Source: Patescibacteria group bacterium (GTDB lineage Bacteria > Patescibacteriota > Patescibacteriia > 2-12-FULL-57-11). Taken from it: a DNA stretch of 53,484 bases. The stretch covers positions 1 through 53,484 of the forward strand of contig JBBUJK010000009.1 of assembly GCA_038054875.1 (NCBI GenBank), given 5' to 3'. Below, one piece after another: positions 1 through 53,484 of this stretch. Every line of letters begins with the position of its first letter. The stretch's first letter is position 1. Both the position numbers and the translations under genes were made by a program. Below the pieces are notes generated by a model. That model made no database searches, was not told where the DNA came from, and was given only the letters and a program-made list of their open reading frames with translations.

Positions 1-1
1 T

Positions 2-2836
2 GGCAATGCGGATTTTGGGGTTGTTGGTGAAACCGGACGGTTCAAAGCGGACGTGCGCGAATTTGTTGACGAGCACTTTGAGCGGCACGCCGTACTGGAG
101 CCCGATGGAGATAGTCGTCGCAAACGAGTCCATCAGACCGGAGATTGTGCTGCCTTCCTTGCTCATGCGGATAAACACCTCTCCCGGCGTCCCGTCGTCG
201 TAGAGTCCGACGGTCAGGAATCCTTCATGGCCGGCGATGGCGAACTTGTGCGTGATTGAGCGACGTTCGTCCGGCAGCCGGTGACGGCGCGGTGCGTCGG
301 TGGCGACCGCGGCAGGCGTCGCAGCAGGCGCGGCTTCCACCTTTTTGGCGTCTGGCTTTGACTGGTCGGTATCGAGCGAGGTGGTCAGCGGCTGCTGGCG
401 CTTGGAGCCGTCGCGGTAAATGGCGACCGCCTTCAAGCCGAGCTTCCACGATTCAATATAGGCCTGCATGACGTCTTCGACCGTCGCCTCATGCGGCAGG
501 TTGACGGTCTTCGAAATGGCGCCAGAAATGAACGGCTGGACCGCGGCCATCATACGCAGATGGCCCATGTACTGGATGGAGCGCGTGCCCTTTTGCGGTT
601 TGAACGCGCAGTCAAAGACGGATAGGTGCTTTTCCTCCAGGTGCGGCGCGCCTTCGATGGTGTCGTTCGTATCGATGTGCGTCAGGATTTCCCGGATCTG
701 CACTTCGGTATAACCGAGTTTTTTGAGCGCTTCCGGCACGGTGTTGTTGACGATCTTGATCATGCCGCCGCCCACCAGCCACTTGTACTTCACAAGCGCG
801 ATGTCCGGTTCAACGCCGGTCGTGTCGCAGTCCATGAGGAAAGCGATGGTCCCGGTCGGTGCAAGCACCGAAATCTGCGCGTTGCGCACCCCGTGCTGTT
901 CGGCCTGAGCAATACACTGGTCCCAGGACTGGCGCGCCGCGGTGATCAGGTCCGCGGCCACGCCCGCCTCCGGCAGGCGGTAGCTGGCGTCCCGATGCAT
1001 ACCCAAGACCTTCAGGAACGGCTCGCGGTTCGTCTCCCAGTAGCGGAACGGTCCGAGGCGCTCGGCGATGGCGCCGCTCTGGCGGTACGATTCGCCGGTC
1101 AAAAGCGCCGTGATGGCCGCGGCGTAGTTGCGTCCTTCGTCCGAGTCATAGGCAAGGCCGTTCGACATCAGGAGCGCGCCCAGGTTGGCGTAGCCGATGC
1201 CGAGCGGGCGGAAGTCGTGGCTGTTCTGCTCGATGGCCGGCGTCGGGTAGCTGGAGTTGCCGATCAAAATTTCCATGGCCGTGATGACGATGCGGCTGGC
1301 ATGGCGGAAGCTTTCCACGTCAAAGCTCCCATCGGCACGACGGAACTTCATGAGGTTCAGGGACGCCAGGTTGCAGGCCGTGTCGTCCAGGAACATGTAT
1401 TCCGAGCACGGATTCGAGGCGTTGATGCGAGCCGTGTTGATGCAGGGGTTCCAGCGATTGATGGTGGTGTCGTACTGGACGCCCGGGTCGCCGCAAATCC
1501 ACGTTGCCTCGGACGCTTCGCGCATGACTTCGCGCGCCTTGAGCGTCTCCACCGGCTGGCCGGTCGTAACGGCGCGCGTCGTATATTCGGTGTCATCCAC
1601 CACGGCCTGCATGAATTCGTCCGTGACGCGGATGGAATTATTGGCGTTTTGAAAAGAAATGGATTGATATGCCTCACCGTTCATAGAGCCGTCGTATCCG
1701 GCGTCCATAAGCGCCCAGGCCTTTTTCTCTTCCTTGGCCTTGCACCAAATGAAGTCGCGGATGTCGGGGTGCGAAACGTTCAGGATGACCATCTTGGCCG
1801 CGCGGCGTGTCTTACCGCCGGATTTGATGACGCCAGCGAAAGCGTCGAAACCCTTCATGAAGGAAACCGGGCCGGACGATTTGCCGGAGCTGCCGCCCAA
1901 GTTCTCCTTGCTGGAGCGCAGGGACGACAAGTTGGAGCCGGTGCCGGAACCGTACTTGAACAGCATGCCCTCGGTCACCGCCAGACTCAGGATGGAACGC
2001 ATGTCGTCCTGCACCGAGTTGATGAAGCAGGCCGAGCACTGCGGCTGCGGGCTGACGCCGACGTTGAACCAAACCGGGCTATTGAACGCAGCCATCTGAC
2101 GAACCAGAATTGCGGTCAATTCCGCCTCAAAGGTGTCTGCGTCCGCGACCGTGTCGAAGTAGCCACCGGCACGGCCCCAGTTGCCTATGGTCCGGGCTAC
2201 CCGGTCGATCATCTGGCGAACGCTGGTTTCGCGCTCCTCGGTGCCGAGCTTCCCAAGGAAATACTTCTGGACGACGATGTTCGTGGCCGTCTGGGAATAG
2301 ATTGCCGGCACTTCCACGTCCTTTTGCTCGAAAATGATCTTCCCCTTTTCGTTGGTGATGCGGGCATCGCGTTTTTCCCAGGCGATTTCGTCATACGGGT
2401 GCACGCCCGGCTTGGTGTAGCGCCGATCCACTTTGCGCAGGCCGTGGCCATAGACCGGCTCCTGGCCGCGCTGCAGGAAGTCCTTCAGCTGGCGGAAGGA
2501 CATGTACCGCTTGGCGATGTGGGAAAGATTGTGGTCGATCAACGTGAGCGCCACCGTTTCCCGGATGTCGCCGCTCGTGGGCACGGTGTGGCCGTCGTAG
2601 CGTTCTTCGAGTCTTCCAATAACTCGTTCCGTGATCTTTCTCACCAGCGTCGGCTCTTTGACGCCGCCGCCGTTCAACGCCTGCTGAATCGAAGTAGCTA
2701 ATTTCTTTGATTCGAAAACTTCATTCTTTCCATCTCGTTTGGAAACGTTTTTCAGTGCAGACAAATACTTAATAATCGCTTCATCCAAGGTATCCAAAGG
2801 AACAGTCCTCATTTGGGAAGAAGCGATCTCAGGCAT
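2..2836 (-). CDS. nrdJ: Ribonucleotide reductase class II (adenosylcobalamin-dependent), N-terminal ~945 aa; C-terminus runs off the left window edge
   Basis: Not in the supplied ORF track (open at window edge). Manual minus-strand translation from ATG 2836 gives an uninterrupted frame to position 2: MPEIASSQMRTVPLD..KRDGKNEVFESKKLATSIQQAL (ATP-cone), NSPVWFNVG, NPCSEYMFLDDTACNLASLNL, VLAPTGTIAF, SKTVNLPHEATVEDVMQAYIESWKLGLKAVAIYRDGSK. AGGAGG at 2838-2843 (unusually close to the ATG). Confidence 0.9.
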   Translation of the reverse strand, partial: MPEIASSQMRTVPLDTLDEAIIKYLSALKNVSKRDGKNEVFESKKLATSIQQALNGGGVKEPTLVRKITERVIGRLEERYDGHTVPTSGDIRETVALTLIDHNLSHIAKRYMSFRQLKDFLQRGQEPVYGHGLRKVDRRYTKPGVHPYDEIAWEKRDARITNEKGKIIFEQKDVEVPAIYSQTATNIVVQKYFLGKLGTEERETSVRQMIDRVARTIGNWGRAGGYFDTVADADTFEAELTAILVRQMAAFNSPVWFNVGVSPQPQCSACFINSVQDDMRSILSLAVTEGMLFKYGSGTGSNLSSLRSSKENLGGSSGKSSGPVSFMKGFDAFAGVIKSGGKTRRAAKMVILNVSHPDIRDFIWCKAKEEKKAWALMDAGYDGSMNGEAYQSISFQNANNSIRVTDEFMQAVVDDTEYTTRAVTTGQPVETLKAREVMREASEATWICGDPGVQYDTTINRWNPCINTARINASNPCSEYMFLDDTACNLASLNLMKFRRADGSFDVESFRHASRIVITAMEILIGNSSYPTPAIEQNSHDFRPLGIGYANLGALLMSNGLAYDSDEGRNYAAAITALLTGESYRQSGAIAERLGPFRYWETNREPFLKVLGMHRDASYRLPEAGVAADLITAARQSWDQCIAQAEQHGVRNAQISVLAPTGTIAFLMDCDTTGVEPDIALVKYKWLVGGGMIKIVNNTVPEALKKLGYTEVQIREILTHIDTNDTIEGAPHLEEKHLSVFDCAFKPQKGTRSIQYMGHLRMMAAVQPFISGAISKTVNLPHEATVEDVMQAYIESWKLGLKAVAIYRDGSKRQQPLTTSLDTDQSKPDAKKVEAAPAATPAAVATDAPRRHRLPDERRSITHKFAIAGHEGFLTVGLYDDGTPGEVFIRMSKEGSTISGLMDSFATTISIGLQYGVPLKVLVNKFAHVRFEPSGFTNNPKIRIA

Positions 2837-2873
2837 ACCTCCTGCGGAAAAGTGTATTTAGCGTACCGCGGTG

Positions 2874-2901
2874 ACTATAGCACACTCCGTCACCTGCGTA
2901 A
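2874..2901 (-). promoter_or_regulatory. Putative sigma70-type promoter of nrdJ (TTACGC -16 nt- TATAGT on minus strand)
   Basis: Minus-strand TATAGT at 2874-2879 and TTACGC at 2896-2901, about 38 nt upstream of the nrdJ ATG; -35 abuts NrdR box 1. Confidence 0.4.
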
Positions 2902-2916
2902 CACAAGATGTTGTGT
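2901..2916. promoter_or_regulatory. NrdR box 1 (ACACAAGATGTTGTGT)
   Basis: 16-bp imperfect palindrome fitting the NrdR-box pattern acaCwAtATaTwGtgt, directly upstream of an RNR gene. Confidence 0.7.
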
Positions 2917-2933
2917 GTGGATAACCATACGGA

Positions 2934-2949
2934 CCACAAGATGTTGTGT
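2934..2949. promoter_or_regulatory. NrdR box 2 (CCACAAGATGTTGTGT)
   Basis: 15/16 identical to box 1, offset 33 bp (about three helical turns); tandem arrangement is typical of NrdR operators. Confidence 0.7.
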
Positions 2950-3000
2950 TGTACGACCCTTCGACTGCGCTCAGGGCAGGCGCTTTTGCCAAAAATTGGC

Positions 3001-3576
3001 CTAAAACGGCATGGTCAGGTTCACGGGCGGACGACTTTGGGGAATCTCGATTGTGATCGGCACAATCACTTCGGTCCCCTGCCGGTCCTTGTACTTGAGG
3101 TGCCGGTACTCCCGCGCGTAGTCGAACAGTTCTTTCGTGACCTTCACGTCCTGCAGGCAATAGTCGCGCAGCTTGTCGATCTCCCCTTTCTTCCAGTACT
3201 CAACGGCCATAAGACCTGAGCCGCTCTTCCCTATACCGAGCGTTCCTTGGGCGACATCTTCGAGTTTCAGCCGGAATCCGATCTGCTTCTCCAACAGATA
3301 CATGAGGTCGATCGTCGGCAGCTTCGTAAGGTCGCCCGGATAATACTTATTGAGCACGGGGAGATCAAAACCGATGATGTTGTAGCCAATGACCACGCTG
3401 GCCTGTTCCATCTTCTTCCAAAGAGCCGGCAAATCCTGTTCCATATAGCTCGTGTACTGGCCGTCGGCGTAGTCATACGCCCCGACAAGCGAGACGTTAA
3501 GCAGCCGACAGTCGTATTTGCCCACCTCTTGGAAGGTGTTCTGCGTTTCAATGTCGAAGACGAGCGGATGGCCCAT
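3001..3576 (-). CDS. RNase H-like / DEDD-type 3'-5' exonuclease domain protein
   Basis: ORF 3001..3636; start trimmed to ATG 3576 (MGHPLVFDIETQN..) because the DIET acidic motif is normally near the N-terminus; also GYNIIGFDLPVL and YCLQDVKVT motifs. Confidence 0.6.
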   Translation of the reverse strand: MGHPLVFDIETQNTFQEVGKYDCRLLNVSLVGAYDYADGQYTSYMEQDLPALWKKMEQASVVIGYNIIGFDLPVLNKYYPGDLTKLPTIDLMYLLEKQIGFRLKLEDVAQGTLGIGKSGSGLMAVEYWKKGEIDKLRDYCLQDVKVTKELFDYAREYRHLKYKDRQGTEVIVPITIEIPQSRPPVNLTMPF

Positions 3577-3635
3577 GGGTGATCGGAAAAACCTCGGCCA
3601 TGATACGGCCAGCCGCACGGGCGGGCAATGTTGCA

Positions 3636-3644
3636 TGCTATACT
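3636..3644 (+). promoter_or_regulatory. Possible extended -10 promoter (TGcTATACT) for the lipoprotein gene
   Basis: TGCTATACT about 30 nt upstream of ATG 3675; no convincing -35. Confidence 0.3.
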
Positions 3645-3674
3645 GGCGATTGTTCAGTTATTAACTGATTTCTC

Positions 3675-4109
3675 ATGCGCTATCTTACCGTTATCCCCAC
3701 GCTCGCCGCATTGCTCCTGCTCGGTGCCGGCTGCGCCGCCGCGCCGTCAAGTGCGCCCGAAGCAGCCAAACCAACACCCCAAGATCTCGTTGGTCCGGCC
3801 AACGAAGAAGAACCTCCTACCGTCGTGTCCATCGAAGAAGGAAATATTTCCATGGATGAAAACGGCTTTTCCCCCGCCACGCTCACGATCGGCAAGGGGA
3901 CTTTGGTCGGATTCAATAACACGGGATCGAACCCACACTGGCCGGCATCGGCGGTCCACCCAACACACCAGGAATATCCGGGTTTCGACGCAAAGAAACC
4001 CATCCAGCCCGGCGAATCCTACACCTTCACCTTCGACAGGGTCGGGACGTGGAAATATCACGATCACCTGAACCCGTCGCGGACCGCCTCGATCACGGTC
4101 ACGGAATAA
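3675..4109 (+). CDS. Lipoprotein with cupredoxin/plastocyanin-like domain
   Basis: Signal peptide with lipobox-like LLLGAGC; C-terminal segment with H..H..H.H pattern (HWPASAVHPTHQEYPGF..GTWKYHDHLN) resembling EfeO-type cupredoxin folds. Confidence 0.5.
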   Translation: MRYLTVIPTLAALLLLGAGCAAAPSSAPEAAKPTPQDLVGPANEEEPPTVVSIEEGNISMDENGFSPATLTIGKGTLVGFNNTGSNPHWPASAVHPTHQEYPGFDAKKPIQPGESYTFTFDRVGTWKYHDHLNPSRTASITVTE

Positions 4110-4115
4110 CAACAG

Positions 4116-4140
4116 AAAACCGGCCCCAGGGGCCGGTTTT
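4116..4140. terminator. Bidirectional rho-independent terminator between convergent genes
   Basis: AAAACCGGCCCC-A-GGGGCCGGTTTT perfect palindrome with A-run and T-run flanks. Confidence 0.75.
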
Positions 4141-4141
4141 C

Positions 4142-5398
4142 TTATGCCACGCGCTTGATGTCGGCACCGAGCGCGCGCAGGCGTTCCTCAATGGCTTCGT
4201 AGCCGCGATCTATCTGGTAGATATTCTCGATCTTGCTCGTGCCCGTGGCGGCCAAGGCGGCCACGACGAGGGCAAGACCTGCCCGGATGTCCGGCGATTC
4301 GAGCGTCGTCCCCCGGAGCGGCGTCGGTCCCTGGACAATGACCCGATGCGGATCACAGAGAACAACCTCCGCGCCCATTTTGTTGAGTTTGTCCGTAAAG
4401 TACAGCCGACCCTCGAAAATCGTCTCGTGGACCATGGATGTGCCGGTGGCCTGGGTCAGCAGCACGGTGAAGGGCGGTTGGATGTCCGTGGGAAAACCTG
4501 GGTACTCATGCGTCATGAGCGGCTGTGCCTTGAGCGTTTGCCACGGTTTAACGGTAATGTCGCCGCCGTTGATCTCGAGCGGCACGCCCAAGCGCTGCAA
4601 ATACTCGAGCGGCACGGACAGATGTTCCGGCCTCGTGCCGGTAATCGTGATCTGGCTCTTGGTGGCTGCAGCAAGTGCCAGGAAGCATCCGGCCTCAATA
4701 CGATCCGGGATAATTTCTGCGGAACCGCCGGATAGACGTTCAACGCCCTGAATCCGGATCGTTGGCGTGCCAGCACCAGAAATCTTTGCGCCACAAGAAT
4801 TCAAGAAGTCGGCCAGTGCCACCACTTCCGGTTCCATGGCGCAGTTTTCAAGCACTGTTTCGCCGAGAACACGGCTGCCCATGATCATCAGGGCTTCTGT
4901 GACGGTGTGACTGATGATCGGAAAAACAAAGCGGATGGGCGTCAATTTTTTGGCGGAAAAACGGATTTCTTTCTCTCCTTCCTCAATAATGGCACCAAAC
5001 GCCTTGTAACCAGCCAGGAACAGGTCGATCGGTCGGCGACCAATGGCGCAGCCGCCCGGAAACGGGAGCGTGGCCTTTCCGCGCGTCACGAGCAACGAAG
5101 CCACAAGAAGGGTGGACACGCGGATTTTGGGTGCCAGGACCTCGTCCAGGACGTCGGTCGAGACAGTTCGCGGGTCAATGATATACTGGTGCGGATCCGG
5201 TTCCGTGACTGTTGCGCCCAATCCTTTGAGGATTTCGACCATGCGCCGGACGTCTTCGATCCGTGGTACGTTCGTCAGCGTCACCGGTCCGTCCATCATC
5301 AAAGACGCCGCCAGAAACTTGAGGGCGGCGTTCTTGGCTCCGGAAATGGCGATGGTGCCCGACAGCGGTCGGCCGCCAGTGATCTCGAAATGGGCCAT
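4142..5398 (-). CDS. murA: UDP-N-acetylglucosamine 1-carboxyvinyltransferase
   Basis: ORF 4142..5524 trimmed to ATG 5398 (MAHFEITGGRPLSGTIAISGAKNAALK); active-site GGCAIGRRPIDL; full-length EPSP-synthase-fold similarity. Confidence 0.9.
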   Translation of the reverse strand: MAHFEITGGRPLSGTIAISGAKNAALKFLAASLMMDGPVTLTNVPRIEDVRRMVEILKGLGATVTEPDPHQYIIDPRTVSTDVLDEVLAPKIRVSTLLVASLLVTRGKATLPFPGGCAIGRRPIDLFLAGYKAFGAIIEEGEKEIRFSAKKLTPIRFVFPIISHTVTEALMIMGSRVLGETVLENCAMEPEVVALADFLNSCGAKISGAGTPTIRIQGVERLSGGSAEIIPDRIEAGCFLALAAATKSQITITGTRPEHLSVPLEYLQRLGVPLEINGGDITVKPWQTLKAQPLMTHEYPGFPTDIQPPFTVLLTQATGTSMVHETIFEGRLYFTDKLNKMGAEVVLCDPHRVIVQGPTPLRGTTLESPDIRAGLALVVAALAATGTSKIENIYQIDRGYEAIEERLRALGADIKRVA

Positions 5399-5441
5399 AA
5401 GGACGTGAATATAGCAGATTCGGACGGCGATTTCAAGTCCC

Positions 5442-6758
5442 ATGCAAAACCGCATCCAAAAACTGATTACTGTGGTCTTGGCACTGCTTTTCTTGGGCAG
5501 CGTACCGCTCGTGTTGCTGAACACCGCTGGCTACCGCATCAATCTCAGAACACGCCAGTTGGAGCGCACCGGCATCCTCATTCTACGCTCGACGCCCACG
5601 GATGCCCGCATCCTGCTCGACGGCGTGTTGCAGGACGAACGAACGCCCACACGGCTCTCCAAACTCCTGCCGCGCGAATATCGCGTCACGGTTGATCAGG
5701 AAGGATACCAACCCTGGAACAAACTGCTGACCGTGGAAAGCCAGCGTTCTGCATTTGCTCAGAATATCGTCCTGTTCCCGGATCATTTGCCGGAACGCAT
5801 TTCCGACGCCGAAGCTCGGGCGATTGCGGTTTCCTCCGACGGCACGCTTGCCTATGACCACACCAGCGGCGCCTTCACGGAAATCCGCCTGCGCCGGCCG
5901 AACGGGGAAAAAGTCGTGGTCACGCGCGTCGCTCATCGTACCGGTGGTGAACCGGAGCTCTCGCTGAATTGGAGTCCTGACGGTCGGACGCTGCTCGCCC
6001 ATGGAGACATCGCACCAACACTGGTAGGAAATGACGGCAGTCATCGCGCGCTCTCCGCTCCCGGTCCACTCAGCTCGGCCGTTTGGAGCGATCAAGACCT
6101 GTTCCTGCTGACTGACGGCCAGCCGATGTATCTTCCCGCCGGTGGCGTCATGCAGACAGTGACCACCTCAACGGCGCAACTCCTGTGGCATCAGGACGGG
6201 CTGACATATCTCGGTCGCACAACGAGCAGCACGGTCACCGTGGATGTGCTGGCCGCAAACGGCGCACTGCTGCATCCCGCACTGTTCCGCATCACTCCCG
6301 GGTGGAACAGCCGGTTCATCCCCTCTCCACAAGGTTTGCTGACCGTGCTCGGCGACGAGCGCGTCCGTGTCTTCGATGCCGCCACCGGCGCACTCGTCAT
6401 CGACCGCGAAGCCCGCGGCGCAGTCTGGCGGACGGACGGCGCGATCGAGTTGCTGATCTGGACGGACTCCGAACTATGGACGACTGGAACCGACGGCAAT
6501 GCCACGCTCCTGACCCGCCTGGGCGCGCCCATCCGCGACGCCGCCTGGTATCCCGGCGGCACCCACGTGCTGTACGCGTCCGGCGACACCCTGTCCGCCA
6601 TCGAGCGCGACGACCGCGGCGGCCGCGTCATCACCCCGCTCTTCACGCTCCCCGGCTTCGGCACATTCGTGGTGGACGAAAAAGGAGCCGCAGTCTTTGC
6701 GACTGCCGCCCCCGCCGGCAAACCCGGCATTTTCCGGTATCCGATTTTGGTGCCGTAG
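5442..6758 (+). CDS. Membrane-anchored PEGA-domain protein with C-terminal beta-propeller-like region
   Basis: N-terminal TM helix; PEGA-like segment ILILRSTPTDARILLDGV..TPTRLSKLLPREYRVTVDQEGYQPW. Confidence 0.6.
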   Translation: MQNRIQKLITVVLALLFLGSVPLVLLNTAGYRINLRTRQLERTGILILRSTPTDARILLDGVLQDERTPTRLSKLLPREYRVTVDQEGYQPWNKLLTVESQRSAFAQNIVLFPDHLPERISDAEARAIAVSSDGTLAYDHTSGAFTEIRLRRPNGEKVVVTRVAHRTGGEPELSLNWSPDGRTLLAHGDIAPTLVGNDGSHRALSAPGPLSSAVWSDQDLFLLTDGQPMYLPAGGVMQTVTTSTAQLLWHQDGLTYLGRTTSSTVTVDVLAANGALLHPALFRITPGWNSRFIPSPQGLLTVLGDERVRVFDAATGALVIDREARGAVWRTDGAIELLIWTDSELWTTGTDGNATLLTRLGAPIRDAAWYPGGTHVLYASGDTLSAIERDDRGGRVITPLFTLPGFGTFVVDEKGAAVFATAAPAGKPGIFRYPILVP

Positions 6759-6760
6759 AT

Positions 6761-6800
6761 AAAAAAAGAGGCGCACCCATCAGGTGACGCCTATTTCTCG
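6761..6800. terminator. Hairpin terminator between convergent genes (better T-run for the minus-strand gene)
   Basis: AAAAAAA-GAGGCGCACC-catca-GGTGACGCCT-ATTTCT; overlaps stop codon of 6791..7831. Confidence 0.55.
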
Positions 6801-7831
6801 CCGTCTGCTACCGCAGCTTCGCCAGGAGGCAGGGCGCGGTACGGACCACCATCGCCCGACGGCAGCGCCAGCGGCTCCGACGCCTTCCCCAAATGGATGT
6901 CTGCCTGGCGCGGAGCCCGAACGAGCGAGATCGGGAAGACGAAGTTCTGCGCTACTCGCAGGACGTTGCCCTTGAGCGAGCACTGCTTATCGATCACCCT
7001 GCGGGCAACCACCTTGCTCCCGTGGTAGACCTCGAGCAGATTCGCGTACCCGTCCCCAGCGATGTAGACGGGCTCGCCATCGACCGTACCGAGAAGTCGG
7101 AACATCATCGCGGATGCGAGACAGGTATGACCGTGGTAGATCGACCAACCGCACTGAAAGAACGGCTTGCCAGCGATGACGGCGAACACCAATACATTCG
7201 AGTCGTTCGCTCGCCACAACTGATCACCGTGGGCGGCGTAGCGCTCTTCTCCGAGGGTCGCCACATAGTACGGTTTACCATAGGCGAACCCTGGATTCTG
7301 ACTGACCCTGTCGCACGGACGATAGACCGTCGTCCCGTGCGCCACGCTCCACTTCTCGGTGTGCAGCTGCACTGGATAGAGCGGCTGGCCGCCGACGAAG
7401 ATGAGACTGCTGACATCCAAGTACGTGGTCGAACCGTCCTCCCCGTGGAAGACCTGCCACAGGTCGTTGCGCTGTGCGCGGTAGAGAGGCTTCCCCTCTG
7501 CCCACTGCAGGTCGTACGCCGCCTGGAACGGCCCCCAGACTGTCTCGCCGACGACCACGTACGTGGCACCGTCGTACTCCGCGCGGCGCAGCGGCAACAC
7601 GTCAGTCCGTACGTCCGACGCGCTGAGCTCGCTGTAGCTGGCTCGTCGACGCCGCAACTCGGCGGCGGTGAACGGTGCGCGCGGCGGCGCAAGTGCGTCC
7701 GCCGGCGCAGCCGTGACCGGCTCGCGCAGCACGCGATCCGGGTCGTCGGCCATGGCATCCAGATGCGCGTCGGTGATGCGCCCCGCCTGGATGGCTTCCA
7801 GAACTCTCCCGAATGCCTTTGAAAAAATCAA
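6791..7831 (-). CDS. Hypothetical protein with about five internal repeats (G-[KQE]-P-[LYFV]-[YF] .. HG)
   Basis: 346-aa ORF with TTG start 7831 and AGGAGG 9 nt upstream; repeats GKPLY..FHG, GQPLY..AHG, GKPYY..AHG, GKPFF..YHG, GEPVY..YHG; no family recognised. Confidence 0.55.
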   Translation of the reverse strand: MIFSKAFGRVLEAIQAGRITDAHLDAMADDPDRVLREPVTAAPADALAPPRAPFTAAELRRRRASYSELSASDVRTDVLPLRRAEYDGATYVVVGETVWGPFQAAYDLQWAEGKPLYRAQRNDLWQVFHGEDGSTTYLDVSSLIFVGGQPLYPVQLHTEKWSVAHGTTVYRPCDRVSQNPGFAYGKPYYVATLGEERYAAHGDQLWRANDSNVLVFAVIAGKPFFQCGWSIYHGHTCLASAMMFRLLGTVDGEPVYIAGDGYANLLEVYHGSKVVARRVIDKQCSLKGNVLRVAQNFVFPISLVRAPRQADIHLGKASEPLALPSGDGGPYRALPPGEAAVADGEK

Positions 7832-7907
7832 CGCTTCTCGCCTCCTGCTGACGTGTGGTCAGCGGCCGGAACATATACAAAAGACTGCCGGGAGTCAACC
7901 CGTCCGT

Positions 7908-8984
7908 CTATATCTCCACCCGGGCGTTGTCGCCGATGATGAACTTGTGCCCGTGCGGGCGGTTGCTTTGCTTGGAGGTGACGCATGCGTCCTTGCCGAT
8001 CAGCGAATCGACGATGCGGGCGTGGCAATCGACCGTGACGTTGTCGAAAATGATGCAGTGCTCGATTTCGGTATTGCGGATGGTGGTGCCATTGCCGATC
8101 GCGGTGTACGGGCCGATGTAGCTGGTTTCAATGGTGACGTTCTCGCCGATCGTCACCGGACCGCGGATGAGCACGCCCGGGCCGATCTTCGAACCCTTGC
8201 CGATGTGCACCTTGCCCTGGAGGGTCGCTGTGGGATCGATCTGGCCTTCGCGCGTCGCTTCCGCCGGCGTCATCTCATCCAAAATCAGCTGGTTGCCCTC
8301 GAGCAAGTCTTCCGGCTTGCCCGTGTCCTTCCACCAGCCGGTGATCTCTGCGTGACCGACGCTTCTTGCGTTGTTCAGATACCAGTTGTAGATCTCGGTG
8401 ATTTCGTACTCGCCGCGCGCGGACGGTTTGACGGTGTCGTACGCTTTGAAAAATTCGTTGTTGAAGAGGTAGAGACCGGTCACGGCAAAATCCGATTTCG
8501 GTACGGACGGCTTTTCCTCCAGCCGCACGATCTTGCCGTCGACGAATTCCGGCACGCCGAAGCGGCGGGAATCCGGGACTTTCGCGAGCGTCATGAGCGC
8601 GTCATGACCGCCACTCTTGAACTGTTCCACCAAGTGGCGGATGTTGCCGAGGATGATGTTGTCGGACAGGTAGAACAAAAACGGGCTGTCGCCGATCCAG
8701 GCTTCCGCCTGCTTGGGCACGTTGGCGATGCCGAGCGGCCCCCCCTGCTGCTCAAAGAAATGGATCTTGGCGCCCCACCGGCTGCCATCACCGATCACCT
8801 TTTGAAGTTCCGTCTCGTCCGGGTTGGTGTTGATGGCGATGTCCGTGATTCCTGCATCCACCACCTTTTCAATGGCATGAAAAATCATCGGCTTGTTGGC
8901 AAGCGGGATGAGATGCTTGTTCCAGGTGTGGGTGATGGGGCGCAGGCGCGTGGCGCGTCCGCCGCCCGTCAGCACGGCTTTCAT
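7908..8984 (-). CDS. rmlA: Glucose-1-phosphate thymidylyltransferase, long form with C-terminal left-handed beta-helix
   Basis: MKAVLTGGGRATRLRPIT..NKHLIPLANKPMI signature; C-terminal hexapeptide-repeat region (IGKGSKIGPGVLIRGPVTIGENVTI). Confidence 0.8.
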   Translation of the reverse strand: MKAVLTGGGRATRLRPITHTWNKHLIPLANKPMIFHAIEKVVDAGITDIAINTNPDETELQKVIGDGSRWGAKIHFFEQQGGPLGIANVPKQAEAWIGDSPFLFYLSDNIILGNIRHLVEQFKSGGHDALMTLAKVPDSRRFGVPEFVDGKIVRLEEKPSVPKSDFAVTGLYLFNNEFFKAYDTVKPSARGEYEITEIYNWYLNNARSVGHAEITGWWKDTGKPEDLLEGNQLILDEMTPAEATREGQIDPTATLQGKVHIGKGSKIGPGVLIRGPVTIGENVTIETSYIGPYTAIGNGTTIRNTEIEHCIIFDNVTVDCHARIVDSLIGKDACVTSKQSNRPHGHKFIIGDNARVEI

Positions 8985-8993
8985 GGGTGCGTT

Positions 8994-9836
8994 TTACCGC
9001 TTCCCGAGGTATTCGGCAAGGGCCTCCTCCCAGGGGCGCATCGGTGGCAACTTGGTATTTTTCAGGACGGAAAACGCGGGGCGCTTGGCCGGACGCTCAA
9101 AGGTTGAGGCCGGCACCGGCGTCACCGGCACGTTGCCGAAACCGGCGAGCTCCAGTGCTTTCTTACCGAACTGATACCAGGTGCAGGCGCCGCTGTTCGT
9201 GACATGGTAGATGCCGAACGGCTTGCGCGTCGTGAGCATCTCGCGGGTGCGCTTTGCCAAATCAACCACGTAGGTCGGCGAACTCACTTCTTCGTCCACG
9301 AGCTCAAGCGGTCCGCCCTCCTTGGCCTTGGCAATGATCTTGTCGACGAAGCTGGCCTTTGTCCCATCTGCGGCCCCTTGATTGCCAAACAGTCGCGAAG
9401 TGCGAATCAGGTAGTACTCGGTCGCCGCCTGCTTCAAGAGTCGTTCGCCAAGCAGTTTGGATTCGCCGTATTTGGAAATCGGTTCGGGCTTGTCATATTC
9501 AACGTAGCCGCCCTGCTTGGTGCCGTCGAATACATAGTCCGACGAGTAGTGCACCACAAAGATGCCGAGGATCGAACAGATGTCGGCGATCGAGCCCACG
9601 GCGCTCCCATTGACGAGCTTGGCCACCGAGTCGTCCTTCTCAATGCCGTCCACGTCGTTCATGGCCGCGGCGTTGATGATGAGATCTGGCCCGACTTCGG
9701 TGATCTTCAGGCCATACTCTTCGGGCTTGGTAATGTCGATTTCCTCGCGATCCCAAAGGGTCAGCTGCTGGTCGGCAAAAACCTTGGCCAGTTCCTGGCC
9801 GAGCATCCCTTTGGATCCGATAATCAGAATCTTCAT
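8994..9836 (-). CDS. rmlD: dTDP-4-dehydrorhamnose reductase
   Basis: MKILIIGSKGMLGQEL Rossmann N-terminus, YGESKLLGE catalytic YxxxK, size 280 aa, rml gene context. Confidence 0.85.
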   Translation of the reverse strand: MKILIIGSKGMLGQELAKVFADQQLTLWDREEIDITKPEEYGLKITEVGPDLIINAAAMNDVDGIEKDDSVAKLVNGSAVGSIADICSILGIFVVHYSSDYVFDGTKQGGYVEYDKPEPISKYGESKLLGERLLKQAATEYYLIRTSRLFGNQGAADGTKASFVDKIIAKAKEGGPLELVDEEVSSPTYVVDLAKRTREMLTTRKPFGIYHVTNSGACTWYQFGKKALELAGFGNVPVTPVPASTFERPAKRPAFSVLKNTKLPPMRPWEEALAEYLGKR

Positions 9837-9898
9837 AGGTTGCAGCGACTATAACAGCGGCACCCGGACCGGTCCAGACGGACGAGCATAAAAAAGAA

Positions 9899-9927
9899 GG
9901 GCTTCCTGAGGGAAGCCCGTACACCGG
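9899..9927 (-). terminator. Rho-independent terminator after the HAD gene
   Basis: Minus strand GGGCTTCC-ctca-GGAAGCCC followed by TTCTTTTTT. Confidence 0.7.
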
Positions 9928-9945
9928 GACGTCTGTCCGATGCGA

Positions 9946-10632
9946 CTAGCAGGGCGCGAAGTTGAAGCTGCTGCCCGTCACGAACTCACTGGGGACGCCG
10001 GCCTCGATGAGCCGCGCCTTGAGCTCGCAGATTGTTGCGGCGTCGATCTTGTCGAAACAGAATGACGGAATGCCGTGCGCCCGCGCTGCCGTGACATGCT
10101 CCGGCATGTCGTCGACGAAAAAGCATTGCTCCGGCTGCGCACCCAGCTGCCTGCGCAGCTTGATGAAGTAGTCGGGGTCGCCCTTCCGCCGTCCCAGTCG
10201 GTAGCTGTGGGTGTGGTGGTGGAAGAGATTCGCGACCATGGGATGGGGTGCCACGCCGCTCTCGTAGCTCTGGCTGTCGATGTTCGACGCCGAGACGATG
10301 TTCATGTGCCGCCCGAGCGCCATCCAGAGCCGCGCCACCGGCAGGATCGGCTCCTGCAGGAGCTCGCGCCAGATGCGCGTGAAGTGCGCCGGCGCGTCCG
10401 GCTCGAGCTGCGCGCCTATCTGCGCAAGGCGCTGGAGCGTGACCTCGCGGTAGACGTGCCACGGGACGTCGCCGCGCTCGAAGGCGCGCATGCGCTCGCC
10501 CTCGAAGTAGACGACCTGTCTCACTTCCTGCTGATCGAGCCCGTAGCGCTTGGCCAGCTGTTCTTCCCTGTGGAACCTGCGGATCCGCACCAGCACGTCG
10601 CCGATGTCGGACAAGATGAATCGAATGCTCAC
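9946..10632 (-). CDS. HAD-superfamily hydrolase
   Basis: ORF 9946..10683 trimmed to GTG 10632 (AAGGAGAG 5 nt upstream); FILSDIGDVLV (motif I-like), FFVDDMPEHVTAARAHGIPSF (motif IV). Confidence 0.6.
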   Translation of the reverse strand: MSIRFILSDIGDVLVRIRRFHREEQLAKRYGLDQQEVRQVVYFEGERMRAFERGDVPWHVYREVTLQRLAQIGAQLEPDAPAHFTRIWRELLQEPILPVARLWMALGRHMNIVSASNIDSQSYESGVAPHPMVANLFHHHTHSYRLGRRKGDPDYFIKLRRQLGAQPEQCFFVDDMPEHVTAARAHGIPSFCFDKIDAATICELKARLIEAGVPSEFVTGSSFNFAPC

Positions 10633-10687
10633 GTTTCTCTCCTTCGTGGGTCGGAGGATACGCGTCCGTGAGCGGCCTGTCAACCCG

Positions 10688-10714
10688 TCCCGAGCGAGCG
10701 GAGCGAGTCGAGGG
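10688..10714. repeat. Family B repeat, solo half-copy (TCCCGAGCGAGCGGAGCGAGTCGAGGG)
   Basis: Matches the right arm of the 11283-11353 hairpin at most positions; lies between rmlC stop and HAD start. Confidence 0.6.
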
Positions 10715-10718
10715 ACCC

Positions 10719-11270
10719 TTACGGCTGCTGCGCGACGTCCATCTCGTACTGTGTCAGGATGTCCAAAAAGCCGGGAACGGTTTTAATGGTGCGACGGTCG
10801 TAGTCGGCGTCGTCATGCGGCTCTGAAGCGACCGCGATGGTCACGACCTTCTCTTCCGTGAGCGGCCAGTAGGCGTGATAGACGCCAGCCGGAACAACGA
10901 TGCACGCCATCTGCTTCTGATCGAGCGTGTAGACGGGATGATGCACCGGCAGAGTCGGTGCATCAAATCCGAGCACCACCCCGGCATTCTCTCCGAATGT
11001 CGGCGATCCCTCGCGGAAGTCGTGGAACAGCCAGAGCGCGGTGCCGGTCATCGTAAAAAAAATCTCGTGGTTCTTGAAATGAAAATGTGCGGCACGTGCG
11101 ATGTGCGTGCCGGTCGCGATCGAGGCGTAGATGTTGCCGACGCCATGATCCTGAACAACCGGATTTGTCGTGCCGCCCTGAATCATTTCCGCGAGCAAAC
11201 CACGCGTGTCACCAAATACTTTCTGCACGTGGACCTCGAGTCCTTGGATGGATGTGGTGATGGGTTCCAT
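10719..11270 (-). CDS. rmlC: dTDP-4-dehydrorhamnose 3,5-epimerase-like cupin
   Basis: FGDTRGLL, HFHFKNHEIFFTMTGTALWLFHDFREGSPTFGE and VVPAGVYHAY parallel RmlC motifs; rml context. Confidence 0.7.
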   Translation of the reverse strand: MEPITTSIQGLEVHVQKVFGDTRGLLAEMIQGGTTNPVVQDHGVGNIYASIATGTHIARAAHFHFKNHEIFFTMTGTALWLFHDFREGSPTFGENAGVVLGFDAPTLPVHHPVYTLDQKQMACIVVPAGVYHAYWPLTEEKVVTIAVASEPHDDADYDRRTIKTVPGFLDILTQYEMDVAQQP

Positions 11271-11282
11271 AGATTTGGTTGT

Positions 11283-11353
11283 CCCTCGACTTCGCTGCGC
11301 TCCGCTCGGGAAATAAATTTTTATTCCCCGAGTGAGCGAAGCGAATCGAGGGG
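11283..11353. repeat. Family B palindromic element (28-nt arms, AT-rich loop) between rmlB and rmlC
   Basis: CCCTCGACTTCGCTGCGCTCCGCTCGGG-aaataaatttttatt-CCCCGAGTGAGCGAAGCGAATCGAGGGG, imperfect inverted repeat starting right after the rmlB stop. Confidence 0.7.
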
Positions 11354-12370
11354 CTACCTAATATGTGCGTTAATCTCGGCCTGTCGGAGGCGCAATTTCT
11401 CGACCCAGTCCACGTTCTTCTGATACCACTGAATGGTCTCGCGCAAGCCGTCCGTGAATTTCTCTTTTGTGTAGACGGGCTGCCAACCGAGTTCCTTCTT
11501 GATTTTGGTGGCATCGATGCCGTAGCGGCGGTCGTGGCCGGGGCGGTCCTGCACGGTCACGACGAGCGACGCCGGCTTGCCGAGCTCAGCCAGAATCATC
11601 TGCACCACGTCGATGTTGTGGCGCTCATTGTCAGCGCCGATGTTGTAGACCTCGCCTGGCACGCCCTTCTCAAGCATCAGCTGGATGGCGCGGGCGTGGT
11701 CCATGACGTGGATCCAATCGCGCACGTATCTGCCATCGCCGTAGATCGGCACCGGCTCATCAGCCATGGCCTTGAAGACGGCGTACGGAATGAGCTTCTC
11801 GGGGAATTGAAACGGTCCGTAATTGTTGGAGCAGTGCGAAACAATCACCGGCACGCCGAACGTTTTGAAGTAGGCGCGGCACATGAGGTCGCCGCCGGCT
11901 TTGGCTGCGGCGTACGGGACGTTCGGTTCAAAGGCCGTGGACTCCAAAAAAAGGCGCGGCTCGTCGAGCTGCAGCGTGCCGTACACTTCGTCCGTTGAAA
12001 TGTTCACGAACTTTTCCGTTTTGTGACGGCGCACGGCGTCGAGAATCGTCTGTGTGCCGATGACGTTCGTCATCACGAACTCGCGCGAGCCGACGTGAAT
12101 GGAACGGTCGACGTGCGTCTCAGCCGCGAAGTTCACGACGGCATCGGGCTTGTGTTCCACGAACACGCCATCCAGCACTTCGGCGTCGCAAATGTCGCCC
12201 TGGATGAACAGGTAACGGGCATCACCGGAGACCTCAACGAGATTGTCGAGGTTGCCGGCATAGGTCAGCTTGTCGTAGTTCACGACCAACACGTCCGGCC
12301 GGGCGGCCAGAATGTAGCGGATGAAGTTGGAACCGATGAATCCGGCCCCGCCGCAGACGAGCAGTTTCAT
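11354..12370 (-). CDS. rmlB: dTDP-glucose 4,6-dehydratase
   Basis: MKLLVCGGAGFIGSNFIRY, YAAAKAGGDL (YxxxK), full-length SDR-extended similarity, rml context. Confidence 0.9.
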   Translation of the reverse strand: MKLLVCGGAGFIGSNFIRYILAARPDVLVVNYDKLTYAGNLDNLVEVSGDARYLFIQGDICDAEVLDGVFVEHKPDAVVNFAAETHVDRSIHVGSREFVMTNVIGTQTILDAVRRHKTEKFVNISTDEVYGTLQLDEPRLFLESTAFEPNVPYAAAKAGGDLMCRAYFKTFGVPVIVSHCSNNYGPFQFPEKLIPYAVFKAMADEPVPIYGDGRYVRDWIHVMDHARAIQLMLEKGVPGEVYNIGADNERHNIDVVQMILAELGKPASLVVTVQDRPGHDRRYGIDATKIKKELGWQPVYTKEKFTDGLRETIQWYQKNVDWVEKLRLRQAEINAHIR

Positions 12371-12371
12371 A

Positions 12372-12782
12372 TCAGGAAAGGTTGGCGCGAATCTTCTCCG
12401 CGAGCGCGAGACGATCTTCCGTTGATGCTTCTGTGCCGTGCCACAATTTATGTCCGTCGTTCGGAAAGCGCGGCATGACGTGCACGTGGAGGTGCATGAC
12501 GAGTTGTCCTGCGATCGGACCTTGATTCACACCGATGTTGTATCCATCGGCACCGACCGCGGCCAGGATGCCCGGCGCGATCTTCTTCACCACACGCACC
12601 ACCGCGGCAAGTGCATCGTCCGACGCGTCGGCAATGCCGACTGCATGCGTCTTAGGCACGACGAGCGTGTGACCGGGATTCACCGGTTTGATGTCGAGGA
12701 ATGCGAGCGTGTGCTCATCCTCGTAGACCTTGGCCGCAGGAATCTCCCCGCGGATGATCTTACAAAACAGGCAGTCGTTCAT
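12372..12782 (-). CDS. HIT-family (histidine triad) protein
   Basis: CLFCKIIRGEIPA and HLHVHVMPR histidine triad; ORF 12372..12797 trimmed to ATG 12782 because the upstream ATG is supplied by the family A repeat. Confidence 0.8.
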   Translation of the reverse strand: MNDCLFCKIIRGEIPAAKVYEDEHTLAFLDIKPVNPGHTLVVPKTHAVGIADASDDALAAVVRVVKKIAPGILAAVGADGYNIGVNQGPIAGQLVMHLHVHVMPRFPNDGHKLWHGTEASTEDRLALAEKIRANLS

Positions 12783-12792
12783 AAGTGGGAAT

Positions 12793-12881
12793 GTCATCCT
12801 GAACAGTAGTGAAGGATCCTACCTGTTCATGCAAGGGCTCCAACAAGACCTGGAAGGATTCTTCGCTCCGCTCAGAATGAC
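12793..12881. repeat. Family A hairpin element, copy A1 (GTCATCCTGA..TCAGAATGAC)
   Basis: About 27-nt imperfect inverted arms around a 35-nt centre; homologous to 29459-29549 in the opposite orientation. Confidence 0.7.
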
Positions 12882-12888
12882 AGATGTG

Positions 12889-13218
12889 TTACTCGGTCAC
12901 GGACTCCAGATACACGCGCTCTTCGAACCCGCCGCGTTCGGCGAACTTCCCGGCGCGCACCGCCTCCAAGTTCTCATCGCTGATGCCGTGCACCTTCTGG
13001 AGCGCACACACCACTTCGAGCACGTCGGCCAGTTCGGCAACGAGCGCGTCGTAGGTCTGCGCACCCACGACTTCGTCCGCTTCCTCGCGGAGCTTATCGC
13101 GCAGGACACGCGCGTAATCGTCCTGCGGCAGGATGCGGGTCACCGGGCGGCCGCCTTTGGCCGTGATGACCTCGGGGATCTTATCGCGGACGAGTTTTCT
13201 GTAGTGGGTCGTCGACAT
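12889..13218 (-). CDS. MazG-like nucleoside triphosphate pyrophosphohydrolase (PRA-PH-like)
   Basis: YRKLVRDKIPE N-terminus and EEADEV..ELADVLEV acidic helices typical of the all-alpha NTP-PPase fold. Confidence 0.65.
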   Translation of the reverse strand: MSTTHYRKLVRDKIPEVITAKGGRPVTRILPQDDYARVLRDKLREEADEVVGAQTYDALVAELADVLEVVCALQKVHGISDENLEAVRAGKFAERGGFEERVYLESVTE

Positions 13219-13537
13219 AACGGGGGTCGGTCATTGCCCAGACCGCCGCGGCAACGGCGAGCGCAGCGAGCGGCGCAAGTGCCGCTCCGAGACGCGTCGG
13301 GACAGTGAAGACTACGAACGGCATGGTAGAGAGGCCGCACACGATGGTCAAGGCGATGCGCGCCGACGTAGGGGCGGGTTTCCCCCGCCCCGCACGATGG
13401 CCATACACGGCCCACGCCGCAAGCAACGCAGTCCAAGCTGCGGGCAACGGTAACGCCGTCGAGAAGATGCCCGGGTCGGCGAGCTCGAGCGCGGTGACGA
13501 TGGCGACGGTGGCGGTGGCGATGGTGAGGAAGATCAT
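13181..13537 (-). CDS. Small hydrophobic membrane protein (hypothetical)
   Basis: 118-aa ORF with 3-4 hydrophobic segments; 4-nt overlap with the upstream gene, 38-nt overlap with the MazG-like gene; contains a family C half-element. Confidence 0.4.
   Translation of the reverse strand: MIFLTIATATVAIVTALELADPGIFSTALPLPAAWTALLAAWAVYGHRAGRGKPAPTSARIALTIVCGLSTMPFVVFTVPTRLGAALAPLAALAVAAAVWAMTDPRYVDDPLQKTRPR
13368..13395. repeat. Family C half-element (GTAGGGGCGGGTTTCCCCCGCCCCGCAC)
   Basis: Single GGGGCGGG/CCCGCCCC hairpin with the GTAGGGGCG start of family C; read in frame as RAGRGKPAPT in the small membrane ORF. Confidence 0.5.
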
Positions 13538-14127
13538 AGGCCAAAACGATTGCGGACGGCCTCAAGCAGGGATGTGCGTGAAGCGGTCACAGAGAAGGTC
13601 GTGATCTGTGGCGCGTCCGCATACACCAATCCTGGAAGGGAAAGAACAACACGTAGCCGGTTGCCAGGGGTCGGTACATCGGACAACGGAATGGACGCCC
13701 GCAGCTCATGGATGAACATGCCCTGCACGATCCGCCCATCGAGATCGTAGACATTTTTGGTCAACAGGCCACCTTCGAAGAAACGGATCTGGCCGCTTCC
13801 CTCCCCGAACTCAACACCGATCCGTGCTGCGCGTGCGACCTCGTCGGGCAGACCGAAGAAGACCGCTTGCACATCGGCAACATCGAAGAACGTCGGCACA
13901 CGGACATCAACATAAAGCGGCTCACCGACGACCGTGCGCGCCGCATCCTGGGTGGGCGGGAGCGTGCGTGTCGGGGGTCCAAAGTCGGACATCTGCTGCG
14001 TCGGACCATGAAGTGACGAGCGCACGAGCCAGTTCTTCGCAAACAACCCATCCGCGGCAAGCAGGCCGAGGATGACGACGGCCCCGAAGACGATACCGAT
14101 CGCGTATTGAGAGCGGGTCGAGATCAT
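13534..14127 (-). CDS. Hypothetical protein with N-terminal membrane anchor
   Basis: 197-aa ORF, N-terminal TM helix (AIGIVFGAVVILGLLAA), 4-nt overlaps with both neighbours. Confidence 0.5.
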   Translation of the reverse strand: MISTRSQYAIGIVFGAVVILGLLAADGLFAKNWLVRSSLHGPTQQMSDFGPPTRTLPPTQDAARTVVGEPLYVDVRVPTFFDVADVQAVFFGLPDEVARAARIGVEFGEGSGQIRFFEGGLLTKNVYDLDGRIVQGMFIHELRASIPLSDVPTPGNRLRVVLSLPGLVYADAPQITTFSVTASRTSLLEAVRNRFGL

Positions 14128-15758
14128 TTGCGGACAGTCAGTTCGTAGACGGGGATGCTCTCGCCGCGCAGGTATGTGCGAACGGTCGCATCAACACCAA
14201 ACTTCACGAACACGGAACGTGCGGCAATCCTGCCATCGTCATGAAGATCGTCGATGTAATAGAAATGGTACGCCGTTCCGTAACGCGCGACCAAGTCAAT
14301 CGCTTGCTGGTCTTCCCACAGCGGACCCTCCAACGCGATAACGCGCCGTTCCGGAAAAAAAGCCTTGTCGAGCCGCTGCGTCAGGATGATGCCGTCCGGC
14401 GGGACGATCGCCTCCACGGCCGCTGCCATGCGTCGGTACTCCCTGGTACGGTAGTACGTCTGCTGTAACGACTCATTCGCTGTCACGAAAACCAAAGAGA
14501 AAGAAGCGACGATCATCCCAGCGAGCAGCACGCGTCCGACAATGCGTACGCGCAACTCCGGAAACCCTTCGAGCCGTTCCAAGGCGCCTGCTGCGGCGAT
14601 GCTCATGGCGAGCGCGATCGGCAACCAGTAGCGGACGTAGGAGCGGCCGACGGTGTTCACCGCGAGCATCAGCGGATCGGCGAACTGCCAGGAGCCGTAG
14701 AGCAGCACGAGGTAGCCGCAGACGAGCCCGGCGATCACGAGCGCGCCGCGTGCAAACATCCTGCGTTGGCGCGACGCATCGCCCCACGCTGCGTAACCGG
14801 CAAGTATGACGCCGACGACGGCCGGAATTGCGTACCACCAAAACGGCGCCAGGAAACTATCCCAGAACCGAGCAGCGGCGCGCAGCGGATGAATGCCGAA
14901 CGGAAAAATATACGCGAGCACGCCGCCAACAGATTCACTCGGCAACGCAATACCCGCTTCGCTGAAACGTGCGTAGCCCGCGAGCAGTGAGCCGAACAAA
15001 ACCTGTTGGAGCAAAAGCGTTGGCGCGATCGCCAGCGACAAGCCGAGGAACCAGGCAGCCGCCTGACGCCATCGGACCCCTCCAGCAACCCTCCTTGACA
15101 CGGGTGAACCAAAGGAAGTCGCCGCAAGCAATACGAGCAGCACTGGTACGGCCCACAGTGCCTCGGACAGTCGGATACCAAAGGCAAGGCCGGCGGCAGC
15201 ACCGGAGAGGGCGAACAGCGGCACGGCATGTTTCTTCTGGCTGCGCGCCAGCGCCATGCCCGCGGCAGACAAGATCAGCAGCGCCAGGAACGGAATATTC
15301 GGCAGATGCGTGAATGCCGCGAAGTACCAGGTCGCCGGATGAAACAGGAAAAGTACTGCGGAGAGTACTGCGTGCCGCTGACTGAGGACCGACCGCAGAG
15401 CGACGTACAAGCCGAATCCTGACGCGGCTGCAAGCAACGGCACGACGAAGAGCGATGCGGTATTGCCAAACACGCGTCCGACCGTGCCGAGCAGGATCGG
15501 CAGTCCGACGAAGCCGGCGGGCACGAGCATGCCGTCGCGCACGTTGACGCTCCGCGGATGCAACCGTCGCTCAAGCAATGCGATGTCCGGATCCTCAGCA
15601 GTAACAGACTCACCCGCGGCGATGCGGCGGGCGAAATAGGCGGTGCTTGTTTCATCCGGCCAGTCGAAACGCCAGGGTGCGCCGGACGCATTCACGAACG
15701 CCAGGATGGATGCGGTCAGGGCAAACACGGCGACTGCTGCCGCGAGCAACCGCTTCAT
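14124..15758 (-). CDS. Polytopic membrane protein, putative GT-C-fold glycosyltransferase (ArnT/PMT-like)
   Basis: ORF 14124..15884 trimmed to ATG 15758 (MKRLLAAAV..; ATGA overlap with upstream stop); more than 10 hydrophobic segments; DE motif after first TM (FDWPDETSTAYF). Confidence 0.5.
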   Translation of the reverse strand: MKRLLAAAVAVFALTASILAFVNASGAPWRFDWPDETSTAYFARRIAAGESVTAEDPDIALLERRLHPRSVNVRDGMLVPAGFVGLPILLGTVGRVFGNTASLFVVPLLAAASGFGLYVALRSVLSQRHAVLSAVLFLFHPATWYFAAFTHLPNIPFLALLILSAAGMALARSQKKHAVPLFALSGAAAGLAFGIRLSEALWAVPVLLVLLAATSFGSPVSRRVAGGVRWRQAAAWFLGLSLAIAPTLLLQQVLFGSLLAGYARFSEAGIALPSESVGGVLAYIFPFGIHPLRAAARFWDSFLAPFWWYAIPAVVGVILAGYAAWGDASRQRRMFARGALVIAGLVCGYLVLLYGSWQFADPLMLAVNTVGRSYVRYWLPIALAMSIAAAGALERLEGFPELRVRIVGRVLLAGMIVASFSLVFVTANESLQQTYYRTREYRRMAAAVEAIVPPDGIILTQRLDKAFFPERRVIALEGPLWEDQQAIDLVARYGTAYHFYYIDDLHDDGRIAARSVFVKFGVDATVRTYLRGESIPVYELTVRK

Positions 15759-16327
15759 ATCCCGTGCGTCAGGAGTGAGACCAATGCGAAGATGAGCGCG
15801 AGCGCAAACACGCCGAAGGAGATGGGAATGAACAAGTCGTATCCCGTGGCAATGGCGATGAGCAAGAGGAGCACGCCGGCGCATTGCAAGATCATCTTGA
15901 TTTTACCCCACGTGTTGGCCGGCTTGACGATGCCGCGACGTAAGCGGATGTACCCGCCAATAAGCGTCAACAACTCAAGCACGATGATCGTGATGCCTAA
16001 GAACGGATTGACGTGCTCAAAGACAATGACCACCACCATGGCGCCAATCAGGAGTTTGTCGGCCAATGGATCGAACAGCGTTCCCCACTCCGTAATCTGT
16101 TTCCGGGTGCGGGCCATAGCGCCATCGATCATGTCGGTCGAGGCGACGAGAAGGAAAGCAACGATGCCGGCGGTGGTGTGGTCGGCCGCTACAAGCCACA
16201 CCACGAACGGCGTGGCCAGGAAACGAAGGATGGTGATGTGGTTGGGAAGAACCCAACGAGGAATCAGCCGCAGAACGGTGACCTCGAGCAGCCGATCGTG
16301 GGGAAATGGAACCGATGGATCACGCAT
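15755..16327 (-). CDS. CDP-alcohol phosphatidyltransferase family protein
   Basis: D-x2-DG-x2-AR-x8-G-x3-D-x3-D motif: DMIDGAMARTRKQITEWGTLFDPLADK; track start 16357 is GTG, ATG at 16327 preferred. Confidence 0.8.
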   Translation of the reverse strand: MRDPSVPFPHDRLLEVTVLRLIPRWVLPNHITILRFLATPFVVWLVAADHTTAGIVAFLLVASTDMIDGAMARTRKQITEWGTLFDPLADKLLIGAMVVVIVFEHVNPFLGITIIVLELLTLIGGYIRLRRGIVKPANTWGKIKMILQCAGVLLLLIAIATGYDLFIPISFGVFALALIFALVSLLTHGI

Positions 16328-16357
16328 AGACGACGCGCACCGTGGTAATATGCGCAC

Positions 16358-18496
16358 ATGTCGCTGAGTTTTCCGAACTATACCACGGCCCTCCTGGCCC
16401 TTCTAGCGCTCAACCTCGCTGGAATCGGACTCGGTATTCCCCTGCTCGCCGCCCCTGCTGCAGCGCTCCTTGTGCTTCTTCAGGCGCTTGCCGTGGGAAC
16501 ATCTGCATTCCCAGCACAAGAATCTGGTCCACGCTGGGCGTACGGACTTACCATGCTCGTTTGCTGGTACGTCGTTGTCGGTGCGGCCGTCTATGCACTT
16601 GGTGACTTATCCGCCTCTGCCGTGTGTACCGTATGGGTGGCCACGAACGCCGGCGCCACAGCACTCGCACTGCGTGCCAAAAAGCTCGTCGTGATTGACC
16701 CTCCCAGCCCTCCCTTCGCAAGGGAGGGAATGATTCGCGCGACGCCGTTGATCGACGTCATCTTGGTTGGTGTGGTCGGCGCGTCCGCGTTTGTCGCGGC
16801 AGTGTTGCTGGCTCTGGGCCGAACGCAGGAAGCAATCCAATCGCCGTGGCAAACGGTCTCCCCCGCCTTCTTCGTTGCATTGTTCGCCGCGGCAGTCGCA
16901 CTCGTTGCGCTGCTCGCCCGCGGTCGGACGCGCGCAGCGCTTCCTGCCGCCGTACTTGTCGCGGCAGTTGCACTCTCCGTTGCGATCACCGTGTACGGCA
17001 TCGGCTATGGGTACGATCCGTTCATTCACCAGAAAGCGGAGGAGACCATTCTTTCGCAGGGCGTCATCCTGCCGAAGACGCCGTACTACCTCGGTCAATA
17101 TGCGCTGGTGACGATTGCCGCGCGCGTTTCACTGCTGCCGTATCTCGCGCTTGACCGCGCACTCGTTCCATTCGGGTTCGCTCTGCTGTTGCCACTCCTC
17201 GCTGCCGCTTTTGCACGAACGCTCCTGTCACGCGCGCCGTGGCGCATCGCCGCGCTCGCGCCGCTGCTCATCCCCTTTAGCGCGTACATCTCCACCACAC
17301 CAACCGGACTGGCCTACCTCTTTGCCGCGCTCGCCGCATTCGGCGCCGCGGCCTGGCGCGCTGAGGCGACCCCCCTTGGTCCCCCCTTGACAAGGGGGGC
17401 TGCCGGAGGGGTTCTCATGCTCGCCGGCACGCTCGCAGCATTGGCCACGCACCCGCTCGTCGGCATTCCCACGGCCGGTCTCGTACTGCTCGCCACGGCG
17501 GACGCAGCGCAAAAAAAATCACGCGTACTGCTCAACGGTCTCGGTACGCTCGTCATCCTTCTCGGTGTTCCTGCAGCGTTCCTCCTCAATGCCGCACGCG
17601 GCGGCACGATCCCTGTGTGGACCCATGCACCATTCGCGGTCCTGCGTTCACTCGTTGACGCCTGGCCGCACTTCGCGCCGACTGGCGAACTTCCGCTCGA
17701 TCTGCCATATCTCTGGCGCGCCGTGCTCCCGGTGCTGCTCGTTGGCGCAGCATGGATTGCCTGGCGCACCGCAAACGAAAAGCATCATGCTGCGCTCAAA
17801 CCACTTGCGATCGCTGCAACGCTGCTGCTTCCGGCCTACGCATTGCTCGGCCTTTTCCGCTTCCCGGAAGCCGGTGATGTCGGGGCAGCCGTGTTCCCCT
17901 TTCGCGCGCGGCTGCTCGAACTGGCCGCCGTGTTCCTCCTGCCCGCTGTCAGTATCGGACTCGTGGCAGCCTACGAAAAACTCGCACGCCTGCCTGCCGG
18001 ACAGGCAGGCGCACCGCTCGCCCGGCTGACCGCCTCCGGCGTCCTCGCAGCGACACTCGTCGCAGCCGTGTACATCTCGTATCCGCGTCTCGACCGCATC
18101 GAACCGTCGAAAGGCTACGCCGTCTCAGCGTCGACCGTGGCCGCCGTGCAGTGGATCGCCCGCGCCTGCCACGGACCGTACGTGGTGCTCGGCAACCAGA
18201 CCGTGGCCGCGGCCGCCATCCGAGAACTCGGCTTCGTCTCCTTCCCCGGCATCCCTTTTGCCTACGCCAACGAATCCGGCGCGCCGGAACTCAACGCGTT
18301 CTTCCTGAAAATGAACAACGCGCCGACACGCGCCACAGCCGTAGAAGCCATGGACGCCAACGGCGTGAACGAACTGTTCTTCGTGGTAAACGACTTCTGG
18401 AAAAACAGCTCCCGCATCGCAGAAGCTGCGACGCGGGAGGCGGATGACGTGATTGAAGTGGATGAATCGGTGACGATCTTCGTCTACCGCCGCTAG
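16358..18496 (+). CDS. Large polytopic membrane protein of unknown family (possible GT-C or polymerase-like)
   Basis: 712 aa, many hydrophobic helices, YGYDPFIHQKAEETI loop, soluble C-terminal domain; contains in-frame family D elements. Confidence 0.6.
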   Translation: MSLSFPNYTTALLALLALNLAGIGLGIPLLAAPAAALLVLLQALAVGTSAFPAQESGPRWAYGLTMLVCWYVVVGAAVYALGDLSASAVCTVWVATNAGATALALRAKKLVVIDPPSPPFAREGMIRATPLIDVILVGVVGASAFVAAVLLALGRTQEAIQSPWQTVSPAFFVALFAAAVALVALLARGRTRAALPAAVLVAAVALSVAITVYGIGYGYDPFIHQKAEETILSQGVILPKTPYYLGQYALVTIAARVSLLPYLALDRALVPFGFALLLPLLAAAFARTLLSRAPWRIAALAPLLIPFSAYISTTPTGLAYLFAALAAFGAAAWRAEATPLGPPLTRGAAGGVLMLAGTLAALATHPLVGIPTAGLVLLATADAAQKKSRVLLNGLGTLVILLGVPAAFLLNAARGGTIPVWTHAPFAVLRSLVDAWPHFAPTGELPLDLPYLWRAVLPVLLVGAAWIAWRTANEKHHAALKPLAIAATLLLPAYALLGLFRFPEAGDVGAAVFPFRARLLELAAVFLLPAVSIGLVAAYEKLARLPAGQAGAPLARLTASGVLAATLVAAVYISYPRLDRIEPSKGYAVSASTVAAVQWIARACHGPYVVLGNQTVAAAAIRELGFVSFPGIPFAYANESGAPELNAFFLKMNNAPTRATAVEAMDANGVNELFFVVNDFWKNSSRIAEAATREADDVIEVDESVTIFVYRR
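16697..16736 (+). repeat. Family D-like degenerate element (GACCCTCCCAGCCCTCCCTTCGCAAGGGAGGG..)
   Basis: CCCTCCCTTCG/CAAGGGAGGG palindrome with the same layout as family D; in frame as DPPSPPFAREGMI. Confidence 0.45.
17368..17414 (+). repeat. Family D palindromic element, copy D1, in frame within a CDS
   Basis: GACCCCCCTTGGTCCCCCCTTGACAAGGGGGGCTGCCGGAGGGGTTC, encodes TPLGPPLTRGAAGGV. Confidence 0.8.
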
Positions 18497-18505
18497 TGTT
18501 CACTT

Positions 18506-18577
18506 GTCATTCCCACGGAAGTGGGAATCCAGAACGACTAGCTGTGTTTTCTGGATCCCCGCGTCCACGGGGATGAC
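18506..18577. repeat. Family A-type hairpin element, copy A2 (GTCATTCCCACGGAAGTGGGAATCCAG..CTGGATCCCCGCGTCCACGGGGATGAC)
   Basis: Inverted arms, each itself a small palindrome; fills the gap between convergent genes. Confidence 0.7.
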
Positions 18578-18579
18578 AA

Positions 18580-20676
18580 TCAGACCTTCTTTCCTGAGGC
18601 CGTCCAGTGCCACGCCAGGTATTTCCCACCCGGCAGACGGAAGACGAACTCGTCGAAATACACGCACGCCTTTTCGAGCCACAGCGGCACGGCAAGGTGC
18701 TTTTTTGTTTTGAAGAGACGCGTGAAAAACCCCAGCGCGTAGTGGAGGAAACCGGCAGTGAACCACATCGGCTCGATGCGCACTTCGCTGAAATCGGATT
18801 CGATAAACAAGGCGCGCAGCTCGCCGCGCCAAAAGCCGCTGTGTTCCTCGTCGGCGACTGACTTGTCCGTGCGCTTGCCGAGGACAAACTCGAGGACGGG
18901 CTTCAACAGATTGATGAGACCGAAGTACAGCCGGTGCGGTTCCACGGCCGCGACGAAACGCGCCCCGGGAGCGAGCACGCGGCGGACTTCGCCCAAGACG
19001 ACGCGCGGATCTTCGGCATGATGGAGCGAAGCGGTCATCCAGGCACCGGCGAAGGCACCGTCGGCAACCGGAATGTGCTCGGCGTCCATGGTCGCGGCCA
19101 TGAAGCGTCCAGCACCTTCGGGAACCGCGGACAAAAGGCGTGCCGCACCTTCCACCGCGCCTTTGGAAATATCTGTTTCAACAACATGCATGCCGAGCTT
19201 CAGCGCCTCTGCAGCATCCTCTCCGCTGCCGCCGGCAAGCTCCAAGAGCCAACCGTCGGGTGCGACAGGGCGCAGATGGCGGAAGATGCGCTGGTGGTAG
19301 AAACGGTTACGGAACGCGTTCAGTTGATGCACGTCGGCGGCGTCGTGCGTGGCATGGTCGTGGTAGTGCGCCTCCTCGCGCTTGAATGCGGAAAGATCCT
19401 TGGGTAGCAAATCGAGGACCCCTCCGGCTTCCCCCCTTGCCAAGGGGGGACCAAGGGGGGTCGAGGAAACGAGCGCCAGCACCTGGCGTGCGTACTCGGA
19501 CGGACTGAGCAACGGCGGCAGCTTCTGCCAGCGCAGCGCAGCGCGACGCGCAGAATCAGACGCAGTGCGCACGGCGAACACGAACGCTGCGGAGTCGCCC
19601 GAGGCGAAGCGCCAGCCAGTTTCTCCGGAGACGACGTACTCCGGAATGCCGCCGACGTCAGCGACGACGACCGGCACGTGGCGCGCGGCCGCTTCAAAAA
19701 TCACGAGCGGTGCGTTCTCCAAACAGCGCGACGGCACGATCAGCGCATCGGCATGCTGCCAACGCTCCTCCTTGGCGGCGCCGTCGAGCGGTCCATGGAC
19801 GCGAATACGGGGATCGCGCGCGGCCAGCGCTTCGAGCGTGGCACGGTCACCGCCTGCACCGACGATGTCCAGGGTCCATTCGGCTTGTAGGGGCGCGGTT
19901 TTCGCGCCCGGGCGGGATGACCCCGCCCCTACGTCGACATTCACTAGTGTTTCCGCCGCCCACAACGCGCCCTTATGCGGTTCCAACTGCCCGATGAACA
20001 ACATGCGGAACGGTTGACCATGTAGGGGCGGGTATTCCCCGCCCGGGCGCGGGATACGCGCCCCTACCGCGACGACGTCCACAGGATTCGGAATCACGGC
20101 TTGGCGACTGCCAGAAAAAATACGCTGCATGCCAAGAAGCTTCTGCAACCATGCGCTCGGAAAAACTACCGCCTCAGGATTCCCCCAGCGACGGCGCGAC
20201 AGTGCAGACCAGATGCGGTTGCCGATGCGGTCGGCACGCTCGCCCGGGCGAAGCAGGCTGGGCTCAACCGGTTCAAAATCATGCGCGATGTGGACATGCG
20301 GTTGCGGCAGTGTCCGCAATGCGCGCGGCAACGGCCCGCCGAGACCTTTGATGTTCGCGGTGATGATCAGATCGGGACGAAGCGCACGGACACGCGCCAT
20401 GACTGCCACGGTCTGGCGATGGTCCACGAGTTCGGCGACGTTCCAACGGACGCGCGCCGCAAAGGGCTTCGCCAGGACGTCGCCAATCCAGGCGCGGCGT
20501 ACGGCAAGTCGATGAACGGCAACGCCGTCGACAATGTCTTCAGCCGCGCTGCGTGCCGTGGTCACGACATGCGGCTCGTGTCCGAGCGCACGCAACCCCT
20601 GGGCCAAAAGAGCGGTGGCGCGTTCGGCGCCGCCGCCGTCGGGCGGATACATGCCGGTCAAAAGGACGATTCTCAT
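18580..20676 (-). CDS. Fusion protein: N-terminal GT1 (GT4-type) glycosyltransferase plus C-terminal class I SAM methyltransferase
   Basis: ORF 18580..20784 trimmed to ATG 20676 (MRIVLLTGMYPPDGGGAERAT; ATGA overlap). GT1: FIGQLEPHKG, ENAPLVIFEAAARHVPVV. MT: LLELAGGSGEDA. Carries three in-frame palindromic elements. Confidence 0.8.
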   Translation of the reverse strand: MRIVLLTGMYPPDGGGAERATALLAQGLRALGHEPHVVTTARSAAEDIVDGVAVHRLAVRRAWIGDVLAKPFAARVRWNVAELVDHRQTVAVMARVRALRPDLIITANIKGLGGPLPRALRTLPQPHVHIAHDFEPVEPSLLRPGERADRIGNRIWSALSRRRWGNPEAVVFPSAWLQKLLGMQRIFSGSRQAVIPNPVDVVAVGARIPRPGGEYPPLHGQPFRMLFIGQLEPHKGALWAAETLVNVDVGAGSSRPGAKTAPLQAEWTLDIVGAGGDRATLEALAARDPRIRVHGPLDGAAKEERWQHADALIVPSRCLENAPLVIFEAAARHVPVVVADVGGIPEYVVSGETGWRFASGDSAAFVFAVRTASDSARRAALRWQKLPPLLSPSEYARQVLALVSSTPLGPPLARGEAGGVLDLLPKDLSAFKREEAHYHDHATHDAADVHQLNAFRNRFYHQRIFRHLRPVAPDGWLLELAGGSGEDAAEALKLGMHVVETDISKGAVEGAARLLSAVPEGAGRFMAATMDAEHIPVADGAFAGAWMTASLHHAEDPRVVLGEVRRVLAPGARFVAAVEPHRLYFGLINLLKPVLEFVLGKRTDKSVADEEHSGFWRGELRALFIESDFSEVRIEPMWFTAGFLHYALGFFTRLFKTKKHLAVPLWLEKACVYFDEFVFRLPGGKYLAWHWTASGKKV
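19416..19462 (-). repeat. Family D palindromic element, copy D2, in frame at the GT1/MT junction
   Basis: Minus strand GACCCCCCTTGGTCCCCCCTTGGCAAGGGGGGAAGCCGGAGGGGTCC, encodes TPLGPPLARGEAGGV. Confidence 0.8.
19887..19932. repeat. Family C double-hairpin element, copy C1, in frame within the GT1 domain
   Basis: GTAG-GGGCGCGgttttCGCGCCC-GGGCGGGatgacCCCGCCC-CTAC; read as VGAGSSRPGAKTAPL. Confidence 0.8.
20032..20077. repeat. Family C double-hairpin element, copy C2 (inverted relative to C1), in frame within the GT1 domain
   Basis: GTAG-GGGCGGGtattcCCCGCCC-GGGCGCGggataCGCGCCC-CTAC; read as VGARIPRPGGEYPPL. Confidence 0.8.
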
Positions 20677-21836
20677 GGGGTGTACATGATCCCGCGCACC
20701 ACAACATCGAGCCGCGCCGGCAATCCGGAGAGCGCATATTGTTCGAGCGCAATCGTCCGAGCGACCGCGCCCATGCGGCTGCATTCCGCCGGATCAGCGG
20801 CCAGACGTGCCAATGCCGCGGCAAGTTCCTGCACGTTCGCAGGTTCAACGAGCAATCCGGTTCGGCCTTCTTCAACGACCGTGCGCACGCCAGGCAGGCG
20901 CGACGCGACGACCGCTTTGCCGGAGGCCATGGCTTCGAGCACGACGAGTCCGAACGCTTCGGAACGGTCGATTGACGACAGCACCGTGAAATCGGCCAGG
21001 CGGTAAAAATCCGGCAGCTCATCGGAGAGCGCGTTGCCCACGAACCGCACCTGCTCGACCACGCCGAGCGTGTGCGCCATGGCTTCATAGCGCGAACGCA
21101 GATCCCCTTCTCCCACAACGACGAGACCAAGCGGCGTGGCGGTACGATTCACATGCGCCACAGCGCGCAGAAGCACTTCGAGTCCTTTGAAGTAGTGGGC
21201 GGTGTCGAGACCACCGACGAAGAGCGCGAGCGGGAGATTTGGATCGAGCTTCAGACGTTCGCGGAGCGCGACAGACGCCGATCCAGGCGCGAAGCGGTCG
21301 GTATCGACTGCCGGTGCCAATTCCACGAGTCGGTCGGCTGGCGTGCGTCCCCAGAGCCCCGCGAGCGTGCCAGTCATCGCGTAATCGAAGGTGGAGACGA
21401 TCAGCCGATCGGCACTTTTCACGATCCACGGCAGGAACAATCGCGTGTACATGGTGAACAACGAATCGCGCGGCGGCTGGCCGACGAGGTCCATGTGATA
21501 ATAGACGGCGAGTCGGCCGCCGGTGGCGCGCATACGACGGGCCAGTGCGACCGCTTCGGCTCCGCCCAAAAATGGATAGTGTAAAAAGATCAGGTCCGCG
21601 CCGCGCACCGCCGTGTAGAGCTGCGGCAGGAATGCGGCGTTGCCAATGGAGAGCGGCGCGCGCAAAAAGTGAACGGTGTACCCTTCCCGCTCTTCGACGC
21701 GCGAGGCGCCCTCGATCGGGGTGAACACGTCCACCTGGTGTCCCAGACGCGCCAATGCGGCCGCTTGTTGAGCGGCGAGGTTCCCCATGCCGCCGCGATA
21801 CGGCGGGAACGTGGAAACGACAACGGCAATACGCAT
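20673..21836 (-). CDS. Glycosyltransferase family 1 (GT4-type)
   Basis: MRIAVVVSTFPPYRGGMGN, SEAFGLVVLEAMASGKAVVAS (E-x7-E region). Confidence 0.85.
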   Translation of the reverse strand: MRIAVVVSTFPPYRGGMGNLAAQQAAALARLGHQVDVFTPIEGASRVEEREGYTVHFLRAPLSIGNAAFLPQLYTAVRGADLIFLHYPFLGGAEAVALARRMRATGGRLAVYYHMDLVGQPPRDSLFTMYTRLFLPWIVKSADRLIVSTFDYAMTGTLAGLWGRTPADRLVELAPAVDTDRFAPGSASVALRERLKLDPNLPLALFVGGLDTAHYFKGLEVLLRAVAHVNRTATPLGLVVVGEGDLRSRYEAMAHTLGVVEQVRFVGNALSDELPDFYRLADFTVLSSIDRSEAFGLVVLEAMASGKAVVASRLPGVRTVVEEGRTGLLVEPANVQELAAALARLAADPAECSRMGAVARTIALEQYALSGLPARLDVVVRGIMYTP

Positions 21837-21928
21837 ATGCCCTGCCGAACCCTCAAGAATTGAAATAAAACCGTCAGGGCAGGCAGCTGCACCCTACGCG
21901 AAAATGACAGACCAAGCAATCCTCCGCC

Positions 21929-23023
21929 CTACCACCACAACACCAGCCGACAAAGTTTCCAATACAGCGTCATCACGGGATTTCCGATATACCGCAGCAC
22001 TGGAGAATCAACTTCCTGATAGGCAACGACCGTCGCAAAATCACGCGTGATGATGCGGTCCGATATCTTGCGCAGTTTCTGGTTGCGACGGCGGACGACG
22101 AAAAGCGCGCGCCAGTGCGCCGACTTGAGGAAATAGGCATAAACGCGAAATTTCTCTTTCCCCCACCCCTTGAGCAGCGCGAACGGCAACATGCCGATTT
22201 CGAGCGCCAAAAGCATCGGTGCGATGAGCACAAATGTTGCAGCGCTGTAACACATCAACATCACCAAAAAGCGATTGCGCTCCATCCAATAGTATTTGGT
22301 GATACTCCGCGAAAATTCGTACTTGTGCCAGATGACGGCATCCGGAACAAAACGCAATTTCCAACCGGCCAACCGCAACCGCCAGGACAGTTCAACGTCC
22401 TCGTGGTATGCAAACAACGCTTCATCAAGCATACCAATCGCGCGCACCGCCGCAGCGTTCAACACCATGGCCGCGCCGGAGACGGACACGAGATCACGCG
22501 ATTTCATGAACGGCGCAAGACGCGGATCATCGCGTTTCAGACGATAGCCGTCGCAATAGCTCATGCCAAGGTAGTGGATGGCGTTGCCGACGGAATTCAC
22601 GCGATCGGTGTCGGGGTGCAGCACCATGAGCGGCTGCATGCAGCCAACCTGCGGATCGCCCGTGGCGGCCGCCAGCTTCGTCAGCGTTTCCGGCGCGATT
22701 TCGGTGTCCGGATTCAGGAGGAACAGCCAGTCGTAGCCCTCAGCCAGCGCCTGCACCATGCAGTCGTTGTTGCCGCCGGCAAAGCCGCGGTTCGAGGGGC
22801 TCTTGATGAGCGCGCATGAGAAACCGGATTTCGTCGCCGTGCGGTTCGCATCGAGCAAACCGCGCACGACGCCGTATGAGTCGTCACCCGGCGCGCCGTT
22901 ATCGAGCATCCAAATCTTCACCGCGTCCTTGGGGTACGCCATCTTGTCGAGCGACGCGAACAACGCCGGCAGGAACCGGGCGTGTCCGTACGAAACCACG
23001 ATGATGGCGAACTTCTGCGTCAC
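21929..23023 (-). CDS. Glycosyltransferase family 2 (rhamnosyltransferase-like)
   Basis: ORF 21929..23257 trimmed to GTG 23023 (VTQKFAIIVVSYG; GTGA overlap with DUF2304 stop); NRGFAGGNN, LNPD and YHEDVELSWR motifs. Confidence 0.8.
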   Translation of the reverse strand: MTQKFAIIVVSYGHARFLPALFASLDKMAYPKDAVKIWMLDNGAPGDDSYGVVRGLLDANRTATKSGFSCALIKSPSNRGFAGGNNDCMVQALAEGYDWLFLLNPDTEIAPETLTKLAAATGDPQVGCMQPLMVLHPDTDRVNSVGNAIHYLGMSYCDGYRLKRDDPRLAPFMKSRDLVSVSGAAMVLNAAAVRAIGMLDEALFAYHEDVELSWRLRLAGWKLRFVPDAVIWHKYEFSRSITKYYWMERNRFLVMLMCYSAATFVLIAPMLLALEIGMLPFALLKGWGKEKFRVYAYFLKSAHWRALFVVRRRNQKLRKISDRIITRDFATVVAYQEVDSPVLRYIGNPVMTLYWKLCRLVLWW

Positions 23024-23379
23024 ACCTGATTCCCCGAGCCGCGTCGAGGGGCATCCTTTAACAAGGCAATTTCGCGCACCAACGTGGTGATCTCCCGTTC
23101 CTGCCGCTCCATGCGCAGGTACACGCGGAAGACGAGGATGACGAGCGCGAGCACCGCCAAAAACAACAGCGCGTCGACACCCCTCCCGATGCCTAGGAAG
23201 CGCGCGAAGACGTCCGTTTGCTGCGGCAGCTGCACGACGACCGCAATGGCCAACCACAAAAGCGTCCAGCCGGCGAAGAGGCCCGTCGGCAGTTCACGAC
23301 GGCGCCAACGCAGGAAGGCGCCTGCAACGGCGAGCAATCCGATGATCGGGACGGAAATTTTAACGAGGAGAAGGTTCAT
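23020..23379 (-). CDS. DUF2304-like small membrane protein (commonly partnered with GT2)
   Basis: 119 aa, three TM helices then a charged C-terminal helix (RMERQEREITTLVREIALLK); coupled to the downstream GT2. Confidence 0.6.
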   Translation of the reverse strand: MNLLLVKISVPIIGLLAVAGAFLRWRRRELPTGLFAGWTLLWLAIAVVVQLPQQTDVFARFLGIGRGVDALLFLAVLALVILVFRVYLRMERQEREITTLVREIALLKDAPRRGSGNQV

Positions 23380-23382
23380 ACT

Positions 23383-26073
23383 TCAGCCTTTTGGTTTCTC
23401 ACCAATATGGACGCGGACCAATTCAGTAAAGCTTTTCACGGGATACTTTTCCCACACCTCTTCGCGGACGTACAGCATCTCATACCGGAAACGTTTCTGC
23501 GCTGCCGTCGCGTCCGCGCACCATTGCGCGAGCCGGGCAATCTTTCCGGGGTCCTCCACGTCTTCACGGCCTTTCGTCTCGATCACATAGATCGTCTTCG
23601 GATCGACTTTGACGAGAAAGTCAGGCACGTACCCGGCAATTCCACCTTCTGCCGTCCGGTACTCGATCTTGAATCCGAGCGCATCGTGGTTCTTCACGTA
23701 GGAGACGATGTCCTCACAGCCGTCAAGGAAGCGCGCGAATGCATACTCGAGGGAGCTGTCGCCGACGAAACGGCCAAGGATGCTTTTCTTTGAAAGAAGA
23801 TACTCCTGCTGTTTGGCGACGAACGGCTTCATGTCGCTCGCCCTGATGTACCGGCGTACCTCCACGGCGCCTCCCGTATCTTCAACGGTGAGTCTATTAA
23901 TCTCGCGTTTGAACGTCTCGATGATGGCCTTCGTCGCTTCCGGCTCGGAGAGGTTCTTCACGACGGCCGGTTCGTCCAGATGGACGGTTTCGCCGAACAG
24001 ACGCGTCCCGACGAAGTCACGCAGCTTCCCGAAGAGGATGTCGTACCCCGTTACGAGATGCATGTCCTGCATGATCTCCCGCGCGAAGAAACCGAGCGCG
24101 TTTCGCCAATCGGGCGCCTCGCCCTCGACCCACGCGATCTCGTGCGACACTTCCCCACTAACGACCTTACGGAAGACGATCTTCTCCAGATCCTTCTTCG
24201 CATAGCTGCGCCGGTCGATGGAAGAGAACGCGAACGCAGTGACGTCGAGATGCTCCAGGTTCCGATGTTCCTGCCGTAAACGCGGCGTGAGCACCGGCAC
24301 CTCGATGTCGAGCAGGTCGAGATTCTTCTTTTCGTTCTTCTTATCGACCTCGACGATCACCGGGCTCACCGCCCGGTTCTCCATATCCATGCGCCGGTAT
24401 GTGAGTTCGACGCCCTCGCGCTTGATGTGTTCCACGAACTCCATGAATGCCGGCGTACCAATTACGGCAACCTCCTCGGGCACACCCTGGCCGAAGTACA
24501 TGAGACGCAAACCGCGGCCGAGCGTCTGCTCGGGCAGAATGTTGCTCTTCGATGAATAGGCGCGCAGACCGACGATAGTCGTGACGTTCCGGACGTCCCA
24601 ACCCTCTTTGAGCATCAGCACGGAAACGACGGCGCGATACTTACTTTCGTTGCTGTCGATGTCGTTCGCTTCGTCGCGCAGCCGACGAAGTTCCTCATCG
24701 TCCTTCTTTCCCCGGCCTTCCACGATGTCGCCGGACTTGTTGGTGTGGATCGTGAGCACGCGACCGCGCAAGTCGGGATAGCGCAGTTCGAGATGCTTGG
24801 CGACGTCGTCGCAGTTCGTGGTGTCGTCGGTCATGACGAAGAGAATCGCTTTTTTGCCGACCTTCGCGTGTTCCTCAAAGCTCTTTTGCCATTCGAGATA
24901 ACCGACGTGCAGAAAATGCTGATACCGTTCAATGAACTGCGCGGACGTTTCCTCCTTGAGTTTCGCCTGGCTGGCGGCATCGGGAAGCACGGGATGCTTG
25001 ACCACGCCCTGCTGGATGGCCTCGACGAGCGGATAGTCGCAGACCACCTGCGGGAACAGCCTCCCCTTCTCGCTGCGAGGCGTTGCCGAGACGTCAATCT
25101 GCAACGAAAGTTCCTTCCCCTTGAGCTTGAGCTGCGCGGCGATGTCCGTGATCGACTCGAACCAGACCTTTTCGTCGTTGATGTGGTGAGCCTCGTCGTT
25201 CAACACCATCAGCTCGTCGATGTCGCGGACGATGTCGCCGAGATCCACGCGGCTGTCGTTCGTCTTTGCGACCGGCTTTGGTCCCAGGAAATACTCCGTG
25301 GACAACTTTTTTATCTCGACGTCGCCGGCATACACGCGATGAATGTTCGTCAAAAAGATGTTGCCGTACTTCGAGACCATGCCGACACTGTCCTGCAAGT
25401 GCAGGCGCGGCTGGAAGTCGGTGTGCCAATCACGACCCTCGAAGCCGTCGTCCGGCAACATCGGATCGTCGAAGAACAGCTTCAGACCTTCAAAGTCGTG
25501 CTTGATACGTTCGAGGACGATGATGTTCGGCGTTATTACCAGAAAGTTCTTGGAGAGCGCGGAGTCGGTTTCGTACGTCCGGTGGAAATAGCTCCAGACG
25601 ATGAGTAGCGCGAGCACCTTCGTCTTGCCGGAACCTGTGGCCATCTTGAGCACGAGACGCGGCCAGTTCTCGGCGAACAAGCCCGTCGCCAGGCGACCGG
25701 TCGCGTCGAAGTGCAGCAGGTCGACCGGATTGCGAACGCCCACGACCTCGTGCAGATAGATGACGGTTTCAACCGCTTCGCGCTGCGCGAAGTAATACCG
25801 AAACGGCCGCGACTCGCCGTCGGCGCCCGTAACGACATGGCTCTCGATGAACCACCAGCGCAGCAGCGTCTTCGACGTCACGCTCGCACCGGCATAGCCG
25901 CTCTCGCGCCACTCCTTCACCTTCCGCCGTACGGTCGGCACGAGCGGCGGCAACAAATCTTCCCCGCGCTTCCCACGGTCTTCTTCATCGACAGGAACCC
26001 ACCGGACCTCGGGGTCCAGGATGGCATACGGATCTTTGGGAAAATCGGGGTGGAGGGACATGGGTGTGGACAA
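23383..26073 (-). CDS. res: Type III restriction enzyme, Res subunit (SF2 helicase plus PD-ExK nuclease)
   Basis: Walker A MATGSGKTKV, DEAH box LNDEAHHI, motif VI QTLGRGLR, C-terminal nuclease motif VPDFLVKV..YVIETKG. Confidence 0.9.
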   Translation of the reverse strand: MSTPMSLHPDFPKDPYAILDPEVRWVPVDEEDRGKRGEDLLPPLVPTVRRKVKEWRESGYAGASVTSKTLLRWWFIESHVVTGADGESRPFRYYFAQREAVETVIYLHEVVGVRNPVDLLHFDATGRLATGLFAENWPRLVLKMATGSGKTKVLALLIVWSYFHRTYETDSALSKNFLVITPNIIVLERIKHDFEGLKLFFDDPMLPDDGFEGRDWHTDFQPRLHLQDSVGMVSKYGNIFLTNIHRVYAGDVEIKKLSTEYFLGPKPVAKTNDSRVDLGDIVRDIDELMVLNDEAHHINDEKVWFESITDIAAQLKLKGKELSLQIDVSATPRSEKGRLFPQVVCDYPLVEAIQQGVVKHPVLPDAASQAKLKEETSAQFIERYQHFLHVGYLEWQKSFEEHAKVGKKAILFVMTDDTTNCDDVAKHLELRYPDLRGRVLTIHTNKSGDIVEGRGKKDDEELRRLRDEANDIDSNESKYRAVVSVLMLKEGWDVRNVTTIVGLRAYSSKSNILPEQTLGRGLRLMYFGQGVPEEVAVIGTPAFMEFVEHIKREGVELTYRRMDMENRAVSPVIVEVDKKNEKKNLDLLDIEVPVLTPRLRQEHRNLEHLDVTAFAFSSIDRRSYAKKDLEKIVFRKVVSGEVSHEIAWVEGEAPDWRNALGFFAREIMQDMHLVTGYDILFGKLRDFVGTRLFGETVHLDEPAVVKNLSEPEATKAIIETFKREINRLTVEDTGGAVEVRRYIRASDMKPFVAKQQEYLLSKKSILGRFVGDSSLEYAFARFLDGCEDIVSYVKNHDALGFKIEYRTAEGGIAGYVPDFLVKVDPKTIYVIETKGREDVEDPGKIARLAQWCADATAAQKRFRYEMLYVREEVWEKYPVKSFTELVRVHIGEKPKG

Positions 26074-26084
26074 CTATTGACTTT

Positions 26085-26657
26085 TTATTCTTTTCCCAGT
26101 ATATTCTTCGTATCACTACGAAGAAGACCCCTGTCGGGCTCGTCCCGACCGGGGGCTTTTTCATTTTTGGCCTCCAAGATTTGCTGCTGATCACCGATGT
26201 AGGCAATAGGCGCATTTGTGCGTTTGAGCAGCACCGAACACTTTTTTGCTGCTGCCGGGGAGAGAATGATTTTCAGACATTTCTTTTCCTGCCAAAACTT
26301 CACGAGCGGCGTGTAGTCACCATCACTCGTGACGAGAACCGCCTGCGCGCAACCGCCTTCGTATGTATCCCGCATGGCCTGCGTCACGAGATCGGCATCG
26401 CAGTTACCCTTCGGCTTGCCGTTACCGTCGTAGATGACTTCTTTAAAAACCAAGGTAAAACCCGCCTCCTGAAGAGAGGTGTAAAGATCTTTGTATTTGG
26501 GGATCAGACCGATAAAAAGATACGCGCGACTCACGCCGTATTTATCGGAGAGCCACACGCGAAAACGCGCATAATCCAAAACCCAACCCTGCTCCTTCAC
26601 GCCCTGATGCAGGTTCGCGCCATCTATATAAGCGATGATGCCAGCCGCTGGTTTCAT
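26085..26657 (-). CDS. NYN-domain (LabA/DUF88-like, PIN-related) predicted nuclease
   Basis: Conserved acidic residues YIDGANL, GNCDADLV, VTSDGDYTPLV; the last ~25 codons overlap two hairpins. Confidence 0.75.
   Translation of the reverse strand: MKPAAGIIAYIDGANLHQGVKEQGWVLDYARFRVWLSDKYGVSRAYLFIGLIPKYKDLYTSLQEAGFTLVFKEVIYDGNGKPKGNCDADLVTQAMRDTYEGGCAQAVLVTSDGDYTPLVKFWQEKKCLKIILSPAAAKKCSVLLKRTNAPIAYIGDQQQILEAKNEKAPGRDEPDRGLLRSDTKNILGKE
26104..26170. other. Tandem stem-loops in the 3' end of the NYN gene, just upstream of res
   Basis: TTCTTCGTA-tcac-TACGAAGAA (perfect 9 bp) and CCCCTGTCGGG-ctcgt-CCCGACCGGGG (one mismatch), followed on the plus strand by TTTTTCATTTTT. Confidence 0.6.
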
Positions 26658-26711
26658 AGATTGGCCAGAACGGCGTACGGATCTATCGGGAAGTCAGGAT
26701 GGAGGTACATA

Positions 26712-27248
26712 TCAACGGCGCCGTTTGGGTATAATTCGTCGCGATTTTATAATGTTTCTCACTTCTTTAGTGTGGATTTTTTGACGGCTCGCCACGACCT
26801 TCTCACCGATAATGACAACAACCGCGAGTGCTGCTAACCCCCATCTCCACGGAATCGACATCGCCTCAATCCTCTGATTGAGAGAAGCCACGGCGTGGCT
26901 TATCGGCCAACCGTTGTCTGCCGTTTTTGGCTGAAGGTTAATTACCAGGTCGCAATCATTGCCGCTCTGGGCACCGCTATACGTGTAACACGTTCCCAGC
27001 CCTATATGTGTAGCAAGTGTTCGCTCCTGGAAGTCTGGATCATCTCTTGGCCAAAGTTCGTACAGCAAGGAAAAACTACCGTCTTCCCTACTAATCTGTC
27101 TGATCCTCCGTGCTTTCAAATGGCTTAGCGCTTCCAGAGTTTCTTTCTCTCTGGGAAACAAAAAAGATAAGTCATTGATAAGCCAACCAGCTGCAGCTAG
27201 TAGAATGCTTACTGTAAAAAGAACACTTCTAGCTACCCTCATAGTCAT
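26712..27248 (-). CDS. Hypothetical two-TM membrane protein inside the R-M operon
   Basis: 178 aa, N-terminal and C-terminal hydrophobic helices, Cys-containing middle domain, basic tail KSRRIIPKRRR; ATGA overlap with mod stop; lower GC than the locus. Confidence 0.55.
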   Translation of the reverse strand: MTMRVARSVLFTVSILLAAAGWLINDLSFLFPREKETLEALSHLKARRIRQISREDGSFSLLYELWPRDDPDFQERTLATHIGLGTCYTYSGAQSGNDCDLVINLQPKTADNGWPISHAVASLNQRIEAMSIPWRWGLAALAVVVIIGEKVVASRQKIHTKEVRNIIKSRRIIPKRRR

Positions 27249-29389
27249 ACCTTCACCTCAATCACCTTCGTCGTGTCGTTCCCGAAGATGTCGATGACCT
27301 TTACGGCGACCAGACGACGACCTTTGGGAACTTCCTTGGCAGCAGAGACCAATTCCAAGTCGCGGTTCTTCTTGGTACGGAATGACTGCCACTCGTTCTC
27401 GAACACGTAGCGGCCAGTCCACTCATCATTCACGGTCTCCTTCTTGCTCTCATAGTCGAAGTCCACGGCCCAGTAGTCGATCCAGTCCGACCATTTTTTA
27501 GTGAGCACCTCGCGCTTGACGATGTCGCTCTCCTTGTCCTTCGACACTTTCACGACGTTGCCGTTCTCAATGACGATGTGCGCCCCGCCCGGCTTGAGCT
27601 TGTCCTCGGCGCGCTCGATGCCGTCCTGCTCGTAGAAGACGCTGAAGTCGCGCAGCTCCAGCGCGACGGTCTTGCCCTTCACGATCGGTCGCACCTCGAC
27701 GAACGCCAGATCGTAGAACTTCACCTCGCCTTTCTCGATAGCGCGCTGGTCGAACACGTCGCGCGGGATGAGCTTGGGCTGGATGTCCACGCCCTGCTTG
27801 CGCAGCTCGGCAAAGTCGATGCCCATCTCAAAGTCAAAGCCGAGCACGTCGGCCTTGGAAATGCCCTTCTCGCGGCACTCGTCCACGATGGCGTTGATGA
27901 ATGCCTCGCTGACCGGCGTCTCCAACGGCCCAACCGCTACGAGCCGATCTCGCCTCTTGCCGGAGAAAGCCATAAACGACTCCACGCGCTCAGCTTTGTA
28001 CGCCTGCAGAATCAGGTCCTCGAACTCACGCTCCTTCTGTTGTCGAATCTGCTCGCGCTCTTCGGCACGAATATCCCCATCCACCCGCACGAACTCCTGA
28101 CGCTCGTACACGCCGAGGTTGAGAATCTCAAACGCGCGATACGGCTTGCCGTCTTTCTTGAGCTGCCGTTGGACATCAATCAACCGCTTGCGGGATGTGT
28201 GAATCGCATAGCGCCCCAGATCAGCGCCGATCCACTTGCGACCCAGCTTTTCCGCGACTGCTACGGTGGTGCCGGAGCCGCAAAAAAAATCGGCAACAAG
28301 CTCGCCTTCTTTCGAAGTTAATTGGATTACACGTTCAAGTAGTGATTCCGGTTTTTGAGTTGGGTATCCTTCACTCTCCTTCGCTTTTATACCAGTAGAC
28401 ACTGAAATATCGGTCCATATTGAACCCACCGTATCAACGCCTTCGTCAAGATAGTACTTCTTGTACTTCGTTCCAACGGACGTTACATAAATCAAGCCTT
28501 GCTGTTCCATTCTTTCAATAGACTTCTCAGAGTAATCACCTAGAGTAACAAGTTTAAACCTACGACCAGTACCTTCTTCAATCTTATTGTAAACAGCCTT
28601 TTGCTTTTCACTTAAATCTCTATATGGTTGCGTAAAACAATATGAATCAGACTTTGTATAGAACAAAATTGAATCATACTCTTTTGGCAATTGTTGTGAG
28701 ATGCGCTTTGCACCTTTTCCAGCCGGATCTCGTTGCCAAATCACCTCATTATGAAAATAATTACTACCAAATACTTCGCTCATTACCAGCTTAACTTCAC
28801 TGTTAAGCCTCCAATCGCACTGCACATAAATGCTCCCATCCTCCGCAAGCAAATCGCGCATCAGGAGCAAGCGCTCATAGATCATCGACAGGAAGCTGTC
28901 CGCGCCGCGGCCCCAGGTGTCGCGGTAGGCGATCTCTTCGATGACGCTCGGCTCCTTGGTGAACTCCTCGCCGCCGATCTCGATGTCGATGGAGAAGTCC
29001 GCGCCCACGTCGAACGGCGGGTCGATGTAGATGAGCTTGATGCCGCCCTGCGCCTCGATCTCCTTGCGCAGCGGCCCGTGCAGGAGCGAGGACATGATGA
29101 GCTTGTTGTCGCCCCAGATGAGCTTGTTCGTCCAGCCCTTCAACTGCCGGCCGGACGTGTCGAACAGCGACTGCTGCAGTTTGATCTCCTTCTCGCTGCG
29201 CGGTTCGTCGATGTGTTCGATGGTCTGGAACGGCAATACCGCGTTCGTCACCTCGTCCGACTTGCCGTCCCACACCAGCTCCACCTGCCGCTTGTCGCCG
29301 AACAACAAAAACCGGTACTTCTCCGGCAGAGGTTTCCCCTTCTGGAGCAGCTCGGTGATGTCGCGGATTTCGTTGGGAGAGAGGCGCAT
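27245..29389 (-). CDS. mod: Type III R-M DNA methyltransferase, Mod subunit (N6-adenine/N4-cytosine, beta class)
   Basis: Motif IV IYIDPPFDVG precedes motif I FFCGSGTTVAVAEKLGRKWIGADL; track start 29398 is TTG, ATG 29389 preferred (MRLSPNEI). Confidence 0.9.
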   Translation of the reverse strand: MRLSPNEIRDITELLQKGKPLPEKYRFLLFGDKRQVELVWDGKSDEVTNAVLPFQTIEHIDEPRSEKEIKLQQSLFDTSGRQLKGWTNKLIWGDNKLIMSSLLHGPLRKEIEAQGGIKLIYIDPPFDVGADFSIDIEIGGEEFTKEPSVIEEIAYRDTWGRGADSFLSMIYERLLLMRDLLAEDGSIYVQCDWRLNSEVKLVMSEVFGSNYFHNEVIWQRDPAGKGAKRISQQLPKEYDSILFYTKSDSYCFTQPYRDLSEKQKAVYNKIEEGTGRRFKLVTLGDYSEKSIERMEQQGLIYVTSVGTKYKKYYLDEGVDTVGSIWTDISVSTGIKAKESEGYPTQKPESLLERVIQLTSKEGELVADFFCGSGTTVAVAEKLGRKWIGADLGRYAIHTSRKRLIDVQRQLKKDGKPYRAFEILNLGVYERQEFVRVDGDIRAEEREQIRQQKEREFEDLILQAYKAERVESFMAFSGKRRDRLVAVGPLETPVSEAFINAIVDECREKGISKADVLGFDFEMGIDFAELRKQGVDIQPKLIPRDVFDQRAIEKGEVKFYDLAFVEVRPIVKGKTVALELRDFSVFYEQDGIERAEDKLKPGGAHIVIENGNVVKVSKDKESDIVKREVLTKKWSDWIDYWAVDFDYESKKETVNDEWTGRYVFENEWQSFRTKKNRDLELVSAAKEVPKGRRLVAVKVIDIFGNDTTKVIEVKV

Positions 29390-29407
29390 GATGACCAATC
29401 TTCCAAC

Positions 29408-29440
29408 AAAAAAACGCCCGCGTCAACGGGTGTTTTTTAT
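29408..29440. terminator. Bidirectional terminator hairpin immediately upstream of mod
   Basis: AAAAAAA-ACGCCCG-cgtcaa-CGGGTGT-TTTTTAT (one G-U pair); on the minus strand followed by TTTTTTTG. Confidence 0.65.
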
Positions 29441-29458
29441 TTGTCCATCCGTCATTGT

Positions 29459-29549
29459 GTCATTCTGAGGCGGCTGCCGAAGAATCCTTCCGGTCCTTGT
29501 CAGAGCTCTTGCGTGAACTGGCAGGATCCTTCGCTCCGCTCAGGATGAC
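29459..29549. repeat. Family A hairpin element, copy A3 (inverted relative to A1)
   Basis: GTCATTCTGAGGCGGCTGCCGAAGAATCC..GGATCCTTCGCTCCGCTCAGGATGAC; the centre is the reverse complement of the A1 centre with scattered substitutions. Confidence 0.7.
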
Positions 29550-29560
29550 AGAGCGGGGTC

Positions 29561-30271
29561 TCATCGCAGTGCACGTCTTACTATCAAACGGCCCAACGTC
29601 TTCAATCCCATCACAAAACTCTGCCCTTTGGAAAGCGAGTAGGTCGTGTAGACGCTCTTGATCGGCACTTCCACGAGCCGGAGCTTGTGCCGGAAAATCT
29701 CGGCGACGATCTCGGATGAGACTTCCATGCGGTCGGTGCGGATCTGTATCTGCTCGGCGGCTGCGCGGGAAAAAGCGCGCAGTCCGGACTGCGAATCGGA
29801 GACGTGTGCGCCAAAGAGTGCGGCGGTCACGACGTTGCCGATGCGATTGGCAACGCGACGGACGAATGGCATCCCCTCTTTGGTGAGCATGCGACTGCCG
29901 ATCACGACGTCCGCACGTCCTTCCCGAATCGGCGCGAGCATGGCGGCAACGTCTTCCGGCCGGTGCTGTCCGTCCGCATCGAACGTGAGCACGATGTCGG
30001 CGCCGTCCGCGAGCGCGGCACGGATGCCGGTGGCAATTGCCGCGCCGAGCCCGCGGTTCAAAACGTGACGGATCACGTGGACACCCCCACCAGTTTCCCC
30101 CCTTGTCAAGGGGGGACCAAGGGGGGTGACGACACGCGCAACATCGGCCGTACTGTCCGTCGATCCGTCATCCACGACGATGATCGCATCGACGCGCGAC
30201 AAAAGACCATCGAGGACCTCCCCGATGGCCTGTGCTTCATTCCATGCGGGAACGACGGCGACAACCTTCAT
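29561..30271 (-). CDS. Glycosyltransferase family 2 (polyprenyl-phosphate glycosyltransferase, DPM1/GtrB-like)
   Basis: MKVVAVVPAWNEAQAI, VVDDGSTDST, NRGLGAAIATG, TFDADGQH; carries family D copy D3. Confidence 0.85.
   Translation of the reverse strand: MKVVAVVPAWNEAQAIGEVLDGLLSRVDAIIVVDDGSTDSTADVARVVTPLGPPLTRGETGGGVHVIRHVLNRGLGAAIATGIRAALADGADIVLTFDADGQHRPEDVAAMLAPIREGRADVVIGSRMLTKEGMPFVRRVANRIGNVVTAALFGAHVSDSQSGLRAFSRAAAEQIQIRTDRMEVSSEIVAEIFRHKLRLVEVPIKSVYTTYSLSKGQSFVMGLKTLGRLIVRRALR
30080..30128 (-). repeat. Family D palindromic element, copy D3, in frame within the GT2 gene
   Basis: Minus strand CACCCCCCTTGGTCCCCCCTTGACAAGGGGGGAAACTGGTGGGGGTGTC, encodes TPLGPPLTRGETGGGV. Confidence 0.8.
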
Positions 30272-31287
30272 GAGCCGAATGAGATCAACGAACGGTGCGC
30301 TTGCGTGTAGTCGATGGCCTGTTTCAAACCGTCTTCAAGGCGGACTAGTGCCAGCCACCCCAGGCGTTCCTTGGCCTTGGTGACGTCCGGGAGTCCCAGC
30401 GGGGTCAGGAACATGAGCGCTGGTTCGAAGACGATCTTGGACTGCGAGTTCGTGAGTTTCAAGATGAGGTTGGCGACGTCGAAGATGCGCACATCATGGT
30501 CAGTGCCAAGGTTGACCGGGCCGATCGTCACCGGCGCCTTCATGAGTTTCATGAGGCCGTCCACGATGTCGCCGACGTAGGTCAGGGACGTGGCGAACGA
30601 TTCGTCGCCGTAGATCGTCAGCTTCTCGCCATCAATGGCGTTGATGATGAAGTCGGAGAACAGCTCGCCGTCGAACAGACGCTGGCGCGGACCATACGTA
30701 CGGAAGATGCGCGCGTTCTTGGCGTCGAGACCGTAGACGTCGGCGTACGTCTGCACCATCGTCTCGCCGAAGCGTTTGCCTTCGTCGTAGCAGCCGCGCG
30801 GTGTGAGATGGTTGACCGCGCCGATGTCGTCTTCGCGAAACGGCAGACCGTCCGGACGCCTTGGACCGTACACAACAGAGCTCGAAGCAAAGACGAACTT
30901 GGCCTTGTGCTTCACGGCCAAATCGAGCGCATGCCGCGTGCCCACGCAGTTCGCGAGCAGCGTATCCATCCGGAACTGGTCGAAATTCTTGACCGAGGTC
31001 GGGCAGGCCAGGTGGTAAATTTCCTGCACGCCCTGGAACTTCACTTTGAACTTTTCGAGCTCCGAGAATTGCTCCAGTTCGAACGGCTCGTTGATGTTCC
31101 AGCGGATGAACTCGAAGTTCGGATTCTGCAGGAGATGGTCAATGTTGTTCTCCGAGGAATTGATGAAGCTGTCCAAGCAAATAACCTTGGAATCTTTCAG
31201 GAGTTTCTCGCAGAGGTGCGATCCGATGAATCCGGCACCGCCGGTCACCAGGACGTTTTTCTTTTCGAAGATGGGGGTGACGGGCAT
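30268..31287 (-). CDS. UDP-glucuronate decarboxylase (UXS)-like NAD-dependent epimerase/dehydratase
   Basis: VLVTGGAGFIGSHL, CYDEGKRFGET (UXS-type YxxxK context). Confidence 0.7.
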   Translation of the reverse strand: MPVTPIFEKKNVLVTGGAGFIGSHLCEKLLKDSKVICLDSFINSSENNIDHLLQNPNFEFIRWNINEPFELEQFSELEKFKVKFQGVQEIYHLACPTSVKNFDQFRMDTLLANCVGTRHALDLAVKHKAKFVFASSSVVYGPRRPDGLPFREDDIGAVNHLTPRGCYDEGKRFGETMVQTYADVYGLDAKNARIFRTYGPRQRLFDGELFSDFIINAIDGEKLTIYGDESFATSLTYVGDIVDGLMKLMKAPVTIGPVNLGTDHDVRIFDVANLILKLTNSQSKIVFEPALMFLTPLGLPDVTKAKERLGWLALVRLEDGLKQAIDYTQAHRSLISFGS

Positions 31288-31291
31288 AGGA

Positions 31292-31756
31292 TCACGTAAT
31301 GTCTACCGGCCCAGTATACGGGCCACCGGGCGCCGGGGACAAGCCGTCCCTCGACCCGGCTCGGGACAGGCGGAACGTCCAAAGCTTTTGGCCGGCAAAG
31401 TTCCAAACCGCGGTCATGACTAAGGCAATGACCTTGGCGACAAGATCATAGAGGCCGAATTGCGAGATACCGAGATACAACACGAGCGAGTTGATCGCCA
31501 AACCGATCAATGTCACGGTCAGAAACTTCGGGAATTGTGCGCGGTGCGAGCCGTGGTTGACGCGAAAGGTGACGCGCCGGTGCATCGTGTACGCCCAAGC
31601 CACGGCCACGACGAACGAGCAGACGTTGGCCAGGAGGTACTGCTCACGAAAGAACGGCAGGCTGCGCGTCAGGGCAAAAAACCCCAACCAATCAACGGCC
31701 GTGGCGGACAAACCCACCAACCCGTAGCGCACGGTCTGCCAAAACAAGGCGCGCAT
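31292..31756 (-). CDS. GtrA-family membrane protein
   Basis: RYGLVGLSATAVDWLGFF and WNFAGQKLWTFR motifs, four TM helices; ATG 31756 preferred over the TTG at 31768. Confidence 0.75.
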   Translation of the reverse strand: MRALFWQTVRYGLVGLSATAVDWLGFFALTRSLPFFREQYLLANVCSFVVAVAWAYTMHRRVTFRVNHGSHRAQFPKFLTVTLIGLAINSLVLYLGISQFGLYDLVAKVIALVMTAVWNFAGQKLWTFRLSRAGSRDGLSPAPGGPYTGPVDIT

Positions 31757-31757
31757 A

Positions 31758-34004
31758 TTACAGAGCAAATCCCGTGGCCGGCGCCACCCCGACCGGACCG
31801 ATGGCAGTTCCTGCGCCGAGCAGCGTTTCCTTGAGCAGTTTGCCGATCACGTCGTAACTGCGGATGACGCGGCGCGACGTGGGCTGCACGCCAAGGATCA
31901 AGTCATCGCGGCCGTCGCCGTCGACCTCGCCCAACGCGAACTGGAAACCCTGTCCAAACCCTTCAATCTCGATGTCTCCGACATTCGTGCCGTAGATGGT
32001 GACGAAACGGATGTGACTGCCGTTCAGAACATCGAGCAACCCGATGTCGTCGCGGCCGTCGCCGTTGACGTCGCCGACGGCAACCAGATATCCGGTCCGC
32101 AGATCGGTTCGGTCGGCAAAGAAGCTGGAAACCGCAAGACCCATTCCCGAGAAGACGCGCACATGCGGTCCGCCGCCCGAAGCCGGCACGGTCACAATGT
32201 CGGCATTGCCATCACCATTTACGTCTCCTGCCGCGATGCGCACGCCGCCGCGGAATGTCGATGCGTATGCGAGGAAATTTGCCTTTCGGGCTCCTGTCGC
32301 GGAGAAGACGCGAACCTCCGGCGCACGCGCACCCGTCGGCGAGGTGATGATGTCGGCAACGCCGTCGCCGTCCGTATCAGCCAATGCCAAAGCAAGGCCG
32401 CCACGATACAACGTTTCGTAAGCGAAAAATTCGTCCTTCAATTTTCCAGACAGGGACCAGACGCGCACATGCGGTCCGCCGCCAGGACCCGGCACAGTCA
32501 CGATTTCAAAATTGCCGTCGCCATCCACGTCGGCGAACTGCGCGGTGACGCCGCCGTGGAAGGTCGACCCATATGCCAGAAACGACAACAACATACCGCC
32601 ATCCATGCTCCGCAACGTGACCTCAGGCGGCAGGCCGGCACCGTTCGCGGTGACGAGCGCCTGAAGCGCTACCACGGGCGTGGAGATAGGCTCCGGTGAA
32701 CCTGGCGCGGGTGCAGGCACCGGTGCTGCTGCCTGCGACGGGAGCAAGGTCATAGCACGCGACACGTTGAGGCGACCGCGACCAAGCTTTCCAACATATG
32801 CCAAATTGGCCGGATCAATGCCGTCAGCACCGTTCAAGAGAGCGTCGCGCAATTGCGGTAGGGTCAGTCCGGGACTTGCTGCCTTCAGGAGCGCGGCCGC
32901 ACCGGCCACGAGCGGAGCCGCCAAGGATGTCCCACGATAATAGCCACCATAGGCCTGATCGAAACCGGGCTGAGCGTCATTCTTCACCAGCGTGCTGAAC
33001 ATGCGGACGCCGGGCGCGCTGATGTCGACGCAGGTCCGTCCGAAATCGGAGAAGCTCGCCTTCTTGTCTGCTTCGTCCGTGGCGGCCACGCCGAGCACCC
33101 AGTTCTCCCCGTTCGGACCGTCGGAGCAGGCAGGATAGAGCGGCGTGACGTCCAAGTCGTTGCCGCCGTTCTGTGTAAGGTCGTTGCCAGCTGCAGCCAC
33201 GACAAGAATGCCCGCCTCAGCGGCGCGGCGAATGGCGTCATCCAAAATGGAGCTGCGGTTTGCACCGGAGAAGCTCAGCGAGATCACGCTCGCACCGTTC
33301 TTAATCGCATAGTTGATGCCGTTCACGACGTTCACGACGTCGCCGACACCGGAACTGGAGAGCACGCGCAGCGGCATGATTGAAACGCGCCAGTTGACGC
33401 CCGCGATGCCGGCACCGTTGCCGCCGATTGCGCCGATCTCCCCGGCGATCATTGTCCCATGATTGATGCCACCTTCGGTGAACGCTTCGAATGTCGGTGT
33501 CACCGTGTTGTTCCCCTCGTAGAAGTTCCAACCGTTGATGTCGTCGATGAGTCCGTTGCCGTCGTTGTCGCGACCGTCGAGGATCTCCCGTGGATTCTTC
33601 CAGATGTTTTCACGCAAATCCGGATGCGTAATATCAACGCCGGTATCAAGCACCGCAACGATCACGTTCATGTTGCCGACGGATTTCTCCCAGGCAGTCG
33701 GTGCGCTGATCTTTTGCAGGTACCACTGTTCGTTAAAATACATGTCGTTGGAAGCGAGCACGCTTGCCTGATATGTGGCCAGCGGTTCGGCGTGCGCGAC
33801 ATCCGCCATGTCTGCGAGCGATGCGAGCGTTCCGTCGGCATCAACCGCAGGTACGGTCAGTCGCATCGGCGCATCTGCACCGCGGAATTGCACCGCCAAC
33901 GTGACCGGCTGTTCGGTCGCTGCGAAAACCGGGAGAAAACGGAACACCGTCACCACGGCGAGCGCGGCGACGGCGAAACGATAGTGATAGTGGTCCTCCT
34001 GCAT
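31758..34004 (-). CDS. Secreted subtilisin-like (S8) serine protease with C-terminal FG-GAP/VCBS repeats
   Basis: Triad contexts VAVLDTGVD, HGTMIAGEIG, GTSLAAPLVAG; five repeats DVDGDGNFEIV, DTDGDGVADII, DVNGDGNADIV, DVNGDGRDDIG, EVDGDGRDDLI; signal peptide. Confidence 0.85.
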   Translation of the reverse strand: MQEDHYHYRFAVAALAVVTVFRFLPVFAATEQPVTLAVQFRGADAPMRLTVPAVDADGTLASLADMADVAHAEPLATYQASVLASNDMYFNEQWYLQKISAPTAWEKSVGNMNVIVAVLDTGVDITHPDLRENIWKNPREILDGRDNDGNGLIDDINGWNFYEGNNTVTPTFEAFTEGGINHGTMIAGEIGAIGGNGAGIAGVNWRVSIMPLRVLSSSGVGDVVNVVNGINYAIKNGASVISLSFSGANRSSILDDAIRRAAEAGILVVAAAGNDLTQNGGNDLDVTPLYPACSDGPNGENWVLGVAATDEADKKASFSDFGRTCVDISAPGVRMFSTLVKNDAQPGFDQAYGGYYRGTSLAAPLVAGAAALLKAASPGLTLPQLRDALLNGADGIDPANLAYVGKLGRGRLNVSRAMTLLPSQAAAPVPAPAPGSPEPISTPVVALQALVTANGAGLPPEVTLRSMDGGMLLSFLAYGSTFHGGVTAQFADVDGDGNFEIVTVPGPGGGPHVRVWSLSGKLKDEFFAYETLYRGGLALALADTDGDGVADIITSPTGARAPEVRVFSATGARKANFLAYASTFRGGVRIAAGDVNGDGNADIVTVPASGGGPHVRVFSGMGLAVSSFFADRTDLRTGYLVAVGDVNGDGRDDIGLLDVLNGSHIRFVTIYGTNVGDIEIEGFGQGFQFALGEVDGDGRDDLILGVQPTSRRVIRSYDVIGKLLKETLLGAGTAIGPVGVAPATGFAL

Positions 34005-34012
34005 GACAGTGT

Positions 34013-34705
34013 TCAGGGTTGTTCGGCGATGTGTTGTTTCAGCGAAGCGATCTTCTCTTCAAAGCCAGGATACTTGGCGGCGAGAAGCTCGTAGTACACC
34101 AACGCGTCCTTATATCGCCCTATGTCCTCAAGATATAACGCAAGCGATTGCACGAGAGGTGCGTTGTCCACCAGCGAAGCGAGTCCTGTCTTGTAGACGT
34201 CGATGACATCATTGGAATCCCGTTTGAGATCATACCGCAGAACGTCGACAAGAGTTGTGTACAGCACCGGATCGCCGGGGTTGACCTCGATTGCCTCGCG
34301 GAGAAGACGTTCCGCCTTGTCAGGCTGCGTACGGAGACGGTAGGCGTTTGCTAGGTTCAACAAGAACAGACTGTTCTTACGCTTCGTAACACCAACCCCC
34401 TTCTCGTACCATTCAATGGCGCGATCAAGAAACCGAACGTCGCCGCGGAAATCGTATATCGCCTTCCAGTTGTTGCCGATGCTGAGGTAGAGCTCCGGAT
34501 CGTCCGGAGTGCTCTCGATTTCACGTTGGCGTTTTTCGATGCTCGCAAACATCTCGGCCGTCTGCGGGTCGGCACGAAGCATGTCCGCTTCGGCGGCGGC
34601 CTGTCGGTCGGAAAGCCAGGAACGTCCAAAAAATACCCAGCTCGCGGTTCCCACCACCGCGATACCGAGGACGACGAGCACGGCGATAACAAGCAGCCTT
34701 CTCAT
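34013..34705 (-). CDS. Membrane-anchored TPR-repeat protein
   Basis: N-terminal TM helix; TPR-like helices (AIEWYEKGV, LANAYRLRTQPDKAERLLREAIEVNPGDP, ALVYYELLAAKYPG). Confidence 0.65.
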   Translation of the reverse strand: MRRLLVIAVLVVLGIAVVGTASWVFFGRSWLSDRQAAAEADMLRADPQTAEMFASIEKRQREIESTPDDPELYLSIGNNWKAIYDFRGDVRFLDRAIEWYEKGVGVTKRKNSLFLLNLANAYRLRTQPDKAERLLREAIEVNPGDPVLYTTLVDVLRYDLKRDSNDVIDVYKTGLASLVDNAPLVQSLALYLEDIGRYKDALVYYELLAAKYPGFEEKIASLKQHIAEQP

Positions 34706-34707
34706 AC

Positions 34708-34736
34708 TTGATTCACGGGCTTTCCTGTGGTATGTT
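34708..34736 (+). promoter_or_regulatory. Putative sigma70 promoter (TTGATT -17 nt- TATGTT, TG at -14/-15)
   Basis: Located in the 59-bp divergent intergenic region, -10 ends 28 nt before ATG 34765. Confidence 0.4.
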
Positions 34737-34764
34737 CGCCAGGATTTCCTCCATAGAAAACCAC

Positions 34765-36144
34765 ATGGAACAGCGTATTGTCAAACTGAAACGCGCACTC
34801 TTAGTGGCTGGCGATGCCGCTATTTTGTATGCATCTCTGTGGATCGCGGTGACACTGCGCGGCGCGGTCGCCGGCGGCAGTGCGGTACATTTCACCGACC
34901 ACCTGCTCCCCTATTCCGCGGTCTTTGTGTTATGGCTTGCGACGTTCGCCGCGCACGGGTTGTATGACGTATCACTGGCGCGCAATAATTTCCGCTTTTA
35001 CCGCACCTTTGCATCGGCACTGACGGTCTCCGCGCTCTTGGCCATCGGCTTCTTCTACCTGACGCCGATTGTCGGCATCTCGCCGAAAACAACGCTTCTC
35101 CTTCACCTCGCCGTGTTTGCGGTGCTGTTTGTGCTCTGGCGCACTGCAGTCAACGCACTGTTCTCCGGCGCGCTGTTGCGCACCCGCGTGCTGTTCGTCG
35201 GCGACAACAACGAGATTCGCGAACTGGTCACCGCGCTTCGGGAAAATCCAGCGCTTGGATATGACGTCGCCGGCATCGTGCTGGACTCTGCTTCATCCTG
35301 GCAGACGAAGGACGTTCCCGTGCTCGGCCGCGACTTCGCAGAACTCCCGGCCTACATCCGCGCCGGCCGCGCCGATCTCGTCGTGCTCGGCGTGAGCCCG
35401 CGTTCTTCGCCGGAACTCGCCCGACACCTGTACGAAAGCATCTTCCTCAAGACACGCTTCGTCGACAGTATTCCGTTCGCGGAAACGATCACGCGCCGCG
35501 TGCCAGTGACTGCCATCACGCACGTCTGGTTTTTGGAGAACCTGCGTGAAGCGGAAAAACGCATGACGGACACCATGAAACGTATCGCCGATATTCTGCT
35601 CTCCGCGCTGGGTGGACTCGTCTGCATCGTGCTCTTGCCGCCGATACTCCTCGCCCTGTTCCTGCTTCAGGGCAGGCCGCTCCTGTTCACCCAGATGCGC
35701 GTTGGCCGAGGCGGCATATGCTTCCGCATGATCAAGCTGCGCACCATGGTGCGTGATGCCGAAAAGGACGGTGCCCAGTTCGCGGCACGAGGCGATACCC
35801 GCATCACGCCGCTCGGCCGATTCCTGCGCGCCACGCGCATTGATGAGCTTCCGCAATTCTGGAACGTGCTCGTCGGCGAGATGAGTGTCGTTGGTCCACG
35901 ACCGGAGCGGCCGGAGTTCGTCGCCGAACTTGAGCGCGCCATGCCGTTCTACGCCATGCGCCACCTCGTACGGCCGGGGCTCACCGGCTGGGCGCAGATC
36001 GAGTTCCCCTACGCCAACACCATTGAGCAAAATCTGAAAAAACTGCAGTACGACCTCTATTACATCAAGCATCGCAGCATCGTGTTGGACGCTTTCATCC
36101 TGCTGCGGACGGTACGCATCATTCTCGGAGCGCGCGGACAGTAA
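34765..36144 (+). CDS. Polyprenyl-phosphate sugar phosphotransferase (WbaP/bacterial sugar transferase family), priming enzyme
   Basis: ORF 34708..36144 trimmed to ATG 34765 (MEQRIVKLKR); TM helices then KRIADILLS..RPLLFTQMRVG..KLRTM..PRITPLGRFLRATRIDELPQFWNVLVGEMSVVGPRP. Confidence 0.85.
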   Translation: MEQRIVKLKRALLVAGDAAILYASLWIAVTLRGAVAGGSAVHFTDHLLPYSAVFVLWLATFAAHGLYDVSLARNNFRFYRTFASALTVSALLAIGFFYLTPIVGISPKTTLLLHLAVFAVLFVLWRTAVNALFSGALLRTRVLFVGDNNEIRELVTALRENPALGYDVAGIVLDSASSWQTKDVPVLGRDFAELPAYIRAGRADLVVLGVSPRSSPELARHLYESIFLKTRFVDSIPFAETITRRVPVTAITHVWFLENLREAEKRMTDTMKRIADILLSALGGLVCIVLLPPILLALFLLQGRPLLFTQMRVGRGGICFRMIKLRTMVRDAEKDGAQFAARGDTRITPLGRFLRATRIDELPQFWNVLVGEMSVVGPRPERPEFVAELERAMPFYAMRHLVRPGLTGWAQIEFPYANTIEQNLKKLQYDLYYIKHRSIVLDAFILLRTVRIILGARGQ

Positions 36145-36148
36145 CAGC

Positions 36149-36180
36149 AAAACGTCCCCGCTCAGCGGGGACGTTTTTGT
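36149..36180. terminator. Bidirectional rho-independent terminator between convergent genes
   Basis: AAAACGTCCCCGC-tca-GCGGGGACGTTTTTGTTT. Confidence 0.75.
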
Positions 36181-37131
36181 TTATGCGGCGCGAAACCAGC
36201 GGACAAACTCCTGGAGCCCGCGCTCCAGAGAAAACTGTGGGTCGTAACCGAGTTCGGTTTTTGCGCGGGTGATGTCGGCGTACGTCGCAGGCATGTCTTC
36301 CGACCGCATCGGTTCCCACGTTACGGATGCACGCTTGCCCACGGCTATTTCGATGGCCTGCAGCAGGTCACGTAACGTCACGGTCCGCGATTCGCCGAGA
36401 TTGTAGACGCGATAGCCGTTCGGACGATCGAGCGCGGCGAGCACGCCCTGCACGATGTCGGCGATGTAGGTGTGGTCGCGCGTGGACGAACCGTCGCCGA
36501 AAGCGGTGATGGTCTCCCCCGCCTCGATACGGCGCACGAACTGGTGAACGGCCATGTCGGGGCGCTGGCCGGGACCGTAGACGGAAAAGAAGCGCAGCGC
36601 CGTTACGGGAATGCCAGTGATGGCCTGGAAGGACTCGACGTAGCGCTCCATGGCTTGTTTGGAAGCGCCGTACGGCGATAATGCGGCCTCGAGCGGTTCA
36701 TCTTCACGGAACGGCTTGCCGTCGGTGCGCGTGCCGTAGACGGACGAACTCGAGGCGACAACGGCATGCGCGCACCCCGCAGCGCGCGCGGCCTCGAACA
36801 CTTGGATGGTGCCGATCAGGTTGAGATCAAAATAGAGCTGCGGCAGTGCAAGCGAGGGCCGCACACCACCACGGCCGGCGAGGTGCACGAGCCGATGCGA
36901 ACCGATGCTGGCAAAGGCCGCGGACATGGCGGCCGCGTCGCGGATGTCGGCTTCGATCAACCGAAAATGCGGATGGTCGAGAAATGCGGCGATGTTCCGA
37001 CGCTTGATGGCCGGATCGTAGTAGTCGTCAAAATTGTCGATGATGACAACAATCTCGCCGCGCTCCAGAAGGGAACGGGTGAGATTGCTGCCGATGAAAC
37101 CGGCGCCTCCGGTGACGACGACGGGTGTCAT
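36181..37131 (-). CDS. NAD-dependent epimerase/dehydratase (UDP-sugar 4-epimerase family, possibly UDP-glucuronate 4-epimerase)
   Basis: VVTGGAGFIGSNL, YGASKQAMERY (YxxxK); directly coupled to the Ugd-like gene. Confidence 0.7.
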   Translation of the reverse strand: MTPVVVTGGAGFIGSNLTRSLLERGEIVVIIDNFDDYYDPAIKRRNIAAFLDHPHFRLIEADIRDAAAMSAAFASIGSHRLVHLAGRGGVRPSLALPQLYFDLNLIGTIQVFEAARAAGCAHAVVASSSSVYGTRTDGKPFREDEPLEAALSPYGASKQAMERYVESFQAITGIPVTALRFFSVYGPGQRPDMAVHQFVRRIEAGETITAFGDGSSTRDHTYIADIVQGVLAALDRPNGYRVYNLGESRTVTLRDLLQAIEIAVGKRASVTWEPMRSEDMPATYADITRAKTELGYDPQFSLERGLQEFVRWFRAA

Positions 37132-37931
37132 CCTTTCGGCGGTTCAATGCCCTGGGTGCGGTGCAACTCGTTGTTGAGCTCTTCCACGAGCTTCAAGAGA
37201 CGCATCTCCGAGCCAACGCGGTCGCCCAACTGGATCAGTGCGCGCGTGTCCTTGGGCAGGCACTTCCCGCCGTAGCCGCGATACCCTTTATGAAAAATCT
37301 CCAGGTGAGTGCGGCCAATGCGCTTGTCGGCGGAGACGCCGTCGCGAACCTGATCATACTCGACTCCCAGCTTCTGACAGAGGTCGTACATCTGGTTAGC
37401 GAAGACCACCTTTGCCGAGAACCAGGTGTTGCCATAATACTTGACCATCTCAGCGGCGGTCGCCGGCATGATGCGCTCGTACGGTGCGAGCGGCAGGATG
37501 GCCATGACATCAGCAGCCACCGTGAAGCTCTTGTCCGTGACGCCGAGGATCTGGCGGTCCGGAAACTGCATGTCCTGGTCAGCCGTCATTTCCGTCAAAA
37601 ATTCCGGATTGTACATGATCTTGTGCTGCGGGAACTCCTTCTGGATTTCCAGCGTCGATCCCGGCATGATCGTAGACTTGATAATGACGATCTTCCCAGT
37701 GGAAATATTGCCGATGGCCTCACGGACCATCGACAGGTCAAAACCGCCCTTGGCGGGGTCGTAAGGCGTCGGCACGCAAATGAAGATGACGTCGGCGCGA
37801 TTGACGTCGGCGACCGACCCCTCGTTCTTCCCGGAATCGTATACAAAAGGAACATTTCCGACCTTCTCAAAATAACGGCGGGTGGCACCGCCGACCATTC
37901 CGGTCCCCATGATGCCGATGCTCATCGCCAT
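37128..37931 (-). CDS. UDP-glucose/GDP-mannose dehydrogenase family protein, short form lacking the C-terminal UDP-binding domain
   Basis: IGIMGTGMVGGA Rossmann, NPEFLTE, catalytic GGKCLPKD; ends about 30 aa after the catalytic Cys (267 aa). Confidence 0.7.
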   Translation of the reverse strand: MAMSIGIMGTGMVGGATRRYFEKVGNVPFVYDSGKNEGSVADVNRADVIFICVPTPYDPAKGGFDLSMVREAIGNISTGKIVIIKSTIMPGSTLEIQKEFPQHKIMYNPEFLTEMTADQDMQFPDRQILGVTDKSFTVAADVMAILPLAPYERIMPATAAEMVKYYGNTWFSAKVVFANQMYDLCQKLGVEYDQVRDGVSADKRIGRTHLEIFHKGYRGYGGKCLPKDTRALIQLGDRVGSEMRLLKLVEELNNELHRTQGIEPPKG

Positions 37932-37982
37932 AGAAACGTCAGAAATGACAGAAAAGTATATTAAGCGCAGCGCTGCGGAACG

Positions 37983-39380
37983 TCAAGGTCGCCGCTCTCC
38001 GGCGGCCGTCCTGTAGAGCGTCTCTGCGATGCGCTCCCCGGACCGTCCGTCCAAGGGGCCGCACATCGTCTCACGGAGCCGAGCCCGTCCTTCGGCGCGA
38101 TAGCCGCGATCCTGCAGCGCCTGGAGCAACGCCCGGCGCAAGGCCGCGGCGTCAGTGACCACCTCGACGCCGCCCGAATCGACGACCGGCCGGTAGTGTT
38201 CCATGCGCAGCAGATTACCCGTGATGTCCGTGCCGTCCGCGGCGAACGTCGCGCCGTAGCCGACGTTGAGGATCGGCAAGTCAACGCAGGCCGCGTCCAA
38301 CGAGAGCGTCGAGGCGAAGCAGACCATGGTGTCGCACGCCCGCAGCACGGACGCGAAGTGTTGCAGGTCGGCACGCGACGGATCCCAGGAGTCGTCGAAG
38401 ATGTCCCCCCATTGGAAATCGTCGGACACGATGACTCCCGGCGTCCCGCGAAAAACCTCATACCGCCGGCTGCGCACGTCGCTGAAGTGCGGCCGCAACA
38501 GGAAGAGTACCGGAGAGGGAAACGCCCCGTCCGCGCGCATCGCCAGCAGGTCACGGATAATCTCGTCGTCCTTCGGGGTCCAGACCCCCTCGGAGCCGTA
38601 GAGCACAATGCGCGTCTCGGGTGGATACCCCCAGCGACGCAGCAGCTCCCCTTTCTCGACGAGTCCTTCCGGCCGCACGTAGACGTCGAATTGCGGAAAG
38701 CCGACAACTTCCACTGCGCTCGATGCGAAGTGCTGCAGGTCCACAGCGGCCGTCCGCATCAGATCGTTCTGCGTGAGAAACCGGTTGGGAGCGTTACGGA
38801 TGAGTTGCCGATGCAGATTGTCCCAACCCTTTTGCATGGCCACGGTCGGCACACCATGGCGCTCGGCAGCTTTCATGAGTCCGAGGTCGAAGGTCGAGAT
38901 CACGGAGCCGGAGAACAGCGCGGTCGGACGATGCGTACGGAACAGCGTGTCGTAGCGCGTGACACGGAAGGCGGCGCGATCGAAACGACGCACCGCCGTC
39001 TTCAGCCCCGGATGGCGAGAGAGGGAGGTGAAGAGCCGCCGATGCACGGGGTACCACCATCGCGGCACCGGCTTGACCTTGGCGCTGCCGACACGCGCCA
39101 ACACGTCAGTCGATTCCGTATAGACAAAATTATTGACGAAGGGTCTCCAGAGGCGGTGTTCGATCCACGATTCCTCGTGGCGCGGCACGTAGGCGATGGT
39201 GATCCGTGGATCGCGAAACTCTTCGGCAAGGTAGGCGAGGGCACGTGCGGACTCCGGGAAAATCAACAGGATCCGGACGTCAGAATCCGCCAGCAACCGT
39301 TCCAGGATGCCGGTCCGCAGAATGTTGCGGTTGACGATGCCTCGGCTCGAAACGAAGGCGATGGTCATGGGACGTAACAT
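37983..39380 (-). CDS. GT-B-like protein, possibly TagB/TagF-type CDP-alcohol:polymer phosphotransferase or capsule-synthesis family
   Basis: 465 aa; LLRPHF and CDTMVCFASTLSLDAACVDLPILNVGYG resemble the KPHP and D.SS..fD motifs of Glyphos_transf-type enzymes; assignment weak. Confidence 0.35.
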   Translation of the reverse strand: MLRPMTIAFVSSRGIVNRNILRTGILERLLADSDVRILLIFPESARALAYLAEEFRDPRITIAYVPRHEESWIEHRLWRPFVNNFVYTESTDVLARVGSAKVKPVPRWWYPVHRRLFTSLSRHPGLKTAVRRFDRAAFRVTRYDTLFRTHRPTALFSGSVISTFDLGLMKAAERHGVPTVAMQKGWDNLHRQLIRNAPNRFLTQNDLMRTAAVDLQHFASSAVEVVGFPQFDVYVRPEGLVEKGELLRRWGYPPETRIVLYGSEGVWTPKDDEIIRDLLAMRADGAFPSPVLFLLRPHFSDVRSRRYEVFRGTPGVIVSDDFQWGDIFDDSWDPSRADLQHFASVLRACDTMVCFASTLSLDAACVDLPILNVGYGATFAADGTDITGNLLRMEHYRPVVDSGGVEVVTDAAALRRALLQALQDRGYRAEGRARLRETMCGPLDGRSGERIAETLYRTAAGERRP

Positions 39381-39389
39381 GGGTCGGTT

Positions 39390-40370
39390 TTAGAAACGGT
39401 CGCGGACAATGCGCACCAGGCGGCGCATGCGCGGTCCGAGCCGTTCCGCATCAAAGAATGGGATGCCACGGGCGGCGCTTTTCGCTGCCCGAAGCGCGCC
39501 GTAAAGGCGCTGGGCGCGACGGACGTCGACCGCGACCGCGCGCGGATCGCAACCCACGCGCAACGCTGCATGGGGATAGGCGTCCACGGAATCCGCGATG
39601 CGCACCGCATATGCCTCCATGCCGCTCTTCGGCGCGCGAAGTTTCCGCTGAAAACGGATAATCTTGAAGCCCGCCGCGGCAAAAGCCAAGTGCAAGGTCC
39701 AAGGCGAGAAACTCACCAGATGCGGCACCTGGAAGAAGCTCTCCGGTGGTTCCTGAAGATGCGTCACGTCCGGCACGCAGATGTAGAGGCGCCCGCCGGG
39801 TGCGAGCCGCCGCTCCAGGGCGCGCAGCACGGCGACGGGGTCGGACAAATGTTCAAGGACGTGGGAAACAATGATTAGGTCGAAGCGCTCGGTCACGGGA
39901 GTCTCCAGATATCGTTCCACGGTCCCCGGGAAAACAGGAATACCAAACTCCTCGCGCGCGAAACGCGCCGAGACCTCGGACGGCTCGACTCCCTCGACGT
40001 GGCACTGCACGGCCTTGCGTACGGCCTCGAGGAGGAAGCCATAGCTGCAGCCGATCTCCAACACGTGAGAACCGGCAGCCAAGCCGTCGACCAAACCTTC
40101 GGCCGAGTATTTGGCGGCGCTACCTTTACGCGCGGCGCGTTCCCGGGCCTCAGCCACCGTCTGGATGCGATGCCGTCCCTGGGTGAACTCCGAGCGATAG
40201 TATGCTTCGAGCTGCTCGGCCGCAGGAAAAGGACTCGCAAAGACCAATCCGCAGCGATTGCAGCAGACATTGGTCAGGGCAACGGTGTAGTCGGCCACGG
40301 TGGCGACGACCCGCGCGTCGCGCGAGCCACACAACGGGCAGGGCTGTTGTATCATGGACATAAAGCTCAC
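39390..40370 (-). CDS. Class I SAM methyltransferase with N-terminal CxxC..CxxC zinc ribbon (paralogue 1)
   Basis: CPLCGS..CNRCGLVFASP, VLEIGCSYG, LIIVSHVLEHL, VPDV..FQVPHLVSFSP; GTGA overlap with upstream stop. Confidence 0.8.
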   Translation of the reverse strand: MSFMSMIQQPCPLCGSRDARVVATVADYTVALTNVCCNRCGLVFASPFPAAEQLEAYYRSEFTQGRHRIQTVAEARERAARKGSAAKYSAEGLVDGLAAGSHVLEIGCSYGFLLEAVRKAVQCHVEGVEPSEVSARFAREEFGIPVFPGTVERYLETPVTERFDLIIVSHVLEHLSDPVAVLRALERRLAPGGRLYICVPDVTHLQEPPESFFQVPHLVSFSPWTLHLAFAAAGFKIIRFQRKLRAPKSGMEAYAVRIADSVDAYPHAALRVGCDPRAVAVDVRRAQRLYGALRAAKSAARGIPFFDAERLGPRMRRLVRIVRDRF

Positions 40371-41350
40371 TTACGGATCAACGTCTTGACCGCGCGCTTC
40401 AGCGGGGCCGGCAACAGCTTCCCGCGATGGTCACGGATGAAGAGACGGATGGTGTGGTGGATGTCGCACAGGGCAATGCTCCGACGGACGCGGCCGGGAG
40501 ACAGGCTGGCCGTGACGAGCGGGAACGCGGCGACCATGGGTGCCGCATCAATCCTCGACGCGACAATTGCGGACAGCGGCCGACCGAGGTTGTCGAGGCG
40601 CACGATCTTCAGATCGTGCCTCCAAAGGAACAGAAGGAAACTATACGGCGTGAAGTTGGAGACATGCGGGAACCGAAAGAAGAAACGTTTCGGAAAGGTC
40701 ATCGCCGTGACGTTCGGCAGACCGAGGTACACCCGACCACCCGGCGCGAGCAGCATTTCCAAAGCATCCCCAACCACGTCGATGTCGAGAAAATGCTCGA
40801 GCACATGATGCATCAGGATGAGGTCGAATGGTTTGCCGTTCCAACCGACAAGGAACTGTTCGAGCGTCTGTGACGCGATCTCCAGATGGAAGACGCTCCG
40901 TGCAACCACCGGACCGATCGGATCCGGCTCGATGCCGGTGACATCACCGCCGACAGACTCCCGGATGCGGGCAAGGAGATTCCCGTACCCGCAACCGATT
41001 TCGAGCACCCGCAAACCGGGACGAAGCTCCGGTTCAAGGAACCGATAGATGCGCTGCGTTTTCTTTTCTGCGGATCGCGCCAGCGCGGACGGATCGTCTT
41101 CCCCGCTGACGTTATTGCAGTTCTTGCTGAAGCCCTGCTGACGGTAGTAGGCGTCGTAGGCCTCGGCGCTTTCGCGGGGAGAGAGGTAGACATGGCCGCA
41201 GCGCAGGCATTGGACGTCGCGGATGGAATGCCCCCCGCTGACATGTACATCAACCACCTGTTCGTCGGCGCTGCCACAAATCGCACAGCGCACGGCAGCA
41301 CTCAGGGGCGGCGCCAAGCTCGTCGCAACCTCATTTCCTGGGGTAAGCAT
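40367..41350 (-). CDS. Class I SAM methyltransferase with N-terminal zinc ribbon (paralogue 2)
   Basis: CAICGS..CLRCGHVYLSP, VLEIGCGYG, LILMHHVLEHF, LPNV..FRFPHVSNFTP; start trimmed to ATG 41350. Confidence 0.8.
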   Translation of the reverse strand: MLTPGNEVATSLAPPLSAAVRCAICGSADEQVVDVHVSGGHSIRDVQCLRCGHVYLSPRESAEAYDAYYRQQGFSKNCNNVSGEDDPSALARSAEKKTQRIYRFLEPELRPGLRVLEIGCGYGNLLARIRESVGGDVTGIEPDPIGPVVARSVFHLEIASQTLEQFLVGWNGKPFDLILMHHVLEHFLDIDVVGDALEMLLAPGGRVYLGLPNVTAMTFPKRFFFRFPHVSNFTPYSFLLFLWRHDLKIVRLDNLGRPLSAIVASRIDAAPMVAAFPLVTASLSPGRVRRSIALCDIHHTIRLFIRDHRGKLLPAPLKRAVKTLIRK

Positions 41351-41385
41351 AACAGAACAACCCGGATCAGATGTCGTCCGTCGAA

Positions 41386-41413
41386 AGTATAGCTTGACCG
41401 CTGAAAAAGCCAA
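41386..41413 (-). promoter_or_regulatory. Putative promoter (TTGGCT -16 nt- TATACT) for the methyltransferase operon
   Basis: Minus-strand motifs at 41408-41413 and 41386-41391, between terminator T1 and ATG 41350. Confidence 0.4.
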
Positions 41414-41426
41414 GCGTGAACGATAA

Positions 41427-41452
41427 AAAAGAACGGCTCCCGAAGGAACCGC
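41427..41452 (-). terminator. Rho-independent terminator T1 after the Nudix gene
   Basis: Minus strand GCGGTTCC-ttcg-GGAGCCGT-TCTTTT; 26 nt identical to 42354-42379. Confidence 0.7.
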
Positions 41453-41467
41453 TGTGCTACGCCGTCG

Positions 41468-42280
41468 TCAGCACACGTAGTCGTGGATGATCGCCATGAG
41501 CGCGCAGATGCCGTTGCGCCCGTTGAGCAGGTGGTACTTCCGCCCGGGCTGCTCCGACAGCTCCACGTAGCCGCGGACGAATGCGTCATCGAGCTCGCGT
41601 CGATCCAAGAGCACCGGCGCCTCAAGGATCTCACCGGCCTCCGGATGCTGCTCGGCCTTCTTGCTGATGCGCACCGCGTAGAGCGCGATCGGCGTACCGT
41701 TCGTCGAAGGGTCGACGATGAAGTGCTCCTCGCCGCCGAGACGCTGGAACTCCAGAATCTCGTAGCCGGCCTCCTCGAACATCTCGGCGCGAACGGCCTG
41801 GATGTCCTCGGTGGCATTGACGTCGCCGCCGCCCGGGAACTCGAGCTCCCAGCGGCCGACGACCGGGCCACGCCAGGCCGGCACGAGCAGCACGCGCCCG
41901 TCGTCGGTGTACGGAACAAGGGCCACGCTCTTGCCCTTCAGCCCGTTCCACCAGTAGACGGCCTTCCAGGTCCGCTCGGTCTGGCCATCGCCGGTGCGAA
42001 TGGGATGCGCCACGACGACGCCGACGGCGTCCTCGAAGACGATGCCGACCCGTCCGTCGCGCGGGTCGAGACCGCGCTCGACACAGCGCAGCATCTGCGC
42101 CTCCTCGATCCGCTCCATGTCCGAGTGGACGATGCAGATCTCATGCGTCTCCTCGGCCACACTGCCGCGATCGAACGGCAACAACGCAAGCAGTTTCCGG
42201 TAACGATCGAAACGTTCGAACCGTGTGGCGCGTGCCTCGCTCTGCGCCACCTTCAGACGCTCCTCTTGAATCTCGTTCAC
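41468..42280 (-). CDS. Nudix-domain hydrolase with uncharacterised N-terminal region
   Basis: Nudix-box-like GGGDVNATEDIQAVRAEMFEEAGY (one-residue deviation from GX5EX7REUXEEXGU); start set to GTG 42280 (AAAGGAGA 8 nt upstream) rather than the track start 42319. Confidence 0.55.
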   Translation of the reverse strand: MNEIQEERLKVAQSEARATRFERFDRYRKLLALLPFDRGSVAEETHEICIVHSDMERIEEAQMLRCVERGLDPRDGRVGIVFEDAVGVVVAHPIRTGDGQTERTWKAVYWWNGLKGKSVALVPYTDDGRVLLVPAWRGPVVGRWELEFPGGGDVNATEDIQAVRAEMFEEAGYEILEFQRLGGEEHFIVDPSTNGTPIALYAVRISKKAEQHPEAGEILEAPVLLDRRELDDAFVRGYVELSEQPGRKYHLLNGRNGICALMAIIHDYVC

Positions 42281-42309
42281 GATCTTTTCTCCTTTGCGAA
42301 CCTGGCAGT

Positions 42310-42338
42310 TCTCTACCACGAAATCGCGACCGCGTCAA
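42310..42338 (-). promoter_or_regulatory. Putative promoter (TTGACG -17 nt- TAGAGA) for the Nudix gene
   Basis: Minus-strand hexamers at 42333-42338 and 42310-42315, between terminator T2 and the SD/GTG. Confidence 0.35.
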
Positions 42339-42353
42339 CTCCCTCCGACAGAC

Positions 42354-42379
42354 AAAAGAACGGCTCCCGAAGGAACCGC
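42354..42379 (-). terminator. Rho-independent terminator T2 after the nucleotidyltransferase gene
   Basis: AAAAGAACGGCTCCCGAAGGAACCGC, identical to T1. Confidence 0.7.
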
Positions 42380-42380
42380 G

Positions 42381-43133
42381 CTATCCGTCCGGTTCGGTCA
42401 TACCGTCAAAGTTGAAAGCATCCGGTTCCGCAGTGATCGCCTGCTCGGCGAGCTCCAAGTCTTGCGGCGTGTCGACTTCGAGCCAGCGATGACCGGACAT
42501 GTCACCGATCCGCACCTGACGGCCAGGCTCGGCAAGCACAGCAAGTATATGCTCCACGCCGAGACGACGATCCTGCTGGAGGACGGCCTCATGGGCGGCA
42601 TCAAAAAGCGAACGGCGCTCGGCATCGCACATGATGATGCCCGTGAATCCCGCTTTGTAGCTTTCCAAAGTCTTGGAGAGACGCACCAGGCGTCCCTCTT
42701 CCTGCCAGACCTTCATGTCGTCTCCCCCCAAAGGCCGATCCGTATCGCAGAAGGCCGTGATGCCGGCATCCGCTTGCGCAAGAAGCACCGGAGCAAGGCG
42801 CCGCCCATAGACGTGATCCGTGTTGCATTGGATGAAGGCCCCGGGAACCTGTTCCAGTGCCCGCTTCAACGAGACAACGCTGCCGAGCGTGTAGTCAGAA
42901 TTCTCAAAAACGTCAACGTCAGGAGCGAATGCACGCAACGACTCGCTGACCGCTGCGGCGCCGGATCCGGAAACAACAACGATCCGTTCGGGAGCAAGCA
43001 GCCGCAGGAACGAAACCGCGCGGTGGAGAAGCGATACGCCGTGGAGCGGCACAAGCGCTTTCGGACGATCGTCCGTGTGCGGTCGCAGCCGCGTTCCCGT
43101 GCCAGCAGCAAGAATGATTGCGGTGAACTGCAT
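42381..43133 (-). CDS. Nucleotidyltransferase (LicC/MobA-like; sugar- or alcohol-phosphate nucleotidylyltransferase)
   Basis: AIILAAGTGTRLRPHTDDRPKALVPL G-x-G-t-R-l signature, 250 aa. Confidence 0.7.
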   Translation of the reverse strand: MQFTAIILAAGTGTRLRPHTDDRPKALVPLHGVSLLHRAVSFLRLLAPERIVVVSGSGAAAVSESLRAFAPDVDVFENSDYTLGSVVSLKRALEQVPGAFIQCNTDHVYGRRLAPVLLAQADAGITAFCDTDRPLGGDDMKVWQEEGRLVRLSKTLESYKAGFTGIIMCDAERRSLFDAAHEAVLQQDRRLGVEHILAVLAEPGRQVRIGDMSGHRWLEVDTPQDLELAEQAITAEPDAFNFDGMTEPDG

Positions 43134-43136
43134 AGT

Positions 43137-44051
43137 TTAGATGTCACAAATATCTCTGACTGCAAGATACCTGCGGAACATCTGCGCATGGACGCGATGT
43201 GCACGCGCCGTATTGAACCGCATGGCCCAAGCGAACGATTCCCGCAACAGACGGAAACGCAAGGCATCATGCAGATAAGTCTTTTCGAGCTGCGTGAAGG
43301 GGCGCGCCGACTCATACCCCCGACAATATGCGCGGAACGCCTCAGGGGAGAAAACAGATCCCCGGAAACACATCCAGATCACCGGAGTCATTGCGTCGAA
43401 CAACAACACCCCCCGATACATGTTGTCGAAGTCGATAAAACTGATGCGGCGACCATCGAAAACAATGTTATCCGGTTTGATGTCCTGATGGGTGATGCCC
43501 GTGGGAAGCGTCTTGGGAAAGCGGAGGCGGGTGTATTCCTGCGCCAGGTAGGGCAGATGTGTTCGCGCGCCCGGAAAACGCTTTTGGAGAATCTGCCGGG
43601 ATTCCGTTCGGAGGAGACGCGCAACGTCCCTGGGCTCCCAGCGGTCCTTGGTGACCGTCTGTTTCTCACGCCGCAGGACGCGATGCAGCCTCCCCAGGAG
43701 AAAACCCACGCGGCGCAAATCGCGGAGTTCAAAAGCCTGTCCGGTCTTACCGGGCAGATAGGTATACAAGGCCATGACTTTCCCCTCCCGCTCCAAAAGG
43801 GTGCGGCCGTCCTGCGTCGCGACCACGCGCGGACACGGGAACCGACGGTCGGCCAGACATCGGAGCATCTTCTGTTCAAAGGCGACCTGTCGCGCGTCAC
43901 GATAGCGGTACATCTTGAGCACAAACTGCCCCGCCTTTGTCCAGACGCGACAGTTTTCGTTGAGCATGCCTCCCCGCAGGCGTTCCTGCCGGGATTCGGA
44001 AAGTCCCCACGGGGACAACAACGTCCCGGACCCGCTACTCGGTGTCCGCAT
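43137..44051 (-). CDS. APH/choline-kinase-family phosphotransferase (LicA-like small-molecule kinase)
   Basis: Brenner motif ITHQDIKPDNIVF and IDFDNMYRG; start set to ATG 44051 so that the GGMLNENCRV..FVLKMY N-lobe is retained (17-nt overlap with the upstream gene). Confidence 0.7.
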   Translation of the reverse strand: MRTPSSGSGTLLSPWGLSESRQERLRGGMLNENCRVWTKAGQFVLKMYRYRDARQVAFEQKMLRCLADRRFPCPRVVATQDGRTLLEREGKVMALYTYLPGKTGQAFELRDLRRVGFLLGRLHRVLRREKQTVTKDRWEPRDVARLLRTESRQILQKRFPGARTHLPYLAQEYTRLRFPKTLPTGITHQDIKPDNIVFDGRRISFIDFDNMYRGVLLFDAMTPVIWMCFRGSVFSPEAFRAYCRGYESARPFTQLEKTYLHDALRFRLLRESFAWAMRFNTARAHRVHAQMFRRYLAVRDICDI

Positions 44052-45957
44052 AGCTGCGTGCGACCGCCTCACGGACGGCCTTGTCGCTGCACTGCACCGT
44101 GTACATGCTCCGGTCATGCCATAACGAGCCGATCTCCTTGACCAGCACGAAACGTGCTTCGCCGCTGTGAAATTTCTTGTTGAAACGCAACCCCTCGACG
44201 ACGTCATCGACGGCGATATCCGATGGGATGCAGATATCAAGGCCGAACTTCTTCATCATCCGGAACTGGGCGGTTGCCGTGGCATCGTCAGACACGCCCA
44301 ATATCCGTGCAAGCTCCGCAGACACCCGCATGCCGATCGCCACGGATTCGCCATGTCCCAGTTCGTACCCGGACAGAAACTCCACTGCATGGCCAACTTC
44401 GTGGCCGTACTGGTAGACCAGACCCTCACGCTCTTCATCGAAGTCTTTCTCAATCGTGGGAATCTTGAGGGCGATGCTGCGCGACACGACCTCTTCCAAG
44501 AAAGGAAGGTTCTTCAAGGGGCCGTCGTACCGGGAGAAGAAGTCATAAAATTCCGTGCTCTGCGCAAATGCCTGTTTGAGGCATTCGCTCAAGCCATCAC
44601 GAAGGTACCGTTCATCCAACGTCAGGAGTACAGTCGGATCGACGATCACGCTGAGGGGCGCGTAATAACTTCCCAGCAGATTCTTCCCTCCCTCGCCGTT
44701 CACGCCTTGCTTCAAAGCGATCGCCGCGTCGCACTGCGCGAGCAGCGTCGTCGGCATATGGATCGAACCAACACCCCGATACAAGGTGGAAGCGAGAAAG
44801 CCGGCCAAATCCTTGATCACTCCCCCGCCGAGGGAAATCAGAATGGACTTCTTGTCCAAACCGTCGTTCAGTATCTTGTTCGCGAGCTGCAGATAGATCG
44901 CCGCGCTTTTCGTCCATTCTCCCGGATCGACCAGAATCTTATTTACGTGATACCCCAAGCTCGTCAGTTTCGCATGGACCTTTTCCCCATAGAGCGCATC
45001 GATGTTCTTGTCGACGATCAGATGATGCGGAGAGTAGTAATTCTCGCTCGGGATGATCAGGTAGTCCTCCAGATGTTCAATGATCCCCGACTTCACGTGC
45101 ACGTCGAAGGTAATCTTCTTGTCGTAAGAAAAGGTGACCGTCTTCTTCAACGCAGAGAGTCGCGGCGTCCCGGTGACGGCGGTCGAACTTTCTACGCGGT
45201 TACTCCTCAAGAACATCTCCGCCCGGATGAGCGTTGACGGCGTGTTCACGTCAAACCAGTGTGTGCCGGCATACAGGACGGGTTTGATCGGACGTACCGT
45301 GTTGTACGCGGAAAGCGCTTCCTCGAAGGTCGTGATCTCGGGGCGTGCCGCGACGAACGAAGAAAACGCGCTGTAGGCAGGCGCGGAGAAATGATACACG
45401 CCCGCCTCGATGGCGTTGGCGTCCTTCAGGGTCTTCCCCAAAGCCTGCACGGCGGTCTGCCCGTCGAGGAGTGCTTTGACCTTTCCGCCGGAATGACGAT
45501 TGACCTCGACATCGGCACAAAAAAGCGCCGAAACACCTTCCGTATCTTGCATGTCTCCAGTAAAACAGGCGAAAGGGTTCCGTTCAAAAACAAGGTCGCA
45601 CGCCGAAAGAAAAAAGGGAGCGGTGACTTCCTTGCCCAAAGAGAGGAAGGAACCGAACATGCTGTTCTTTTTCTCGGACTGCTGGACATAGCGAATCCGG
45701 CAATCTGCGGGGATGCGGTCGGCGTGCTCGAGCAAGGTGCGCTGCACGAGCCGATCCCCCTCACTGACCACGATCACCAGGTCACGAACCCCGTGTTCGA
45801 TCATGCGTGAAAGGACGCGCAAAATAAGGGGCTCCCCATCGACTTTGATGAGCGGCTTGATGGTCTCAAATCTGCGCAGGCGTTTTCCCTCCCCGCCCGC
45901 AAGGATGACTCCCGTCGACGTGACCATATCGTTGACAATCCCGTCAGAAAACCGCAT
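44035..45957 (-). CDS. Fusion: N-terminal nucleotidyltransferase plus C-terminal 3-dehydroquinate-synthase-like (sugar-phosphate cyclase / metal-dependent dehydrogenase) domain
   Basis: N-term VILAGGEGKRLRRFETIKPLIKV; C-term LGGGVIKDLAGFLAS, PTTLLAQCDAAIALKQGVNGEGGKNLLGSYYAP, GLSECLKQA, YGHEVGHAVE, GHGESVAIGM (DHQS-family metal/NAD motifs). Confidence 0.75.
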   Translation of the reverse strand: MRFSDGIVNDMVTSTGVILAGGEGKRLRRFETIKPLIKVDGEPLILRVLSRMIEHGVRDLVIVVSEGDRLVQRTLLEHADRIPADCRIRYVQQSEKKNSMFGSFLSLGKEVTAPFFLSACDLVFERNPFACFTGDMQDTEGVSALFCADVEVNRHSGGKVKALLDGQTAVQALGKTLKDANAIEAGVYHFSAPAYSAFSSFVAARPEITTFEEALSAYNTVRPIKPVLYAGTHWFDVNTPSTLIRAEMFLRSNRVESSTAVTGTPRLSALKKTVTFSYDKKITFDVHVKSGIIEHLEDYLIIPSENYYSPHHLIVDKNIDALYGEKVHAKLTSLGYHVNKILVDPGEWTKSAAIYLQLANKILNDGLDKKSILISLGGGVIKDLAGFLASTLYRGVGSIHMPTTLLAQCDAAIALKQGVNGEGGKNLLGSYYAPLSVIVDPTVLLTLDERYLRDGLSECLKQAFAQSTEFYDFFSRYDGPLKNLPFLEEVVSRSIALKIPTIEKDFDEEREGLVYQYGHEVGHAVEFLSGYELGHGESVAIGMRVSAELARILGVSDDATATAQFRMMKKFGLDICIPSDIAVDDVVEGLRFNKKFHSGEARFVLVKEIGSLWHDRSMYTVQCSDKAVREAVARSYADTE

Positions 45958-45985
45958 CTTCCTTATAAAGCACGCTCACTCTAGT

Positions 45986-47014
45986 ATGAAAGCAGCAATT
46001 CTACAAGGCCCGGGGGTCGTTCGCGTCCAAGAGGTTCCGGAGCCGGTCGTTGGTGACTACGACGCCCTGTGCACAATGGTCGCCGCTTCGGTCTGCAGCG
46101 GCACCGACAACCACGCGCTGGCTTTTGATCCTTACTTTTCTCTGAGCGCTCCGGCGCTCTTTGGGCATGAAGGGATCGGGCGCGTCACCGCCGTGGGTCC
46201 GAAGGTCCGAAACCTGCGGATCGGGGACCTCGTCACCCGCGTCGTGAATGCCATGCCCGCGGACAGCGGCATCCTCGTTCCGTCCGGGTGGGGCGCCTTT
46301 GCGGAACGCGGCATCGCCACCGACTGGCAGGCCATGCGTGACGACGGCCTGCCGGAAACGGCCTGGCGCGCCCACACCTATCATCGGACGCTTCCTGCGC
46401 ATTTTGACCCGCTGGCCGCCACGATGATCATCACCTGGAGAGAAACGCTCGCCTACATCAAGAGATTTTCCCTGAGCGCCGGCGAATCGCTCCTGCTCGT
46501 GGGTTCGGGCGCCAACAGCCTGTCGATGGCCGAACACGCCAAGGCCATGGGCGTACAGGTGGCCGTCGTCGGCAGCCCCGATCGTGAGGCAGTCTTCAGC
46601 GCGGCCGGTGCAGCAAGCTATGTCTCCTACAAAATTGATCATCCGTCAGCGGTACTTGTCGCAGGCGGCACGAAGACGGTCGACGCCATCATCGACACCG
46701 TTGGACGGCACGCTACGGCAAATGCGCTGCTTCCGTTGCTCCGGGGCGGTGGCAGCTTCGGCCTCTACGGTCTCGATGAAGGCAACGCCTACGCCTTGAG
46801 ACCGACCCTGGCACAAGGGGATTTCCGGTTTCTGTCCGGCACGGAATACGAAGAGGGGTCGACCCACGATGAAATCGTTGCAGCCGTCGAGAACGGCCGT
46901 CTCGACGCCTGGCGCTATCTCTCGAGAGAATACTTTTATCCGTTGACCGGCATCGCCGAAGCCCTGCAGGCAACCAGAGAGCGGAAGGCCATGAAAAGCG
47001 TCATCGTTTTTTGA
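45986..47014 (+). CDS. Zinc-binding alcohol dehydrogenase (MDR superfamily)
   Basis: ORF 45713..47014 trimmed to ATG 45986 (MKAAILQGPGVVRVQEVPEP); CSGTDNH, GHEGIGRV, LLVGSGANSL. Confidence 0.8.
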   Translation: MKAAILQGPGVVRVQEVPEPVVGDYDALCTMVAASVCSGTDNHALAFDPYFSLSAPALFGHEGIGRVTAVGPKVRNLRIGDLVTRVVNAMPADSGILVPSGWGAFAERGIATDWQAMRDDGLPETAWRAHTYHRTLPAHFDPLAATMIITWRETLAYIKRFSLSAGESLLLVGSGANSLSMAEHAKAMGVQVAVVGSPDREAVFSAAGAASYVSYKIDHPSAVLVAGGTKTVDAIIDTVGRHATANALLPLLRGGGSFGLYGLDEGNAYALRPTLAQGDFRFLSGTEYEEGSTHDEIVAAVENGRLDAWRYLSREYFYPLTGIAEALQATRERKAMKSVIVF

Positions 47015-47984
47015 GAAGTGCCGACAAGCGGGCAAGACGTCTGGAAAAACGCGTCACGATGCCGCCGTACCGTTTCATGAAACGCACATGCCGGTGCGTG
47101 CGTCGCGCTGCCGACCCGAAATCGATGGATGAGAAAGGGTAGTAACCGTTCCCGTTCTCTACCGGTGTCGCGAGCACGCACAGCACTCCGTGCTCGAGAG
47201 AACCTATCCGGACTACCCGGAAGCCGCTCCGCAACAACAGCAGAGAGAGGGTCTCCGGACAAAAATGCATGACGTGGCCGGGCATGAAGAAGTGAGACAG
47301 CGTCCGCGTGAACGTCAAGACGTTGGGTACTTCGATGTACAGAAAGCCGTTATCGTCGCAGTGGCGCTTGATCTTCGCGAGCGTCGGCAGGGGTTCCAGC
47401 AGATGTTCGAGCACGTGCCGCATGATGATGAGGTCGGCGCCTCGGGGCGGGGCCGCGTCCAGATACGCGTCGATGGATTCTTCGTTGATGGGAATTCCGG
47501 AATCCCGCGCCCGTTGGGCGGTCAGGCGATCCAACTCTACGCCGAGCACCGACGCTTCGGGGTACTCCTTCTTGATCTGGACAAGCAGCTTCCCCATCGA
47601 GCATCCAAGATCAACCGCCCGCGGCACGCGAGACAGCGACCCCTTCAGGAAGTCGACGACGCGCTTCGTCTTGAGATCGGCGCCCGCGCCCTCGTCACGA
47701 TCCGCAGCACGAACTTCAATCCGTTCCTTTCCGTACTCCCACTTGTAGAAGTCCTCATAGAACTCGTTATAGGCCCGCGCATTTGGCCGATTGTTTGCGT
47801 ATGCGAGACCACAGGCGTTGCATACGACAGAACGCATGGGGATGCGGAGTCCGGATTTCGCCGCCGCGAAGTCGACGAGGGGCGTGGCTTCCGCGGCCCC
47901 GCACAACGGACACCTCACCTGTTCGTATCGCAATTGGTCGAGAAGCGGGTGGTTCATAGTATGTACAGTATGGTGAAACTCCAT
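47001..47984 (-). CDS. Class I SAM methyltransferase with N-terminal zinc ribbon (paralogue 3)
   Basis: CPLCGA..CNACGLAYANN, AVDLGCSMG, LIIMRHVLEHL, VPNV..FMPGHVMHFCP; trimmed to ATG 47984. Confidence 0.8.
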   Translation of the reverse strand: MEFHHTVHTMNHPLLDQLRYEQVRCPLCGAAEATPLVDFAAAKSGLRIPMRSVVCNACGLAYANNRPNARAYNEFYEDFYKWEYGKERIEVRAADRDEGAGADLKTKRVVDFLKGSLSRVPRAVDLGCSMGKLLVQIKKEYPEASVLGVELDRLTAQRARDSGIPINEESIDAYLDAAPPRGADLIIMRHVLEHLLEPLPTLAKIKRHCDDNGFLYIEVPNVLTFTRTLSHFFMPGHVMHFCPETLSLLLLRSGFRVVRIGSLEHGVLCVLATPVENGNGYYPFSSIDFGSAARRTHRHVRFMKRYGGIVTRFSRRLARLSALLKKR

Positions 47985-47986
47985 CG

Positions 47987-48778
47987 TCACTCGCTTGCCC
48001 CTTTCTCCGCCGCGCCGCCGACTTGGACCGTGCCGAGGGCATGCGTCTGGCGAATGAACACCAACACCCACAGCAGCGGGAACGTGACGCCGTAGAAATA
48101 CAGATACCACTCCAGACGATTCGTCGCGGCCGCCAAGAGGAGCGGCGCAATGAGTCCGTTGGAGGTAAAGAGGTTTCGTTTCGTCCAAGAGACCAGCCGT
48201 CGGAGCGGCGATCGCTGCAGGTACGACTGCCGGAGATCGCGAATCTCCTCCTGCGAGATCGCGGGTCGGGTCATGAACCACCAACGGTTTTCCAGCAACC
48301 GCGTCATGAGTTTGCTGGCCCCGGCAAGGAACGCAAAGCTCAGCGGCACCCAGCTGCCGGTCTGGACCGCCGCGGCGATGCCCAGCGGCAGGAACATCAG
48401 CCCGTACTGAATGTCATGGCTGACCGGTTCGACATACAGCGCTCCGGCGGGGTTGCGCGTCTGCCGGAAGCGCGCGACCTCCCCGTCGCAACCATCGAGA
48501 ACCGTGGCGAAGAACACCAGCACCGCGCCTGCGACGGAGAGCGACAGCGACTGGGTCAAGAACAGCCCCAGGCCGACGAAAAAGACGCTCACCGAAAGCA
48601 CGGTGATCTGGTTCGGCGTGATGGTCGTGAACAGGAACAGCTTCGTGAAGTAGATCGAAAAAAACCGGGCGCGCTTCCCGGTGAAGGTCTCCCGTTCCGG
48701 TGCAGGCGCGGTGGCCTGACAACGCGCGCGCATCTCGCGAATGCGTACGCCGCGTGCGGAGGAAGTCGGCGTCATCAT
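47987..48778 (-). CDS. CDP-alcohol phosphotransferase family protein (second copy)
   Basis: LDGCDGEVARFRQTRNPAGALYVEPVSHD motif, multiple TM helices; ATG 48778 preferred over the TTG at 48814. Confidence 0.75.
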   Translation of the reverse strand: MMTPTSSARGVRIREMRARCQATAPAPERETFTGKRARFFSIYFTKLFLFTTITPNQITVLSVSVFFVGLGLFLTQSLSLSVAGAVLVFFATVLDGCDGEVARFRQTRNPAGALYVEPVSHDIQYGLMFLPLGIAAAVQTGSWVPLSFAFLAGASKLMTRLLENRWWFMTRPAISQEEIRDLRQSYLQRSPLRRLVSWTKRNLFTSNGLIAPLLLAAATNRLEWYLYFYGVTFPLLWVLVFIRQTHALGTVQVGGAAEKGASE

Positions 48779-48810
48779 AGGGTGAACGTTTACGAGGGGC
48801 GGAGAGCCTC

Positions 48811-53484: not shown

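Follow-up and report, generated by a model that had tools for sequence, protein, structure and literature searches.

GTAG-tagged REP palindromes, probably selfish, read in frame within protein loops of a Patescibacteria bacterium

Results

The window, by which we mean the whole 53,484-nt stretch of Patescibacteria DNA analysed here, comes from a tiny-genome groundwater bacterium. On the minus strand, a gene at positions 18580-20676 encodes a 698-aa protein in which, according to Pfam, a GT4 glycosyltransferase of GT-B fold is followed by a C-terminal class I methyltransferase. This gene hosts two palindromic inserts, C1 and C2. Its true start is M37 of a 734-aa open reading frame, and it shares a 4-nt overlap with the GT4 gene upstream. 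Foldseek matches of the modelled protein are MshA, BshA, and PimA, and residues E320 and E328, presumably the GT4 E-x7-E motif, do not vary among 18 homologues. Synteny around the gene is conserved among orthologous loci; with the window's own protein as query, the only match was an independent 5.5-kb assembly. The host gene is intact. A pseudogene was ruled out because residues invariant across homologues are retained, and an intrinsic terminator splitting the gene because the reading frame and the domains run on at both sides. An assembly artefact was ruled out as well, given an identical copy of the gene in the independent assembly L129 and its uninterrupted coverage in a near-identical strain (L159) and in several runs. 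A third, shorter insert lies in a minus-strand gene at 13181-13537 for a small, conserved hydrophobic protein of 118 aa, which is syntenic in L121, L128, L131, L130, and L124. This insert sits between two hydrophobic stretches that, judged from the amino acid sequence, we take to be membrane helices.

The inserts derive from a basic unit of 23 nt, i.e., GTAG followed by a 7-bp G/C stem and a 5-nt loop (GTAGGGGCGSG-N5-CSCGCCC), and the 46-nt element that an earlier note on this DNA had regarded as the basic form is a dimer of this unit. Stems of 7-8 bp and loops of 5 nt across the family fall within the limits of GTAG REPs (20-40 bp in total, stems of 6-13 bp). With the 23-nt pattern and up to 2 mismatches, the window contains five unit matches, as compared to 0.03 expected by chance and to none of 100 shuffles reaching five; all five start with GTAG. 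C1 (46 nt, GTAGGGGCGCGGTTTTCGCGCCCGGGCGGGATGACCCCGCCCCTAC), located at 19887-19932 exactly as first reported, is a zero-spacer heterodimer with GTAG facing outward (head-to-head, HH) that adds 15 codons. It consists of a plus-strand unit at 19887-19909 (GTAG, GGGCGCG/CGCGCCC stem, GTTTT loop) and a minus-strand unit at 19910-19932 (GTAG, GGGCGGG/CCCGCCC stem, GTCAT loop). C2 (46 nt, GTAGGGGCGGGTATTCCCCGCCCGGGCGCGGGATACGCGCCCCTAC) is located at 20022-20067, 10 nt below the initially assigned 20032-20077, and is a heterodimer like C1 with the unit types in swapped order, as correctly recognised in its description as the inverted arrangement of C1: a GCGGG-type stem with TATTC loop at 20022-20044 (plus strand) precedes a GCGCG-type stem with TATCC loop at 20045-20067 (minus strand). 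The third insert (GTAGGGGCGGGTTTCCCCCGCCC), previously taken for a half-copy at 13368-13395, is a complete single unit at 13368-13390 on the plus strand (GTAG, GGGCGGG stem, TTTCC loop) that lacks the closing CTAC.

In both dimers, one GCGCG-stem and one GCGGG-stem unit are joined body-to-body in a REPIN-like manner, and because these stem types differ, the dimer is not one long perfect palindrome. DNA folding of the dimers (-19.9 to -20 kcal/mol, z = -4.3 to -4.7) returned the two sub-hairpins per element that the earlier note had proposed, with GTAG and CTAC unpaired and bracketing the two hairpins in the minimum-free-energy structure. Folded as RNA, the dimers form a closed three-way structure or a long hairpin of -32 to -35 kcal/mol. 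The outer 9-11 bp (GTAGGGGCG / CGCCCCTAC) are able to pair, and the long-hairpin feature of REPINs is thus present. No Rfam match was obtained anywhere in the window, and the literal string GTAGGGGCG retrieved only unrelated primer matches from the literature. GTAGGGG/CCCCTAC "heads" in a Bac_transf gene (window position 36006; L123, 927; L124, 916) are conserved F-P-Y codons and not elements.

All three inserts are read on the minus strand, and the peptides are those originally given: VGARIPRPGGEYPPL for C2 (residues 204-218) and VGAGSSRPGAKTAPL for C1 (residues 249-263) in the 698-aa protein, and (A)GRGKPAPT for the single unit (residues 49-57 of 118 aa). Contrary to what had been proposed from its palindromic design, the dimer is not stop-free. 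Four of its six frames are open, and frame 2 of either strand is closed because the GTAG head is read there as a TAG stop.

The AF2 model of the host protein has an overall pLDDT of 85.4. Stretches below 50 are limited to residues 205-217 (C2), residues 252-259 (C1), a short loop (140-142), and the C-terminal end (406-410); mean pLDDT of the C1 block (251-260) is 47. In this model, C2 is predicted to lie in the linker that leads into the initial strand of the C-terminal Rossmann domain, i.e., at the domain boundary, and C1 is predicted to lie between the first helix and the second strand of that domain. Placement of both inserts in loops of the glycosyltransferase fold is upheld insofar as both are low-pLDDT GT-B loops, but the model puts C2 at the domain boundary and not inside the GT1 domain. 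Loop insertion also agrees with an element-free orthologue (P0009), which has the same order of secondary structures with shorter loops. Nothing seen here indicates that the inserts are required by the host protein.

Comparison of orthologues revealed presence, absence, and replacement of the inserts. C1 is missing in 6 of 10 orthologues (L127, L124, L131, L128, L130, and L132) and is confined to the clade of the window's genome, L121, L123, and L126, either as the 46-nt dimer or as a 28-nt GCGTAT-type palindrome. The C2 site is filled in all eight ingroup genomes by seven different palindromes, perfectly or near-perfectly paired, and empty in both outgroups. The outgroups thus provide empty sites as anticipated, but the ingroup shows replacement at an always-occupied site and not a simple filled/empty pair. 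Conservation of the inserts at the protein level, which would have spoken against mobile DNA, was not found: the segments are missing from the outgroup orthologues and also from other GT4 homologues. Loop length at C1 and C2 differs between genomes by 4-16 codons, not by exactly 9 or 15, and filled and empty loops are so diverged that neither a target site nor a duplication nor a target-site rule is derivable from them. Three non-homologous sites carry the GCGTAT-type 28-mer. At one of them, in a GT2 gene, the insertion is specific to L123, and six orthologues have an empty site. The empty GT2 site reads GCAGGGG and resembles a REP head, a single hint of a target site.

The palindrome is upheld at the nucleotide level. 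The peptide encoded at the insert changes completely among orthologues, and palindromy stays: all 84 stem cells form Watson-Crick pairs, both sides have changed in 7 of 12 pairs, and G-U pairs are absent. That the inserts are an ordinary protein-level loop that only looks palindromic, or else an assembly artefact, is extremely improbable. Gly/Pro/Ala-rich peptides do resemble natural loops and the region is variable in the GT4 family, but an ordinary loop would account neither for complete replacement of the peptide with retained palindromy nor for identical DNA in unrelated genes, nor for five units where chance predicts 0.03; the artefact is contradicted by the identical L129 gene and the unbroken coverage in L159 and the runs.

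Nucleotide identity at two of the inserts exceeds the synonymous background. C2 is identical between the window and L121 at 46 of 46 nt, as compared to an identity of 0.62 at fourfold-degenerate sites, and lies within the longest run of identity between the two sequences in the whole gene (51 nt). The 23 nt of the single unit are likewise identical in the window, L121, and L128 (23/23, with fourfold-site identity of about 0.5), although their flanks diverge; L124 has a degenerate single-unit version of equal length. This conservation could indicate a functional cis-acting hairpin at C2, and perhaps at the single unit, which is kept by selection with the REP family as raw material, e.g., a ribosome pause between Rossmann domains, an operon mRNA processing or stability signal, or a protein-binding site. 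Such a function would also explain why the C2 site was never lost in the eight ingroup genomes and has kept perfect or near-perfect stems with almost wholly different sequences, and the RNA hairpins are very stable. Yet we consider it unlikely, since elements of the same family also occupy unrelated positions of unrelated genes, C1 and the GT2 copy vary between closely related genomes, the outgroup orthologues have no element at C2, and the absence of G-U pairs fits symmetry at the DNA level rather than an RNA-only structure.

Many further copies were found, which the earlier note had required of a dispersed family. The 23-nt unit is present in more than 120 loci from many phyla, as single GTAG-headed hairpins, 27-nt palindromes, or spaced inverted pairs. 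In metagenomes, the 46-nt dimer is inserted in frame in genes for LeuRS, CysRS, MutY, and MoeA, among others, and is usually read as VGA...PL. We counted 38 zero-spacer dimers in 36 metagenome loci. These are found in genes at the random rate (95% in long open frames vs. 95% for random positions), are always heterodimers (38/38), and have a reading-frame bias of 30:8. On a speculative and, in our view, rather unlikely reading, the VGA...PL-type heterodimer of 45 nt with zero spacer would be a REP variant adapted to an intragenic existence. In other phyla, single units are under-represented in long frames (56% vs. 90% for random positions). All ten dimer hosts tested were housekeeping genes in which Pfam matches cover or flank the insert position. 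In groundwater runs, copies sharing at least 90% identity with C1 appeared in at least five other contexts, and the same groundwater metagenomes harbour further copies, one of them at matching depth. In the Patescibacteria lineage itself, copies were seen at three sites in the window and in the GT2 gene of L123. All of these are intragenic, because this host has almost no intergenic DNA; about 98% of the lineage's DNA is coding (97.7% in the orthologous L121 locus). Dispersal into unrelated genes is directly observed, and the proposal of a dispersed palindromic family in frame within real genes is supported.

No Y1 transposase is encoded among the 34 Pfam-scanned open reading frames of the window, the gene tables for the L121-L132 orthologous loci list no RAYT or Y1 transposase, and a six-frame scan of the window and every locus fetched for RAYT/Y1 motifs yielded none for the window's lineage. 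RAYT-like genes occur in 2 of 120 unit-bearing genome loci: one in L004, where it adjoins or is interrupted by the REP family, and a second in L009. A REPtron arrangement was not seen in the loci examined. Two regions considered as RAYT between inverted REPs were rejected: L005 (2831-5418) encodes a CCA-adding enzyme and other genes but no transposase, and L112 (4518-5221) contains no transposase but an open reading frame that, in our own reading, resembles a Mn-catalase.

The lack of a transposase in the local DNA would be accommodated by a transposase-free alternative, in which within-strand template switching perfects quasi-palindromes and gene conversion spreads the copies. It draws further support from changes compensated on both sides, with no half-changed intermediates, between the sisters L124 and L131, and from the L126 and L127 variants, which are perfect palindromes through their centre. 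However, this alternative is very unlikely. Identical 28-nt and 46-nt sequences at non-homologous sites of many organisms require copying between loci, the shared ends of just 7-9 nt are judged too short for ordinary homologous conversion, and the conserved unpaired GTAG tag is a hallmark of RAYT substrates.

Discussion

Based on combined interpretation of unit structure, orthologue comparison, and copies in other genes, we regard C1, C2, and the single unit as copies of GTAG-tagged REPs, i.e., small non-autonomous selfish palindromes that are tolerated in gene loops (probability about 0.8). The family, which the earlier note had left unplaced, matches the known GTAG-tagged REP superfamily. 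Our evidence for movement is the distribution across genomes, for which the following mechanism is proposed. GTAG plus hairpin is the substrate of TnpA(REP) (PMC8266576). By analogy, a HUH tyrosine transposase of the RAYT/TnpA(REP) type, acting in trans and recognising GTAG and the hairpin, would copy or exchange the units in the form of single-stranded hairpins, and such an enzyme would also have spread them in the window's lineage. A resident element would itself supply the recognition site, which might explain why an occupied site exchanges one family member for another rather than becoming empty. Copies would survive in genes because nearly all DNA of the lineage is coding. The survivors would be those whose length gain is a multiple of three (27, 45, or 54 nt), that are read in an open frame (four of six) as a short Gly/Pro/Ala-rich peptide, and that sit in tolerant surface loops such as the GT-B linker, the first helix-to-strand loop of the C-terminal domain, or the putative inter-helix loop of the small hydrophobic protein.

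Permanent occupancy of C2 in all ingroup genomes exceeds what is expected of simple neutral junk, and selection on the hairpin could contribute. It is tempting to go further and view C2 as a fixed "landing pad" that was kept occupied throughout the history of the clade, together with a gene-specialised zero-spacer dimer form, although we hold this combination to be rather unlikely. Cassettes at C2 could be serially swapped by a hairpin-specific enzyme or be kept perfect by a hairpin or DNA site useful to the host. If so, C2 would be a domesticated intragenic REP and not junk.

The preferred interpretation as tolerated GTAG REPs extends the range of this superfamily to the Patescibacteria (candidate phyla radiation); a full-text literature search for REP or RAYT terms in combination with either name retrieved no paper. 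It also illustrates the fate of selfish DNA in genomes with almost no intergenic space, namely as short in-frame peptides in protein loops. For annotation, it accounts for recurrent VGAG..RPGA..APL-type segments and low-confidence loops in metagenome proteins, which are not conserved motifs. The C2 orthologue series from eight genomes represents a compact natural data set on REP replacement and palindrome upkeep.

The system shares several features with REPIN-RAYT systems (Bertels and Rainey 2011, PMC3116915; PMC3479197, PMC8266576). Paired inverted REPs form a larger hairpin, the short perfect palindromes are preceded by GTAG like the substrates of group 3 RAYTs, and they persist for long in the lineage. 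Movement within genomes is likewise apparent, with C1 and the GT2 copy restricted to some lineages and the 28-mer at three non-homologous sites. Unlike classical REPINs, which are spaced and extragenic, the dimers studied here are zero-spacer and intragenic, and the single-copy RAYT (HUH Y1; NF047646/PF01797) flanked by cognate REPs that characterises REPIN-RAYT systems was not found in the DNA scanned here.

Rickettsia palindromic elements (RPE) are a further parallel: in a reduced genome, these selfish palindromic repeats lie in frame within working genes. The RPE-1 type measures about 100-150 bp and encodes segments of 30-50 aa, whereas the elements described here span 23-46 nt and 8-15 aa. 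RPE-1 elements also carry a CGTC tag and belong to a different phylum than the Patescibacteria host; the resemblance is one of analogous behaviour and not of membership. Two other RPE, RPE-4 and RPE-6, are listed as REPs of the CGTC type in the superfamily description of Di Nocera et al. (PMC3733652).

The closest likeness is with the GTAG REP superfamily itself. Its description (Di Nocera, De Gregorio and Rocco 2013, PMC3733652) features a GTAG tag and hairpin, pairing into HH and TT dimers that are preferably heterodimers, and dimers of 15 aa inside genes. The inserts in the window share the tag outside the hairpin, the short dispersed stem-loop, and the inverted heterodimers, but not the mainly extragenic location. 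That description explicitly admits intragenic members, and the intragenic location concerns the habit of the elements and leaves their structure typical. In its account of GTAG-17 in Opitutus terrae, intragenic 15-aa HH dimers such as VAGVADPGPGSASPA compare directly with ours: an unpaired GTAG tag is followed by a short perfect G/C hairpin, GTAG-outward dimers have spacers of 0-2 bp and are preferably heterodimers, and reading from the GTA codon gives 15-aa Gly/Pro/Ala-rich inserts (VAGVADPGPGSASPA there, VGAGSSRPGAKTAPL here), sometimes with two dimers per gene and in many housekeeping genes. Differences from this account are the GGGCGSG stems, a type that may or may not belong to the 24 families of PMC3733652, and the Patescibacteria host, in which all copies seen are intragenic. 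Serial replacement at one fixed site, as seen at C2, is not part of that superfamily description. The inserts of the window therefore represent a fresh example of a known phenomenon in a new host and not a new kind of element.

Structure of the repeat unit and its host gene

The window contains dispersed, lineage-variable elements whose palindromes are maintained at the nucleotide level and which are tolerated in protein loops. Two 46-nt copies, C1 (19887-19932, as the earlier note had it) and C2 (20022-20067, which that note had misplaced by 10 nt at 20032-20077), lie in one glycosyltransferase-methyltransferase (GT4-MT) gene, and a third copy is found at 13368-13390. A 23-nt unit, GTAGGGGCGSG-N5-CSCGCCC, accommodates all five hairpins of the window; the supposed half-copy at 13368 is therefore the complete basic unit, of which C1 and C2 are dimers. 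With up to two mismatches the unit pattern matches five times in the window against 0.03 expected, a count reached by none of 100 shuffles. Each 46-mer, folded as single-stranded DNA, forms a pair of neighbouring 7-bp hairpins, in line with the two-hairpin build described before, with GTAG and CTAC unpaired at the flanks (-19.9 to -20 kcal/mol, z = -4.3 to -4.7; as RNA, -32 to -35 kcal/mol). C1 consists of a GCGCG unit followed by an inverted GCGGG unit and C2 of both types in swapped order, which bears out the proposed inverted arrangement. The design is not stop-free as had been suggested: frames 1 and 3 of the consensus are open on both strands, but the GTAG head gives a TAG stop in frame 2, so that four of six frames are open.

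The host ORF (18580-20784, minus strand) encodes Glyco_transf_4, Glycos_transf_1 and C-terminal Methyltransf_11 domains; orthologue comparison places the start at M37, giving a gene of 698 aa (18580-20676, minus strand) within a cluster of sugar-nucleotide and glycosyltransferase genes. Its closest named relative (83% identity) is on an 855-kb contig labelled Patescibacteria group bacterium at NCBI, and the syntenic locus L121 is 97.7% coding. The gene is nucleotide-identical in an independent Logan assembly (L129), is covered by four groundwater runs and has a near-identical counterpart in a groundwater metagenome (L159) with both dimers present, 135 nt apart, which together rule out an assembly artefact. 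A pseudogene is likewise ruled out, as residues invariant across 18 homologues are retained, among them E320 and E328, here taken to be the GT4 E-x7-E motif. The host of the single unit is a hydrophobic protein of 118 aa, with conserved synteny in five relatives.

Several other features were observed in the window. A second in-frame palindromic repeat with the core CCCCCCTTG-N-CAAGGGGGG, presumably the family D of the earlier note, occurs at 15077-15119 (degenerate), 17367-17416, 19414-19463 and 30080-30127, the latter three reading TPLGPPL(A/T)RG(E/A)xGG in three different genes. One copy forms a linker (residues 405-419) of the GT4-MT protein, whose gene thus bears three repeat inserts. A palindromic repeat of about 75 nt (GAAGGATCC...GGATYCTTC, terminating in TTCGCTCCGCTCAGRATGACAGA) is present at 12808-12884 and 29478-29552, 16.6 kb apart, 77-83% alike and both at gene ends. 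The 83-nt spacer (18497-18579) between the convergent GT4-MT gene and a 712-aa ORF holds two hairpins of another type, GTCATTCCCAC-GGAA-GTGGGAATC and GGATCCCCG...CGGGGATGAC, which seem to represent a separate family of extragenic palindromic repeats. A restriction-modification block resembling type III (23383-29398; ResIII helicase/nuclease 23383-26073, N6_N4 DNA methylase 27245-29398) is embedded in the glycan cluster with a G+C content of 0.53-0.54 versus about 0.61, lacks a counterpart in the syntenic loci L121, L123, L124 and L128, and is likely an inserted island.

Turnover in orthologues and accommodation in the protein

Orthologues of the window gene (WIN) group as (((WIN, L121, L123, L126), L127), (L124, L131)), L128, the outgroups being L130 and L132. 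Site C1 carries a 46-nt dimer in WIN and L126, with differing loops, a 28-nt palindrome, GTAGGGGCGTAT-N4-ATACGCCCCTAC, in L121 and L123, and is empty in L127, L124, L131, L128, L130 and L132. Site C2 is filled in every one of the eight ingroup genomes, with seven distinct sequences: the same 46-nt dimer in WIN and L121, GTAGGGGTTGATAATTATCAACCCCTAC in L126, GTAGGGGCGGGGTTGTCCCGCCCCAAC in L123, GTTGGGGCATGGCGCGCCATGCCCCAAC in L127, GTAGGGGCGTATGGCAATACGCCCCTAC in L124, GCAGGGGCGCAGCACGCTGCGCCCCTGC in L131 and a 55-nt dimer with other stems in L128. In the empty-site comparison proposed in the earlier note, C1 has empty counterparts; C2 is never empty in the ingroup and holds unrelated, non-palindromic sequence of similar length in both outgroups. 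In an alignment of seven 28-mers, Watson-Crick pairing holds in all 84 cells of the 12-bp stem, with no G-U pairs and with two-sided changes in 7 of 12 stem pairs; shuffle and slide controls all score far lower. WIN and L121 share 0.62 identity at fourfold-degenerate sites of the gene, yet their longest identical run, 51 nt, begins exactly at C2. The single unit is identical (23/23) in WIN, L121 and L128 between differing flanks, and degenerate with unchanged length in L124. A GCGTAT-type 28-mer occupies three non-homologous sites, C1 (L121, L123), C2 (L124) and a GT2 gene (L123), the last being empty in six orthologues.

Orthologue states, stem pairing and run identity together indicate gain and replacement of the elements, with palindromy kept up in the nucleotide sequence; the reading as native loop sequence or artefact is contradicted. 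Judged by these alignments, the nucleotide palindrome and not the encoded peptide is the conserved property, and the peptide conservation that the earlier note had named as counter-evidence was not seen. The permanent occupancy of C2 would also fit selection for a hairpin at this site, an explanation we keep alive. Empty counterparts of the GT2 site (L123 8037-8064) in L121, WIN and L127 read GCAGGGG or ACGGGC, resembling the REP (repetitive extragenic palindrome) head GTAGGGG, which might point to head-like targets being preferred, although divergence is too high for a decision.

An AlphaFold2 model of GT4-MT residues 1-410 (mean pLDDT 85.4, pTM 0.86) has a GT-B fold, with MshA, BshA and PimA as best Foldseek matches. 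Values of pLDDT below 50 fall at 205-217 (C2, residues 204-218) and 252-259 (within C1, residues 249-263), otherwise only in a short loop (140-142) and the C-terminal end (406-410). In the model, helix 237-250 precedes C1 and strand 267-272 follows it; C2, between helix 201-204 and strand 223-228, is the linker into the C-terminal Rossmann domain. In the predicted structure of the palindrome-free outgroup orthologue P0009 the secondary-structure elements follow one another in the same order, and a loop has 6 residues where that of the window protein has 16. Both models uphold the loop positions proposed before, although C2 marks a domain boundary and is not inside the GT1 domain.

Distribution and possible mode of spread

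Further copies, as anticipated, are numerous. The unit occurs in at least 120 genome loci, and hosts among the matches listed include Chloroflexota, Cyanobacteria, Poribacteria, Clostridia, delta-proteobacteria, Armatimonadota, Planctomycetes-related MAGs and two other Patescibacteria, with single GTAG-headed hairpins, 27-nt palindromes and inverted pairs with spacers as forms. In one of these, a Candidatus Uhrbacteria MAG (L005 2700-4600; Patescibacteria), the unit is read in frame as RGRGNPAPT near a protein N-terminus; a different in-frame segment, HALTPSRPHAL, recurs there in two ORFs, including the N-terminal part of a 534-aa ORF that looks like a putative CCA-adding enzyme. The exact zero-spacer dimer was found in 38 copies in 36 metagenome loci; all 38 combine one GCGGG-stem and one GCGCG-stem unit, though the pattern permitted homodimers. 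Thirty are read as VGA...PL and eight in the other open frame (binomial p = 0.0005), and 95% lie within open frames of at least 100 aa, equal to random positions in those loci, whereas single units in the genome loci listed are depleted from long frames (56% vs 90%). The ten host ORFs tested are all genuine housekeeping genes (LeuRS, CysRS, isocitrate/isopropylmalate dehydrogenase, TsaD, radical-SAM protein, YjeF, ATP sulfurylase, MutY, MaoC hydratase, MoeA) with Pfam matches covering or flanking the insert, and two locus pairs share it in the same gene (L141/L146, CysRS; L134/L152, LeuRS). Within the groundwater metagenomes of the window itself, copies with 90% or more identity to C1 are present on at least five further contigs, whose flanks are unrelated; one of these contigs has the same depth as that of the window.

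The elements could move or exchange as single-stranded hairpins via a RAYT-type HUH enzyme. A resident element, bearing recognition hairpin and tag, would then be a preferred site for the next one, which would explain serial replacement at C2. Neither the Pfam-scanned ORFs of the 53-kb window nor the gene tables of orthologous loci nor a six-frame motif scan yielded a RAYT, and template switching with conversion is a transposase-free rival to RAYT-mediated movement. RAYT-like ORFs are present in two of the 120 unit-bearing genome loci listed. That of L009 has NF047646 as best match (61 bits, under the 80-bit cutoff). In L004 (7439-7998, delta-proteobacterial MAG CAVYJK010000020.1) two halves in different frames match profile positions 6-63 and 69-135, and directly behind the HUH motif a dimer of the GGGGCGGGG REP family, the one of the 23-nt unit, lies between them; the transposase gene may itself be a repeat host, or the frame shift may be a long-read homopolymer error.

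Relation to known REP families

The occurrence of GTAG REPs within genes is already known. New in detail are Patescibacteria as host (a full-text literature search gave no paper in which REP or RAYT terms occur together with Patescibacteria), the exclusively intragenic habit in a genome about 98% coding, the replacement at a fixed site shown by the orthologue series, and the picture across metagenomes of the 45-nt heterodimer as a REP form tolerated in genes. C1, C2 and the single unit fit the GTAG-tagged REP superfamily described by Di Nocera et al., with its unpaired GTAG tag, 6-13 bp stems and HH/TT dimers (PMC3733652). Its dimers prefer heterodimers, which the authors suggested may protect against hairpin removal, and intragenic members are explicitly described (PMC3733652). 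TnpA(REP)/RAYT recognises and cleaves GTAG plus hairpin, and group 3 REPs are typically short perfect palindromes (PMC8266576). In the supplementary table of the former study, GTAG-17 dimers of Opitutus terrae form 15-residue inserts (VAGVADPGPGSASPA) in dozens of housekeeping genes, at times two in one gene (PMC3733652), and are a direct precedent for C1 and C2.

Follow-up and report, generated by a model that had tools for sequence, protein, structure and literature searches.

A short palindromic DNA repeat carried in frame by glycosylation genes of an Uhrbacteria-like Patescibacteria genome

The repeat described here as family D is best explained as a self-copying DNA element that is tolerated in frame within genes, and not as a protein motif (probability about 0.8). 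The window, i.e. the whole stretch of 53,484 nt that was analyzed, represents a glycan-synthesis cluster of an Uhrbacteria-like Patescibacteria (CPR) genome with ~60% GC, and ~92% of it is covered by ORFs. It harbors three near-identical nested palindromes of 44-45 nt and two decayed copies, all five of which are intragenic and stop-free and share one orientation and one codon phase. Our best reading is a non-autonomous selfish hairpin resembling REPs and Rickettsia palindromic elements (RPEs), which selection has filtered to tolerated in-frame positions. Direct support comes from the copy number, the presence/absence and different-site polymorphism among relatives, the location in loops and linkers, the decay products and the in-frame occurrence across phyla.

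Results and Discussion

Family-D copies and their host genes

The host genes and elements are as follows (coordinates of the window):

14124..15758, minus strand: host gene 4, PMT_2-like GT-C membrane glycosyltransferase, 544 aa (orthologue-conserved start)
15075..15119, minus strand: decayed copy in the PMT_2-like GT-C protein, peptide TSFGSPVSRRVAGGV; same orientation and phase, hairpin mostly gone
16358..18496, plus strand: host gene 1, 712-aa polytopic membrane protein with element sites 1 and 2
16697..16736, plus strand: older diverged copy at membrane-protein site 1, peptide DPPSPPFAREGM; hairpin CCCTCCCTTCGCAAGGGAGGG at 16708-16728
17369..17413, plus strand: intact element at membrane-protein site 2, codons 338-352, peptide TPLGPPLTRGAAGGV; inner hairpin 17381-17399
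18580..20676, minus strand: host gene 2, fusion of a GT4/GT1 glycosyltransferase and a class I methyltransferase (GT1-MT), 698 aa
19417..19461, minus strand: intact element in the GT4/GT1-methyltransferase linker, peptide TPLGPPLARGEAGGV; inner hairpin 19431-19449
29561..30271, minus strand: host gene 3, GT2 polyprenyl-phosphate glycosyltransferase-like protein, 236 aa
30083..30127, minus strand: intact element in the GT2, peptide TPLGPPLTRGETGGG(V); inner hairpin 30097-30115

The pattern CCCCCCTTGGTCCCCCCTTGNCAAGGGGGG matches the window three times without mismatch, at 17370-17399 (+), 19431-19460 (-) and 30097-30126 (-), compared with an expectation of 0.00 from dinucleotide shuffles. A first-pass annotation made from the sequence had located these copies correctly to within 1-2 nt, and the common orientation and reading frame that it proposed are borne out by the codon-registered units, as the ACC that opens each of the three intact units lies at codon position 1 of the host ORF. 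Its degenerate relative at 16697-16736 is a genuine member that shares orientation and phase, and an HMM trained on the intact family-D copies matched the orthologous copy in the relative L021 with E=7e-4. The count of “three, possibly four” was too low, since five members are present; the one overlooked lies at 15119-15075 (-) in the PMT_2-like gene and was recovered with 74% identity as family D2 in the repeat search and with E=5e-11 by nhmmer. Pattern and nhmmer searches of the remaining ~38 kb of the window retrieved no further members, and an intergenic “master” copy was not seen.

All four host genes are intact, and the sequence 3' of each insert is conserved with the orthologues. The real start of the GT4/GT1-methyltransferase fusion is position 20676, whose start codon is conserved among orthologues, and a Pfam search of the 712-aa membrane protein returned no match. 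The window also contains a separate GTAG-tagged repeat family (19887-20067), and single-copy perfect palindromic insertions are found within the same host genes, e.g. at 17987-18011.

Filled and empty sites among relatives

The sites were compared with relatives represented by 20-kb pieces, which originate from ENA (Hainich; L009, L016), Logan (L021) and NCBI (L020, L006). The clearest pattern is that of the GT2 gene, whose orthologues with 82-90% identity are 222 aa long, being exactly 14 residues shorter at the insert site. The window is 42 nt longer than L020, L008 and L006 at this position; L009 likewise has the insert, and a 97%-identical GT2 from an independent assembly keeps it. The PMT_2-like site carries 36 additional nt (12 codons) in the window only, compared with L021, L020 and L006. 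At membrane site 2, L021 has an identical copy and L008 a copy shortened internally by 18 nt, whereas L020, P0123, P0124 and L006 lack the element; empty orthologues of the membrane protein are short by 11 codons. At membrane site 1 the copy is common to L008 and L021, its right half alone is found in L020, and L006 has none. The GT1-MT junction is filled in L016 (loop base A for G) and in L020 (~87% identical copy) and holds a variant hairpin in L008, whereas L006 and stand-alone methyltransferases contain a CxxC..CxxC zinc ribbon and no element.

The expected empty sites thus exist at orthologous positions in the GT2, PMT_2-like and membrane hosts, and they show that close relatives function without the inserts. 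The membrane-protein orthologue of L006 (~55% identity) carries an element ~45 codons downstream that is identical to the window copy in 38 of 38 nt, and its position points to an independent insertion.

GC-rich and homopolymer-rich sequences can be error-prone, so that errors of sequencing or assembly, or accidental matching of low-complexity sequence, have to be considered. However, the same inserts occupy the same sites across different pipelines and samples (L009, L016, L021, L020, L006) and recur in independent ENA (Hainich), Logan and NCBI assemblies; the reading frame is intact in every copy, and shuffling predicts no matches (0.00). We regard this explanation as extremely improbable.

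Occurrence of the core in other phyla and phages

The CPR form of the element measures 44-45 nt and the core conserved across phyla 30-31 nt. The exact 30-nt core was found in Planctomycetota MAGs or unbinned contigs, and one exact match is located in a contig of a cyanobacterial MAG. The 30-mer is in frame in RecG, with ~34 extra residues relative to E. coli RecG, in PolX, with an 8-residue insert relative to 3au2, and in a 1,134-aa DNA methylase-like ORF. Some of the non-CPR copies are intergenic and others intragenic, and the non-CPR hosts read the family-D DNA on the opposite strand, resulting in PPLARGDQGG or SPLAKGGPRGV. Phage contigs exhibit hairpins of the same architecture between portal, terminase and capsid genes. 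The family-D core is therefore not confined to this genome but common to several phyla, and we infer that its identity across them is explained by horizontal transfer.

Position of the inserts in the host proteins

The inserts occupy loops and linkers. In the AF2 model of the GT2, the sole host that was modelled, the insert is placed as a coil (pLDDT <50) after helix 40-47 and before strand 63-67, and at the corresponding position a gap of 10 residues is seen in the solved structures of ArnC (9bhc) and DPMS (5mlz); the surface loop predicted in the first-pass annotation is in agreement with both. The GT1-MT copy sits exactly between the Pfam domains, where it replaces the ancestral zinc ribbon, and membrane-protein sites 1 and 2 are located in charged inter-helix loops.

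Selection for the amino acids of TPLGPPL(T/A)RG, as a linker rich in Pro and Gly or as a recognition peptide, would account for the single frame at six of six CPR sites and for the fact that every host is a cell-envelope glycosylation protein. This protein-level explanation is already contradicted, and we consider it very improbable. The identity among the copies extends to the DNA, where synonymous changes are absent, the codon at the loop base switches freely among T, A, P and S, other phyla read the opposite strand, and the GT2 insert is modelled as disordered coil. The peptide is absent from orthologues with 52-90% identity and from solved homologues, and no diverged-codon version was encountered at homologous positions in distant lineages, which was the result named beforehand as evidence for a conserved motif. 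A conserved protein motif was hence rejected, and the empty sites, the copy at a new site and the lack of a diverged-codon peptide favor the mobile or recombinogenic DNA repeat that had been proposed. The encoded peptide probably has no function of its own.

Folding and maintenance of the hairpin

The element is a nested palindrome in which the arms ACCCCCCTTGG (left) and ..GCCGGAGGGGT (right) enclose the inner hairpin TCCCCCCTTG-N-CAAGGGGGG. ACCCCCC forms its start and GGGGT its end, and pairing between the outer arms is limited to 5-7 bp. Folding reproduced the proposed 9+9 inner palindrome within an outer ACCCC/GGGGT pairing, with RNA folding energies of -32 to -35.5 kcal/mol and z-scores of -1.7 to -3.5 against shuffles; the decayed PMT_2-like copy has lost the stem (z-score -0.2). 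All four bases (A, G, C, T) occur at the center of the loop among the copies, and this base differs even between the window and the near-identical relative L016, a free variation that fits a hairpin loop and not a codon under selection.

Pairing was found in 94.9% of the stem cells and double-sided changes at four of the nine pairs, which none of 500 shuffles matched and slid controls did not reach, in an alignment that was partly gathered by palindrome searching and is therefore biased towards paired stems. One example is membrane site 1, at which L021 has TCCCCCCTTCGCAAGGGGGGA, differing from the window hairpin by two compensated base pairs. The hairpin thus tends to persist through compensated changes during decay.

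The maintained complementarity, including that at one orthologous site, could reflect a host function of the hairpin at the RNA or DNA level, such as mRNA stabilization, an inter-domain translation pause, a protein-binding site or an in-frame recombination site for gene halves, which would make it an exapted element rather than pure junk. The location of copies at domain or helix boundaries and the intergenic position of related hairpins in phage structural modules are compatible with such a role, as is the inverted pair 17368(+)/19416(-), which spans 50 nt with 92% complementarity in the same phase within two convergent genes. Nevertheless, a host function is quite unlikely in our view: close relatives with empty sites work without the inserts, decay is evident (loss of the PMT_2-like stem, the 18-nt deletion in L008, half of site 1 in L020), no Rfam family reached its threshold, and recombinant junctions were present in none of the contigs examined.

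Junctions and mode of copying

Neither a transposase nor an HUH domain was detected by Pfam in any ORF of the window or beside the copies examined at other loci. Comparison of the flanks of six sites disclosed no consistent target-site duplication; a direct CCTCG borders the GT1-MT copy on either side, and the other sites have no such repeat. A consistent GTAG/CGTC tag is lacking at the ends and in the flanks of every copy. At the filled sites, 9-12 nt of ancestral sequence have been lost, and at the GT1-MT junction the entire zinc ribbon has disappeared; this loss fits replacement or template switching better than a cut-and-paste mechanism. Orientation and codon phase are shared by all six independent CPR sites, for which the probability by chance is ~1e-4, and five of the six frames are open. 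The shared frame is not obviously predicted by simple filtering after insertion.

The main alternative for the copying step is template switching at microhomology during replication, in which a stalled fork would copy a hairpin from another locus and return, so that a short stretch of the target is replaced. More generally, the repeat would spread without a transposase by replication template switching, microhomology-mediated copying or ectopic gene conversion between hairpin loci. The replaced ancestral sequence, the missing target-site duplication and the window without transposase agree with this explanation, and so do the single-copy perfect palindromic insertions mentioned above. Possible microhomologies exist at the GT1-MT junction, between the element end GGAGGGGTCCTCG and GACGGCGTCCTCG in L006, and at membrane site 2, where the element and the empty L020 allele have CTGCCG in common; furthermore, right-arm subtypes common to different sites suggest conversion between copies. 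However, neither microhomology is long, and one of them does not keep the codon phase; a transposase may be encoded outside the sampled part of the genome, and copying of this kind poorly explains the identity over 30 of 30 nt across phyla or over 38 of 38 nt in proteins that are ~55% identical. A transposase-free spread is in our view rather unlikely.

Our preferred guess, which we hold tentatively, is an HUH/Y1-type single-strand transposase that acts in trans on the extruded hairpin. In the selfish-hairpin reading, new copies would be written into the chromosome from an existing one, and because the genome is ~92% coding, most of them would land inside genes. Purifying selection would spare only those landings that keep the frame, are free of stops and fall into loops or inter-domain linkers, and the survivors would be translated as a 15-residue Pro/Gly-rich coil. 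Point mutations and in-frame deletions would afterwards erode them, with compensated changes tending to preserve the hairpin.

Comparison with known repeat families

Rickettsia palindromic elements (Ogata et al. 2000; see PMC10969869 and PMC3733652) are ~100-150 bp long, occur in frame in unrelated ORFs and are restricted to Rickettsia. Family D likewise is a palindromic repeat in frame in unrelated, still-intact genes of a small and gene-dense genome, and it is read as a family-specific peptide at a position that is predicted to be compatible with the fold (in the GT2 model). In contrast to the RPEs, it comprises 44-45 nt with a 30-nt core, resides in Patescibacteria and shares its core with other phyla. 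The parallel drawn in the first-pass annotation therefore holds for the behavior and does not extend to membership in RPE-1..10, as judged from length and host, and a relation in sequence is not expected.

REPs and REPINs are palindromic repeats that bear GTAG or CGTC tags (Di Nocera et al. 2013, PMC3733652; Bertels & Rainey 2011, PMC3116915). Some intragenic REPs lie wholly within ORFs, add 10-30 residues and often reside in DNA-repair genes (Di Nocera et al. 2013, PMC3733652), reminiscent of RecG, PolX and the DNA methylase among the non-CPR hosts of family D. Further likenesses are the short (20-40 bp) GC-rich stem-loop in multiple dispersed copies and the best mobilization hypothesis, in which an HUH tyrosine transposase works on single-stranded hairpin DNA. 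Family D differs from REPs by the absence of the GTAG/CGTC tag, by its nested double palindrome, by the lack of a RAYT or Y1 HUH gene among the ORFs of the window (Pfam) and by its exclusively intragenic location in the window (5/5), whereas REPs are mostly extragenic.

MITEs have a size of 70-300 bp, terminal inverted repeats of 15-30 bp and target-site duplications (review PMC10969869). Family D resembles them as a short non-autonomous repeat that is able to make in-frame fusions in genes, but it is far shorter (44-45 nt), its outer arms measure 5-7 bp, and a target-site duplication was not seen. The small dispersed repeats (SDR) of Nostoc/Anabaena are reportedly mobile units of 20-30 nt that occur inside other repeats and conserved genes (Elhai et al. 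2008). Family D may be comparable as a very short mobile repeat, and one exact match of its core stems from a cyanobacterial MAG.

In the Rfam scan of the family-D copies no family reached threshold. The whalefall-1 RNA (RF01762; Weinberg et al. 2010, PMC2864571) was rejected because its 20.6 bits, obtained for one copy in antisense, fall short of the gathering score of 37; the weak likeness between its C/U-rich hairpin UCUCUCCUUG..GGAGAGAC and the antisense of the GT2 copy depends partly on the flank of that copy. A byp-like, intein or intron element was likewise discarded as improbable, because every copy is in frame, stop-free and a multiple of three in length.

Biological implications

A more far-reaching interpretation, which we consider unlikely, is that family D is no mere lineage-bound REP but a horizontally travelling 30-nt nested-hairpin element of CPR, Planctomycetota, cyanobacteria and phages, whose insertion is mechanistically tied to the target gene's orientation and codon phase and whose copies serve as portable in-frame linkers. 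Genes could then swap domains at these linkers, because all copies are in one phase. The replacement of the zinc ribbon exactly at the GT-methyltransferase junction points in this direction, as does the inverted pair 17369/19461, at which two convergent genes would exchange their C-terminal halves without loss of frame. As a selfish hairpin, family D represents a kind of element that is already known, but the family and its host lineage are new: an ultra-small CPR bacterium shows “selfish DNA inside genes” of the kind that was first seen in Rickettsia.

Family-D copies and their host genes

The window represents one long cell-envelope glycan cluster with a GC content of ~60% and an ORF coverage of ~92%. 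It comprises GT2, GT4 and GT-C transferases, sugar epimerases, GtrA, Bac_transf and methyltransferases, accompanied by a class II ribonucleotide reductase, a MurA-like gene and a type III restriction-modification island. Homologues of the GT2 carry the names Candidatus Uhrbacteria or Patescibacteria, and the closest named relative of the membrane protein stems from a "Patescibacteria group bacterium". CPR bacteria of this kind are known from metagenomes alone.

The 30-nt core of the nested palindrome designated family D, CCCCCCTTGGTCCCCCCTTGNCAAGGGGGG, has three exact matches in the window (17370-17399, plus strand; 19431-19460 and 30097-30126, minus strand), compared with an expectation of 0.00 in 100 dinucleotide-preserving shuffles. 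The near-identical string that the first-pass annotation had noticed in three places thus contains an identical 30-mer at all of them. The hosts and the two additional members are:

16358-18496, plus strand: 712-aa polytopic membrane protein, no Pfam match
18580-20784, minus strand: GT4/GT1 and methyltransferase fusion (GT1-MT), true start at 20676 by comparison with orthologues
29561-30271, minus strand: GT2
16697-16736, plus strand: degenerate family-D member in the membrane protein
15119-15075, minus strand: further family-D member in a PMT_2-like GT-C protein, encoding TSFGSPVSRRVAGGV

Each of the three intact units opens with ACC in codon position 1 of its host, in agreement with the common orientation and frame claimed earlier, and they encode TPLGPPLTRGAAGGV (membrane protein), TPLGPPLARGEAGGV (GT1-MT) and TPLGPPLTRGETGGG(V) (GT2). 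Folding reproduced the previously described nested structure, i.e. a 9-bp inner hairpin enclosed by the ACCCC/GGGGT pairing of the outer arms, with energies of -32 to -35.5 kcal/mol and z-scores of -1.7 to -3.5 relative to shuffles that are themselves good folders. The suspected degenerate relative is real and shares orientation and phase with the intact copies. The original count of "three, possibly four" was accordingly right about the fourth copy but too low in total, because the member in the PMT_2-like gene had been overlooked (74% identity in the repeat search; E=5e-11 with an HMM from the intact copies). Pattern and HMM searches found no family-D members beyond these five in the window.

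The in-frame, stop-free copies are confined to loops and linkers. The GT2 insert, for which a surface loop had been guessed, is modelled as coil with a pLDDT <50 that connects helix 40-47 to strand 63-67 in the AlphaFold structure (mean pLDDT 77), and the solved structures of ArnC (9bhc) and dolichol-phosphate mannose synthase (5mlz) exhibit a 10-residue gap at exactly this position. The copy in GT1-MT falls between Pfam domains, and the sites in the membrane protein and the PMT_2-like protein are short charged loops separating hydrophobic segments.

Filled and empty sites in relatives

The syntenic loci of six relatives (L006, L008, L020, L021, L026 and L027) were compared site by site. Five GT2 orthologues with 82-90% identity comprise 222 aa; the insert site is short of exactly 14 residues in all of them, and the window gains 42 nt here at the DNA level. 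The insert is retained with one substitution in the 97% identical protein of L009, a contig from an independent ENA assembly. At its family-D site, the PMT_2-like gene of the window has gained 36 nt compared with L021, L020 and L006.

The membrane protein has three sites. Site 1 (16697-16736) harbors CCCTCCCTTCGCAAGGGAGGG in the window and L008, TCCCCCCTTCGCAAGGGGGGA in L021, the right half alone in L020 and nothing in L006; the two full versions differ by two base pairs that are altered on both sides. At site 2 (17369-17413) the 45-mers of the window and L021 are identical, L008 contains the element with an 18-nt in-frame internal deletion (ACCTCCT|GGGGGGCTGCTGGAGGGGT), and the site is empty in L020, L006 and the orthologous proteins P0123 and P0124, all with ALPP(H) at this position and a length reduced by 33 nt. 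Site 3, located ~45 codons downstream, is occupied in L006 only, and this copy matches the site-2 copy of the window at 38/38 nt, although the proteins are just ~55% identical. The linker element of GT1-MT is common to the window, L016 (a related metagenome contig; loop base A for G) and L020 (~87% identity), and L008 contains a variant hairpin in a different phase. No family-D copy was found in the syntenic region of the more distant relatives L026 and L027.

Family D is hence a short nested-palindromic repeat family with presence/absence and different-site polymorphism among relatives, and its decay products are still recognizable. The proposed check of orthologues for empty sites was positive for the GT2, with its gap of exactly 14 residues, as well as for the PMT_2-like and membrane-protein sites. 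These alignments reveal at least six independent insertion sites that were filled in several waves, with an older element in the GT1-MT linker, and copies that decay via point mutation and in-frame deletion. Taken together, the filled and empty sites, the new site, the waves and the decay show that family D behaves as self-copying DNA rather than as a protein motif, which backs the initial interpretation as a mobile or recombinogenic repeat. A search of 5.8 billion proteins with a 46-aa concatenate of the three peptides retrieved none sharing three 5-residue words, and we found no literature on peptide strings such as PPLTKGG or PPLARGE or on palindromic repeats inside CPR genes.

The GT1-MT domain junction

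The GT1-MT fusion of L006 contains a CPSC...CLSC zinc ribbon in its linker in place of the element (~14650-14770). Beyond this clade, glycosyltransferase and methyltransferase exist as two independent proteins, and a CxxC..CxxC zinc ribbon is found at the N-terminal start of stand-alone methyltransferase homologues. The presence of the ribbon in both contexts indicates that the family-D element (19417-19461) marks the exact boundary of the two domains and has replaced the zinc ribbon in this lineage. The element as creator of the fusion was rejected, because L006 has the fused gene with the ribbon and without the element.

Maintenance of the hairpin

The central base of the inner hairpin is A, G, C or T depending on the copy. 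Variation of this kind is to be expected in a loop, whereas a codon under selective constraint should not show it. When 11 distinct inner hairpins were aligned, pairing was seen in 94.9% of the stem cells and both-side changes in four of the nine stem pairs; none of 500 shuffles reached these values, and slid controls were lower. Several of the 11 hairpins were found by palindrome searching, which biases the set to paired stems, and the two compensated pairs at orthologous site 1 are free of this bias. The pattern of substitutions thus argues for a maintained hairpin. Rfam contains no family that reaches its gathering score for family D.

Occurrence beyond the lineage

The exact 30-mer is present in one Phycisphaera MAG (two contigs), two Planctomycetaceae MAGs and an Elainellaceae cyanobacterial MAG (one contig), and in ten metagenome contigs, one of which (L016) is the Hainich relative of the window. 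Outside CPR only two parts are constant, namely left arm and inner hairpin. Some of these copies are intergenic and some are combined with a second hairpin, CCCTCCTTGGCAAGGAGGG, into composite arrays. At least three are located in frame in real non-CPR genes, with the opposite strand being read:

RecG: PPLARGDQGG, ~34 extra residues compared with E. coli RecG, the insert also including a second repeat type
PolX: SPLGKGGPRGV, with an 8-residue insert in the linker that precedes the PHP domain, compared with T. thermophilus PolX 3au2
1,134-aa DNA methylase-like ORF: SPLAKGGPRGV

The exact 30-mer has no matches in viral contigs. Flanked by portal, terminase and capsid genes, however, they contain hairpins built in the same way, GACCCCCC-spacer-CCCCCCTTGNCAAGGGGGG-spacer-GGGGGGT, and share the inner hairpin with other spacers only. 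Further hairpins of this superfamily (CTCCCCCTTGCGAAGGGGGAG, CCCTCCTTGGCAAGGAGGG, CCCCCCCTAGTAAGGGGGG) occur in relatives and non-CPR contigs (L021, 513-533; L011, 1420-1438; L013, 105-123; L003, 6043-6078 and 6187-6220), and some of them form arrays with the family-D core that resemble a BIME-like mosaic.

Relationship to known repeat systems

The parallel drawn earlier with Rickettsia palindromic elements (RPEs) holds for behavior but not for family membership, since family D is not 100-150 bp long and its host is not Rickettsia. Intragenic REPs behave alike, yet family D has no GTAG/CGTC tag, and the ORFs of the window did not reveal a RAYT gene. It differs from MITEs by the absence of a target-site duplication and of IS-like terminal repeats. 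Identity with the Rfam motif whalefall-1 was rejected, because the score of 20.6 bits is below the threshold of 37 and rests on the flank of one copy. Because family D lacks defining features of RPE, REP/REPIN, MITE and whalefall-1 alike, we class it as a new family whose behavior is already known from RPEs and intragenic REPs. The weak whalefall-1 match corresponds to the antisense of the GT2 copy (30093-30133, plus strand). This motif has been reported from a whale-fall metagenome only, and it might be another representative of such repeated hairpins.

Other repeats in the window

A second family consists of GTAG...CTAC-tagged, REP-like hairpin doublets (19887-19939 and 20015-20067, minus strand; also 13364-13390). 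The doublets are located in frame within the GT4/GT1 domain of GT1-MT (VGAGSSRPGAKTAPL, VGARIPRPGGEYPPLH), where orthologues are 6-15 residues shorter, and relatives of the type GTAGGGGCGTATNGNNATACGCCCCTAC are found inside the GT1-MT gene and a GT2 of related loci (L020, 14213-14244; L008, 11377-11408 and 14056-14085; L026, 13446-13473). The perfect 10-bp-stem hairpin CGCCTGCCTGCCGGACAGGCAGGCG (17987-18011, plus strand) coincides with a 7-residue insertion of the membrane protein, LPAGQAG. This insertion is specific for the window, where the hairpin is single-copy, and may have arisen de novo as a palindrome through template switching. The GtrA-like gene exhibits a window-only 8-residue insertion, LSRAGSRD, which is encoded by an imperfect palindrome (31346-31369, minus strand). 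Among 16 window genes with orthologues, at least four of the eight lineage-specific insertions of ≥5 aa are strong hairpins.

A 74-nt repeat (12808-12884 and 29478-29552) ends in TTCGCTCCGCTCAGAATGACAGA, and one copy follows immediately downstream of the GT2, where the restriction-modification island borders on it. The RecG gene of a Phycisphaera MAG (L005, ~4555-4585) contains a similar tail, TTCTTCGGTGCGCTCAGAATGACGAG, beside the family-D core. This sequence may be a second repeat common to several phyla. Two perfect 14-bp-stem hairpins with A-run/T-run flanks (AGAAAACCGGCCCCAGGGGCCGGTTTTCT, AAAACGTCCCCGCTCAGCGGGGACGTTTT) occupy short gaps between opposite-strand genes, one divergent (4114-4142) and one convergent (36149-36177); they look like ordinary bidirectional terminators unrelated to family D. 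Finally, an S8 peptidase/FG-GAP gene contains three tandem 153-nt units (32153-32531, minus strand; 60-82% identical over 73 nt) that probably encode FG-GAP repeats.

Reading frame and copying mechanism

All six independent CPR sites share one orientation and one codon phase, with a chance probability of ~1e-4. Avoidance of stop codons was rejected as the source of this bias, because the element can be read without a stop in five of its six frames. Two other frames are in use in other phyla. Six events are too few to distinguish among a target preference, a phase-coupled mechanism and selection for the peptide that disrupts least. The 30/30 identity across phyla and the 38/38 identity with L006 call for a conserved source copy or recent horizontal spread, neither of which was observed in the data analyzed.

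New copies would be produced from existing ones. Most of them would land within genes, given that ~92% of the genome is coding, and purifying selection would spare only the tolerable ones; the same reasoning has been put forward for Rickettsia palindromic elements and intragenic REPs (PMC10969869; PMC3733652). By analogy with REP/RAYT, the natural candidate for the copier would be an HUH/Y1 transposase acting on hairpin ssDNA, and the GTAG-tagged REP-like family in the same genes shows that such elements live in this lineage. The main rival places the copying step in replication template-switching or conversion. No target-site duplication or target motif is consistent across the sites, and the missing duplication fits this scenario at least as well as a transposase; the same holds for the loss of 9-12 nt, or of the whole zinc ribbon, at filled sites and for hints of microhomology at two junctions. 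A Pfam search of all major ORFs found no transposase or HUH domain in the window, and no mobilizing gene was detected among the ORFs neighboring the related hairpins in viral contigs. The search turned up only glycan-synthesis genes, type III restriction-modification and phage portal, terminase and capsid genes. The restriction-modification genes of the window are:

23383-29398: type III restriction-modification island, an insertion that separates the GT2 from the glycosyltransferase genes that follow
27245-29398: Mod (N6_N4_Mtase)
23383-26073: Res (ResIII)
26085-26657: NYN-domain gene

The island is missing from the syntenic loci L006, L008, L020 and L026, and the Mod gene adjoins the GT2 in L009.

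Implications

Family D indicates that changes of protein length in CPR bacteria are partly driven by selfish hairpin DNA, and such inserts affect gene calling, homology modelling and alignment-based phylogeny of these genomes. The points of note are CPR as a new host lineage, the clean allele pairs, e.g. the GT2 with and without 14 residues, and the unexplained reading frame and cross-phylum identity. The exact 30-nt match between phyla is unusual among REP-like repeats, and if horizontal spread is true, the core could trace the exchange of DNA among CPR episymbionts, their neighbors and phages. The strict frame is a concrete, testable puzzle on the mechanism of insertion. Family D provides a second, independent natural system after Rickettsia for studying the tolerance of mobile DNA inside the genes of reduced, gene-dense genomes.

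What the first reader, a model, noticed from the sequence alone, without database searches (positions are those of the whole stretch)
23383..29389. Type III R-M operon with two extra genes (a two-TM protein and a NYN nuclease) between mod and res, embedded in the glycan locus
The minus-strand gene order is mod (27245-29389), a 178-aa membrane protein (26712-27248, ATGA-coupled to mod), a NYN/LabA-like predicted nuclease with all catalytic Asp contexts intact (26085-26657), and then res (23383-26073). Res is complete, with helicase motifs and a C-terminal PD-ExK motif. Canonical type III systems are two genes. A membrane protein plus a PIN-related nuclease wedged between the subunits suggests a composite defence module. 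One possibility is a restriction arm combined with an RNA- or DNA-degrading or abortive-infection arm. The block lies between DUF2304/GT2 and another GT2, only 3 nt from the DUF2304 start. It is AT-richer than the flanks in places, which fits horizontal acquisition into the surface-glycan locus.
Basis: partly seen in the sequence, partly recalled or inferred. Interest (0 to 1): 0.7.

Follow-up and report, generated by a model that had tools for sequence, protein, structure and literature searches.

The report
Type III restriction operon carrying inserted cargo
This is an ordinary two-gene restriction system of a groundwater ultra-small bacterium whose mod-res junction has picked up two unrelated passenger genes; one, a nuclease gene paired with a previously undescribed antisense small RNA, recurs in hundreds of related genomes and was inserted into the start of the restriction gene.

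Summary
On the minus strand lie mod, a 178-aa two-TM protein, an NYN nuclease and res, all intact.

The reading as a four-gene composite system is only partly supported.
- **NYN is a later insertion.** A decayed copy of res codons 1-16 sits directly after the TM gene. Its stop overlaps the NYN start. A relative (L001) has mod-TM-res with no NYN.
- **NYN is a self-contained cassette.** All 83 loci examined have a convergent promoter (TTGACW-17-TGnTATAnT). It drives a roughly 55-nt antisense RNA whose covarying hairpin overlaps the NYN 3' end. About half also have a DnaA-box-like 9-mer.
- **Its contexts are mostly unrelated to restriction.** The cassette occurs in at least 466 Patescibacteria genomes. 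About 13% of loci lie beside R-M genes of types I, II, IIG or III. About 18% are flanked by duplicated target sequence, usually a gene start.
- **The mod-res junction is a cargo slot.** Of 68 related type III loci, 35 carry diverse defence- or TA-like genes there.
- **The TM protein is an orphan**, with one close relative in public data.

My best reading is a type III R-M system with two independent passengers. The NYN/antisense-RNA unit is probably a type I toxin-antitoxin-like module. That function is inferred, not shown.

The parts
27245..29389 (-). mod, the type III DNA methyltransferase (714 aa; alternative TTG start at 29398)
   Evidence: It matches PF01555 at 7.9e-43 and PADLOC MTase_III at 2.8e-112. 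DPPF and FxGxG motifs are present in the translation.
26712..27248 (-). Orphan two-TM protein (178 aa), ATGA-coupled to mod. This is cargo gene 1.
   Evidence: It has no Pfam, PADLOC, NCBIfam or PHROG hit. Hydrophobic segments lie near residues 5-30 and 130-150, and the C-terminus is basic. The only close relative is P0122 at 60% identity, in L001. An exhaustive search of 1.84 billion representatives found its own cluster and one weak hit at E 1.9e-4. GC3 is 0.46 against 0.71-0.77 for mod and res. The AF2 model is unusable (pLDDT 46.7).
26654..26710 (-). Decayed duplicate of the res start (DR1 is 26663-26710). It reads as an 18-codon ORF, MYLHPDFPIDPYAVLANL*, whose TGA overlaps the NYN ATG.
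   Evidence: It matches res codons 1-16 at 37 of 48 nt (with z 12.4, 77, 79). It begins 1 nt after the TM178 stop, which is where res begins in L001.
26085..26657 (-). NYN/LabA-like nuclease (190 aa). This is cargo gene 2 and the protein part of the cassette.
   Evidence: It matches PF01936 at 50.2 bits. The AF2 model has pLDDT 83.6, with the tail 167-190 disordered. The best Foldseek matches are 2QIP at 3.7e-9 and the MARF1 NYN domain at 1.6e-4. The acidic residues are conserved. It has 3331 homologues, the closest 120 at 62-99% identity and nearly all from Patescibacteria.
26077..26105 (+). Promoter of the antisense RNA: TTGACT, 17 nt, TATATT, pointing into the NYN 3' end
   Evidence: The promoter scan gives 10 of 12 matches. 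Across 78 loci, TT of TTGAC is invariant and GAC is at least 90% conserved, with fixed spacing to TGnTATAnT.
26112..26168 (+). Predicted antisense small RNA of about 55 nt: a short 5' tail, a bipartite hairpin at 26120-26162, and a U-run. It overlaps the last 27 or so codons of NYN.
   Evidence: The covariance model R1 scores 80.3 bits on the + strand (26103-26173) against 20.9 bits on the - strand. The structure has 17 pairs. 98.9% of cells pair, 138 cells changed on both sides, and 0 of 500 shuffles reach this. The roughly 125 G-U cells fit the antisense strand only. A terminator-like site was also found. Rfam has no matching family. No RNA-seq data were available.
26065..26073 (-). DnaA-box-like 9-mer TTGTCCACA (1 mismatch to TTATCCACA), 3 nt beyond the -35 and at the right end of the cassette
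   Evidence: A match with at most 1 mismatch is found here in 38 of 78 loci against 9 of 359 control windows, in either orientation.
26014..26061 (-). DR2: the first 48 nt of the intact res gene, which are duplicated upstream as DR1
   Evidence: Shown. It matches the L001 res start at 42 of 48 nt.
23383..26061 (-). res, the type III restriction endonuclease/helicase (892 aa from ATG 26061)
   Evidence: It matches PF04851, PADLOC REase_III and NCBIfam BPTD_3080 at 1e-82. It has more than 8000 homologues of about 890 aa. Helicase motifs and a C-terminal PD-ExK are present in the translation.

Best explanation
The locus is a canonical two-subunit type III restriction-modification system (Mod plus Res) of a Patescibacteria (CPR) bacterium. 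Its mod-res junction has acquired two unrelated passenger genes at different times.

**Passenger 1: the TM protein.** It is an orphan two-TM protein, translationally coupled to mod and shared with one relative.

**Passenger 2: the NYN cassette.** It is a self-contained unit of about 600 nt, made of three parts:
- a promoterless NYN nuclease ORF;
- a convergent, strongly conserved sigma-70 promoter, often with a DnaA-box-like site beside it;
- a structured antisense RNA of about 55 nt that overlaps the NYN 3' end and acts as a bidirectional terminator.

**How the cassette sits in res (shown).** It landed inside the first 16 codons of res, and the res start was duplicated. The upstream copy is now a decaying leader ORF whose stop overlaps the NYN start. 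The downstream copy keeps res intact.

**How it probably works (inferred).**
- NYN is transcribed from the operon promoter and translated by coupling to the leader.
- The antisense RNA, made constitutively or under DnaA control, pairs with the NYN mRNA 3' end and keeps nuclease expression low.
- This is the logic of a type I toxin-antitoxin module. It could stabilise the region that carries it, or kill the cell when transcription is shut off, for example by phage.

**How cargo probably moves (inferred).** Cassettes appear to move between homologous loci by recombination within conserved gene 5' ends. That would explain why the duplications start at the start codon.
For: **NYN is an insertion.**
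- A res 5' remnant follows the TM178 stop by 1 nt and overlaps the NYN ATG.
- L001 (Mod 76%, TM 61%, Res about 76% identical) has mod-TM-res with res starting 1 nt after the TM stop and no NYN.
- L102 retains the right end of the NYN cassette plus a res-start copy. The match to the window is about 70 of 82 nt. There the NYN ORF has been replaced by other cargo.
- GC3 of NYN (0.58) and TM178 (0.46) is well below that of mod and res (0.71 and 0.77).

**The cassette is autonomous.**
- It was found in 466 species-level genomes.
- Its neighbours are extremely diverse: 501 neighbour proteins fall into 457 clusters, and the immediate neighbours are mostly housekeeping genes.
- All 83 loci searched with the RNA model have the antisense RNA at the NYN 3' end, with no solo copies.
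- The promoter is nearly invariant.
- The hairpin covaries and is strand-specific.
- Nothing is conserved upstream of the NYN start codon.
- The protein tail that overlaps the RNA is predicted to be disordered.

**Target duplications.**
- Direct repeats of 25-109 nt flank the cassette in 13 of 72 assessable genome loci (z above 9).
- At least 8 are copies of the downstream gene's N-terminal coding sequence, starting at or within 8 nt of its start codon. Examples are dCTP deaminase, transketolase and a LivH-like permease.

**The junction is a cargo slot.**
- 35 of 68 related mod..res loci hold 0.4-2.9 kb of diverse genes there.
- The cargo includes KilA-N/Bro-N, DUF3800, other NYN proteins, SIR2+HerA, HepT/MNT, Fic and PADLOC PDC candidates.
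- Embedding of cargo in multi-gene defence systems is a described phenomenon (bioRxiv 10.1101/2024.01.29.577857).

**NYN looks catalytically competent**.
Against: - No transcript data exist for the antisense RNA or for NYN. Two run searches and one read-laying run gave nothing usable.
- Toxicity of this NYN protein is untested.
- Typical type I toxins are small membrane peptides with their own promoters. NYN is a 190-aa nuclease without one.
- The cassette is enriched next to DNA methyltransferase genes: 9 of 287 genes within two positions, against 2 of 561 at six or more positions. R-M components lie within two genes in about 10 of 79 loci. Some functional tie to R-M therefore cannot be excluded.
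- The homologous-recombination model for the duplications does not explain the first insertion into a new gene.
- The DnaA-box assignment rests on consensus only.
Confidence: 0.55

Rival explanations
1. One reading: the four genes form one composite defence system. The membrane protein and the NYN nuclease would work with Mod and Res, for example as a latent RNase held in check by the R-M complex in the way PrrC is held by EcoprrI, to add an abortive-infection arm.
For: - All four genes are co-oriented and tightly packed.
- NYN cassettes are enriched beside methyltransferase and R-M genes of types I, IIG, II and III.
- Three other NYN-domain proteins sit in the same mod-res slot in related systems.
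- An NYN protein (HEC-09) was proposed as a defence candidate because it is embedded in Hma systems.
Against: - L001 has mod-TM-res without NYN. L102 and other relatives have entirely different middle genes.
- About 87% of the NYN cassettes surveyed are not next to R-M genes.
- The cassette carries its own regulatory RNA wherever it is found.
- That RNA is absent from 85 other type III loci.
- The TM protein has one known close relative.
- HEC-09 gave no protection against the phages tested.
Confidence: 0.12
2. The NYN cassette is a selfish mobile element. Its own nuclease would catalyse insertion in a homing-like manner, producing long target duplications, and the antisense RNA would be a copy-number control like RNA-OUT of IS10.
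For: - Its distribution is patchy but wide, with 62-78% protein identity across CPR classes.
- Flanking direct repeats of target sequence occur in about 18% of loci, two of them 100% identical.
- Some 20-kb loci hold two copies.
- Insertions lie in many unrelated genes.
Against: - The same gene-start duplication flanks non-NYN cargo (PRiA4_ORF3, DUF3800) in L102. The duplication is therefore not an NYN-specific activity.
- There is no conserved left end and no terminal repeats.
- The duplications are long and variable (25-109 nt) and start at start codons, which fits homology-driven exchange better than staggered cleavage.
- Characterised NYN domains such as MARF1 are RNases.
- The family is absent from phage, viral and plasmid collections at more than 60% identity.
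Confidence: 0.15
3. The NYN protein is a housekeeping RNA-processing enzyme of CPR bacteria with a cis-antisense regulator. Its position in the R-M operon would be an accident of genome shuffling with no bearing on defence or conflict.
For: - Sequence conservation is very high.
- Many neighbours are housekeeping genes.
- Bacterial NYN proteins have been linked to tRNA and rRNA processing by gene context (PMC5499597).
Against: - It was found in only 466 of about 185,000 species genomes.
- There is no conserved neighbourhood at all.
- It lacks its own promoter.
- Some loci hold duplicated copies.
- Insertion signatures with target duplications are present.
- It is enriched next to methyltransferases and in an AbiE / C5-MTase / Vsr island.
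Confidence: 0.08

Closest known systems
Canonical type III R-M systems (EcoP15I / EcoP1I type)
   Same: mod lies upstream of res on one strand. Mod is an N6/N4 methyltransferase. Res has an SF2 helicase region followed by a C-terminal PD-(D/E)xK nuclease.
   Different: Two extra genes lie between mod and res. In this Res family about half of the loci carry such cargo.
Genes embedded in multi-gene defence systems ('guilt by embedding'; Hma, BREX, DISARM, type I R-M; bioRxiv 10.1101/2024.01.29.577857)
   Same: Diverse defence- or TA-like genes are nested between the genes of a defence operon. The cargo here includes PADLOC PDC-S05, S13 and S22, SIR2-HerA, SoFic and NYN hits.
   Different: That study did not analyse type III R-M. 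Here the insertion point is defined to the nucleotide, at the res start, and is marked by duplicated copies of the res 5' end.
PIN-domain TA genes inside type I R-M operons, and the prr locus (PrrC anticodon nuclease within EcoprrI)
   Same: A PIN-like or other RNase is lodged within an R-M operon. Relatives of this NYN also sit inside type I hsdM..hsdS..hsdR operons.
   Different: There is no protein antitoxin and no evidence of physical control by the R-M enzyme. The partner here is an antisense RNA. The PrrC comparison rests on my own knowledge and was not tested.
Type I toxin-antitoxin loci with convergent, 3'-overlapping antisense RNAs (par/Fst-RNAII of pAD1; txpA/RatA, bsrG/SR4 of Bacillus). 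From my own knowledge.
   Same: A protein gene and a small RNA are transcribed convergently. They overlap at the 3' ends and share a bidirectional terminator. The RNA has a strong promoter of its own.
   Different: The presumed toxin is a 190-aa NYN nuclease rather than a small membrane peptide, and it has no promoter of its own. Toxicity and RNA expression are untested. SymE and RalR are nuclease-type precedents.
LabA-like NYN proteins (COG1432; PDB 2QIP) and the MARF1 NYN RNase (PDB 5YAA)
   Same: The fold and the acidic active-site residues match.
   Different: Identity is only 12-22%. This CPR subfamily has a disordered tail encoded by the RNA-overlap region and is always paired with the antisense RNA.
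Minimal mobile elements of Neisseria (cassette exchange between conserved flanking genes by homologous recombination). From my own knowledge.
   Same: A fixed chromosomal site bounded by conserved sequences (mod 3' end, res 5' end) holds alternative cassettes in different strains.
   Different: Here the conserved flank (the gene start) is duplicated on both sides of the cargo. That is not a described feature of those elements.

Membership tests
Type III restriction-modification system | Mod subunit: N6/N4 DNA methyltransferase with a DPPY/F motif and an FxGxG motif | tested here: met
   PF01555 at 147 bits and PADLOC MTase_III at 2.8e-112. DPPF and FCGSGTT are present in the translation.
Type III restriction-modification system | Res subunit: SF2 helicase motifs plus a C-terminal PD-(D/E)xK nuclease, encoded downstream of mod | tested here: met
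   PF04851 and PADLOC REase_III match. The motifs GSGKT, DEAH, QTLGRG and PD..ExK are present. More than 8000 homologues of about 890 aa were found, several named 'type III restriction enzyme' by their sources.
Type III restriction-modification system | ATP-dependent cleavage needing two inversely oriented unmethylated sites | not testable with these tools
   This is a biochemical property.
NYN domain (PF01936, LabA-like) | HMM match above the curated cut-off, a PIN-like fold and conserved acidic residues | tested here: met
   50.2 bits against a cut-off of 24.2. Foldseek matches 2QIP and MARF1 NYN. D12, D87, D89, D112 and D114 are conserved.
NYN domain (PF01936, LabA-like) | Metal-dependent ribonuclease activity | not testable with these tools
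Type I toxin-antitoxin system | A cis-encoded antisense RNA overlapping the toxin mRNA, with its own promoter and terminator | tested here: inconclusive
   The promoter, the covarying strand-specific hairpin and the U-run are conserved in 83 of 83 loci. No expression data could be obtained.
Type I toxin-antitoxin system | The protein is toxic when expressed without the RNA | not testable with these tools
   This needs expression experiments.
Type I toxin-antitoxin system | The toxin is a small hydrophobic peptide with its own promoter (the typical form) | tested here: not met
   NYN is a 190-aa soluble nuclease. Nothing is conserved upstream of its start codon.
Dedicated R-M accessory subunit (PrrC-like coupling) | Consistent co-occurrence with the partner R-M genes | tested here: not met
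   Only about 10 of 79 NYN loci have R-M genes within two positions, and these are of four different R-M types. Its RNA is absent from 85 other type III loci. L001 lacks NYN.
Embedded defence cargo (guilt by embedding) | Nested between the genes of a multi-gene defence system, with alternative cargo in related systems | tested here: met
   35 of 68 related loci carry diverse cargo between mod and res.
Embedded defence cargo (guilt by embedding) | Demonstrated anti-phage activity | not testable with these tools
   The only tested NYN candidate in the literature (HEC-09) showed no protection.
Insertion sequence / transposon | A transposase or recombinase gene and defined terminal repeats | tested here: not met
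   NYN is the only ORF. The left end is not conserved, and no terminal inverted repeats were seen in the junction sequences.
Insertion sequence / transposon | Short target-site duplications of fixed length | tested here: not met
   The repeats are 25-109 nt, variable, and begin at start codons. They also flank non-NYN cargo.

The most novel reading that the evidence does not exclude
The NYN gene and its antisense RNA are a previously undescribed family of addiction or abortive-infection cassettes specific to CPR bacteria. The module would be a nuclease-toxin type I TA system whose RNA antitoxin is driven by a promoter flanked by a DnaA box. It would spread as a promoterless unit that lodges just inside the 5' end of expressed genes, including R-M genes, while duplicating the gene start so that the host gene survives.
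Probability: 0.35. Interest if true: 0.8.

Novelty: new variant of a known kind. Interest (0 to 1): 0.62.

Why it matters
- **Type III systems have a cargo slot.** Embedding in defence operons was described for Hma, BREX, DISARM and type I R-M. In this type III family about half the loci also carry cargo, at a precisely defined point, the res start. Those loci are a source of candidate defence genes.
- **A new protein-RNA module.** The NYN nuclease paired with a structured antisense RNA has no Rfam family, and I found no literature on it. It occurs in hundreds of Patescibacteria, a group that largely lacks CRISPR and cannot be grown alone. If it is a toxin-antitoxin or abortive-infection unit, it adds a nuclease-toxin member to type I TA systems.
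- **A possible link to replication.** The DnaA-box-like site hints at coupling to replication status.
- **A clue to gene movement in reduced genomes.** The recurring gene-start duplications suggest how small cassettes move between these naturally competent genomes without a transposase.
- **An annotation warning.** Tight packing inside a defence operon is not evidence of a shared mechanism.

Tried and rejected
- **RNA evidence.** No RNA run holds the window cassette. Metatranscriptome runs from the studies that hold a relative (L014) gave no coverage.
- **Rfam.** There was no significant family for the hairpin, and none near the DUF3800 cargo in L102.
- **TM178 structure.** The model has pLDDT 46.7, so it was not taken to a fold search.
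- **TM178 relatives.** PHROGs, PADLOC, Pfam and NCBIfam gave nothing. The exhaustive profile search gave one weak hit.
- **Virus and plasmid carriage of the NYN family.** There was none in IMG/VR or GenBank phages. Plasmids held only relatives at 27-30% identity.
- **Duplication around the whole R-M block.** Comparing the region upstream of mod with the DUF2304 start gave none.
- **A conserved protein partner of NYN.** Clustering 501 neighbours found none. The largest recurrent clusters were DNA methyltransferases.
- **Population variants lacking NYN.** Contigs from four groundwater runs showed no clean DR1/DR2 joint.
- **NYN as a guide-RNA nuclease.** I considered and rejected this. The RNA has no variable segment.
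Full report
**1. Observation**

The four minus-strand ORFs are present as described.
- mod is 27245-29389.
- The 178-aa ORF is 26712-27248 and overlaps the mod stop by 4 nt.
- The NYN ORF is 26085-26657.
- res runs from 23383. Its homology-supported ATG is at 26061, not the TTG at 26073.

- Mod matches PF01555 and PADLOC MTase_III at 2.8e-112.
- Res matches PF04851 and PADLOC REase_III. It is related to the NCBIfam BPTD_3080 restriction endonucleases.
- The middle protein matches PF01936 (NYN) at twice the curated cut-off.
- The 178-aa protein matches nothing in Pfam, PADLOC, NCBIfam or PHROGs.

The NYN model is confident (pLDDT 83.6). Its best structural matches are the LabA-like NYN protein 2QIP and the MARF1 NYN RNase. 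D12, D87, D89, D112 and D114 are conserved.

The window comes from a Hainich groundwater metagenome. The NYN and Res relatives are overwhelmingly from Patescibacteria/CPR.

**2. The NYN gene is an insertion into the start of res**

A relative, L001, has Mod 76%, TM protein 61% and Res about 76% identical to the window. It has mod-TM-res, with res starting 1 nt after the TM stop and no NYN.

In the window the same position holds a short ORF (26710-26654, 1 nt after the TM178 stop). It reads MYLHPDFPIDPYAVLANL*.
- It is a decayed copy of res codons 1-16 (MSLHPDFPKDPYAILD).
- It matches at 37 of 48 nt.
- Its TGA overlaps the NYN ATG.

The intact res start follows the NYN cassette at 26061. The cassette therefore landed inside the first 16 codons of res, and the gene start was duplicated.

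The closest Res relative on a long contig is L102. It keeps the right end of the same cassette fused to a res-start copy: GTCAAAAGTTATCCACACCC|ATGTCCCTCCA, about 70 of 82 nt identical to window 26081-26000. There DUF3800 and PRiA4_ORF3 genes occupy the slot. L102 has three copies of the res 5' end in all, each starting at the ATG.

Composition agrees. GC3 is 0.71 for mod and 0.77 for res, like the neighbouring genes. It is 0.58 for NYN and 0.46 for the TM gene.

**3. What the NYN gene belongs to**

The protein has 3331 detectable homologues. The closest 120 are 62-99% identical. A genome scan found relatives in 466 species-level genomes.

Its neighbourhood is not conserved.
- 501 neighbouring proteins fall into 457 clusters.
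- The 111 immediate neighbours are mostly housekeeping proteins such as MreB, CTP synthase, ligase, enolase and tRNA synthetase.

What is conserved is nucleic acid.
- The last part of the ORF and the next 60 or so nucleotides are nearly invariant, whatever the reading frame or stop-codon position.
- On the opposite strand there is a promoter, TTGAC(T/A)-17-TGnTATAnT. Across 78 sequences TT is invariant and GAC is at least 90% conserved.
- After the promoter come a short tail, a bipartite hairpin and a U-run.

The hairpin is well supported.
- It has 17 pairs, and 98.9% of cells are paired.
- 138 cells changed on both sides, and 0 of 500 shuffles reach that.
- About 125 G-U cells would be A-C mismatches on the coding strand, so the folded molecule is the antisense transcript.
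- A covariance model scores 80.3 bits on the window + strand (26103-26173) against 20.9 bits on the other strand.
- The model finds one copy at the 3' end of NYN in all 83 loci searched and no solo copies.
- It finds none in 794 kb of other type III loci.
- Rfam has no such family.

Three further features complete the picture.
- A DnaA-box-like 9-mer lies 3-10 nt beyond the -35 in 38 of 78 loci, against 9 of 359 control windows.
- Nothing is conserved upstream of the NYN start codon, so the ORF has no promoter of its own.
- The protein tail encoded by the RNA-overlap region is predicted to be disordered.

**4. Insertion signatures elsewhere**

Direct repeats of 25-109 nt flank the cassette in 13 of 72 assessable genome loci (z above 9). 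Two of them are 100% identical.

At least eight are copies of the N-terminal coding sequence of the downstream gene. Each starts at or within 8 nt of that gene's start codon. Examples are dCTP deaminase, transketolase, a LivH-like permease and a NUDIX protein. The upstream copy typically ends in a stop close to, or overlapping, the NYN start. That allows translational coupling.

The same signature flanks non-NYN cargo in L102. The duplication is therefore not an activity of the NYN protein.

The sharp left boundary at the start codon fits exchange by recombination within conserved gene 5' ends, because homology between donor and recipient begins at the ATG. A circle carrying one repeat would integrate in Campbell fashion and regenerate two repeats. 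This is inference. It does not explain the first insertion into a new gene.

**5. Relation to R-M systems**

The cassette is enriched beside DNA methyltransferase genes. The count is 9 of 287 genes within two positions, against 2 of 561 at six or more positions.

R-M components lie within two genes in about 10 of 79 loci. The contexts differ:
- inside type I operons, as hsdM-NYN-x-hsdS-x-hsdR;
- directly after a type IIG enzyme lodged in the mraY-murD cluster;
- in an AbiE / C5-methylase / Vsr island.

The association is real but loose, and it spans R-M types. That is what one expects of a passenger that accumulates in variable, defence-rich regions.

PIN-type TA genes inside type I R-M operons have been noted before (PMC5499597).

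**6. The mod-res junction is a cargo slot**

mod could be located upstream of res in 68 related loci.
- 33 have the two genes overlapping or within 70 nt.
- 35 have 0.4-2.9 kb between them.

The 51 middle ORFs fall into about 42 clusters, and many are ATGA-coupled to mod. They include:
- KilA-N/Bro-N;
- DUF3800;
- three distant NYN proteins without the RNA;
- Schlafen/AlbA_2;
- SIR2+HerA;
- HepT with a nucleotidyltransferase;
- Fic, GIY-YIG and PIN/DUF4411;
- PADLOC candidates PDC-S05, S13 and S22.

Embedding of defence genes inside Hma, BREX, DISARM and type I R-M operons has been described. Type III was not analysed in that study.

The window's TM protein is one such cargo gene. Its only close relative is in L001. 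An exhaustive profile search of 1.84 billion representatives adds one weak hit. L102 has a different, unrelated two-TM protein in the same position. Its function cannot be inferred beyond a membrane anchor with an intervening domain of about 100 aa that holds two conserved cysteines.

**7. Most likely mechanism**

Shown:
- the system is a complete type III R-M;
- NYN with its antisense RNA is an autonomous, widely dispersed unit that was inserted into res;
- res is preserved by duplication of its start.

Inferred:
- NYN is transcribed from the operon promoter and translated by coupling to the remnant leader;
- the antisense RNA, from a strong promoter possibly modulated by DnaA, pairs with the NYN mRNA 3' end and limits its expression;
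- when the RNA is lost, the nuclease would act.

This is type I toxin-antitoxin logic with a nuclease toxin, for which SymE and RalR are precedents from my own knowledge. I put about 0.35-0.4 on the TA-like function and about 0.9 on the independent-insertion part.

The rivals are a composite four-gene system, self-mobilising nuclease and housekeeping RNase. They are weighed in their own sections.

**8. Novelty and verdict**

The type III system itself is ordinary, and embedding is a known phenomenon now extended to type III.

Three items appear undescribed: the NYN/antisense-RNA cassette, its DnaA-box-flanked promoter, and the gene-start duplications. There is no Rfam family, and literature searches gave no hits.

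Its interpretation is partly right about defence-type cargo at the junction and wrong about a single co-evolved four-gene system.

Noticed in passing
L102:4404-4478, 5441-5502, 5962-6035: Three copies of the res 5' end lie in one locus, each starting at the ATG. They bracket DUF3800 and PRiA4_ORF3 cargo. Copy B is preceded by the right end of the NYN cassette, without the NYN ORF.
   Followed up: yes
window 26065-26073 (-) and the same position in 38 of 78 NYN loci: A DnaA-box-like 9-mer (TTATCCACA, at most 1 mismatch, either orientation) lies 3-10 nt beyond the -35 of the antisense promoter. It is about 20-fold enriched over control windows.
   Followed up: partly
window 29525-29549 (-) and 12857-12881 (-): A 25-mer, GTCATCCTGAGCGGAGCGAAGGATC, occurs twice in the window (the second copy has 2 mismatches) against 0 expected by chance. 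One copy lies just upstream of mod. A similar palindromic element flanks the NYN cassette in L038.
   Followed up: partly
window ~29405-29440 (-): A hairpin with a T-run (AAAAAACACCCGTTGACGCGGGCGTTTTTTTG) lies between the upstream GT2 gene and mod. It looks like a terminator that separates the R-M operon from the glycan genes.
   Followed up: no
L103:4195-4398 compared with L104: In L103 the C-terminal 67 aa of Mod are called as a separate ORF (Mod is 648 aa). The near-identical locus L104 has an intact 746-aa Mod. This suggests a frameshifted or phase-variable mod allele.
   Followed up: no
L137:1-336: A distant NYN protein (37% identical to the window's) lies upstream of mod in another type III locus. 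Three further distant NYN proteins lie between mod and res (for example L160:3626-4504 and L175:2492-3247). None has the antisense RNA.
   Followed up: partly
L006-L013 / L043 (7001-7543): A type IIG R-M enzyme (911 aa) plus the NYN cassette is lodged between mraY and murD in the cell-wall/division gene cluster of a Buchananbacteria genome. The arrangement was identical in 24 contigs from several samples.
   Followed up: partly
window 25836-26061 in run X1: A 426-nt contig from the same groundwater sample matches res at about 92% identity up to its ATG at 26061 and then diverges. This indicates a co-occurring strain with a different sequence upstream of res.
   Followed up: no
window 26110-26167 in runs X1-X3: Several unrelated contigs from the same metagenomes match only the antisense-RNA segment at 85% identity or more. 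This segment is the most conserved nucleotide stretch of the cassette, and other community members carry it.
   Followed up: partly
window 23020-23379 and 29561-30271: The R-M block sits between a GT2 glycosyltransferase gene and a DUF2304 gene. From my own knowledge these two are usually adjacent partners, so the block may have split that pair. No flanking duplication was found.
   Followed up: partly
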